This document shows, one piece after another, positions 1 to 32,345 of a DNA stretch of 32,345 nt. The notes beneath the pieces were generated by a model that saw only the letters and a list, made by a program, of their open reading frames with translations, did not search any database and had not been told where the DNA came from. The stretch lies in assembly GCA_043822305.1 (NCBI GenBank), contig JBDRBU010000077.1, positions 1 through 32,345 on the forward strand. The letters are read 5' to 3'. The translations under genes and the position numbers were made by a program. Position 1 is the first letter of the stretch; each line of letters begins with the position of its first letter. This DNA is from Candidatus Firestoneibacteriota bacterium (lineage in GTDB: Bacteria > Oederibacteriota > D2-FULL-39-29 > JBDRBU01).

Positions 1-332
1 GAAAGTAGGGGTACAAACAATCGTAAAGGAAAAAGTTCGCCTCTCTAATTGCATCGTGGAGAGGATTTTAGAGAAAAATATTAAAAAAAACTTCACCTTA
101 AAAAACCTAAAAATTGGTCTTGACAAACTAGACTACTTTACTCTGCTGCCTAATATTCAATCTCTTCTCCTGCCTTAATTCCTTTCCAATGATTTCTACC
201 TTTTTGTCTTTTTTTAAACAATCTATCTTTTTTCACCTTCCATACTTCTTTTTACTCTTTCAAAGAACAAATTTTATCCTTAAACTCCCTGCCACAGGCA
301 GGCACGGTTACTTTTTCCCTACTTACTGCCTT

Positions 333-1070
333 TCATAATTCTTTCATATTACTTTTGACAATACCCATAATTATACCGGACAACATTCTACCGGTCCTCT
401 TACCATCCCTTCTGTAAGAAAAATATTTTCCCTTTTTACAACTTGTGCATTCATTTATTATTCTAACATTTTTTTTAGGTATTTTAAACTTTAAAATTTG
501 ATGTTTAACAATTTCATCCAAACCAATATAATACCTTTCTTTACTTTTCTCACTTCTCTCACTTTCTCTTGCATTTCCAAATTTCTTTTTAAATTTATCT
601 GCTAAATCTTTACTTACTTCATAACAACATTTCTTTATTGATGGCCCTAAAATAAGATTTAAGTTCTTTGGTTGGACACTATAGTTTTTAATCAGTTTTT
701 TTATAGCATTTTTTATAATCTCTTTATATATACCTTTCCAGCCACAATGAACAAGACCAATACATCCTGTTACCCTGTTATGAATAAAAACAGGGATACA
801 GTCTGCTGTAAAAACACATAAAAGTACATTTTTTTGATTTGTAATAAATCCATCAACTTCTTGTGAATTTTTTACTGCTTTATTTTCTACAATTAAAACC
901 TTATTACTATGAATTTGTTTCCCAAATATAATCTTCTTGGGATTTATTTTTAATTCAGCAAGAAGTTTTTTAATATTCTCTTTTAAAAATTTCCCTTTAA
1001 AATTTAATGGCTTTATTGAGGTAAAACACAAAATATTATTTTTCTTGTGAAATATTAGAACTTTCTGCAA
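333..1070 (-). CDS. pgeF: Peptidoglycan editing factor PgeF/YfiH (laccase-domain family)
   Basis: Family motifs QIHSNKV, TADCIPV, HCGWKG, GPSIKKCCYEV, FSYRR; downstream of ftsZ as in many dcw clusters; TTG start uncertain. Confidence 0.9.
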   Translation of the reverse strand: MQKVLIFHKKNNILCFTSIKPLNFKGKFLKENIKKLLAELKINPKKIIFGKQIHSNKVLIVENKAVKNSQEVDGFITNQKNVLLCVFTADCIPVFIHNRVTGCIGLVHCGWKGIYKEIIKNAIKKLIKNYSVQPKNLNLILGPSIKKCCYEVSKDLADKFKKKFGNARESERSEKSKERYYIGLDEIVKHQILKFKIPKKNVRIINECTSCKKGKYFSYRRDGKRTGRMLSGIIMGIVKSNMKEL

Positions 1071-2241
1071 AGTTTTGAACTCCTGATATTTCTATAAAAT
1101 TATTTATACCCGAAAAAATTGCATTAGCCGTATCACTCCTGAATTTTTTGTCTTTCAATTTTTTTTCCTCTTCTAAATTTGTAATAAATGCTACTTCGAT
1201 TAAAACTGACGGCATAGCAGTATTAGCTAAAACATAAAAGGGGGCTCTCATGATTTTTTTATTATTTCTACCAACAGTATTGAGTGATTCAACCAGACTA
1301 TCTTCTATGCAACCTGCAAGTAAAATACTTAAATTCTCATCAGATTTTTTTTCAATATCATTCAAAATAGAGTATACTAATTTTGTAGATGCCATCTCCA
1401 TATTCTCTCTGGTAGCAATACTTTTTGATACTTTATCAGTGGCTTCATTACCATATATATATACTTCTGTTCCGTTTATTTTTCTAGATACATTTGCATT
1501 CATATGAATACTTATGAATATATCTCCTTTTCCTTTATTCGCTAGAGAACATCTTTCCGGTAAACTTAGGTAAACATCTTTTTCTCTTGTTAAGATCACA
1601 TCTATTTTTAACTCTTTTTTTATTAATTTTGACAATTCTAAGGCTATATCCAATGAACAATCTTTTTCGAATAACCCTGTCTTCCCAACCGCACCCGAAT
1701 CTTTACCACCATGACCGGCATCTATTATAATCTTCCTTACTTCAAATTTTTCTCCTTTTATTAATATTTTTTCCTGTTTTATTTCTTTCTTGCTCACATT
1801 AGATTTTACTTCTTTAGAAATAATTATTTTCTTTTTAATCATTATTGCTTTTTCTCTTTTATCATATAAAACTTCTGTATCTAAAATTGTTTTCAGTATA
1901 TAGACAAGACTATCTCTTGAAACAAAAAATTTCTTTTGCAAAAATAACGGTTGTTGAGGAAGTTTCAAATCTTTTTCCAAATAAATATTTATATATTTAT
2001 TATCTTTACTTAAAAAAACTTTCTTATCTTTAGGATAATACAAAAATTTAATATCCAGATACGAGCAGATACCTTTCAGATGAAAATAATTATCAAAACC
2101 TCGATTTAAGGTATTGATCTTTGCATTTATTATTTTATCACCATTTACTATTTTAACATTAGAGATAACAATATTATCTTTAGCCAAAACAGTGAAATTC
2201 CCCAAGCCAAGTAAAAATGTTAGTAATATGATTTTACTCAT
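1036..2241 (-). CDS. N-acetylmuramoyl-L-alanine amidase (Amidase_3), exported
   Basis: Zn-amidase motifs IIIDAGHGGKD, EK, SIHMN, SVLIEVAF; signal-peptide-like MSKIILLTFLLGLGNF if started at ATG 2241, which overlaps the upstream stop (ORF track starts at 2268). Confidence 0.9.
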   Translation of the reverse strand: MSKIILLTFLLGLGNFTVLAKDNIVISNVKIVNGDKIINAKINTLNRGFDNYFHLKGICSYLDIKFLYYPKDKKVFLSKDNKYINIYLEKDLKLPQQPLFLQKKFFVSRDSLVYILKTILDTEVLYDKREKAIMIKKKIIISKEVKSNVSKKEIKQEKILIKGEKFEVRKIIIDAGHGGKDSGAVGKTGLFEKDCSLDIALELSKLIKKELKIDVILTREKDVYLSLPERCSLANKGKGDIFISIHMNANVSRKINGTEVYIYGNEATDKVSKSIATRENMEMASTKLVYSILNDIEKKSDENLSILLAGCIEDSLVESLNTVGRNNKKIMRAPFYVLANTAMPSVLIEVAFITNLEEEKKLKDKKFRSDTANAIFSGINNFIEISGVQNFAESSNISQEK

Positions 2242-3043
2242 TTTTTGTATTTGTTCTAAATATATCAATAAATTCCTTCATCGTATATTTTCCGCAAACT
2301 ATCCTTCTTTTTAAATCATACTTACTACGACTAACATAATTTTTACCCCATTTCACTATTAATGTAGCCTTATATCCTAATTTTATGGCTTCATCCTTAA
2401 CAAATTCATCGTATTCCCCATATGGATAGGCTAAGTATTCAATTTCTTTTCCTGTTTTTTCTTCTATTATTTTTTTGGAATCCACTAATTCTTTTTTTAT
2501 ACGCTCTTCATACTCGTTGTGTGTTTCGTTATTTAACTTTTTAACTAAATTACAATGTGAAATTGTATGCGAACCAAAATCAATTCCATTGTTTGACATT
2601 TCTTTAATCTCATCCCAATTTAATCCTCTCTTTTCCTTGGCAACATTTGTATATATAAAAACAGTAGTAGGAATATTATACTTTTTTAATATCGGGTATG
2701 CATATGTATAAATACTTTTATCTCCATCATCAAAGGTGATAACCACTGAATTAGAATCCAATGTTTTTTTCAAATCCATATGTTCAATGAAATCTTTTAA
2801 AGAAATAACCGAATAACTCTCTTTAATAAATTTCATTTGCCTCTCAAAATTTTCAGCGGAAACAATCAAATCAGTTTTTTTTGAATATTCACTCTCATCA
2901 TTGTTATCCAATTTATTTGTAATGTTATTTTGCGGAATTATCTTATGGTAGCATAAAATTGTTACCCAAAAATCATCCCCATATGAATAACATACACTAA
3001 ATAGTAAAAATCCTATTAGTAAAATTATTATAGATTTAAGCAT
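2234..3043 (-). CDS. Exported polysaccharide deacetylase (CE4, NodB/IcaB/PgaB-like)
   Basis: ILCYH, ITFDDG, GSHTISH and LAYPYG motifs; N-terminal hydrophobic signal sequence. Confidence 0.88.
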   Translation of the reverse strand: MLKSIIILLIGFLLFSVCYSYGDDFWVTILCYHKIIPQNNITNKLDNNDESEYSKKTDLIVSAENFERQMKFIKESYSVISLKDFIEHMDLKKTLDSNSVVITFDDGDKSIYTYAYPILKKYNIPTTVFIYTNVAKEKRGLNWDEIKEMSNNGIDFGSHTISHCNLVKKLNNETHNEYEERIKKELVDSKKIIEEKTGKEIEYLAYPYGEYDEFVKDEAIKLGYKATLIVKWGKNYVSRSKYDLKRRIVCGKYTMKEFIDIFRTNTKNE

Positions 3044-3065
3044 AAAAATGAACGTCTGGATAAAA

Positions 3066-3090
3066 CACGCAGACTAAAGTCTGCGGCTAC
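3066..3090 (-). repeat. GTAG-footed REP-like hairpin (intact copy)
   Basis: Minus strand GTAGC-CGCAGACT-TT-AGTCTGCG-TG; the same arms recur at 11910-11985 and 28601-28663. Confidence 0.8.
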
Positions 3091-3095
3091 AATAA

Positions 3096-3143
3096 GCCTA
3101 ATAAACCTGTCCCCGAAATTTTTAATCGGGATCAAGCAACTAC
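3096..3143 (-). repeat. Second GTAG-footed hairpin interrupted by a CCTGTCCCCGA...TCGGG hairpin
   Basis: Plus strand gcctaataaa[cctgtccccgaaatttttaatcggg]atcaagcaactac; outer arms pair with G-T wobbles. Confidence 0.55.
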
Positions 3144-3149
3144 ATTTGC

Positions 3150-4268
3150 TTACTCTGTTTTCTTTCTTAAAAAAGTAGGTATATCCCAGTTCTCGCCCTC
3201 CATATATGATTTCACTTTTTCTTCTAAATTATTTACACCCATCTCTCTTTTTATCCCATCTATTGAAACTTTATTTTCTACTTTCTCTTTATTAACAACT
3301 TCTTCTACAACTTTCTGAGTAAAACCTGTGGCTATGACCGTAATCTTAATCTCGTTGTGAAGTTTTTCATCTATCACTGTTCCAAAAATTATATTGGCCT
3401 CTTTATGTGCCTTTTCATAGATTATCGATGTTGCTTCATTCACCTCAAATAAACTTAAATCCAGTCCTCCTGTAATATTTATAAGAATCCCTCTTGCCCC
3501 TTCAATATTTACATTTTCAAGAAGCGGACTGGTCACAGCCATTTCTGCTGCTTTTGTTGCTTTATTTTCACCACTGGCTATACCTATCCCCATTAAAGCA
3601 CCACCCATTTCAGCCATAATTGTTCTCACATCAGCAAAATCTACATTAACTAATCCTGGAATTGTTATAATATCTGAGATACCTTGAATCGCTTGTCTTA
3701 AAACATCATCGGCAATATTAAACGCATCCATCATAGAAGTTTGTTTTTCAACTATACTAAGTAATTTCTGATTTGGAATAACGAGGAGTGTATCTACCTT
3801 TTCTTTAAGTTCCTTCAATCCTGCATCAGCATATAACTTTCTTCTATATCCTTCGAAGACAAAAGGTTTAGTAACTACTCCTACAGTTAAAGCACCACTT
3901 TCCTTTGCTACTTCCGCAATTATTGAAGAAGAACCTGTTCCTGTTCCACCTCCCATACCAGCCGTAATAAATACCATGTCAGCTCCAGCAATTATCTCTT
4001 TGATTTTTTCCCTGTCCTCTTCTGCTGCTTTCTTTCCTACTTCTGGATTTGCTCCTGCGCCAAGTCCTTTAGTTAATTTTGCTCCTATCTGCAACTTTAC
4101 TCCAGCGTTGCTCCTTCTTAGCTGTTGCATATCAGTATTTATGGCAATAAACTCCACTCCAGAGATAGTAGCCGCAACCATTCTATTTACTGCATTATTT
4201 CCTGCACCTCCAACTCCTATTACTTTTATATGTGCTGAAAAAGTTGGTTCATTTGCAAATTCTATCAT
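3150..4268 (-). CDS. ftsZ: Cell division GTPase FtsZ
   Basis: [13 protein letters not shown], tubulin motif [17 protein letters not shown]-terminal [18 protein letters not shown]. Confidence 0.99.
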
Positions 4269-4292
4269 ATTACCTCCTTTAACCGATTTGGT

Positions 4293-5540
4293 TTAAAAAA
4301 ATTCTTCAAACCATGTTTTCATTTTATTTAAAACTCTGTCAAACAAATTTCCACCGCTAGCCCTTAATCCACTTCTTCCCTGGCTTCTACTTTTTGCTCC
4401 ATATAACATTAAACCTACGGCCGTGGCGTATATTGGACTATTTACTACTTCCACTAAACCACTAATCCCTGTTGGATATCCTACTCGGACTGGCAGTTTC
4501 AATACTTTCTCTACCACCTCCTCTATACCGGATATTAAAGATGAACCACCAGTAACAACTACTCCGGCTGGAACATTGCCTTCAACACCGCTTGACTTTA
4601 ACTCTTGATTCACAAACTCAAATATTTCCTCTAATCTTGGTTGAATTATCTCGGCCACAATTCTTCTGGGAATAATCCTTTCTGGTCTACCACCAATAAG
4701 TTTTACTTTTATCTCTTCATCTTCATTTACAATCGGAGCAAAGGCACAACCATAATTTTTTTTAATCTCCTCTGATTGCTCAATAGGTGCTCGAAGTCCT
4801 ATGGCAATATCATTTGTGACCTGTATACCTCCTACAGAAATAACGGCCGTATGTCTTACACCTCCTTCTATAAAAACTATTATATCTGTCGTCCCACCTC
4901 CTATATCAATTAAAACAACTCCTAATTCTTTTTCATCAGAAGTTAAAACAGATTCACTGGAGGCAAATGGTTGTAAAACTATATCTTCAACATAAAATCC
5001 TGCTTTCTCTACACTACGAACTAAATCTTGGGCTCTTGATACATTAGCCGTAACAACATGAACTCTTGCTTTTAATCTTGTTCCATACATTCCTACCGGG
5101 TCTTTAATTCCATTTTGATCATCTACTATAAACTCCTGCGGAATAATATGTATTACTTCCCTATCTAATGGAACTGAAGTAGTTTTAATTGCTTCAATTA
5201 CCCTGTTAACATCTAATTTAGTTACTTCTTTGTTTTTGCTAGAAACGGCTACAACTGCTTCGGTATTTATACCTTTTATATGCCCTCCAGCAATACCGGC
5301 ATAAACAGAACCAATTTCTACTCCCGACATTCTACAAGCATCATCAACTGCCTTTTTAATCGACTCAACAGTTGACTCTATATTAACTACAATCCCTTTT
5401 CTTAAACCTCTTGATACAGTGTTACCAATACCTATGACACTTATACTCCCATTGTTATTTATTTCTCCAATAATACAACATATCTTGGTTGTCCCAATGT
5501 CTAATCCGGCAACTATCTTTTCGTTTTCATCTTTAGCCAA
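4293..5540 (-). CDS. ftsA: Cell division protein FtsA
   Basis: GLDIGTTKI, IDIGGGTTD, VVTGGSS, YATAVGL; likely TTG start at 5540 after SD AAGGAGGTG (ORF track uses ATG 5561). Confidence 0.98.
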   Translation of the reverse strand: MAKDENEKIVAGLDIGTTKICCIIGEINNNGSISVIGIGNTVSRGLRKGIVVNIESTVESIKKAVDDACRMSGVEIGSVYAGIAGGHIKGINTEAVVAVSSKNKEVTKLDVNRVIEAIKTTSVPLDREVIHIIPQEFIVDDQNGIKDPVGMYGTRLKARVHVVTANVSRAQDLVRSVEKAGFYVEDIVLQPFASSESVLTSDEKELGVVLIDIGGGTTDIIVFIEGGVRHTAVISVGGIQVTNDIAIGLRAPIEQSEEIKKNYGCAFAPIVNEDEEIKVKLIGGRPERIIPRRIVAEIIQPRLEEIFEFVNQELKSSGVEGNVPAGVVVTGGSSLISGIEEVVEKVLKLPVRVGYPTGISGLVEVVNSPIYATAVGLMLYGAKSRSQGRSGLRASGGNLFDRVLNKMKTWFEEFF

Positions 5541-5557
5541 TTTTCTCACCTCCTTTT

Positions 5558-6394
5558 TCATTTAAACATTACAGATGCTTCGTCTCTAAACCTTAAATCC
5601 ACATATGCAATATTTTGTCTCTTATCATTTAGATTTTTTAAAACATTAATAAGTTTCTCAAGTTTTTCTTCCCAATTTCCTAGGCCAATTTTAAATCTTT
5701 GATTTAACCCCTCATTAATTAATGTTAACTCTTCTAATTCATTTACATCTATTCTGGCTATTTCATTTAAAAATGGTGAATTCATTTTATTTATTTCATC
5801 AATCATTTGTAAACTTTGCCTTAAGATAACATTATCTCCTTTCCGGCCTAGATCATTAGGATTCATATTGAAACCTACTAAGACAAAGACTTTCTTTCCA
5901 TAAAAATAAGATTTTATTGATGGAAAGACTACACATTCTTTATCAACCTGATACAACTTATCTTCACCAATATAGGCTACTGGTTCCCTCTCTTTTACAT
6001 TTATTTCAATTGTAGATGGAAATATTCTATTCACCTCGACTTCTTTAATCTGTGCATTTATCTTTATTCCTTTCTCAATATCTTTAATATTTATTTTGAA
6101 TATGTTCTTACCATTTTCTATCCTGGTTAAAGCAAGTACCTCATTTTTACTTATATATTTATTTCCGGTAATTTTTATATTTTTTAAATTAAAACCGGGT
6201 GAATCATACAAATAATCATAACCACCTTTTAACCCCAGCACTATTAAAATTAAACCTGTTAGCCAAACAACTGTTTTAAAAATCTTTTTAAAACGAATAT
6301 CTCCTTTCCCTTTAATTTCAAAATTATGACTATGGCTTTTTAATTTCACTTCTTTGCCACTCCTGTATTTTGAATAAAACATTACTTTATTCAT
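5558..6394 (-). CDS. ftsQ: Cell division protein FtsQ/DivIB
   Basis: Single N-terminal TM, POTRA-like segment (ITGN...RIFPSTIEINVKEREP), C-terminal YVDLRF; between ddl and ftsA. Confidence 0.92.
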   Translation of the reverse strand: MNKVMFYSKYRSGKEVKLKSHSHNFEIKGKGDIRFKKIFKTVVWLTGLILIVLGLKGGYDYLYDSPGFNLKNIKITGNKYISKNEVLALTRIENGKNIFKINIKDIEKGIKINAQIKEVEVNRIFPSTIEINVKEREPVAYIGEDKLYQVDKECVVFPSIKSYFYGKKVFVLVGFNMNPNDLGRKGDNVILRQSLQMIDEINKMNSPFLNEIARIDVNELEELTLINEGLNQRFKIGLGNWEEKLEKLINVLKNLNDKRQNIAYVDLRFRDEASVMFK

Positions 6395-7374
6395 CTTTTC
6401 AAAGCATTGATTAACATTTCCAAAACCATCTTTTCGAAACTTATACCAATAAATCTTAATGCTTCAGGCAATAATGAAGTTTTCGTAAGTCCTGGTAATG
6501 AATTAACTTCTAATACATAAATCTTATTGTGATCTCCCAGAATCATATCAACCCTGGAAAAATCTTTAAGTCCCAAAATTTTATGTGCCTGCCAGGCTAA
6601 GTCCTGTGCTTTTTTATAAATACTGGATTTAATATTAGCGGGTAAAATATGTCTTGAGAACCCTTTTACATATTTTGCTTTATAATCATAAAACTTTGTT
6701 TTTGAAATTATTTCAATAACAGGTAGTGCCTTATTATCAAAAATTGGAACTGTAATTTCTTTACCTTTTATGTACTTTTCAATTAAGACTTTTTCACTAT
6801 ATTTAAAAGCAAGACTCATGGCTTTCTTTAAATTTTTAAGTTTACTTACTATATTAACACCTATGGTCGAACCGCAATCATTTGGTTTTACTACAACTGG
6901 CAAATCCATTTCAAGAAAAGGTTCTCTTTTAATCTGTAATTCGCAATTCGTCATTGATCTTTTAAACAAATCTCCTTTGTTAAATACCTGATATTGAGGT
7001 GTGGGTATCCCACCCTGTACAAAAATCTTCTTTGTAATTATTTTATCCATGGCTACGGCACTGCTTAAAGTATCTGAACCAATGCAAGGGATTCCCATAA
7101 TCTCAAGTGCACCTTGAATTTTGCCATCTTCACCATAACAACCATGTAGTGCTAAAAAAACTAAATCTATCTTTGATTTTCTTATTAATGTAAAAATATC
7201 TCTTCTATTATTTCGACTAAAATCTATCTTAACAAATTTTAGTCCTATTTTTTTAAAAGCTTTTTCTACTGCTCTTCCACTTCTTAAAGCAATATCTCTT
7301 TCGGGTGACAACCCACCCGTTATAAGTCCAATTCTTTTATTTTTTAAAATCTTTATTTCATTCACTTCTTCCAC
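6391..7374 (-). CDS. ddl: D-alanine--D-alanine ligase
   Basis: GGLSPER, LHGCYGEDG, AMDK, FYDYKAKY, LEVNSLPG; GTG start. Confidence 0.97.
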   Translation of the reverse strand: MEEVNEIKILKNKRIGLITGGLSPERDIALRSGRAVEKAFKKIGLKFVKIDFSRNNRRDIFTLIRKSKIDLVFLALHGCYGEDGKIQGALEIMGIPCIGSDTLSSAVAMDKIITKKIFVQGGIPTPQYQVFNKGDLFKRSMTNCELQIKREPFLEMDLPVVVKPNDCGSTIGVNIVSKLKNLKKAMSLAFKYSEKVLIEKYIKGKEITVPIFDNKALPVIEIISKTKFYDYKAKYVKGFSRHILPANIKSSIYKKAQDLAWQAHKILGLKDFSRVDMILGDHNKIYVLEVNSLPGLTKTSLLPEALRFIGISFEKMVLEMLINALKR

Positions 7375-7432
7375 TTTTCCCCCACTTCTTCCAATCCTCT
7401 AATCCTCCGCGACTCCAAGTATCCAATCTCCT

Positions 7433-8299
7433 CTAACCCTCTCCCACTATAATTATTTCTTCTTCCAACTTTATTCCTTTCTTTTCCTTAACTACTTTTT
7501 TTATTTTATTTATTAATCTTATGACATCTTTGCTTGAATTTCCTTCGTTTATTAAAAAATTAGCATGTTTTTGTGAAACCCTTACTTTCCCAATCCGAAC
7601 GCCTTTAAGTTTACATTCCTGTATTATTCTTCCAGCACCATCTCCTTCAGGATTTTTAAAAACACAACCAGCACTACTCCCCTTAAGTGGTTGCAATTCT
7701 TTTCTTTTATTTAAAAAAATTTTTATTCTATTTTTTACATCATCTTTTTTATCCTTTTTTAGTTTAAACTTTACATAAATTATAATTAAATTATTAAATT
7801 TAAATTCTGATTCCCTGTAGCCAAATTTAATATTCTCCCTTTTTATTCTTCGGGAATGTCCCTTTTCATCTATAACCGTAACATTATTTAAAACATCTTT
7901 TATTTCTTTTTCTTTAATACCTGCGTTCATAAAAACAGCCCCACCTACCGTACCCGGAATACCGGCTAAAAACTCAAGTCCATTTAACCCCTCTCTTAAA
8001 GAAATATTTAAAACTTTATTTAACCTGACACCGGCACCACAAATTAGTGTATTTCCAGATACTTTGATTTTTTCAAATTCTCCTTTTAATCTTACAACTA
8101 GACCTCTTATCCCTTTGTCTTTAACAAGTAGATTTGTACCTGCACCTAATATAAAAACACCCAACCTTTCTCTTTCGGCCATATGCAATATCTTTTTTAA
8201 ATCCTTTAGATTTTCACAATCCATGAAAACATCTGCTACACCTCCCAGCCCAAAAGATGTATACTTGCTTAATGGTTCATTAATTTTAATTTTTATCAT
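7433..8299 (-). CDS. murB: UDP-N-acetylenolpyruvoylglucosamine reductase
   Basis: LGAGTNLL, GIPGTVGGAVFMNAG, FGYRES, GCVFKNP, HANFLIN. Confidence 0.97.
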   Translation of the reverse strand: MIKIKINEPLSKYTSFGLGGVADVFMDCENLKDLKKILHMAERERLGVFILGAGTNLLVKDKGIRGLVVRLKGEFEKIKVSGNTLICGAGVRLNKVLNISLREGLNGLEFLAGIPGTVGGAVFMNAGIKEKEIKDVLNNVTVIDEKGHSRRIKRENIKFGYRESEFKFNNLIIIYVKFKLKKDKKDDVKNRIKIFLNKRKELQPLKGSSAGCVFKNPEGDGAGRIIQECKLKGVRIGKVRVSQKHANFLINEGNSSKDVIRLINKIKKVVKEKKGIKLEEEIIIVGEG

Positions 8300-9666
8300 T
8301 TGTTTTCTAATTTTTCAAAAAAATTTTCTCCTACTTTTCTAATATCACCTGCACCTAAAGTAATTACTAAATTATCTTTTTTACATACATCAACTAAGTA
8401 AGAAGGAATATCCTCTTTATTTTTTATATAAACTACTTTCTTGTTATATTTTCTAACACTATTTACAATTAACTCTGCTGAAACATCTGGCAGGGGTTTT
8501 TCACCTGCTGGATATATATCTGTAATTATAACAATATCTATATCTTTAAAAACCTTTCCAAACTTTTTGTATAACAATTTGCTTCTTGTATATCTATGTG
8601 GTTGAAAGATGGCTATAACTTTTTCTCGTTTTAAATTTTTCGCAGCCTTTAAAGTTGCCATTATCTCCGTCGGATGATGCGCATAATCATCTATAATAAG
8701 AATTCCTTTACTTTCTCCTATTTTTTCGAACCTCCGGTGAACACCAGTGAATTTTCTTAACCCGTTTTTTATCTTATTTACATTTATCCCTAACTCTAAA
8801 CTTGCTCCTATAACCGATAAGGCATTAGAAATATTATGAAGCCCCGGGACATTCAATGTAAATCTTCCTACACCTTTGTTTTTATACTTTACATAAAAAG
8901 AACTCCCAAAGTCTCTTAACGAAAAACTACTAATTTCCACATCACATTTTTTCTGAAGTCCATATGTAATATATTTTTTATCAATATAACTTAATATACT
9001 TCTTATATTAGCATCGTCAATACATAAAACAGAGAAACCATAAAATGGTACTTTATTAATAAAATCAATAAAGACACTTCTTAAATTCTCCATGTTATGA
9101 TAATAATCTAAATGATCATCATCAATATTGGTAACTATAGCCACGGTTGGGGTTAAATGTAAAAACGAACCATCGCTTTCATCTGCCTCGGCTATTAAAT
9201 AATCTCCTTTCCCTAATTTTGCATTTGAATCAAAAACATTTAATTTGCCTCCTATGACCGCAGTTGGATCCAAACCAGCTTCATTAAAAACTACGGCGAA
9301 CATTGAAGTTGTAGTTGTTTTACCATGGGTTCCGGCAATGGCAATCCCATATTTTAATCTCATTAATTCAGCAAGTATCTCTGCCCTGGGAATAACAGGA
9401 ATATTATTTTTTTTGGAATAAATTACCTCTGGATTAGAAGAAAGAATTGCACTGGAGATTACAACTACATCAACATTAGATACATTTGATTCTTTATGCC
9501 CAATATTAATCTTTGCACCCTTACTTTTTAATCTTTGTATTATTTCGCTATCTTTTACATCCGACCCAGAAATAGTATATTCTAAATTAAGCAAAACTTC
9601 TGCAATACCACTCATACCTATTCCACCAATACCAACAAAATGCACTTTATAATACTTTTTAATCAT
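8296..9666 (-). CDS. murC: UDP-N-acetylmuramate--L-alanine ligase
   Basis: GIGGIGMSG, GTHGKTTT, EADESD, DDYAHHPTE, FQPHRYTR. Confidence 0.98.
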   Translation of the reverse strand: MIKKYYKVHFVGIGGIGMSGIAEVLLNLEYTISGSDVKDSEIIQRLKSKGAKINIGHKESNVSNVDVVVISSAILSSNPEVIYSKKNNIPVIPRAEILAELMRLKYGIAIAGTHGKTTTTSMFAVVFNEAGLDPTAVIGGKLNVFDSNAKLGKGDYLIAEADESDGSFLHLTPTVAIVTNIDDDHLDYYHNMENLRSVFIDFINKVPFYGFSVLCIDDANIRSILSYIDKKYITYGLQKKCDVEISSFSLRDFGSSFYVKYKNKGVGRFTLNVPGLHNISNALSVIGASLELGINVNKIKNGLRKFTGVHRRFEKIGESKGILIIDDYAHHPTEIMATLKAAKNLKREKVIAIFQPHRYTRSKLLYKKFGKVFKDIDIVIITDIYPAGEKPLPDVSAELIVNSVRKYNKKVVYIKNKEDIPSYLVDVCKKDNLVITLGAGDIRKVGENFFEKLENK

Positions 9667-10748
9667 ATAATTTCCCTTATGGCATCTAATATTTCTTTTC
9701 TTGTATCCACTTTGCTTATTTTTTTAAAATTCTCTTTGAAATTTTCAAGTATATCTTCGTTCTTTATTAATTTTATTACCAAGACTTTCAGATTTTCAGA
9801 ACTTATTTCTTTTTCATTTAGAAGTATAGCACAATTATTTTTAACTAAAATTTCTGCATTATAAAATTGATGATTAGAAGAAGCCGCTGGATATGGTATA
9901 ACTATTGCCGGTAAATTACATTTGATTATCTCGGCAATAGTACATGCACCCGCTCTACATATTATTAAATCAGTAACAGCATATACTTCCTCAATGTTTT
10001 TAAAAAAGGGCATGATTAAAATCTTTATATTTAAATCTTTTACCATGTTTTTACAATGTTCATAATCTTTCAAGCCTGTCATCCAAACAATTTGTATACT
10101 TTCGTTTTTCAATAATTTTACAAAATTCAAAAATACGATGTTTAAATTATGAGCCCCTTGACTTCCTCCTATTAAAGTTACCGTCCTTTTAGAATGTTCC
10201 AGTCCTAACTTATCAACACATTCTTTTCTGTTTAAAGTTCCTATACTTTCTCTAACTGGATTACCTGTCCAAATTACCTTTGCTTTCGGAAAAAATCGGA
10301 CAGCAGTAGAATCACCTATAAATATTTTTTTGGCTAATCTAGATAAAATTTTATTGGCTAAACCAGCTACTGCATTTTGCTCATGCAAAATAATTGGATA
10401 ATGTAGAAACCATCCAGAAACAACCACTGGCACACAAACATAACCCCCTAAACCAATTATTAAATCTGGTTTAAAAGTTTTAATTACTTTCATTGATTGA
10501 AATGTCCCCTTTAATAATTTAAAAAAATTTAATAAATTTTTTAATGATATCTTTCTTAACAACTTGCCACTTTCCACTCCAACAAAATTAAACTTTTCCC
10601 TTAAAATTATACTTTCTTCCATTCCATCTTTTGTTCCAACATATAAAATCTCTATATCCTTCGTTTCTTTTTTTAACATATGTCCTATGGCGATACCCGG
10701 ATAAATATGACCTCCTGTTCCGCCACAACTAATAATAACTTTTTTCAT
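9663..10748 (-). CDS. murG: Lipid II GlcNAc transferase MurG
   Basis: GGTGGHIYP, GGY, HEQN, GNPVR, GGSQGA, HQFYNA. Confidence 0.98.
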   Translation of the reverse strand: MKKVIISCGGTGGHIYPGIAIGHMLKKETKDIEILYVGTKDGMEESIILREKFNFVGVESGKLLRKISLKNLLNFFKLLKGTFQSMKVIKTFKPDLIIGLGGYVCVPVVVSGWFLHYPIILHEQNAVAGLANKILSRLAKKIFIGDSTAVRFFPKAKVIWTGNPVRESIGTLNRKECVDKLGLEHSKRTVTLIGGSQGAHNLNIVFLNFVKLLKNESIQIVWMTGLKDYEHCKNMVKDLNIKILIMPFFKNIEEVYAVTDLIICRAGACTIAEIIKCNLPAIVIPYPAASSNHQFYNAEILVKNNCAILLNEKEISSENLKVLVIKLIKNEDILENFKENFKKISKVDTRKEILDAIREII

Positions 10749-11859
10749 TTTTAATTTTCGAAATATTTAGTAAAATTCCTATGGCGATCATATTCATTAT
10801 TAATGAAGAACCGCCATAACTTATAAAAGGCAAAGTCATCCCTTTAGTTGGAAGTAATCCAGTGACAACACTCATATTCATAAATGCTTGTAATCCAATA
10901 TAAGAAGTAATTCCGGTAGCTAAAAGTTTTCCAAAAACTTCATTTGTATTTAAGGCTAAATTAATCCCTTTCCATATTATTAAACCGAATAAAATCAAAA
11001 TACATGTTACTCCTATTAGACCAAGTTCTTCAGCAATAATAGCAAAAATAAAATCAGTATGTGCTTCTGGTAAATAAAATAATTTTTGTGTTCCCTGACC
11101 AAGTCCTTTACCCATAAAACCTCCTGAACCAAAAGCAATAAAAGATTGAACTATTTGAAATCCAACACCCCTGGGATCCTTCCAAGGATCTAAAAATGCC
11201 ATTATTCTCTTTAATCTATACCCGGCACTAACTATCATAATAAATGCGACGGGCAAAGAAGATAAGAAAAATAAAAAAATATGACCTAACTTTACTCCCC
11301 CTACAAAAAGCATGATAATTCCCAATATTCCTATTAAAAAGATCGAACCTAAATCAGGTTGTATTATAAGTATTCCAAAAATAATTCCCATAATAACAAG
11401 ATATGGTAAAAAACCTTTTATAAAGCTTTTCATATATTCATGTTTACGAAAGATTGCTTCCGCGATGTAAATTATAAATGCTAATTTTACAAATTCACTC
11501 GGTTCAAAATTAAATCCAAAAATCTGTATCCATCTTCTTGCTCCCCCTCCTGCTTTTCCAATGTGTGGCACAAAAACAAGACACAAAATCACTATAGATA
11601 TTAAAAACAAAGGTCTGGCTATATCTTTAAACTTTTCATAGTTAAAGTTTTTAAAAAAAATTAACCCTAAACTCCCAAGTAGTATCCAAAAAATTTGTTT
11701 TCTTAAAAAATAAAAAGAATTTCCAAACTTATCATATGCGTAAATAGCACTTGAACTAAAAACCATAACAACACCAACAAACAAAAGCACTATGACTATT
11801 GTGATAAGTAAACCCCGCACCTCCTGGTACGTGGGTAAACCTTCTATTCTTGTCTTCAA
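10729..11859 (-). CDS. ftsW: SEDS peptidoglycan polymerase FtsW, with a 9-aa repeat-derived N-terminal insert
   Basis: GARRWI, EPSEFVK, QPDLGS, LPEAHTDFIF, PFISYGGSS; TTG start with SD AAGGAG. Confidence 0.97.
   Translation of the reverse strand: MKTRIEGLPTYQEVRGLLITIVIVLLFVGVVMVFSSSAIYAYDKFGNSFYFLRKQIFWILLGSLGLIFFKNFNYEKFKDIARPLFLISIVILCLVFVPHIGKAGGGARRWIQIFGFNFEPSEFVKLAFIIYIAEAIFRKHEYMKSFIKGFLPYLVIMGIIFGILIIQPDLGSIFLIGILGIIMLFVGGVKLGHIFLFFLSSLPVAFIMIVSAGYRLKRIMAFLDPWKDPRGVGFQIVQSFIAFGSGGFMGKGLGQGTQKLFYLPEAHTDFIFAIIAEELGLIGVTCILILFGLIIWKGINLALNTNEVFGKLLATGITSYIGLQAFMNMSVVTGLLPTKGMTLPFISYGGSSLIMNMIAIGILLNISKIKNEKSYY
11808..11840 (+). repeat. GTAAACCCCG palindromic element, 27-bp unit, in frame in ftsW
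   Basis: gtaaaccccgcacctcctggtacgtgggtaaac; GTAAACC at both 11808 and 11835. Confidence 0.85.
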
Positions 11860-11875
11860 TTTTTATTTACTCCTT

Positions 11876-11905
11876 TAGGAGTCGGGGTCGTCCCTAACCC
11901 CGACA
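11876..11905. repeat. GC-rich hairpin GTCGGGGT/ACCCCGAC in the murD-ftsW spacer
   Basis: 8-bp perfect stem (11881-11888 with 11897-11904), 8-nt loop; single copy in the window. Confidence 0.5.
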
Positions 11906-11909
11906 TACA

Positions 11910-11985
11910 CACGCAGGCTCGCACCCGCTTCGCGGTGCATTCCTAATTATTTATTTACATTAATGAAAATCAAGTCTGCGACTAC
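11910..11985 (-). repeat. GTAG REP-like element with a ~52-bp insertion in its loop; GTAG contains the murD stop
   Basis: Arms cacgcaggct and aagtctgcgactac match the intact copy at 3066-3090. Confidence 0.75.
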
Positions 11986-13367
11986 ATTTCACTTTCCTCT
12001 TTAATTTTTTTAACAGTCTCTTTAAAAACTTTCCCTCTTTCTTCGTAATTTTTAAACATATCAAAACTTGCACAACCAGGTGAAAGTAAAATTATATCAT
12101 TAGGAACAGATACTTTATATGCTTCTCTTACTGCTTCTTCCAAATTTATTGATTCAATGATATCAACATATCCTTCTAATGCATTTTTTATCTCTTTTTT
12201 TGCTTCGCCTATTAAAATAAGTTTCTTAACCTTTTTTTTCACAATATCTCTTAATTCTTCAAAATTACCTTTTTTATTTCTTCCACCAGCAATCAGCACA
12301 ATAGGTTCATCATAACTAAGTAAAGATTTTTCCACAGCAAAAATATTTGTACCTTGAGAATTATTGATAAATTTAACCCCATTGATCTCTGCTACAAATT
12401 CTTGTCTATGCTCAACTCCTTGAAATTTTTTTATAACATCAGACATTACTTTGATTTCAACATCATGAATATATCCTATTAAAGAAGCAACCATTATGTT
12501 TTCTAAATTATGCAAGCCCTTTATGATTACTTCTTCTTTATTGCAAACTGAAACCTCTTCATTACCAACCCTTATTTTTATCACACCATCATTATCCAGA
12601 TAAACCCCTTCTTCAACTTTAGAAGTACTGCTGAATAAATAAATTTTTGACCTTGCCATTCCAGAAAACAGCGGGGTAAATCTATCATTTGCATTAAGTA
12701 TTAAAATATCCTTCTTTTCCTGATTTTTAAATATCATTGACTTAGCTTCAACATATTCTTGAATATTCTTATATCTGTTCATATGATCAGATGAAACATT
12801 TAAAATAACTGCAATATCTGGTTTAAAATCTTTAATGGTTTCAAGTTGAAAACTACTTAGTTCAACAACATATATTACATTTTCTTCATTATTTCCATTT
12901 GCAACTAAGGATGTTAATGGCTTTCCTATATTGCCTCCTGTTTTTACTTTTCTGCATGCGCAACCTTCTTTTAAAATATCACTTAAAAGTGTAACAGTTG
13001 TAGTTTTCCCCTTTGTCCCTGTAATTCCAACAACCTGCCCTTTCAGAAAACGATAAGCAAGCTCAACTTCACTAATTACATCAATATTTTTCTCTATTAA
13101 TTTACTTAAAGGAATTACATCTGATGGAACTCCCGGAGAAATAATTATTTTATCTGCATTAAGTAATATTTCTTCTGTATGCCCACCTAAATCAAACTTA
13201 AAATCTTCTTTATTTTCTAACATATTCATATACTCTGTTAATTCGTTTTCTTTCCTTAAATCACTTATGGTGATATGTGCACCTAATTTTTTTAATAACT
13301 TAGCCGCAGATACTCCACTCTTACCTAAGCCTAAAATTACTATCCTTTTATCTTTAAAATCTTCCAT
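11982..13367 (-). CDS. murD: UDP-MurNAc-L-Ala--D-Glu ligase
   Basis: GLGKSG, SPGVP, GTKGKTTT, GGNIG, ELSSFQL, LSPGCASFD. Confidence 0.98.
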   Translation of the reverse strand: MEDFKDKRIVILGLGKSGVSAAKLLKKLGAHITISDLRKENELTEYMNMLENKEDFKFDLGGHTEEILLNADKIIISPGVPSDVIPLSKLIEKNIDVISEVELAYRFLKGQVVGITGTKGKTTTVTLLSDILKEGCACRKVKTGGNIGKPLTSLVANGNNEENVIYVVELSSFQLETIKDFKPDIAVILNVSSDHMNRYKNIQEYVEAKSMIFKNQEKKDILILNANDRFTPLFSGMARSKIYLFSSTSKVEEGVYLDNDGVIKIRVGNEEVSVCNKEEVIIKGLHNLENIMVASLIGYIHDVEIKVMSDVIKKFQGVEHRQEFVAEINGVKFINNSQGTNIFAVEKSLLSYDEPIVLIAGGRNKKGNFEELRDIVKKKVKKLILIGEAKKEIKNALEGYVDIIESINLEEAVREAYKVSVPNDIILLSPGCASFDMFKNYEERGKVFKETVKKIKEESEM

Positions 13368-13381
13368 TTTTTTTCCTTTCT

Positions 13382-13407
13382 TGAACGGTTTAAAGACCGT
13401 TCACTAC
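13382..13407 (-). repeat. GTAG-footed REP-like hairpin, different stem sequence
   Basis: Minus strand GTAG-TGAACGGT-CTTTAA-ACCGTTCA, 5 nt after the mraY stop. Confidence 0.65.
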
Positions 13408-13412
13408 CAATA

Positions 13413-14495
13413 TTATCTTAATTTAAGTAAACTTAAACTTGCTAAAGAAATTATAATGACAATTATCCAGAATCTAACTACTATTTTTGTTTCCGGTATT
13501 CCATTTAATTCAAAATGATGGTGTAGTGGCGCCATTTTGAATATTCTCTTTCCAAAAAATCTAAAAGAAATGATTTGAAGTAATACTGAAACTGCCTCTA
13601 CAACAAATATTCCACCAATTAGAATTAGAAGTAACTCTTGTTTAATTAGAACTGCCACTAATCCTAATACTGCTCCTAAACTTAAGGATCCAACATCACC
13701 CATAAAAACAGAAGCAGGATGACAGTTAAACCATAAAAATCCTATACTTGCCCCAACCATAGAAGTACAAAATATAACCAACTCACCACTCTCCGGAATA
13801 TGTATGATTCTTAAATATTCACTAAACTTACTATGACCAACAAGGTAAGTTACAACTGTTAACGACAGTGTCGTAAAAATTAACGATCCTATAGCCAGAC
13901 CATCAAGTCCGTCTGTTAAATTCACTGCATTTGAAGAACCTACAATAACTATTCCAATAAATACAAAGTAAAAAAGTCCTAAATCGAGAGGGAATTTTAC
14001 TAATGGAATTTTTATATGGGTTTCATAATCTAAACTCACTGGATTATATGCTAAATAAATACATACAATTAATACACCAACTATCTGACATAGGAGTTTA
14101 TATCTTATAGGTATCCCTTTTGAAGTCTTTTGAATAAGTTTAAGATAGTCATCTATAAAACCTAATAATGCAAACCATAAAAATACGAACATTGTTAAAA
14201 TTATAAACCTATTCTCTATTTTTGCCCAAAGGAGTGTAGAAAGAATAACTGCAAACACTATCATTATCCCACCCATCGTAGGAGTGCCTGATTTAAGTTT
14301 ATGAGTTGATGGCCCATCATCTCTTATTGGCTGGTGGACATTCAGTTCCTTTAACTTTTTAATTACCTTATTTCCTATTAAAAAACATATTAGGATAGCA
14401 GTTAAGGCAGCATAAATAGCCCTAAAAGTAGAATATTTAAATACATAAAAAGCACCAAAATACTCATGTAAAGGATAAAGCAAATAATAAAGCAA
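13413..14495 (-). CDS. mraY: Phospho-MurNAc-pentapeptide transferase
   Basis: GTPTMGG, GFIDDY, NAVNLTDGLDGL, FMGDVGS, APLHHHFE; TTG start with SD AGGAGG. Confidence 0.99.
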   Translation of the reverse strand: MLYYLLYPLHEYFGAFYVFKYSTFRAIYAALTAILICFLIGNKVIKKLKELNVHQPIRDDGPSTHKLKSGTPTMGGIMIVFAVILSTLLWAKIENRFIILTMFVFLWFALLGFIDDYLKLIQKTSKGIPIRYKLLCQIVGVLIVCIYLAYNPVSLDYETHIKIPLVKFPLDLGLFYFVFIGIVIVGSSNAVNLTDGLDGLAIGSLIFTTLSLTVVTYLVGHSKFSEYLRIIHIPESGELVIFCTSMVGASIGFLWFNCHPASVFMGDVGSLSLGAVLGLVAVLIKQELLLILIGGIFVVEAVSVLLQIISFRFFGKRIFKMAPLHHHFELNGIPETKIVVRFWIIVIIISLASLSLLKLR

Positions 14496-14498
14496 GGA

Positions 14499-15929
14499 TT
14501 ACCTCCTCAAAATATTTTTCAACTTCAATACAATTTCTTCCATTTTCATCATTCTTGAGCCTTTTATTAAAACTACATCATCTTTTTTCAAAAAATTCCT
14601 TAACAGATTCACTACTTCATCTTTATTGTCAAAATGAAACATATTTTTTTTGTTCATCCCTTTCATCATTGCCCCTTTATTTACATTCTCACTTAATTCA
14701 CCCAATGTAATTAAAATATCTATATCACCATCCTTTATTAATGCACCTATTTCTTTATGAAAGTTTGCCTCTTTATGGCCTAACTCGGCCATATCTCCCA
14801 GAACTATTATTTTTCTTTGGCTATGCATATTCTTAAGTACTTTTATTGCTTCTCTTACAGAATCCGGATTTGCATTATATGTATCATCTATAATAAGGAC
14901 TTTCTTCATTTTAAACATCTCAAGCCTATGCGGTGAACTTATTTTAAAATCTTCCAATGCTTTTTTTATTATATTAATATTCATACCTAACGAAAAACTG
15001 GCTGACACGGCCGCCAGCGCATTATAAATATTATGCATTCCCAGAAGATGAAGATTAATAGTCTTCTTACTATTTAATATTCTTAAAGTAAACCCCGTAC
15101 CCTCTAGTGGTGCGTGGGTAAACCCCGCACCCTTTGGTCTGTTGGCAAAAATGCGACTAGCCCTTACATCCGCTTTATTTTTTATTCCATATGTTAAAAT
15201 TTTCTTATTTTTAACACTGGGTAAAGCCAATCTTAAATATTTATCATCAACATTAATAATTGCTGTCCCCTTTTCTTTTATTCCTCTGACTAAATCCATT
15301 TTTTCTTTAAAAACATTTTTCTCATTTCTAAAAAACTCTAAATGTGTTCTGCCTATATTAGTTATAATACCTATATCCGGTCTGGCTATCTCAAGCAATT
15401 CTTTTATCTCCCCTTTTAAGTTTGTTCCATACTCCAAGACAAGTAAGTTATATGAATAATCTAATTCAAGTATTGTCAAAGAAATACCTATAGAATTATT
15501 AAAACTTCCCTTTGCTTTCAAAACTTTATTTTCTTTACTTAAAATATGGGCTATTATGTCTTTTGTCGTAGTTTTACCATTACTACCAGTTACGCCTATT
15601 ATTTTTAAATCTTTAAATTTGGACAAATAATATTTTGATATACTTTTTAATGATTGTAGTGTGTTATGAACTTTAATAATTATTTTTGATTTTAATTCTT
15701 TAATGTTTTCTATTTCTTTTGAAATGATAATCCCTTTTGCACCTAACTTATCTACTTCCTTAATAAAATTATGTCCATCAAAATTCTTACCTTTTAATGC
15801 AATAAATAAATCATTTCTTTTCAAAGAACGACTATCAGTTGAAATCGAATCAAACCCATCTTCTTTATTGCCTTTTAAAAGGCTACCATGACAACACTTT
15901 AAAATCTCACCTACAAAGATTCTTTCCAT
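14499..15929 (-). CDS. murF: UDP-MurNAc-tripeptide--D-Ala-D-Ala ligase, with a repeat-derived insert
   Basis: STDSR, GSNGKTTTK, SFNNSIG, DDTYNANP, LGDMAELG, KGSR. Confidence 0.97.
   Translation of the reverse strand: MERIFVGEILKCCHGSLLKGNKEDGFDSISTDSRSLKRNDLFIALKGKNFDGHNFIKEVDKLGAKGIIISKEIENIKELKSKIIIKVHNTLQSLKSISKYYLSKFKDLKIIGVTGSNGKTTTKDIIAHILSKENKVLKAKGSFNNSIGISLTILELDYSYNLLVLEYGTNLKGEIKELLEIARPDIGIITNIGRTHLEFFRNEKNVFKEKMDLVRGIKEKGTAIINVDDKYLRLALPSVKNKKILTYGIKNKADVRASRIFANRPKGAGFTHAPLEGTGFTLRILNSKKTINLHLLGMHNIYNALAAVSASFSLGMNINIIKKALEDFKISSPHRLEMFKMKKVLIIDDTYNANPDSVREAIKVLKNMHSQRKIIVLGDMAELGHKEANFHKEIGALIKDGDIDILITLGELSENVNKGAMMKGMNKKNMFHFDNKDEVVNLLRNFLKKDDVVLIKGSRMMKMEEIVLKLKNILRR
15088..15154 (+). 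repeat. GTAAACCCCG element (30-bp unit) followed by a degenerate second copy, in frame in murF
   Basis: gtaaaccccgtaccctctagtggtgcgtgg then gtaaaccccgcacc...; GTAAACCCCG at 15088 and 15118. Confidence 0.85.
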
Positions 15930-17398
15930 ATGTCTTTTGATTTTAAGATCTCAGTAACAATTTCTTTATCATTAAAATGTATAATATTACTTCCAATAAT
16001 TTGATAATCTTCATGCCCTTTTCCGGCAATAACAACAACCTCGTCTTTTTGTGATAGATTTATTGCTTTTAAGATAGCTTCTTTTCTATCTTTTATTTCT
16101 TCGAAATTTTCTCCCACAATGCCTGATTTTATTTCTTTCATTATATCGGTAGGTTCTTCTGTCCTTGGATTATCAGATGTTAATATAACATAGTTTGCTA
16201 ATTTACTGGCAATACTTCCCATGATAGGCCTTTTACTTTTATCTCTATCTCCTCCACATCCAAAAACACAAATTATTTTTTTAGGGGTTAATTCTTTGAC
16301 TGAATTTAATAATTTTTCTAAAGCATCAGGAGTATGGGCATAGTCTATAATTATAGAAAAACCTGTCTTTGTACTTGTCCAATCAAATCGTCCTGGAACA
16401 TTTGAAACTTCCTCTAAACCAAGTTTTATTATTTCATTATCAATATTAAGCGCAAATCCAACTGAAGCAGAGGCAAGAGCATTATATACATTATATCTTC
16501 CTTTTAGCTTTAAATTCACAGGAAAACTTTTATCTTGATAAGTTATAATAAAACGTAGTCCATTTATCGAAGAATTTATATCCATAGCCCTAACTACCGC
16601 ATCTTTGGTTAAGCCATATGTGATAATATTCGCCTTGGTGTTTTCTAAGAAGTATTTAGAATAACTATCATCTAGGTTAATAACCGCACACCTGTTTATC
16701 TTTTTTGTTCGAATCTTATCCAAATTTGAAAATAATTTTAATTTATTTTTAATATAATCATCAAAAGTCTTGTGAAAATCCGAATGGTCTAAAGTTACAT
16801 TTGTAAACACAGCCATATCAAATTCACAGTAACTTACCCTGTGTAAAGCAAGAGCGTGTGAAGATACTTCCATCACACAGGAATCTGTTTTGTTTTTTAC
16901 CATTTTATTCAACATATCTTGTAAATCTAATGATTCTGGGGTGGTATTTTTTGCCTTAAAACTTTCTCCATTTATATCGTAACTGATTGTACCTATTAAC
17001 CCTACTTTTTCGCTATGCTTGTTTAAAATTGACCTTATTAAGTAAGATGTTGTTGTTTTGCCATTTGTACCAGTAATGCCTATTAATTTAAGTTTACTTG
17101 AAGGATGATTATAAAATTCATTTGATATATTAGCCAAAGCATCTCTTGAATCTTTAACATAAATTATGGTTATCCCTTCATCAAGATTTATTTCTTTTTC
17201 GGCTATAATCGCGGTTGCCCCTTTCTTTACAGCATTAGATGCATAATTATGGCCATCTACTTTAAAGCCAGGAATACAAACAAATAATGAATTTTCTTTT
17301 ACATCTCTAGAATCATATGATATACTCCTTATCATTTTATTTAAAGTTCCTCTAACCTTTATATAATTTAAATTATTAATAACTTCTGACAACATCAT
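15911..17398 (-). CDS. murE: UDP-MurNAc-dipeptide--meso-DAP ligase
   Basis: GTNGKTT, TTPES, MEVSSH, DYAHTPD, GCGGDRD; DNPR motif typical of meso-DAP specificity. Confidence 0.98.
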   Translation of the reverse strand: MMLSEVINNLNYIKVRGTLNKMIRSISYDSRDVKENSLFVCIPGFKVDGHNYASNAVKKGATAIIAEKEINLDEGITIIYVKDSRDALANISNEFYNHPSSKLKLIGITGTNGKTTTSYLIRSILNKHSEKVGLIGTISYDINGESFKAKNTTPESLDLQDMLNKMVKNKTDSCVMEVSSHALALHRVSYCEFDMAVFTNVTLDHSDFHKTFDDYIKNKLKLFSNLDKIRTKKINRCAVINLDDSYSKYFLENTKANIITYGLTKDAVVRAMDINSSINGLRFIITYQDKSFPVNLKLKGRYNVYNALASASVGFALNIDNEIIKLGLEEVSNVPGRFDWTSTKTGFSIIIDYAHTPDALEKLLNSVKELTPKKIICVFGCGGDRDKSKRPIMGSIASKLANYVILTSDNPRTEEPTDIMKEIKSGIVGENFEEIKDRKEAILKAINLSQKDEVVVIAGKGHEDYQIIGSNIIHFNDKEIVTEILKSKDIWKESL

Positions 17399-19073
17399 AG
17401 TTTTCTTTCTCCAAATATCTTAAAACTCTTTCACCTATTCTACTAAAAGCAGGGGCAGCCACACTTCCACCCCAATACACTTTATTTGGTTCATCTATAG
17501 AAATAAAAATTACTATTTTAGGGACATCGGCTGGAACAAATCCTCCGAAAGAAGCAACAAATTTATTAGTTGAATACTTTTTTGTTTTAGGATCGATTTT
17601 TTGTGCCGTACCCGTTTTTCCAGCAGCACTGTAACCAGGAATTTTTGCTTCTTTACCCGTACCATTTTCTACGGCGCCTTTTAAAATTTTCATCACCCTT
17701 TTGGCTATATCTTCACTTATAACTTGTCTTATTTCTTTTGGTTTGAACTCTTTTATTAAGTTATTTTGTCTATCTTTTATATATCTAACAATTAAAGGTT
17801 GCATTAACTTGCCTTTATTAGCCATGACACTAATTGCAGATACTAACTGTATTGGGGTTACACCAACTTCTTGACCTATAGAAATTGAGCACACAGATAT
17901 TTTTGACCATTTTTTAGGTTCTCTTAGTATTCCTCTTACCTCACCAACCAATTGTATGCCCGTTTTTTCTCCAAATCCAAACAATTTAGCATAATCATAC
18001 AATTTACTATTGCCTAATCTCATGCCTATCTTTGCTGTCCCAATATTGCTGGAATTTCCTATTACTTGTTCGAACTTGAGCATTTTATATTTTATATGAT
18101 CATTTATTTTATGATTGTAAATTTTCCATTCCCCATTTTCACAATTTATCATTTCATCTTCAGTGGTTATCGCTTCAGAGAGTGCTCCGGCTAAAGTTAC
18201 AATTTTAAAAACAGAACCAGGTTCAAAAAGCAAAGATATCGCCCTATTCTTCAAATACTGTTGTGGAAAATTATAAAAATTATTAGGATTAAAACTAGGT
18301 TGGTTGGCTAAAGCAAGTATCTCGCCACTATCTGGCTTCATAACAATTATTGTTGCTTCTTTTGGACTAAACTCATTGTTTACTCTTCTAAGTTCCTCTT
18401 CCACTATAGACTGTATCGCTTCATCTATGGTTAAATATACATCGTATCCATTATTAGAAGGTAAATATGTAGAATTACTAGAAATTATTTCTCGACCCTT
18501 AGCGTCTTTTACAACATTTAAGTAACCTTTTTTACCACATAAAAACTTATCTAAATAGTATTCTATCCCTTCCAATCCTTTGCCATCAATATCAACAAAT
18601 CCTAAGATATGTGCACACATCTCATCTTTTGGATAAAACCTTTTACTCTCACTAATTATATTTATACCTTTTAATTTCAACATTTTTATTTTTTTACCCT
18701 TTTCAAAAGATACTTTTCTGTCAATCCAAACAAAGGATTTGCCACAATTAAATTTTTTCAATAAGTCATCTTTACTTATTTTGAGTATATTGGATAGTTC
18801 CTTAGCCGTCTTAATCTTATTATTGATTTGATAAGTAATGGCATACACAGAAGGCACATCAACACTTATGGCTAATTCTCTTCCCTTGCGGTCATAAATA
18901 AATCCTCTTTCAGGAGTAATTTCTTCCGAGTCTAAATGTTGTTTGTTGGCCAAATTGTCAAGACTTTCATATGAAATAATTTGCAAATACAAGAATCGCA
19001 AAAATATGATTATTCCAAATATCACAAACAACCGGCTTAAAAACAATATTCTTGAATTCATTTTATTTTCCAT
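17376..19073 (-). CDS. ftsI: Class B penicillin-binding protein (FtsI/PBP3)
   Basis: RGFIYDR, GLEGIE, EPGSVFK (SxxK), SSN, KTGTAQ; ends without PASTA domains. Confidence 0.95.
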   Translation of the reverse strand: MENKMNSRILFLSRLFVIFGIIIFLRFLYLQIISYESLDNLANKQHLDSEEITPERGFIYDRKGRELAISVDVPSVYAITYQINNKIKTAKELSNILKISKDDLLKKFNCGKSFVWIDRKVSFEKGKKIKMLKLKGINIISESKRFYPKDEMCAHILGFVDIDGKGLEGIEYYLDKFLCGKKGYLNVVKDAKGREIISSNSTYLPSNNGYDVYLTIDEAIQSIVEEELRRVNNEFSPKEATIIVMKPDSGEILALANQPSFNPNNFYNFPQQYLKNRAISLLFEPGSVFKIVTLAGALSEAITTEDEMINCENGEWKIYNHKINDHIKYKMLKFEQVIGNSSNIGTAKIGMRLGNSKLYDYAKLFGFGEKTGIQLVGEVRGILREPKKWSKISVCSISIGQEVGVTPIQLVSAISVMANKGKLMQPLIVRYIKDRQNNLIKEFKPKEIRQVISEDIAKRVMKILKGAVENGTGKEAKIPGYSAAGKTGTAQKIDPKTKKYSTNKFVASFGGFVPADVPKIVIFISIDEPNKVYWGGSVAAPAFSRIGERVLRYLEKENYDVVRSY

Positions 19074-19082
19074 ATTTTCAGA

Positions 19083-19406
19083 CTACAACAATCTTAAAAT
19101 CGAACTTATTATCTTTTTAAAAATACATTTTACTTTATCCCAAAAACTTATCTCTTCTTTGTCTTCAAATAAAGTTATAGTTTCAAACTTATCAGGGGTT
19201 ACTAATCCTAATTCTTCCCTGGCTACTGTCTCTATTCTTTCTAAAGATTTTAATTTTGCTATTTCTATTCTTAAAATTTTATTCTCATTTGTAAGTTCTA
19301 TTTTTTTAAATTTAAGTTTATTAATTTCGTACCCTGTCTTTATACATTCCACATTTAAACCTATATAAAGTAAGGCTGATATTAATAATACAACTATTGT
19401 TTTCAT
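19083..19406 (-). CDS. ftsL: Cell division protein FtsL
   Basis: TM segment, coiled coil, SLERIETVAREELGL; between rsmH and ftsI. Confidence 0.85.
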   Translation of the reverse strand: MKTIVVLLISALLYIGLNVECIKTGYEINKLKFKKIELTNENKILRIEIAKLKSLERIETVAREELGLVTPDKFETITLFEDKEEISFWDKVKCIFKKIISSILRLL

Positions 19407-19434
19407 AGTAAGTATTCAGTAAACGCCCTCTAAT

Positions 19435-19484
19435 TTTTAATTCCCCCTTTTAATTCCCCCTTAATAAAGGGGGTTAGGGGGTTG
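19435..19484. repeat. CCCCCTT-AAT-AAAGGGGG type palindrome with a local tandem duplication
   Basis: ttttaattccccctt occurs twice, then cccccttaataaagggggttagggggttg, in the rsmH-ftsL spacer. Confidence 0.55.
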
Positions 19485-19489
19485 TTCTT

Positions 19490-20380
19490 TCATACCCTTT
19501 CTGCTACTCTTAATTTTGAACTTCTACATCTTGGATTAGAAAATACTTCTTCATAAGATGGAACAACTGGTTTTTTCGTTATAATTTTTAATATTTGATT
19601 TTCCGTTTTAGAATATTCATTAAAAAACCTTTTAACAATTCTATCCTCTAATGAATGAAATGAGATAATACATATTCTGCTACTTTCATTCATAAAATTT
19701 AGTGCTTTTTTTAAAGCTTCTTGCAAATTACCAAGTTCATCATTAACAACTATTCTTAACGATTGAAATGTTTTAGTTGCCGGATGAATTCTTTTATACC
19801 AAAATTTTTTTGGTAGGCTACTATGTATTACTTCAACTAATTCAAATGTGGTTTCTATTTCTTTCTTTTTTCTCTCTTTACATATATTCTCTGCAATTCT
19901 TCTTGAAAATCTCTCTTCACCAAACACTTTAATTATTTCTTCTATATCTTTTTCGGGTAGTTTATTAACCAAATCTTTGGCCACAAGATCTTGACTTTTA
20001 TCCATTCTCATATCAAGACTTGAATTATATTTAAAACTAAATCCTCTATCCTTTGACTCTAATTGAAATGAAGAAACTCCCAGATCAAATAAAATTCCAT
20101 CAATTTTTTCTACTTTCATCTCTTTTAAAATTTTATCTATATTTTTAAAGTTATCTTTTACAATAAATACCCTGTCTTTAAATTTTTTTAATCTTTCTTT
20201 TGCTATATTTAAAACTTCCAAATCTTTATCAATCCCTATAATTTTTATTTCTTTACCCGAATTTTCAAGAATATTTAAACTATGCCCACCTTCCCCCAGA
20301 GTAGCATCTACATATATTCCATTATCTTTTAAGTTTAAAAATCCAATAACTTCATTTAAAAGAACCGGGATATGTGTCAT
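19490..20380 (-). CDS. rsmH: 16S rRNA m4C1402 methyltransferase
   Basis: HIPVLL, DATLGEGGHS, DLGVSSFQL, LDMRMD, HPATKTFQ, SFHSLEDR. Confidence 0.98.
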   Translation of the reverse strand: MTHIPVLLNEVIGFLNLKDNGIYVDATLGEGGHSLNILENSGKEIKIIGIDKDLEVLNIAKERLKKFKDRVFIVKDNFKNIDKILKEMKVEKIDGILFDLGVSSFQLESKDRGFSFKYNSSLDMRMDKSQDLVAKDLVNKLPEKDIEEIIKVFGEERFSRRIAENICKERKKKEIETTFELVEVIHSSLPKKFWYKRIHPATKTFQSLRIVVNDELGNLQEALKKALNFMNESSRICIISFHSLEDRIVKRFFNEYSKTENQILKIITKKPVVPSYEEVFSNPRCRSSKLRVAERV

Positions 20381-20829
20381 TTCATAATTCCAAGGTCAAA
20401 TAACTTTTGAACTACATTTTCAAAAGGTTTATCTGATGTTTCTTTTACATAATTTAGCCATTTTTCTTTTGCCCATATTTCTATAATATTAAAGTAACCT
20501 ATAATGGCTACATCTTTATTTATTCCTATTTTATTTCTTAAATCAGAGGGAATAAATATTCTGCCTTGCTTATCTAATGTAGAATCTGAGGCATTAGCAT
20601 ATAACATTCTTATTATATATCTGGTATTTGCATCTGTCATAGGAAGAGTTTTTAATTTGTCTTCAAAATTTTTCCATTCATTAATAGGAAACACAAAAAG
20701 ACAATCATCAAATCCTCTAGTAACAACAAATTTTTCTATATACTTTTCTGCTAAATCTGAGCGGAATTTGGCCGGTAAAATAATTCTCCCTTTTTTATCT
20801 AAAGAATGTTGATACTCCCCCATAAACAT
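20377..20829 (-). CDS. mraZ: Transcriptional regulator MraZ
   Basis: MFMGEYQHSLDKKGRIILP and second repeat LDKQGRIFIP; first gene of the dcw cluster. Confidence 0.98.
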   Translation of the reverse strand: MFMGEYQHSLDKKGRIILPAKFRSDLAEKYIEKFVVTRGFDDCLFVFPINEWKNFEDKLKTLPMTDANTRYIIRMLYANASDSTLDKQGRIFIPSDLRNKIGINKDVAIIGYFNIIEIWAKEKWLNYVKETSDKPFENVVQKLFDLGIMK

Positions 20830-20838
20830 ATCTTTTCC

Positions 20839-20897
20839 CTCCCCTTTGCACCACTTTACTCCACTTCAAGTATACAAATATTTTGTAATCTTGTCAA
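20839..20897 (-). promoter_or_regulatory. dcw promoter with three MraZ boxes
   Basis: TTGACA (20897-20892), 17 nt, TATACT (20874-20869); then GTGGAG, GTGGTG, GGGGAG at 10-nt spacing, the known form of MraZ sites. Confidence 0.85.
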
Positions 20898-20905
20898 GTA
20901 TTTTA

Positions 20906-20934
20906 TTGATTTTTTTTATATTTTTTGATAAAAT
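20906..20934 (+). promoter_or_regulatory. Sigma70-type promoter for the Nudix gene, probably leaderless
   Basis: TTGATT-N17-TAAAAT with extended TG; ATG 7 nt downstream; no SD. Confidence 0.6.
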
Positions 20935-20941
20935 CTAATCT

Positions 20942-21424
20942 ATGAAAAACATGGTATTTAATGGGAAACTTATAAAAGTTTATAGTGTAAATAATAAAGA
21001 TCTTGTTATTCACCCTGGAGCATCTGTAGTAATACCCTTGATTTCAAAAGACAATATAATACTTGTGAAACAGTATAGATTTGCTATAAAAAAATGGACA
21101 TGGGAGGTGCCTGCTGGAACATTAAAATCTGAGGAATCTCCTTTAAGATGTGCAAAAAGAGAATTAGAAGAAGAAACAGGTTATAAAGCAGGAAAACTAA
21201 CAAAATTACTAAGTTTTTATTCATCTCCTGGATTTTTGTTTGAAAAAATGCATTTATTTCTTGCAACAGATTTGAAGATAGGAGTTTTAAATTTGGACGA
21301 AGACGAAAACATAAAAATTAAAGTATTTAACTTAAAAGAAATAGAAAAAATGATTTTTGAAAATAAGATTGTCGATGCAAAAACTCTTGTAGCCATCTTA
21401 TTTTTAAAAAACTTTCTAAAGTAG
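20942..21424 (+). CDS. Nudix hydrolase, ADP-ribose pyrophosphatase-like
   Basis: Nudix box GTLKSEESPLRCAKRELEEETG, plus HPGA, QYR, SPG, IVDAKT. Confidence 0.92.
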   Translation: MKNMVFNGKLIKVYSVNNKDLVIHPGASVVIPLISKDNIILVKQYRFAIKKWTWEVPAGTLKSEESPLRCAKRELEEETGYKAGKLTKLLSFYSSPGFLFEKMHLFLATDLKIGVLNLDEDENIKIKVFNLKEIEKMIFENKIVDAKTLVAILFLKNFLK

Positions 21425-21787
21425 AACTATAAGCCGAATTCTGTTTAAATGGCTATTTCTCTTTAGTATAAGTCACCTTATACTTTAAGCAACCTACCCA
21501 AGGGCAAAGCGGCACCACTTATTCCCTTCTATTTGGTCTTGCTCCGGATGGGGTTTGCCGTACACCATTTAGTTACCTAAACGGACGGTAAGCTCTTGCC
21601 TCACCTTTTCACCCTTACCCTAGACCTAAACAATAATGAACGGTTTAGGGCGGTTTATTTTCTGTGGCACTTTCCTACCCCGCACATTTATGTGCTGGGC
21701 CCTCGCATTACGAGGCATCCTGGCCTATGGAGTTCGGACTTTCCTCTCCCACCCTAAGGAGGGAGCAGCCATTCGTTCTACTTTAGA
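21415..21787 (-). ncRNA. rnpB: Bacterial RNase P RNA, probably type A
   Basis: Minus strand GAGGAAAGTCCGAAC, AGTGCCACAGAAA, GGGTGAAA, GGCAAACCCC, GGAGCAAG, ACAGAATTCGGCTTA; P4 and terminal P1 complementarity; exact ends approximate. Confidence 0.97.
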
Positions 21788-21853
21788 TAGTCTGGTTACT
21801 TTTGTAACCAACTATTCCTAATATTATTCATTTACATTATTGAAAGTCAAATA

Positions 21854-22558
21854 TCATATATATAATATTCTACCACAGTTTTCACAAAAAATTAAAGACT
21901 CGTATTTCTTTATTTCAATAATTACCTGTGCCCTTAAATTAATAAAACAACCATTACAAGAATTATTTACTACTTTTACGATCCCAACACCACCTAAATT
22001 TTGTCTGATATTATTATATGTATTTAATAATTCATTAGTTTCTATTTTTTTTACTATTTCTTCCTTATGTAACTTTAATTCATTCATCTGTTGGTCAATC
22101 TCCTGAATTTCTTTGTTGCATTTCTCCTCAATTTTCCTCAATTTATCTTCTTCCTCTTTTATCTCATCCTGTAATACATTCACTTTTTTCTTAACCTCAT
22201 CTTCATTTAACATTTTTGAAATAATATCTTCTTCTATCTTAGAAACATTTTCTTTAAGATAGGCCATCTCTTGTTGTACGGCTGAATATTCTTTATTGGT
22301 TTTAACAGAATACAACTGGCTTTGTAGTTTTATCATCTCACTATTTTTTGAGCCAAGTTCTAACTCAATCATCTTCTTGCTTTTTTGTAACTCTTCATTT
22401 TCCTTTTTTATTATTATCTCTTTATCTTGTTTATCTTTTATATTTAACTTTTGTTCGTCTAATATCTGAGGAATTTCCGTTTTTTTACCTTCCAATTCAT
22501 CTATTCTCGTATCCATTTCTTGCAGTTTTAATAACAACTCTAACTCATTCTTTAACAT
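21854..22558 (-). CDS. Coiled-coil protein with C4-type zinc ribbon (DUF164/CT398-like)
   Basis: LLKLQEMD start, long coiled coil, CNGC...CENCGRILY. Confidence 0.9.
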   Translation of the reverse strand: MLKNELELLLKLQEMDTRIDELEGKKTEIPQILDEQKLNIKDKQDKEIIIKKENEELQKSKKMIELELGSKNSEMIKLQSQLYSVKTNKEYSAVQQEMAYLKENVSKIEEDIISKMLNEDEVKKKVNVLQDEIKEEEDKLRKIEEKCNKEIQEIDQQMNELKLHKEEIVKKIETNELLNTYNNIRQNLGGVGIVKVVNNSCNGCFINLRAQVIIEIKKYESLIFCENCGRILYI

Positions 22559-22623
22559 TCTACCTCCATCTAATTATTATTATAACATAGATATCTTCAA
22601 TAATACAAATGTTTTCTACTTTT

Positions 22624-23262
22624 CTACTTTTTCTTCCAGTCTTCAATAAACTTCTTTACCCCTAAATCTGTTAATGGATGCTTAATCATAAGTTCTAAAA
22701 CAGATTTTGGAACTGTAACAATATTTGTTCCGGCTAATGCAACTTCAAGCACATGCAAAGGTGTCCTTACACTTGCGGCTAAAACCTGTGTTCTAAAATC
22801 ATAGTTCTTGTAAATTTTAACAATATCTCTTATCAAATTTGTCCCAGACTGTGTTTCATCATCTAATCTCCCCACAAAAGGAGTAATATAGTCAACACCA
22901 ACTTTAGCCGCTAAGATCGCCTGATTTGCTGAAAAAATCAGGGTAAAATTAGTTTTTATCCCTCTTTTAGAAAGGACATTAACTGCTTTTATCCCTTCCT
23001 TAATAAATGGAATTTTTATAATTATATTTTCACTTATCTTAGAAAACACTTCTGCCTCTTTAAGCATATCATTAATAGAAGTCCCTATGGGTTCAACATG
23101 TATTGGGCCATTAACTATTTTAGAAATCTCCCTTAGCGTTTTCATAAAATTCTTCCCTTCTTTAGCCAGTAAAGTTGGATTTGTTGTGACACCATCAATT
23201 AAGTTAAACTCGTTCATCTCCTTTATCTCAGATATATTAGCACTATCTAAAAATATTTTCAT
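22624..23262 (-). CDS. tal: Transaldolase (short TalC/FSA family)
   Basis: IFLDSA, GVTTNPTL, IKIP (Schiff-base Lys), PFVGRLDD, LAASVR, HPLTD; Glu in HVEP and Phe in PFVGR favour transaldolase over FSA. Confidence 0.88.
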   Translation of the reverse strand: MKIFLDSANISEIKEMNEFNLIDGVTTNPTLLAKEGKNFMKTLREISKIVNGPIHVEPIGTSINDMLKEAEVFSKISENIIIKIPFIKEGIKAVNVLSKRGIKTNFTLIFSANQAILAAKVGVDYITPFVGRLDDETQSGTNLIRDIVKIYKNYDFRTQVLAASVRTPLHVLEVALAGTNIVTVPKSVLELMIKHPLTDLGVKKFIEDWKKK

Positions 23263-23283
23263 ATTTCCTCCTGAATAACTATT

Positions 23284-23712
23284 TTATTTTTCTTCGATAT
23301 TTTTAATAAATTCTCTTGCTGTTACTATTTTGATATTCTTATATTTTTTTAAAGTAAGAATATGCTTATCACCACTTATAAGATAATCTGCATTAAATTT
23401 TTCAGCACATTCCAATATTCTATTGTCATAGTCATCATTTATAATTTTTAATTTTTTATCTGGCATGACCACCATTGAATTATTATTAATTAACTCAATA
23501 ATTTCCTTCGTTTGACTTAATGGCCATGAAAATTTATTAATCAAAATATATGTTATTTCATTTAATATTTCTTTAGATATTCCCAAATCAAATTCTTTCA
23601 GTTTTACTTGTTTAAAGATATCTTCAGGTAGTCCTCCTGAAAAAACAATCATGGATATAAAGATATTGGTATCGCAGACTATCTTAATTTTTTTCGTCTT
23701 TTCTTGCTTCAT
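23284..23712 (-). CDS. PIN-domain putative toxin (VapC-like)
   Basis: IVCDTNIFIS, ILNE, DDYDNRILECA, ISGDKHIL; overlaps the upstream small gene. Confidence 0.9.
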   Translation of the reverse strand: MKQEKTKKIKIVCDTNIFISMIVFSGGLPEDIFKQVKLKEFDLGISKEILNEITYILINKFSWPLSQTKEIIELINNNSMVVMPDKKLKIINDDYDNRILECAEKFNADYLISGDKHILTLKKYKNIKIVTAREFIKNIEEK

Positions 23713-23926
23713 GTATTATCCTTTCAACATCCTCTTCGGTTAAAATCCCTTTTGCTTTTGCTGCCAACGAAAGTTCTTTTTGTATTTGCTTAAATCTTTT
23801 CCATTCAATATATTCTTTTAATGCTTCCATCACTATACCACTAACAGTTGTCATTTCCTCTTTTTTAATCTTCTCAAGTTTTGATACTAACTCTGATGGC
23901 AAGGTAATACTTATTGCTGTTTTCAT
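23684..23926 (-). CDS. Ribbon-helix-helix (CopG-like) putative antitoxin
   Basis: MKTAISITLPSELVSKLE...SGIVMEALKEY; SD GGAGGTG supports ATG 23926 rather than 23941. Confidence 0.85.
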   Translation of the reverse strand: MKTAISITLPSELVSKLEKIKKEEMTTVSGIVMEALKEYIEWKRFKQIQKELSLAAKAKGILTEEDVERIIHEARKDEKN

Positions 23927-23943
23927 AAAAACCACCTCCATTT

Positions 23944-23977
23944 ATATTATTTTATCATATTATTTTATAATAGTCAA
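23944..23977 (-). promoter_or_regulatory. Toxin-antitoxin promoter with a tandem operator-like repeat
   Basis: TTGACT-N17-TAAAAT with extended TG; 12-bp direct repeat ATATTATTTTAT at 23944 and 23957. Confidence 0.65.
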
Positions 23978-24023
23978 GATCTTACGGCTTTCACTTTTCA
24001 CTGACTTTCACTGACAATTTGCC

Positions 24024-24052
24024 TTGTTTTTTGATGTAAATATATTTATAAT
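24024..24052 (+). promoter_or_regulatory. Promoter for the moaD-like gene, probably leaderless
   Basis: TTGTTT-N17-TATAAT; ATG 6 nt downstream; no SD. Confidence 0.55.
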
Positions 24053-24058
24053 ACTACT

Positions 24059-24331
24059 ATGGTAAATGTAAACCCCACATCCTCTGGTGGTACGAGGGTA
24101 AATATCAAACTATATGCAAGTTTAAAAAATATATTTAAAAAAGACTCTTTTTTTACAAAAGTGTCAAGCATTAATGAATCTATCTTAAAACTTGAGGAAT
24201 TATCCAATAAAAAATTAGATAAAAATACCTTCTTTATAGTTATCAATGGTCAGGTTATAACAAATTATAAAGACTATCAATTAAAAGAAAACGACACCTT
24301 ACATATATTCCCGGTGATAGCCGGGGGATAA
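24059..24331 (+). CDS. MoaD/ThiS family sulfur carrier, with a 10-aa repeat-derived insert
   Basis: IKLYASL, IVING, LKENDTLHIFPVIAGG with C-terminal GG; close to the AOR gene. Confidence 0.88.
   Translation: MVNVNPTSSGGTRVNIKLYASLKNIFKKDSFFTKVSSINESILKLEELSNKKLDKNTFFIVINGQVITNYKDYQLKENDTLHIFPVIAGG
24068..24102 (+). repeat. GTAAACCCC element, 30-bp unit, in frame in the moaD-like gene
   Basis: gtaaaccccacatcctctggtggtacgagggtaaa; GTAAA at 24068 and 24098. Confidence 0.8.
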
Positions 24332-24375
24332 CAATTTAATTCTTTTGTTTTTCATAACCGTGTTTCTAACGAAGT

Positions 24376-24984
24376 TTACCATTTTTTTAATGTTTCCTTT
24401 GTTAAATTATCTGTATTTATACCTAATGTTTTTACTTTATATATTATCTTAGAAATATCTTCAAGTATACTAGCGTAATCAAGAGATTCTTCCAATGTTT
24501 TACCAATACTAAATGCACCGTGACCCCTGACGACAACAATTGGAAATTTTTTTAAAACCTTAGAGACTTTTTCCTCCATCTCTTTAGAACCACAACCAAA
24601 TTCAACTTTTATAACAGGAATTTTTTTTAAAACATAGCCACCTTCAGCATCAAGAGGTATGATCTCATCTTGATTAAACGATAAAACAACTGCATGTATA
24701 AGATGAGTATGAATTACGGCTAAAGCAGAAGTATTTTTTAGTATGGCCCTGTGCACATTAACCTCAGAAGACGCTAATGTTATACCAAAATCATCTTTAT
24801 CCAAACCAGTTTCTATTATATCATCTTCTTTCAAAAAGCCTAACATAGAACCACGACGGGTAATTAAGATTTTATCACCTAGACGAACACTCATATTGCC
24901 GCTATGAGAATTATTTAAACCTTTGTCACAAATAAATTTCCCTATCCTTCTGAATTCCTCTTTAATATCTTTATACTTTTCCAT
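24376..24984 (-). CDS. Class II aldolase/adducin family protein (fuculose-1-phosphate aldolase-like)
   Basis: SGNMSVR, SSEVNVH, VIHTH and RGHG metal-binding motifs. Confidence 0.88.
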   Translation of the reverse strand: MEKYKDIKEEFRRIGKFICDKGLNNSHSGNMSVRLGDKILITRRGSMLGFLKEDDIIETGLDKDDFGITLASSEVNVHRAILKNTSALAVIHTHLIHAVVLSFNQDEIIPLDAEGGYVLKKIPVIKVEFGCGSKEMEEKVSKVLKKFPIVVVRGHGAFSIGKTLEESLDYASILEDISKIIYKVKTLGINTDNLTKETLKKW

Positions 24985-25010
24985 ATATAAATCTCCTTGG
25001 AGAATTTTCT

Positions 25011-26795
25011 CTAACGGGGTAAATTCAGATCCTTTAATTTTTCTTCTTTTGGGATACCTTTTTCATCCCATTTTCTAAATTGATAATATTCTTTTAACAT
25101 ATCTTTTAGATTAACTACATGACCCTTACTTCCTCCTTCTTGAAAGGGTTCTTTCAAAAACCTTTCAGGAAGATTATCATCTTTATCAGAAAAACCTTCT
25201 CTTAAATTAAATAACCTTTCTAAATTATAAATCCTTTCTCCTGTTCTCATTAAATCTTCAGGTGCAAAATCTAACCCGGTAACAGCAGATAACATTCTTG
25301 CCCAACTTTGTTCAGAAAGTGCAAAAGTTGTAAATCTACAAACCACCAAAGAATCTACAGCCGCACCAAAATCCTGCAATCTTACAACATGCCCTGCTTT
25401 TCCAGTAGTTAGAAATCTATCAATTCTTCTTGGAACCCCTAATACTTCTGCACCAACTACATATCCTCCTCTTAAATGACACGCTCCTCTATTACTGGTA
25501 GCATATGTTAAACCCATCCCAACTGAACCTCGTGGGTCATATGCAGGAAGTTCAAGTCCTTTAACTTGCATTGAATACTTTATAGCCTTATATTTCTCTG
25601 ATAATCTTTTTGAGCCTTCGGCTAATTCATTTCCAATTCCTTTTCTAAAGGCAATATTTTTAATTGTATTTTTAATTTTTTTCTTTTCACCAAATCTTAT
25701 ACCAAAATCAATAATTCCTTTCCCGGTTAATTCCATGGCGCAAGCAATGGTTCCTCCTGTTGAGATTGTATCCATTCCCAGCATATTACATAAACGATTC
25801 ATCTCTGATATTAATTCAATATCATCTATGCCACAATTTGCTCCTAATGACCAAGTAGTTTCATACTCAGGGCCAGAACCTTTAAAACTTTTTGTCTTTA
25901 TCTTCCTGGCACATTGTATTATACCACATCCAAAACATCCAGAAGCTTTCTTTTCAAGAAGTTTTTCTGAAATTGCTTCCCCCGATATTTTAGAAGCTCC
26001 TTTAAATTCTCCAAACTGGAAGTTATTTGTAGGAAACATCCCAAAAACATTCATTAAATTTACAAGTACCGCTGTTCCATATTGTGGCAAAGCCTTTGAT
26101 GTAATAGGATGTGCTTTTAAATTTTTATTTGCTTCATAAAGAAATGAATTTAAACTTTCTTTATCAGAAATATTAATAGGTTTATCTCCTTTAACTAAAA
26201 TGGCTTTTAAATTTTTAGAACCCATGACAGCACCAGGTCCGCCTCTTCCGAATACTCTTTCTTTATCATTTATAACACAAGAAAATCTTACAAGATTTTC
26301 ACCAGCAGGTCCTATACAAACTACACTAAAATCTTTGCCTTCTTTGTCTAATAAAATATCTGTTGTCTCAAAAGTATCCTTACCCCATAAAAAAGAAGCA
26401 TCTTCAATTGTTACTAAATCATTATCTATTTTAATATAAATTGGCTTTTTAGATTTTCCTTTTATTATCAAAACATCAAAACCACACTTTTTTAATTTAA
26501 CTCCCCAAACTCCTCCTGATTGACAATCTAAAATTGTACCTGTTAACGGTGATTTTGTTGAAAGATTACTTTTTGAGGTTGGCACAGCCGTTCCTGTTAA
26601 AGGACCGTTAGAAAATATTAAAAGATTCTCTGGACTTAAAGGGTTAATACCTTTTTTTAAACCATCGTACAAAATTCTTGCTCCAAGTCCTCTTCCACCT
26701 AAATACTCTTTCAGTAAACTTTCCTCAATATTAAAATTTTTTATTTCATCTGATGTTAAATCTACTTTAATCCCTTTCCCCATCCAACCATTCAT
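25011..26795 (-). CDS. aor: Aldehyde:ferredoxin oxidoreductase (tungsten AOR family)
   Basis: YLGGRGLG, KSPLTG, IGPAGE, GRGGPGAVMGSKNLKA, CFGCGIIQC, GPEYET, GMDTIS, RGACHL. Confidence 0.93.
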   Translation of the reverse strand: MNGWMGKGIKVDLTSDEIKNFNIEESLLKEYLGGRGLGARILYDGLKKGINPLSPENLLIFSNGPLTGTAVPTSKSNLSTKSPLTGTILDCQSGGVWGVKLKKCGFDVLIIKGKSKKPIYIKIDNDLVTIEDASFLWGKDTFETTDILLDKEGKDFSVVCIGPAGENLVRFSCVINDKERVFGRGGPGAVMGSKNLKAILVKGDKPINISDKESLNSFLYEANKNLKAHPITSKALPQYGTAVLVNLMNVFGMFPTNNFQFGEFKGASKISGEAISEKLLEKKASGCFGCGIIQCARKIKTKSFKGSGPEYETTWSLGANCGIDDIELISEMNRLCNMLGMDTISTGGTIACAMELTGKGIIDFGIRFGEKKKIKNTIKNIAFRKGIGNELAEGSKRLSEKYKAIKYSMQVKGLELPAYDPRGSVGMGLTYATSNRGACHLRGGYVVGAEVLGVPRRIDRFLTTGKAGHVVRLQDFGAAVDSLVVCRFTTFALSEQSWARMLSAVTGLDFAPEDLMRTGERIYNLERLFNLREGFSDKDDNLPERFLKEPFQEGGSKGHVVNLKDMLKEYYQFRKWDEKGIPKEEKLKDLNLPR

Positions 26796-26807
26796 TTAAC
26801 ACCTCAG

Positions 26808-26832
26808 AAAATAGGGACAGACACCCTATTTT
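26808..26832. repeat. AAAATAGGGACAG palindrome, copy 1, overlapping the kinase stop codon
   Basis: aaaataggg-acagaca-ccctatttt. Confidence 0.65.
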
Positions 26833-28316
26833 AACTTTCCTTGTACTGTTAAAAATCTTTGATAACCTTCTTCCCATTGAGATTCATCCTGTGGTTCATA
26901 GATTACATTATCAAATGAATCTTTAACTATATTTCTTGCATCAATAAGTGTAGAAATTTCGCATTCTGCTACCATTTGCATTAAAATATTTCCTATTGCT
27001 GTTGCCTCAATTGGACCAGCAATAACAGGCATAGTAGCAGCATTAGCCGTAAACTGACATAAAAGTTTATTTTGAACACCTCCTCCAACTATATGCAATA
27101 CTCTTATTTTCCTCTTAGTTAATTTATTTAAATCATCTATAACTTTTTTATATGTAAAAGATAGACTCTCAAAAATACATCTTACGACTAAAGCCATGTC
27201 GTAAGGTACCGGTTGGTTAGTATAATTACAGTAATTTTTTATAGCCATTGTCATATTAGGAGGATTAAGGAAAGAATCATGATTCGGATCTATAAAACTT
27301 CTTAATCGCTTAGCTTTTTTTGCTAAATTTACTAACTTCTTATAAGAGATTTCTTCACTTTTTTCTTCCTGCCATTCTTTTCTACATCGTTGCAGTAACC
27401 AAAGTCCCATTATATTCTTTAAAAATCTATATGTTCCAAATGCTCCTCCTTCATTTGTAAAATTAAGTTCATAAGATTCTTTATTAATTATTGGTTCTTT
27501 AATCTCAACACCTAAAAGAGACCATGTTCCCGAACTTAAATAAGCCCAGTTTTCGTTATAAGTTGACGGCACAGATACAACTGCTGAACCTGTATCATGA
27601 GATGCAGGAGCACAAACTTTCACATTAGTTAAACTAGTTTCATTAGAAATTGATTTTAGTAAATTTCCTATCTTTATACCAGGGAAAATTACATCTGGCA
27701 TTATATGAGTTGGAATTTTCATCTTTCTAAGTAAATCTTTAGCCCATGTTTTTTTATCTGGAGAGAACATCTGTGTTGTTGTAGCATCTGTCCATTCACA
27801 TAATTTTTCACCAGTAAAGAAATAGTTAAATAAATCTGGAATCATTAAAAATTTCTTTGAAACCTTAAGAAGTGGAGAATCAGTAATTACAAGAGAAAGA
27901 AGTTGGTATAAAGTATTGATCTGCATAACTTGTATCCCAGTCTTTTTATATATTTCATATTTAGATACTTGTTTAAAAGCTTCTTTTAGTATTCCATTAG
28001 TGCGTTTATCTCTGTAATGAACTGGATTAGATAGTAAATTGCCATCTTTCCCAATTAACCCAAAATCAACTCCCCATGTATCCACTCCAATACTTTCCAA
28101 ATTGTTGCCATATTTTGATTTAAACATTTTTAAGGAATTTTTCATCTCTTTAAAAAGAGACAAAATATCCCAATATAAGGTATCGCCTAACATTTGAGGC
28201 TCATTCTTAAAACGGTGTAAGACTTCCAACCTTAGACTTTTGCCGTTAAAAAATCCAATAACTGCTCTACCGCTTTCAGCACCTAAATCAAACGCTAAAT
28301 ATTTTTTTTCTTTCAT
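26826..28316 (-). CDS. rhaB: Rhamnulokinase-like FGGY carbohydrate kinase
   Basis: AFDLGAESGR, GVDTWGVDF, HDTGSAV, SSGTWSL, FTNEGG, KNIMGLW, GPIEATAIGN; substrate not proven. Confidence 0.85.
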   Translation of the reverse strand: MKEKKYLAFDLGAESGRAVIGFFNGKSLRLEVLHRFKNEPQMLGDTLYWDILSLFKEMKNSLKMFKSKYGNNLESIGVDTWGVDFGLIGKDGNLLSNPVHYRDKRTNGILKEAFKQVSKYEIYKKTGIQVMQINTLYQLLSLVITDSPLLKVSKKFLMIPDLFNYFFTGEKLCEWTDATTTQMFSPDKKTWAKDLLRKMKIPTHIMPDVIFPGIKIGNLLKSISNETSLTNVKVCAPASHDTGSAVVSVPSTYNENWAYLSSGTWSLLGVEIKEPIINKESYELNFTNEGGAFGTYRFLKNIMGLWLLQRCRKEWQEEKSEEISYKKLVNLAKKAKRLRSFIDPNHDSFLNPPNMTMAIKNYCNYTNQPVPYDMALVVRCIFESLSFTYKKVIDDLNKLTKRKIRVLHIVGGGVQNKLLCQFTANAATMPVIAGPIEATAIGNILMQMVAECEISTLIDARNIVKDSFDNVIYEPQDESQWEEGYQRFLTVQGKLK

Positions 28317-28326
28317 AAAATATCAT

Positions 28327-28349
28327 AAAATAGGGACAGGTACTATTTT
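28327..28349. repeat. AAAATAGGGACAG palindrome, copy 2
   Basis: aaaatag-ggacaggta-ctatttt; first 13 nt identical to copy 1. Confidence 0.6.
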
Positions 28350-28355
28350 TTTTAT

Positions 28356-28372
28356 TCTGGTGCGTGGGTAAA
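28356..28372 (+). repeat. Right half of a GTAAACCCCG element
   Basis: tctggtgcgtgggtaaa; tggtgcgtgggtaaa is identical to the murF copy. Confidence 0.7.
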
Positions 28373-28403
28373 TCATGAAATTTTCGAACTGGTGAAATAT
28401 ATT

Positions 28404-28580
28404 CTAATCTTTCCTTGATTCAGATTTTTTGTCTTCGATAGAATCGTCTTTCATTGCTTTTTTAAATTCTTTTATGCTCTTACCTATAGCCGAACCAATC
28501 TCTGGAAGTTTTCCAGCTCCAAATATTATCAAGGCAATAACAAGTACTATTATTAACTCTGGAACTCCTATGTTACCCAT
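28404..28580 (-). CDS. tatA: Twin-arginine translocase subunit TatA/TatE (58 aa, absent from the ORF track)
   Basis: Manual translation [59 protein letters not shown]-rich SD. Confidence 0.95.
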
Positions 28581-28600
28581 TTTACACCCCCTGTATAAAT

Positions 28601-28663
28601 CACGCAGGCTAACCCTGTACCACTCGTTATACTCGAATACAGGACTACAGAACCTGCGACTAC
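28601..28663 (-). repeat. GTAG REP-like element with a ~38-bp hairpin inserted in its loop
   Basis: cacgcaggctaa...aacctgcgactac; inner stem cctgta/tacagg. Confidence 0.75.
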
Positions 28664-28669
28664 AAACGA

Positions 28670-29839
28670 CTACAAACTTTTTACAAACTTGTTTATTCTT
28701 TTTACTGCTTCTTTTATGTTTTCGTTTGAATTTGCAAAACAGAATCTAACAAAACCTTCCCCGCTATTTCCAAAAGAAGAACCAGGTACTGCCGAAACAC
28801 CTGCTTCTTTAATCATTTTAATTACAAAATCTTCGGATTTCATATTTAATTTTGAAATGTTTGCAAAAGCATAAAATGCACCCTGGGGTTTTATACAGGA
28901 TATTTTTCCAATGCTATTTAATCCATCAACTAATATATCTCCTCTTAATCTATATGCATCAACCATTTCTTTCACACAATCCTGAGGACCATTTAAGGCG
29001 GATAAAGCTGCTTTTTGAACTATTGAAGTAACATGAGTAACGGTATAAAGACTAACTTTCCTTAACTCCTTTGTAATTTCGGAAGATGCAGATACAAAAC
29101 CTACTCTCCAGCCGGTCATGGCATATGTTTTAGAAAAAGTAAACTGACTAATGACTAAATCTCTCATACCGGGCAAACTCCCTAGACTTATATGTTTTTT
29201 ATCCCCTAAAATCAACTTCTCGTAAGACTCATCGGAAAATATAAAAATATTATTCTCTCTTGCAATTTTGGCTATACCTTTTAGATTCTCTTCAGACATT
29301 ACTCCACCGGTAGGATTATTCGGACTATTTATAATTATTGCTTTTGTTTTTTTAGTTATTTTATCCTGTATCTCTTCTGGCATTATGTTAAATCCATTTT
29401 TTTCTTTCAAGGTAACAAAAATTGGCTTTGCATTAAGTATTCCTAAAACACCCAAATAAGCTGGCCAAGCAGGGTCAGAAATTATTACCTCATCATCTGG
29501 ACTTAAAATCGTTTGAAGTGCAGAAAATATTGCCCCTATTCCTCCTACTGTTACCGTAATTTCAGTTTCAAAGTTATACTCCATATTATTTTCTTTTTTT
29601 AATTTTTCTGCTATGGCCTTTCTTAATTCTACAATACCTGGGACGGCTGTATAATGAGTAAACCCTTCGTTTAAAGCCTTAACGGCTGCATCTTTAATAT
29701 GCTTTGGTGTATCAAAGTCTGGCTCACCTAAATCAAGTCGGACAACATCCTTCATTTGCAAAGTTAACTCTGAAATCTTTCTTATACCCGATAATGGAGC
29801 ATTTATTACATTCGGATTTAATTTAGATTTTATATCCAC
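28670..29839 (-). CDS. PLP-dependent class I/II aminotransferase (aspartate aminotransferase-like)
   Basis: [48 protein letters not shown] start with SD GGAGG. Confidence 0.95.
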
Positions 29840-29854
29840 TTTCTCCTCCAGTAT

Positions 29855-31078
29855 TTATTCAACAACACTACCTAATTCAAACATAGGCATAAACATGGCA
29901 ATAACTATAGATCCTATGACTACACCCATAAAGGCAATGAGTAGTGGTTCGATCATAGAAGTTAAGCCTGAAATAGCCGTATCAACTTCATCATCATAAA
30001 AATCAGCAGATTTTACTAACATATCGTCTATAGTTCCTGTCTCTTCTCCTACAGAAACCATCTGTGTAACCATTGGAGGAAATATCCCGGATGCTTTTAG
30101 CGGTTCTGTAATATTTTCCCCTTCTTTAATACTGGAACGTACTTTCATAATTGCTTCTTCTATGACCAAATTACCTGCTGTCTTCGCGGTAATATCCAGG
30201 GCTTCTAATATAGGAACACCACTTTTAATTAATGTCCCTAATGTTCGAGCAAATTTAGCAATAGCAACTTTCTTAATTAAAATACCAAACATAGGAAGTT
30301 TAAGTTGTATCGAATTCCACATTAATTTTCCTTTTTTAGTATTTAAAAATTTCTTTAACGCAATAATTCCTCCAATTATTACAACTATTTCAATAAATAT
30401 CTGAGGTGGCAAAAAGACCTCTCTCATAATATCACTTATAGCAAGTAAAATCTTTGTTGGTAAAGGTAATTCTTTTCCAAAACTTTCAAATACTGTTTTA
30501 AATGTAGGAATAACAAAAACCATTAAAAATACAGTAACAGCAATTGCTATTGAAGATACAACCATAGGGTACATCATCGCTGATTTAACTTTCCTTTTTA
30601 ATGAATCCGCTTTTTCTAAATAACCCGATAATCTTTGTAGTATTCCATCTAAAATACCGGCAGCTTCACCTGCTTTTACCATGTTAACAAACAAATTTGA
30701 AAATACATTTGGATGTTTTGCGAGAGCATCGGTTAAAGTAGAACCACCTCCTATATCATCTCTTATCTTAGCCACTACCTCTTTTAAGGTTTTATTCTCA
30801 ACTTGGTCATGGATTATATTTAAACTTTGCAGTACTGGCACTCCAGCACTAATCATAGTAGAAAACTGCCTACAAAATACACTTAAATCCTTTATGGTAA
30901 CCTTACTACCCTTAAAAAATGGAAGTCTAAACCCTTTCTTCTTTTCTAAACTAGCTGAAAGTAATGTTATCTTCTGTCCCCTTAATTTTGCGGCTAAAAC
31001 TCTCTCACTTTCCGCATCCATAGTTCCTGTGACAACCGCTCCTGTTAAAGATTTCGCTTTGTAACTAAATAAAGCCAT
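29855..31078 (-). CDS. pilC: Type IV pilus inner-membrane platform protein PilC (GspF family)
   Basis: FCRQFSTMISAGVP, AGEAAG, SAMMYP, VGEETG, MIEP, MFMPMF; adjacent to pilT. Confidence 0.93.
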   Translation of the reverse strand: MALFSYKAKSLTGAVVTGTMDAESERVLAAKLRGQKITLLSASLEKKKGFRLPFFKGSKVTIKDLSVFCRQFSTMISAGVPVLQSLNIIHDQVENKTLKEVVAKIRDDIGGGSTLTDALAKHPNVFSNLFVNMVKAGEAAGILDGILQRLSGYLEKADSLKRKVKSAMMYPMVVSSIAIAVTVFLMVFVIPTFKTVFESFGKELPLPTKILLAISDIMREVFLPPQIFIEIVVIIGGIIALKKFLNTKKGKLMWNSIQLKLPMFGILIKKVAIAKFARTLGTLIKSGVPILEALDITAKTAGNLVIEEAIMKVRSSIKEGENITEPLKASGIFPPMVTQMVSVGEETGTIDDMLVKSADFYDDEVDTAISGLTSMIEPLLIAFMGVVIGSIVIAMFMPMFELGSVVE

Positions 31079-31099
31079 ATTCTCCTCCAGTTTTTACTT

Positions 31100-32164
31100 T
31101 TATTCACCCTTTATCATTCTTTGCAAATCTTTAGAGTCTGTCGTACTTGATATAGATTCATTATAAGTAATAAGTTGCTTTTGATAAAGATTAAACAATG
31201 CCTGATTCATAGTTTGCATACCGGCCTCAGTTCCAGTCTGCATCACAGAATATATTTGGTGTATCTTATCTTCTCTGATTAAATTTCTGACGGCTGCATT
31301 GGGCATTAAAACTTCTATGGCCGCAATTCTTCCCCCAGAATATGCTCTTTGTAACAGCTGTTGAGAAATAATCGCCTGCAAAACAAACGATATCTGGGTT
31401 CTTACCTGCTGTTGCTGATATGGAGGGAAAACATCTATAATACGATTAATACTCTGAATAGCATCAGTGGTGTGTAATGTTGCAAAGACCAAATGTCCAG
31501 TTTCACTTATGGTCAAGGCAGCTTGAATAGTTTCTAAATCTCTCATCTCTCCTATAACTATTACATCCGGGTCCTGTCTTAATACACGTTTTAATGCACT
31601 TGCAAAAGTAGGTGTATCTACCCCTATTTCTCTCTGATTAATTATACAATTTTTATGAGTATATACATATTCAATTGGGTCCTCTATAGTAACAATATGA
31701 CCTTTCCTATCAGAATTTATAAAATCAATCATTGAAGCAATTGTCGTAGACTTTCCTGAACCCGTTGGTCCTGTTACAAGTACAAGTCCTTTTGGCATTT
31801 TAACTATGGTCGTGCTAACTACTTCAGGCAATCCAAGTTCCTCAAAAGTAAGGATTCTACTTGGAATATTTCTAAGCGAAGCGGCCACAGCACCTCTTTG
31901 TCTAAAAACATTCATTCTTATTCTTCCCAGACCTTTTACTCCAAAGGCTACATCTAATTCACTTTCTCTCTCAAATTTCTCTTTTTGTTCATCTGTTAAA
32001 ACACTATAAATAAGATTCTGGCATATTTCCGGAGACAACTTCTCTAATTCTGTTGGTATAATATCTCCATCTATCCTTAATACTGGAGGTGAACCTGCTG
32101 TTAGGTGCAAATCTGAAGCATTTTTTTCAAAAAGTAATCTCAATAAATCATTTATGGCCACCAT
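31100..32164 (-). CDS. pilT: Type IV pilus retraction ATPase PilT
   Basis: ASDLHL, Walker A GPTGSGKST, TIEDPIE, GEMRD, TGHLVFATLH, AVRNLIRE. Confidence 0.97.
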   Translation of the reverse strand: MVAINDLLRLLFEKNASDLHLTAGSPPVLRIDGDIIPTELEKLSPEICQNLIYSVLTDEQKEKFERESELDVAFGVKGLGRIRMNVFRQRGAVAASLRNIPSRILTFEELGLPEVVSTTIVKMPKGLVLVTGPTGSGKSTTIASMIDFINSDRKGHIVTIEDPIEYVYTHKNCIINQREIGVDTPTFASALKRVLRQDPDVIVIGEMRDLETIQAALTISETGHLVFATLHTTDAIQSINRIIDVFPPYQQQQVRTQISFVLQAIISQQLLQRAYSGGRIAAIEVLMPNAAVRNLIREDKIHQIYSVMQTGTEAGMQTMNQALFNLYQKQLITYNESISSTTDSKDLQRMIKGE

Positions 32165-32196
32165 TTTTCCCTCCTGAGTTTTTGTAAATATTCAGT

Positions 32197-32269
32197 AAAA
32201 AAAAAGGTTCTTCAGGTTTGATTGTAGAAAATTTATTTAATATTTCTACCTTTGCCTGAAGCCTCCTTT
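32197..32269 (-). terminator. Long interrupted hairpin followed by a T9 tract upstream of pilT (terminator-like)
   Basis: Stems CTTCAGG/CCTGAAG and GTAGAAA/TTTCTAC, then nine T on the minus strand. Confidence 0.5.
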
Positions 32270-32345
32270 AATTTGAATTTATCCTAATTTAAGGTTAGGA
32301 TATTGACCTTTTTACAGTTCAATTCTTCACTGTGTATTTTATCAC

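Follow-up and report, generated by a model that had tools for sequence, protein, structure and literature searches.

The window that we analyzed, a contig of 32,345 nt from a Candidatus Firestoneibacteriota bacterium, contains three copies of a short GTAG-tagged REP, all intergenic and located between co-oriented genes (Table 1). One copy is empty: the intact hairpin and TAAA loop of the original prediction were confirmed both by the sequence and by the DNA fold (-7.5 kcal/mol, z -4.8). For the other two, like arms split at the loop had been predicted at 11910-11985 and 28601-28663, and we could identify both the arms and the inserts directly (hereafter type B and type A, respectively). Both split copies fold with the inner hairpin enclosed by the outer REP stem (z -2.3 each), a result equalled by 4 of 200 shuffles in each case. 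A third nested case had been placed at 3096-3143 and was rejected, as the region 3091-3146 has a 5-bp inner stem only, with no outer GTAG hairpin; its fold (z -1.1) is equalled by 26 of 200 shuffles, and its sequence is single-copy in the genome by BLAST. In the tail of the type B copy, the CTA at 11982-84 is the TAG stop of a minus-strand ORF (11982..13367), and 12-mers of the neighboring hairpin have up to 31 occurrences in the genome.

Table 1. Positions of repeats and neighboring features within the window.
Feature	Position	Strand	Description
Empty REP	3066..3090	+	Reads CACGCAGACTAAAGTCTGCGGCTAC; stem CGCAGAC/GTCTGCG, a compensated variant of the consensus; loop TAAA; tail GCTAC (GTAG on minus)
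Third predicted case (rejected as nested REP)	3096..3143	+	5-bp hairpin CCCGA/TCGGG adjoining CCTGTCCCC (GGGGACAG on minus)
Hairpin of another repeat family, GTCGGGGTC...GACCCCGAC	11881..11906	+	Adjoins type B REP; fold -9.0 kcal/mol, z -3.2
Type B filled REP	11912..11985	+	Left arm CGCAGGCT 11912-11919; right arm AGTCTGCG 11973-11980; tail ACTAC 11981-11985
Type B insert, 53 nt	11920..11972	+	Hairpin GCACCCGC-TTC-GCGGTGC (11921-11938), then HTE-type tail ATTCCTAATTATTTATTTACATTAATGAAAATCA
Copy of 30-nt element CCCCGYACC...GGTGCGTGGG(TAAA)	15092..15122	+	Inside long minus-strand ORF; stem related to type A inner stem
RNase P RNA gene	21414-21784	minus	
Free-standing HTE copy	21790..21851	+	HTE profile match E 2e-12; directly upstream of RNase P RNA gene
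Type A filled REP	28603..28663	+	Left arm CGCAGGCT 28603-28610, AA, insert, right arm AACCTGCG 28651-28658, tail ACTAC 28659-28663
Type A insert, 38 nt, CCCTGTACC...ATACAGGACTACAG	28613..28650	+	Hairpin CCTGTACC/(A)ATACAGG; loop ACTCGTTATACTCG; 3' tail ACTACAG (consensus ACTAAAG)

The host repeat is 23 nt long (consensus CGCAGGCTAAAGCCTGCGACTAC), with GTAG at its foot, a perfect, GC-rich 7-bp stem (CGCAGGC/GCCTGCG) and the loop TAAA, which reads TTTA on the GTAG strand. As a GTAG-tagged REP should be, it is a short, GC-rich palindrome present in many copies, and GTAG is conserved at the 5' foot of its hairpin. By our count the genome carries ~90 of these repeats: the loop is empty in 71 and filled in 19 (about one in five), 12 of type A and 7 of type B. 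This count is based on a tolerant census in which right arms were allowed up to 2 mismatches and a left arm was required within 260 nt. There were 267 right arms, and the 93 with a left arm comprised 71 empty copies with loops of 4-6 nt, 10 copies of type A, 6 of type B (one carrying three units) and 6 others; the last, two doublets of another family and four chance or distant pairs, were left out of the REP count. Core searches of the genome raised type A from 10 to 12 and type B from 6 to 7. Exact matches to CTGCGRCTAC occur 75 times in the 2.15 Mb genome, and the 23-mer with at most one mismatch occurs 48 times, compared with 0 for the pattern read backwards. One base, G or A, separates the right arm from CTAC in the census copies. 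Most copies are single and only a few form inverted doublets; their orientation relative to local GC skew (45:40) gives no sign of strand bias, bearing in mind that contig skew may reflect gene strand.

Type A is a 38-nt single-hairpin unit without an ORF, CCCTGTACC-loop-GRTACAGG-ACTAAAG, lodged between CGCAGGCTAA and AGCCTGCG; it immediately follows CTAA, and no target duplication is seen. The REP left arm precedes all 12 type A cores, in degenerate form in one, and the right arm is missing in one. Its ends are inverted over 8 bp, and a CTAA lies on either side of it. This CTAA...CTAA pair could be read as a target duplication only if the REP that was entered had had a loop longer by 2 nt, and none of the 71 empty copies has such a loop. 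The 8-bp arms around type A (CGCAGGCT/AGCCTGCG) give a better stem than that of the empty REP. Both inserts had been likened to a coding-sequence element of the form CCCCGYACC..GGTRCG. This resemblance was borne out for type A, whose stem (CCCTGTACC/GGTACAGG) is related to that of the element (CCCCGCACC/GGTGCG(T)GGG) by paired transitions, but in type B it is confined to the inner 5 bp (GCACC/GGTGC). Related CCCTGYACC...GGTRCAGGG hairpins occur outside REPs in this genome. The core search found no exact type A variant outside REP arms here.

Type B is an HTE-family unit of ~52 nt; fused to CGCAGGCT on one side and to A(G/A)CCTGCG on the other, it likewise has no ORF. HTE is a separate 62-nt repeat family with 72 nhmmer matches, 8 in REP loops and 64 elsewhere; within the window, the profile matches 11925-11974 of the filled copy (E 3e-6). 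In one type B copy the right arm is missing and a MITE interrupts the sequence. All 6 matches to the type B hairpin (7 with the mid-core) are preceded by the REP left arm, and the core search of this genome found no exact type B variant outside REP arms. The type B junction is not clean, as one loop base is gone and the 5' end of the HTE overlaps the REP arm.

The original prediction would have been refuted by scattered junctions and inserts unrelated to repeated families. When arm pairs were tallied across the genome, junction and orientation were the same in 10 of 10 type A copies with both arms and in 5 of 5 simple type B copies with both arms, and both insert families exist outside REPs. 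The single mini-element that had been envisaged gave way to two unrelated inserts, the CCCTGTACC-type hairpin and the 62-nt HTE-family unit. Nested hairpins are real in two of the three cases that had been put forward.

A sister element, type C, is 36 nt long, has 9 matches and has the same polarity as type A. Six HTEs carry it precisely between TTCCTAA and TATTATTT, so that it again immediately follows CTAA; the host HTE sequence is fully restored on either side, and there is no target duplication. The other three of its nine copies come after sequences other than CTAA, and the element also occurs in ORFs. The earlier suggestion that insertion takes place next to the loop TAA(A) fits these data; the sister element follows CTAA in another repeat. 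The six HTEs represent three hairpin lineages (GTTCGC/GCGAAC in four, GATTAC/GTAATC and GCCCGT/GCGGGC in one each), and each lineage also has uninterrupted members, which argues for repeated insertion. Some composites have clearly been copied as well, as copies C18, C41, and C50 share an insert variant and a host hairpin. Because CTAA is very common in a genome of 32% GC, it cannot on its own be the whole target.

We looked for enzymes that could be associated with these repeats. Six Y1_Tnp genes exceed the Pfam cut-off in the genome, one IS200-like and five longer and flanked by inverted repeats, and GGGGACAG-type motifs flank the Y1 transposase genes of this genome. No REP lies within 1.5 kb of these 6 genes or of 5 Y1 genes in a REP-rich relative, and we found no TnpA ends matching the small element: other hairpins or inverted repeats flank both the IS200-like gene and its five longer counterparts. 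At two loci, a ~30-aa relic with Y1 motifs (..HIAYILENPVREGLVVNTAG*) lies between inverted REPs. BLASTP against the genome's 6 Y1 proteins, which alone made up the database, gave E 5e-4 to 0.02, and a 28-aa query gave no Pfam match. The reading frame of this putative RAYT relic ends ..VVNTAG, and its TAA stop sits in the REP loop. The assembly contains no intact cognate RAYT.

The REP-rich relative belongs to the same class and has 108-121 copies of a REP identical to the host REP here. Neither type A nor type B cores nor any filled loop were found in it; its 35 gapped matches (forward and reverse counted together) are all inverted REP doublets. Five further genomes of the phylum have the type A hairpin with the same loop, standing alone, repeated in tandem or enclosed in other hairpins, and the public species collection yielded it in 4 stretches that belong to MAGs of two candidate divisions. 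Among metagenome contigs, the best match reached 52% amino-acid identity.

We consider it somewhat probable that the REP loop received tiny hairpin elements repeatedly and in one orientation, through a single-strand (HUH/Y1-like) route, and that some of the composites were co-amplified afterwards. The six Y1 genes are candidate enzymes for such a route; the unclean type B junction, the possible CTAA...CTAA duplication around type A and the lack of a Y1 gene near any REP count against it. The fixed junction and orientation of inserts that come from independent families argue for insertion, as does the REP-rich relative, in which empty loops are not accompanied by type A or B cores. Recurrence is suggested by the fact that both types occur in several REP sub-lineages, recognized by left signatures of 8-13 nt, that also include empty copies: GCCTGATAAATCA (6-7 empty, 2 type A, 1 type B), GTAAATAC (6 empty, 3 type A), and ATAAAACA (4 empty, 1 type A). 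The signature GTAAATAC closes the reading frame of the putative RAYT relic and therefore belongs to the REP unit; it does not reflect a target preference.

Alternatively, there may have been one founding insertion or fusion per type, the 12 type A and 7 type B copies being composite copies of two founders in which a filled REP is still a REP to the REP-spreading activity (or, for type B, still an HTE). We regard this as possible, if rather doubtful. Composite copying predicts that the type A and type B variants be confined to REP arms in this genome, as they are, and would also give identical junctions within each type. Divergence within type A and within type B is about that within empty REPs (mean pairwise identity 92.4%, 91.9%, and 91.7%, the last for 69 empty 23-mers), the arms of type A pair better than the empty stem, and the co-amplification of type C in HTEs, with its three copies of one variant in one host hairpin, offers a precedent. 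The sharing of sub-lineages with empty copies speaks against two founders, and one of the left signatures is putative RAYT coding sequence; so do the occurrence of both G/A alleles before CTAC with two different insert variants, the entry of type C into three HTE lineages, and the relative with its many identical REPs and no filled loop. RAYTs of the perfect-palindrome group are described in PMC8266576 as tolerating no change at certain loop positions; the group-3 RAYTs assayed in that paper cannot do without the bases of the loop, and one REP tested there has the loop TTTA, like the present REP on its GTAG strand. Such a strict requirement makes RAYT copying of filled REPs less likely.

Could the nested hairpins instead be selected modules at gene ends (RNA stabilizers, terminators or, for type B, a portable promoter), with mobility being secondary? 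The intergenic position of the three window copies between co-oriented genes would suit such a role, as would ORF starts within 60 nt of the HTE 3' end in 30 of 70 HTEs (in 9 of them exactly at the end) and promoter-like minus-strand hexamers, TTGATT-16-AATAAT in the type B region and TTGACT-16-AATAAT in the HTE preceding the RNase P RNA gene, both of which are consensus matches only. We judge this very improbable, given that the hexamer matches in the type B region are no commoner than in shuffles (1 vs a mean of 1.2), that no Rfam family matches, and that function would not account for a fixed CTAA junction in two unrelated hosts. That the long loops are internal REP variants, arising at the hairpin through slippage or a template switch with no separate element involved, is very improbable: long self-complementary loops are reported for some GTAG REP families (PMC3733652) and the right half of type A (ACAGGACTAAAGAGCCTGCG) is loosely REP-like, but free-standing copies largely refute this origin, as the type A hairpin with the same loop exists REP-free in other genomes, the sister element is found in HTEs and ORFs, and the type B insert is recognizable as a unit of a 72-match family.

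Under repeated insertion, the host REP would descend from a REP/RAYT unit of which the transposase gene survives only as a relic, and two different non-coding small repeats would have entered its loop in one fixed orientation. The inserts probably move as single-stranded DNA and may be joined 3' of a short CTAA target exposed in the REP hairpin loop, or beside the hairpin in the HTE, following the logic of HUH/Y1 enzymes of the IS200/IS605, RAYT, or TIRYT kind. More than one such event would have occurred, followed by further copying of some composites. A filled loop probably takes the REP out of reach of its own transposase, which may make the loop a harmless place to sit. More tentatively, the 36-38-nt single-hairpin element may itself be mobile: an orphan Y1 (TIRYT-like) enzyme of this genome would cut it and join it, as single-stranded DNA and in one orientation, directly 3' of a CTAA exposed at or beside a hairpin. 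Insertion wherever CTAA is held single-stranded in this way could explain how the element colonizes both REP loops and HTE tails.

Mobile hairpin repeats of a few tens of nucleotides, lying within or beside one another, were reportedly described in cyanobacteria by Elhai and colleagues (in Genome Research, 2008). Those small dispersed repeats belong to another phylum and have other sequences than the repeats reported here. The host family resembles GTAG-REPs and REPtrons with short perfect palindromes in stem, loop, GTAG, and copy number, as far as these are set out in the accounts of Nunvar (2010), PMC3733652, and Corneloup et al. (2021; PMC8266576), and also in having a putative Y1 gene relic between two inverted copies and inverted doublets in a related genome. 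It differs from REPtrons in that the assembly has no intact cognate RAYT, one-fifth of the loops carry a second repeat and copies are mostly single. According to Di Nocera, De Gregorio & Rocco (2013; PMC3733652), different loop types can coexist in one REP family; Bradyrhizobium REPs (e.g., GTAG-14) have self-complementary loops that reach 27 bp, and in Anabaena, Thermomicrobium, and Halothiobacillus REPs lie inside other palindromes; palindromes within palindromes, and short- and long-loop members in one family, are thus common to those families and ours. In the families covered by those descriptions, the long loops count as variants of the family, or else it is the REP that lies inside. The REP studied here instead forms the outer palindrome, and what it encloses belongs to repeat families with an existence of their own.

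Insertion sequences that target REPs at one fixed position have been reported (type 1 association, Tobes & Pareja, 2006, PMC1525189; ISPpu9, PMC12288879). They share the fixed position with our inserts, but are full insertion sequences with transposase genes, unlike the gene-less inserts of 38 and ~52 nt. 'Peel and paste' IS200/IS605 elements and gene-less PATEs are similar to types A and C in their fixed 3' insertion site, absence of target duplication, asymmetric ends, hairpin dependence, and the presence of Y1 genes in the genome, and the placement after CTAA (type A in 10 of 10 paired copies, type C in 6 of 9) is that of IS200/IS605 insertion. Types A and C differ from these elements in having one hairpin each instead of sub-terminal hairpins at both ends, and in a length of only 36-38 nt; no transposase end matching them was found, and no strand bias was seen for the host REPs. 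Compared with MITEs, which have terminal inverted repeats and a target duplication, type A has its 8-bp inverted ends and a CTAA...CTAA pair that would be a duplication only with a longer-looped target, and type C shows no duplication in HTEs. Insertion into REPs, long REP loops that pair with themselves and the nesting of small repeats are all known; the form that they take here is not.

These repeats bear on the questions of how repeats of REP size move and what the minimal substrate of an HUH/Y1 enzyme is. They offer a compact natural system with ~70 empty and ~20 filled loops, two kinds of insert, base-exact junctions and six Y1 genes, along with a sister insert at the same tetranucleotide in an unrelated host repeat. 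If the insertions were not recurrent, the system would be a REP family with two amplified long-loop variants. If they were recurrent, it would comprise a very small element with a readable target rule, and small repeats would shape each other's distribution, a repeat-in-repeat ecology in an uncultured candidate phylum. Should the element itself prove to be mobile, it would be about the smallest target-specific mobile DNA known, and REP loops would serve as refuges whose filling disarms the REP.

A repeat occurs three times on the plus strand of the window, flanked by minus-strand genes. The window corresponds to contig C77 in an assembly of 2.15 Mb (125 contigs, 31.6% GC, 96.8% complete), and the repeat is a REP, a GTAG-tagged palindrome with around 90 genome copies that is either empty (short loop) or filled, with a second repeat in its loop. 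The intact REP predicted at 3066-3090 was borne out by its sequence and by its fold as single-stranded DNA (-7.5 kcal/mol, z -4.8). The split arms with an inner hairpin that had been placed at 11910-11985 and 28601-28663 were likewise recovered, as both copies fold into an inner hairpin within an outer REP stem (z -2.3 each) and belong to a larger filled class in the genome census below. A third nested case, proposed at 3096-3143, was rejected because this sequence forms a 5-bp stem only, lacks an outer stem (z -1.1) and occurs once in the genome. At the gathering threshold, RNase P was the sole Rfam match in the window, and a permissive Rfam scan of both filled REP regions gave no match.

REP copies in the window
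Feature	Position	Strand	Sequence and structure
Intact REP	3066-3090	+	CACGCAGACTAAAGTCTGCGGCTAC; 7-bp stem, loop TAAA, tail CTAC (GTAG on the opposite strand)
Split REP (type B)	11912-11985	+	REP arms as in intact copy, 53 nt between
Split REP (type A)	28603-28663	+	REP arms as in intact copy, AA + 38 nt between

The two split copies adjoin other features. The TAG stop (11982-11984) of the ORF at 11982..13367 falls within the GTAG tag of the type B REP, and a hairpin at 11881-11906 (GTCGGGGTCGTCCCTAACCCCGAC), a member of a further repeat family, adjoins the same REP; this pairing is also found on other contigs. The tail of the type A REP is duplicated behind it at 28660-28679 (CGACTACAAA CGACTACAAA), with the stop of the ORF at 28670..29839 lying within the second copy, and a REP on contig C91 is followed by a duplication of a similar kind.

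The tabulation of filled against empty arm pairs and their junctions that the original prediction had proposed as a check gave 71 empty copies and an identical type A junction in 10 of 10. Exact CTGCGRCTAC occurs 75 times in the genome. In a tolerant search (at most 2 mismatches) we obtained 267 right arms, 93 of them with a left arm no more than 260 nt away, comprising 71 pairs with a loop of 4-6 nt, 10 of type A (a 38-nt hairpin unit in the loop), 6 of type B (a unit of ~52 nt) and 6 others; these last were left out, two being doublets of another family and four distant or chance pairs. AAAG follows CGCAGGCT in 55 of the 71 short-loop copies. Searching with the insert cores gave 12 copies of type A, all preceded by the REP left arm (degenerate in one) and one without a right arm, and 7 of type B: five simple copies, one with three units in tandem in its loop, and one that is interrupted by a MITE and has no right arm. 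Approximately 19 of 90 REPs (21%) are thus filled. Mean pairwise identity was 92.4% for type A (10 copies), 91.9% for type B (5 copies) and 91.7% for empty REPs (69 23-mers). Chance origin is ruled out by the copy numbers and controls, the 23-mer read backwards having 0 occurrences.

Empty REPs have the form CGCAGGCTAAAGCCTGCGACTAC, and all 10 paired type A copies read CGCAGGCTAA, CCCTGTACCACTCGTTATACTCGGRTACAGGACTAAAG, AGCCTGCGACTAC, with constant orientation, no duplication and exact restoration of the flanking host sequence. Reading CTAA as a duplication would require target REPs with a loop 2 nt longer, a form found in 0 of the 71 empty copies. Type B copies read CGCAGGCT, CGCACCCGCTTCGCGGTGC-ATTCCTAATTATTTATTTTACATTAATGAAAGTCA, A(G/A)CCTGCG; this junction is less clean than that of type A because one loop base is absent.

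The original prediction envisaged a single mini-element in REP loops, and instead we found two insert families, the A-type hairpin and HTE, a 62-nt repeat of which type B is a unit. The form of HTE is (TA)GTCTG, a hairpin, then AACTATTCCTAATATTATTTATTTACATTATGGAAAGTCATA. With nhmmer, HTE gave 72 matches (E up to 1e-3), often in tandem, 8 of them within REP loops and 64 elsewhere. Its hairpin carries paired changes across sub-lineages (GTTCGC/GCGAAC, GCCCGC/GCGGGC, GGTTGC/GCAACC, GGTTAC/GTAACC and TAATTGC/GCAATTA), and its orientation is biased relative to GC skew (44:18). In a genome search the type B hairpin was found within REP arms only. The 62 nt of HTE include a hairpin covarying by sub-lineage and a constant 45-nt tail, and tandem arrays occur, for example, at C121:14029-14209 and 15104-15226. 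Nine of 70 HTEs end exactly at an ORF start (..AAGGAAAGTCAATG, a ribosome-binding site and ATG), and the one at 21790-21851 of the window lies directly upstream of the RNase P RNA, with TTGACT-16-AATAAT on the strand of that gene. A classical MITE family with inverted ends GTAAATAGTCAGTGAAAGCC / GGCTTTCACTGAATACTTAC (58 matches) is found inside a type B unit and inside HTEs; the copy in the last ~280 bases of contig C48 of the source genome, on the reverse strand, brings nesting there to three levels.

Type A belongs to a superfamily of hairpins whose stem is CCCYGYACC/GGTRCRGG. The predicted resemblance of the inserts to a CCCCG(C/T)ACC..GGT(G/A)CG element held for type A, through paired transitions, but covered only 5 bp in type B. 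The stem of the 30-nt in-frame element CCCCGCACC..GGTGCGTGGGTAAA is the type A stem with paired transitions, and short-loop hairpins related to type A occur outside REPs in the source genome. Elsewhere in the phylum, five genomes contain the type A stem and loop (ACTCG..ATACTCG), alone, in tandem or within another hairpin. The exact hairpin appeared in only four stretches of the public species collection, in MAGs titled Candidatus Firestonebacteria and candidate division FCPU426. At one locus of another genome (L011, G024), a CCATGTACC..GGTACATGG hairpin bearing the type A loop is nested in an outer GCCCTGTACC..GGTACAGGGC hairpin. The 30-nt hairpin element GTAAACCCCGCACCCTCTGGTGGTGCGTGG lies inside long ORFs at 11812-11845, 15092-15150 and 24072-24102 of the window; it occurs singly or head-to-tail, with arrays of 4-6 units on contigs C27 and C51.

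A sister of type A, the 36-nt type C (CCCTGTACCATTCGCAAGGYTCAGGCACAGGACAAG; 9 matches), sits in a different host. In six HTEs it is bordered exactly by TTCCTAA and TATTATTT; as HTEs without interruption read TTCCTAATATTATTT, the host sequence is intact to the base on either side, with no duplication. Type C has the same polarity in HTEs as type A in REP loops and is preceded by the same CTAA. The six C-bearing HTEs represent three hairpin lineages, each with uninterrupted members. The remaining three type C copies are at other locations, two of them in long ORFs. That an unrelated host repeat obeys the same CTAA rule points to genuine insertion that leaves no target duplication. We lean, if slightly, towards a process acting on single strands in the manner of HUH/Y1 transposases.

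The main alternative is that each of types A and B was founded by one insertion and then spread by composite copying. Copying is evident among the type C composites, as three of the six carry the same insert variant alongside the same host hairpin, and a free copy of A or B was found nowhere in the 96.8% complete assembly, which counts against recurrence. However, left-flank signatures of 8-13 nt are common to empty and filled REPs: GCCTGATAAATCA precedes 6-7 empty, two type A and one type B copies, GTAAATAC six empty and three type A copies, and ATAAAACA four empty and one type A copies. Both types are thus present in several REP lineages that also include empty copies, and their occurrence in at least two lineages implies either repeated insertion or exchange among copies. 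Both states of the G/A site before CTAC were found as well, each with two insert variants. The proposal that REP loops serve as insertion sites is partly right: the loops do hold members of other repeat families at base-exact, oriented junctions. Composite copying also occurs.

The exact 23-nt REP was matched in 8 of 99 genomes of the phylum, most having none or few, and this patchy distribution suggests transfer. In a genome of the same class (G012), the identical 23-nt REP reaches 108-121 copies, usually arranged in inverted doublets whose spacers measure roughly 10-50 nt (e.g., C33:41049-41116), and there the A and B cores and filled loops are absent, indicating that filled loops track the insert families rather than the REP. 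In all, filled loops were absent from five other REP-bearing genomes, every gapped match being an inverted doublet. The genomes compared come from outside the genus and family of the source, and a metagenome scan for close relatives with a window protein gave a best match of 52% identity. A look for sequencing runs that could give population or expression evidence returned none.

At two loci of the source genome, C100:12450-12646 (L115) and C109:5595-5788 (L116), an inverted REP pair surrounds ~150 nt with several stops, ending in ..LTKHIAYILENPVREGLVVNTAG and a TAA stop that is the REP loop itself. The stretch aligns with the region of the YxxxNPVR motif in the Y1 proteins of the genome (BLASTP E 5e-4 to 0.02 against a database of only six proteins), and Pfam gave no match to the 28-aa query. 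We take it to be a relic of the C-terminus of a Y1 transposase, and the REP host to be a putative REPtron descendant whose transposase gene is dead. The last codons of the relic (..HIAYILENPVREGLVVNTAG and stop) are the GTAAATAC signature of other REP copies; this signature is therefore the end of a relic reading frame at the REP and not a target preference. Six Y1_Tnp genes, on contigs C64, C51, C100 and C68 and twice on C81, score above the Pfam cut-off. One is IS200-like and encodes 146 aa; the other five encode 223-323 aa, and for most of these GGGGACAG-type inverted repeats are visible in the flanks. A link between the inserts and these repeats was considered and dropped, as the terminal sequences differ when compared by eye; by the same comparison of flanks, the ends of 0/6 Y1 genes resembled the inserts. 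All six are more than 1.5 kb away from any REP in the source genome, neither this genome nor the REP-rich relative has an intact RAYT (REP-associated transposase) beside REPs, and a permissive Pfam genome scan added none. REP orientation shows no bias relative to GC skew (45:40).

Small repeats of cyanobacteria were reportedly treated by Elhai et al. in 2008. Literature exists on REPs as IS targets and on REPINs. In PMC3733652, GTAG REP families have short loops coexisting with self-complementary long loops of up to 27 bp, and REPs are described inside other palindromes and as IS targets. According to PMC8266576, RAYTs of perfect-palindrome REPs require specific loop bases, and TTTA, the GTAG-strand loop here, is also the loop of one of the REPs assayed in that study; given this requirement, a filled REP would be a poor RAYT substrate. 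Judged by title and opening of the abstract, none of the papers listed by full-text searches of an open-access library deals with mini-elements lacking genes in the loops of REPs. The class as such is known, comprising REPs that act as targets, REPs with long loops, and small repeats nested in one another; what is seen here, REP loops in a candidate phylum that hold elements of 38 nt and ~52 nt without a gene, is a new variation on it.

Follow-up and report, generated by a model that had tools for sequence, protein, structure and literature searches.

Why should nearly the same short, GC-rich stretch of DNA lie in frame inside three different genes of one bacterial contig? The contig (JBDRBU010000077.1, assembly GCA_043822305.1) belongs to a Candidatus Firestoneibacteriota bacterium, and the whole 32,345-nucleotide stretch that was analysed is referred to here as the window. 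A sequence-only reading had described palindromic copies in ftsW, murF and a moaD-like gene and had interpreted them as a minimal, non-autonomous mobile element. The observation itself is confirmed and the interpretation is supported overall: each testable part passed, with two qualifications that concern a length filter and the lack of a flanked HUH/Y1 gene.

Units in the window and their empty sites

The three copies lie where they had been placed, and the peptides read from them were correctly given: LPTYQEVRG in FtsW (minus strand, residues 8-16), the 10-residue insert FTHAPLEGTG in MurF (minus strand) and VNPTSSGGTR in the MoaD-like protein (plus strand). Pfam upholds the three hosts (Table 1), and murF homologues bear the name UDP-N-acetylmuramoyl-tripeptide--D-alanyl-D-alanine ligase. 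The count of three full units stood, but two half-units had been missed, one in murF and a solitary one in the intergenic spacer between an FGGY kinase gene and an aminotransferase gene. Allowing at most one mismatch, GTAAACCCCRYA matched the window four times vs 0.32 expected (0 of 100 shuffles reached four), and the 14-nt left and right halves matched four times each vs 0.06-0.08 expected; both exceed chance.

Table 1. Units and host genes in the window
Feature	Position	Strand	Description	Site
ftsW unit	11808..11834	+	27 nt = GTAAA + 22-nt hairpin core	GTAAA 11808-11812, core 11813-11834, second GTAAA 11835-11839
murF unit	15088..15117	+	30 nt, with 25-nt core	GTAAA 15088-15092, core 15093-15117, GTAAA 15118-15122
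murF left half-unit	15118..15139	+	GTAAA, left arm, part of CTTTGG-type loop; abuts full murF unit	
moaD/thiS-family unit	24068..24097	+	30 nt, decayed	GTAAA 24068-24072, core 24073-24097 (25 nt), GTAAA 24098-24102
Solitary right half-unit	28355..28372	+	Loop, right arm, TAAA; exact match to 14-nt right arm plus TAAA	
Host ftsW	10729..11859	-	376 aa; Pfam FTSW_RODA_SPOVE, E 1.3e-116	
Host murF	14499..15929	-	476 aa; Pfam Mur ligase domains	
Host MoaD/ThiS-family gene	24059..24331	+	90 aa; Pfam ThiS, E 5e-8	

Two of the three window copies, those in ftsW (-6.0 kcal/mol on the top strand, -7.4 on the bottom) and murF (-6.6 and -4.9, respectively), are still weak hairpins, but the moaD copy is so heavily mutated that its fold is now no better than that of shuffled sequence (-2.0 vs -2.07 kcal/mol for shuffles). 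Units that have stayed intact at other places in the genome have folding energies of -10.1 to -11.1 kcal/mol vs -2.4 to -3.3 (sd 1.5) for shuffles. The window copies are old and decaying, whereas identical copies at other loci are presumably recent.

The expectation of empty sites was borne out at the DNA level. An element-free, syntenic metagenome relative (L068; 19.4 kb; MurF 68% identical) shows an exact empty site at each of the three positions in the window, with one intact (G)TAAA exactly at the insertion points in ftsW (GGTTTAC|TT) and the moaD-like gene (ATGTTAAATGTAAA|TGTT). Orthologues without the inserted peptide were likewise found for MurF: homologues at 80% and 69% identity are without the 10 residues, and the insert columns of the alignment are empty in 67 of 67 homologues. 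In an AlphaFold model of MurF (mean pLDDT 93.4), the insert coincides with the weakest stretch and the sole low-confidence loop. Strands 255-263 and 277-284 are joined in the model by a coil of residues 264-276, which contains the insert; the 10-residue blocks at 261-270 and 271-280 have mean pLDDT values of 65 and 75, and the single run below pLDDT 50 is 268-270. In the MoaD-like protein, the Pfam ThiS domain begins at residue 16, past the insert. We consider it very probable that the segments are translated copies of a mobile element that arrived after the lineages diverged.

A genome-wide family, its target and its arrays

Further copies had been foreseen, and the catalogue for this genome comprises 42 units at 35 loci, spread over 25 of the 125 contigs. 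A unit consists of (G)TAAA followed by a GC stem of 9-10 bp with one bulged T, closed by a loop of 4 or 7 nt, with TAAA beyond; this describes it better than the earlier consensus. Unit lengths are 27, 30 or 33 nt only, and the commonest 30-nt form is present as nine identical units. No Rfam family matches the unit. The same design, TAAA-CCCCG...CGGGG-TAAA, is present in independent public MAG records labelled as many phyla, and neither search pattern matched in 40 genomes of the same phylum. Faulty assembly or binning might be suspected in a MAG that is split into 125 contigs and has an estimated contamination of 1.99%, but is scarcely credible given in-frame units in 29 intact genes on 25 contigs, copies that differ from one another by point mutations, and the independent records of the design.

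The (G)TAAA target was upheld and is more fully AAAGTAAA. Over the 35 loci, upstream positions -8 to -1 read A24 A29 A28 G27 T32 A32 A31 A30, and no target signal was found past the 3' TAAA, so that target information lies upstream only. The orientation of the hairpin relative to the target, judged from loop and bulge, is fixed in 35 of 35 loci. Where flanks vary, the two sides are mostly unmatched, with matching variants in C5 (TTAA on both sides) and C118 (GTACA on both sides). The flanking TAAA repeat fits a true target duplication as well as a TAAA borne by the element, and the two cannot be told apart. A true target-site duplication of TAAA/GTAAA would be left by a miniature inverted-repeat element with the stem arms as terminal inverted repeats and a DDE transposase encoded elsewhere; in a variant that counts the terminal A-T pair as part of the repeat, only AA would be duplicated. 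The arms are indeed inverted repeats of 9-10 bp, the fold takes in the A-T pair of the flanks, nearly every copy lies between direct repeats of 4-5 nt, and the matching flanks of C5 and C118 agree with duplication. This origin is nevertheless improbable, as a symmetric element moving by cut-and-paste would be expected in both orientations at an asymmetric target, whereas the orientation is invariant. Moreover, a deviant flank is usually paired with a consensus one (in at least 12 loci), the target information is one-sided, and no longer element with the same ends was found in this genome or in 12 regions from five other MAGs. For DDE transposases, a 9-bp terminal repeat would also be very short.

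Units form head-to-tail arrays of up to five, including a mixed array of four 30-nt units and one 27-nt unit, and in murF a CTCTAGT-type full unit stands beside the CTTTGG-type half-unit. Such a mixture of unit types points to insertion having recurred at the TAAA that the element itself carries. Some members, namely a five-unit array (C27) and C100:49625, are situated directly upstream of ribosome-binding sites. The murF half-unit, which encodes PKGAGFT vs PKGMKFT in the closest homologue, requires an extra event under the mobile-element explanation.

The arrays also bear on whether host replication or repair, without a dedicated transposase, could have copied a hairpin single strand or small circle via (G)TAAA microhomology. 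Template switching or rolling-circle copying would yield arrays with a partial end unit, which slippage would lengthen or shorten. Runs of four, three and two identical units are consistent with this, as are several arrays with a truncated or degenerate end that is always 3' in the TAAA orientation (murF, C121:20264, C51:10508 and C118) and the fact that the element could not be tied to any enzyme. The murF junction is exactly what the loss of 30 nt between two 9-nt repeats would leave, if the ancestral P-K-G codons were similar to the loop of the unit. We regard such an origin as unlikely, since homology of 4-5 nt is a slender basis for repair to have copied the unit to 35 scattered sites and the extended upstream consensus AAAG suggests recognition by a protein. 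A design found in MAGs labelled as many phyla, with neither search pattern matching in 40 genomes of this phylum, is also better explained by a transferable agent than by a process common to all hosts.

Proposed mobility and relation to known elements

The best explanation, in which we place moderate confidence, is that the units form a family of mobile DNA elements, non-autonomous and as small as such elements can be. One unit is a single GC-rich hairpin followed by TAAA, and a new copy would be placed immediately 3' of an (AAAG)TAAA target in constant orientation, so that each copy is seemingly flanked by a 4-5 nt direct repeat. The unit's own 3' TAAA would then offer a fresh target, from which head-to-tail arrays result. 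Movement may be due to an HUH/Y1-type enzyme (IS200/IS605 or RAYT-like) that would act in trans and strand-specifically on single-stranded DNA and would be encoded elsewhere in the genome, with one hairpin specifying the same cleavage sequence on both sides; an HUH-like mechanism is put forward tentatively, at somewhat less than even chances.

The window holds no transposase, as had been stated. Candidates in the genome are one IS200-type TnpA and five RAYT/TIRYT-like Y1 genes. The suggested search for an HUH/Y1 transposase flanked by the element's ends was run and found none: the hairpin flanks 0 of 7 Y1_Tnp matches in the genome and 0 of 10 Y1 loci from five other element-bearing MAGs. Of 40 relatives without a match to either search pattern, 31 have Y1 genes just the same, which makes co-occurrence uninformative. 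Compared across genomes, Y1 proteins reach a best identity of 66%, with one of the five MAGs only. The resident IS200-type element has different stems, and the similarity is confined to the foot of the hairpin at its right end (CC.CG...CGGGG then TAAT).

IS200/IS605 elements, a family of bacteria and archaea, carry imperfect hairpins that contain an unpaired base, insert in one orientation beside a short specific sequence without true duplication, and show strong strand bias. The element described here would work like them and their palindrome-associated miniature derivatives, except that a single hairpin would serve as both ends and no strand bias was detected: the TAAA strand is the positive-skew strand in 16 of 35 loci. 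GC skew follows the coding strand here, however, and this test is confounded by selection on frames. Cyanobacterial small dispersed repeats are palindromic mobile repeats of about 21-27 bp that also occur in genes and nested in one another; a paper on such repeats is Elhai et al. 2008 (Genome Res 18:1484), cited in PMC3116915.

In the available part of the account by Di Nocera et al. 2013 (PMC3733652), REPs with GTAG or CGTC tags are imperfect, GC-rich palindromes of 20-40 bp with a short conserved tag beside the stem foot. They occur inside genes of several species, where they encode extra amino acids (RPE-4 and RPE-6 are assigned to the CGTC REPs), and a Y1 (RAYT) transposase is suspected, although CGTC REPs are there without an identified transposase. 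The element described here is also a small, imperfect, GC-rich palindrome with a tag at the stem foot, genic copies and a suspected Y1 enzyme. It differs in that its tag is (G)TAAA, present on both sides as a direct repeat rather than on one side, its arrays are direct, spacer-free tandems and not inverted dimers, and no Y1 gene is flanked by it; furthermore, 29 of 35 copies are genic, whereas REPs are mostly intergenic according to the same text (PMC3733652).

Rickettsia palindromic elements (RPEs), as portrayed in the available portion of PMC10969869, are palindromic, sit in frame in unrelated, often essential genes and are translated as fold-compatible extra segments. The element described here is likewise palindromic and in frame in unrelated, often essential genes, but RPEs are about 150 bp with a conserved peptide in that portion (PMC10969869), in contrast to 27-30 nt and four frames here. 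It also resides in another host lineage and has head-to-tail arrays and a defined TAAA target, and the two are likened by description, not by sequence. The kind is already known from RPEs and from REPs inside genes, and the family in this genome appears to be undescribed.

Residence in genes and reading frames

Real genes contain 29 of the 35 loci. Apart from those of the window, 25 of 26 host ORFs have Pfam domains, and the hosts include KsgA, RimP, Fmt, PolX, CheA, MoeA, RibF, AroE, LipA and FtsK. Open frames of at least 150 aa hold 28 of 34 loci of the family and 90% of random positions, vs 25/66, 13/40 and 3/12 copies (25-38%) for three other hairpin families of the genome and 7/16 (44%) for a fourth. 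The unit sequence is stop-free in five of six frames; the genic loci use four of these 14, 4, 7 and 4 times and the stop frame in 0 of 29 cases, for which the chance is (5/6)^29 = 0.005. These frame statistics suggest that units in genes are translated.

The same DNA is used in four frames and on both strands, in line with the view that a DNA element rather than a peptide is conserved. It is highly improbable that the units are a selected feature instead of selfish DNA, whether as a conserved peptide motif or as a hairpin in DNA or RNA that acts in cis and is required by the genes (a REP-like regulator, gyrase or terminator site). The C27 array and C100:49625, just upstream of ribosome-binding sites, would suit such a role, and published REPs are thought, in the available text of PMC3733652, to affect RNA stability and supercoiling. 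However, the peptides from the different frames and strands are unrelated, the host genes share no function, the inserts are missing from orthologues, the window copies are losing pairing, which is unexpected for a selected hairpin, and Rfam is without a matching family. The selected-feature reading is largely refuted by the empty sites.

Survival in genes only when in frame, as the sequence-only reading had it, is borne out by other genomes but not visibly by this one, where 24 of 24 TAAA-bounded units are divisible by three, genic or not. Among 25 TAAA-flanked units from other genomes, 11 of 11 multiple-of-three units lie in long open frames, and 11 of the 14 that are not divisible by three lie in frames shorter than 95 aa. 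A second sample was wider and contained 51 true hairpins: 29 have a length divisible by three, 9 of these being genic, and none of the remaining 22 is genic, so that all genic copies (9/9) are multiples of three. An in-frame filter on single insertions is visible in other genomes, with no visible sign of it in this one. Surviving copies occupy tolerant places, the N-terminal tails of FtsW and MoaD and a beta-hairpin loop of MurF. With lengths of 27, 30 or 33 nt and five stop-free frames, an insertion into a gene adds 9-11 codons and leaves the gene unbroken; as every unit here is divisible by three, the in-frame filter acts on the variants able to spread.

Window copies, unit structure and target site

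The sequence-only reading of the window had described a palindromic element inserted in frame in three genes, an observation that is confirmed here, and its reading as an in-frame mobile element is supported. Each of the three copies consists of GTAAA, a GC-rich core of 22 or 25 nt and a second GTAAA. The reported unit lengths were borne out, as were, by translation, the peptides LPTYQEVRG in FtsW, FTHAPLEGTG in MurF and VNPTSSGGTR in the ThiS/MoaD-family protein, and Pfam confirmed the identity of all three host genes. The list of three copies was real in every entry and incomplete, as two half-units had been overlooked. The host proteins measure 376 aa (FtsW), 476 aa (MurF) and 90 aa (ThiS/MoaD family), and the window carries a complete dcw cell-wall and cell-division cluster, as judged by Pfam. 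Chance does not account for the window copies, as the 12-nt head, with at most one mismatch, matches four times versus 0.32 expected (none of 100 shuffles reaches four), and the 14-nt left and right halves match four times each versus 0.06-0.08 expected. The copies are old, given that they depart from the consensus by 2, 2 and 4 substitutions and that their predicted hairpins are weakened (to -6.0/-7.4 and -6.6/-4.9 kcal/mol in ftsW and murF), the moaD copy, at -2.0 kcal/mol, folding no more stably than shuffles.

Other features of the window were recorded alongside. The GC-rich hairpins near 21678 and 21746 are part of the bacterial RNase P RNA and do not belong to the element family, and the hairpin of the murD-ftsW spacer represents a different family of approximately 40 copies genome-wide. 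Beside the moaD-like gene, a gene for a PIN-domain protein of 142 aa overlaps a small ORF upstream of it, whose 85 aa have no Pfam match, and the two look like a toxin-antitoxin pair.

Positions of element copies and of neighboring or related features in the window and on other contigs (C) of the same genome
Feature	Position	Strand	Remark
Full unit in ftsW	window 11808	gene on minus	27 nt
Full unit in murF	window 15088	gene on minus	30 nt
Full unit in moaD/thiS-like gene	window 24068	gene on plus	30 nt
Left half-unit	window 15118-15139		directly beside murF full unit; 14-nt half match
Solitary right half-unit	window 28355-28372		between genes; 14-nt half match
Different GC-rich hairpin	window 11881-11904		GTCGGGGTCGTCCCTAACCCCGAC
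RNase P RNA, class A	window 21414-21784	-	272.9 bits
PIN-domain gene and small upstream ORF	window 23284-23941	-
Relic of second hairpin family	window 24995-25024		stem CCCCGTTAGAGAA...
Prepilin-type gene with unit	C34:14039-14953
CRISPR array	C39:22528-23266		12 repeats, period ~65 nt
Composite of nested hairpins	C62:1009-1095		~85 nt
IS200-type element	C64:26880-27425		149-aa TnpA
RAYT/TIRYT-like Y1 gene	C68:4678-5007

Further genomic copies had been predicted, and fuzzy searches of the whole metagenome-assembled genome (2.15 Mb, 31.6% GC, 125 contigs, of which the window is C77) recovered 35 loci; these are spread over 25 contigs and hold 42 units that are complete or almost so. When folded, the unit forms a stem of 10 bp, to which the left TAAA contributes its last A and the right TAAA its T, and a single T is bulged on the 3' arm; the loop is 7 nt in the 30-nt unit and 4 nt in the 27-nt unit. 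DNA folding of intact units gave -10.1 to -11.1 kcal/mol versus -2.4 to -3.3 kcal/mol (sd ~1.5) for shuffles. Cores span 22-26 nt, and the variants (27 nt, two 30-nt forms with different loops, and 33 nt) differ in steps of exactly three loop bases. All 24 units with TAAA on both sides have a length that is a multiple of three, although 2-3 of these may be chance matches. Units also occur in head-to-tail arrays of 2, 3 and 5 without spacing and with a repeat period of 30, the array of five being mixed, with one 27-nt unit in addition to four identical 30-nt units. Nine units outside the window are identical to one another, which suggests recent activity.

A CRISPR array was rejected as an explanation since the units abut at period 30 and have no spacers. 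The genome does hold a true CRISPR array with a different repeat, which contains a GC hairpin unrelated to the element. Integron attC and Xer sites were dropped because the unit bears no convincing likeness to their general consensus sequences, and no Rfam family matches the unit.

Over the 35 loci, the upstream consensus at positions -8 to -1 is A24 A29 A28 G27 T32 A32 A31 A30 (numbers are loci), and downstream of the core it is G31 T33 A28 A31 A31, followed by no signal. From the upstream consensus, the target is therefore AAAGTAAA, with information upstream only. The orientation of loop and bulge relative to TAAA is the same at every one of the 35 loci. Where one flank departs from GTAAA the other is usually consensus, and two loci have matching variants. 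Mixed arrays, in which 27-nt units stand beside 30-nt units or, as in murF, two subtypes occur together, indicate repeated insertion at the TAAA borne by a unit; runs of identical units and arrays that end 3' in a truncated unit allow for slippage or rolling copying.

Insertion in protein-coding genes

Empty sites had also been predicted, and the ftsW and moaD positions of L068, a syntenic 19.4-kb metagenome contig of a relative, are exact empty sites at the DNA level. L068 has the same gene order as the window (MurF 68% and FtsW 81% identical), and a search of it for the element found no copy. Its ftsW reads GGTTTAC/TT (slash, insertion point) where the window has a unit between two TTTAC, and its moaD reads ATGTTAAATGTAAA/TGTT where the window has a unit between two GTAAA. 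MurF relatives at 80% and 69% identity, recovered in a protein search, lack exactly the 10 inserted residues, and in the orthologue alignment that had been proposed as a check the insert columns are empty in 67 of 67 MurF homologues. The corresponding alignment of the FtsW N-terminus (41 homologues) is uninformative because tails of varying length slid under the insert, so that the residues seen in the insert columns of 38/41 are an aligner artefact; the nearest relative alone (81% identity, L068 type) is informative there.

In murF, the 21 nt upstream of the full unit in the gene sense are identical to the end of another unit subtype and encode PKGAGFT, where the 80% relative has PKGMKFT. We infer that two units may have been inserted, after which 30 nt would have been lost between a 9-nt loop segment and the similar native P-K-G codons; this scenario would reproduce the murF sequence exactly. 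An AlphaFold2 model of MurF (68 sequences; mean pLDDT 93.4) has a coil at residues 264-276, with strands 255-263 and 277-284 on either side. The insert is predicted to lie in the weakest stretch of this model, with mean pLDDT of 65 and 75 in the 10-residue blocks 261-270 and 271-280 and the sole run below 50 at residues 268-270. In FtsW, the insert occupies residues 8-16, ahead of both the first membrane helix and the Pfam domain (17-370), and in the MoaD-like protein it occupies residues 4-13, ahead of the ThiS domain (16-90).

Genome-wide, 29 of the 35 loci are inside genes, and the other six are in short frames or upstream of genes, with a ribosome-binding site immediately after two of them. 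Pfam domains were identified in 25/26 host ORFs outside the window, and these hosts include KsgA, RimP, Fmt, PolX polymerase, CheA, MoeA, RibF, AroE, lipoyl synthase, FtsK and TamB. A uniform measure was also applied, namely an open frame of at least 150 aa across the site, which overcounts sites near gene starts. By this measure 28/34 loci of the element family and 90% of random positions are genic, as are 25-38% of sites in three of four other hairpin families of the genome (25/66, 13/40 and 3/12) and 7/16 (44%) in the fourth.

The 29 genic loci are distributed over four frames on both strands (14, 4, 7 and 4 loci). A Cys/Arg-rich fifth frame is unused, as is the single frame that contains TAA, whose absence would have a chance of (5/6)^29 = 0.005 if frames were random. 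An unused stop frame, together with lengths that are all multiples of three, argues that the units are probably translated rather than removed. One unit of the genome lies exactly at the G/FT of a prepilin-type N-terminus (KSGF-THAPLKGAGF-TLLELVV), where the cleavage motif is duplicated, and similar placements occur at two loci from other MAGs (L012 and L021).

Occurrence in other genomes

Forty genomes of the same order, class and phylum gave no match to the TAAACCCCGCACC head or to TAAACCCC...GGGGTAAA, patterns that divergent or bulged variants escape. A scan of one genome per species with the TAAACCCCGCACC head plus right arm returned 60 stretches, and in 25 of them the 3' flank, which the search did not force, was again GGG(G)TAAA. 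These 25 come from MAGs labelled Patescibacteria, Omnitrophota, Nitrospirota/Thermodesulfovibrionia, Elusimicrobia, WOR-3 and Gammaproteobacteria, and their stem is mostly perfect. All 11 of their 27- or 30-nt units lie in frames that are open for 116-208 aa or to the edge of the locus, and 11/14 of the 26-, 28- or 29-nt units lie in frames of less than 95 aa. Five carrier MAGs, picked for already having a match, contain 1-11 matches each to TAAACCCC...GGGGTAAA (reversed control, 0), and a second conserved stem type (CCCCGTTAGA...) is present in at least three of them as well as in the genome under study.

A wider scan with TAAACCCCG-N12-24-CGGGGTAAA yielded at least 118 stretches. Of the 81 matches examined, in 80 loci, 51 are true hairpins (perfect stem of at least 7 bp), and the other 30, whose stems are shorter, were left out as probable chance occurrences in GC-rich DNA. 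When genic is taken as 60 aa or more open on both sides, 9/29 multiple-of-three hairpins and 0/22 of the remainder are genic among the matches listed. One clear hairpin case is in a record labelled archaeal, for which a binning error is possible, and no element copy was found in the viral contigs, plasmids and phages searched. Occurrence under the labels of many phyla, combined with no match in the 40 same-phylum genomes, points to horizontal spread of the mover.

A second TAAA-flanked hairpin family was observed as a relic in the window, in the spacer between an aldehyde:ferredoxin oxidoreductase gene and an aldolase gene, where one of its arms provides AAGGAG just upstream of the ATG at 24984. 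MAGs under the labels of several phyla have this stem type as well. Elsewhere in the genome, on contig C62, a second-family hairpin has another small hairpin nested inside it, which suggests that units insert into each other.

Relation to known repeats and candidate mobilising enzyme

In kind, such an element is already known from the Rickettsia palindromic elements (RPEs) and from REPs within genes. RPEs are described as in-frame palindromic insertions of ~150 bp in Rickettsia (PMC10969869), and REPs inside genes are on record from several species (PMC3733652). Like RPEs, the element is a palindromic repeat in frame within protein-coding genes, with none of its genic copies in the stop frame; unlike RPEs, which are roughly 100-150 bp and encode a family-specific conserved peptide, it is 27-33 nt long and is read in four frames as unrelated peptides. 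Like REPs, which are imperfect palindromes of 20-40 bp in many copies, it has cores of 22-26 nt and 42 units. REPs, however, have GTAG/CGTC at one end, whereas the element has (G)TAAA on both sides (27-32/35 upstream, 28-33/35 downstream), and REPs are mostly extragenic and often inverted dimers, whereas the element is mostly genic and its arrays are direct and head-to-tail. REPs also flank a RAYT gene (the REPtron), and among the Y1 loci inspected in the genome and in five other carrier MAGs none is flanked by the element. Far smaller than RPEs and free of a fixed peptide, and different from REPs in tag, location and arrays, it fails to show the defining features of both classes. GTAG-tagged families are separately present in the genome. 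Literature searches by topic and by six motif strings found no account of the family, with the cyanobacterial small dispersed repeats outside the comparison; two 13-nt strings matched no paper, and one match to a motif string was a PCR primer.

Transposition of IS200/IS605 elements is understood to be strand-specific and to proceed on single-stranded DNA. Miniature derivatives of these elements would have a fixed orientation beside a short target and no true target duplication; here the orientation is fixed and target information lies upstream only, and a duplicated TAAA would look the same in sequence as an element-borne one. The ends of the element do not match those of the resident full-length element. 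We propose, tentatively, that a strand-specific, HUH-like transposase acts on single-stranded DNA of the unit, such that one hairpin would serve as both ends and an identical short sequence would be cut on either side. This proposal is based on the fixed orientation, the one-sided target, the hairpin with an unpaired base and a duplication that equals the element's own end. REP/RAYT systems are also understood to work in this way (PMC3733652). We hold the HUH-like mechanism to be a serious candidate that falls just short of probable, because the link between enzyme and element lacks a flanked gene, shared ends and a strand bias.

Regarding a flanked gene, Y1_Tnp matches (the HUH-type domain) number 7 in the genome and 27 in the five other carrier MAGs. 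The Y1 genes of the genome comprise one IS200-type TnpA, on C64, and five RAYT/TIRYT-like genes, on C51, C100, C68 and C81 (two), one of the five being a cassette with 20-bp inverted repeats. A Y1 transposase flanked by the element's ends, which the sequence-only reading had suggested seeking, was not found among the 7 matches and 10 loci from the five carrier MAGs. Co-occurrence with Y1 is uninformative, since Y1 genes are present in 31/40 relatives where neither element pattern matched. Cross-genome BLAST of Y1 proteins gave a single pair of 66% identity, all others being 25-41% identical. That pair (216 aa) joins the RAYT/TIRYT-like protein of contig C68 to locus L157 (G045:C9) of another element-bearing MAG. 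Regarding shared ends, the resident IS200-type element has a different stem, CGACGC/GCGTCG, and a right-end hairpin of CCTCGACGC-TCT-GCGTCGGGG followed by TAAT; a hairpin-foot design and the following TAAT are all that it has in common with the element. Copies of this insertion sequence also lie at contig ends of C2, C86 and C87 and break the assembly.

A classical MITE, moved by a DDE-type transposase, would have terminal inverted repeats and a target-site duplication; the unit has inverted arms of 9-10 bp and a direct repeat of 4-5 nt, and its flank variants are rarely equal on both sides. Such an element would also have a parent insertion sequence and insert either way round, whereas only one orientation is seen and no longer element with these ends was recovered: head-tail pairs 60-5000 nt apart in the genome were arrays or unrelated pairs only, and when the 4-kb surroundings of six copies in one MAG were compared with each other by BLAST, they had nothing in common beyond the ~33-nt hairpins. 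Mainly on account of the fixed orientation, we consider DDE-type movement quite improbable. Compared with GC skew, the loci displayed no strand bias (16/35), a weak test because skew follows the coding strand in this genome. The skew is very strong (20-kb windows; median absolute value 0.23), and its sign at the 35 loci largely tracks the coding strand, so in this genome it does not reveal the direction of replication. We regard it as unlikely that the units spread through the host's replication and repair, with no dedicated enzyme involved.

One joint reading, doubtful as a whole and conceivable, is that the window represents a single lineage of a superfamily in many phyla that is mobilised by HUH-type enzymes and whose multiple-of-three variants are specialised on genes. 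The superfamily would consist of single-hairpin mobile units of 26-38 nt with the form TAAA/CCCCG...CGGGG/TAAA and two stem types, GCACC and GTTAGA, that are both widespread. They would be moved in trans by an HUH-type enzyme, itself spreading horizontally, via a ~30-nt single-stranded intermediate, rolling copying of which would produce arrays with partial units at the end, and the multiple-of-three variants would be specialised for coding sequence, essential genes included.

The element is notable for its minimal size, coding-sequence preference, clear target and patchy spread across phyla. It is selfish DNA that resides mostly in genes, including normally essential cell-wall and cell-division genes, because a unit spans exactly 9 or 10 codons and has hardly any stops. 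With this element, the smallest known size of a mobile unit drops to one hairpin and four further bases, and what an enzyme assay should show can be predicted clearly. Inserts of this sort lengthen and distort alignments of genes and proteins from uncultured lineages and should be recognised by annotation pipelines; they also amount to an experiment, repeated many times in nature, that shows where proteins accept 9-10 additional residues in a loop. If the joint reading is true, these elements would be among the smallest transposable units known and would quite generally supply uncultured bacteria with new protein loops.
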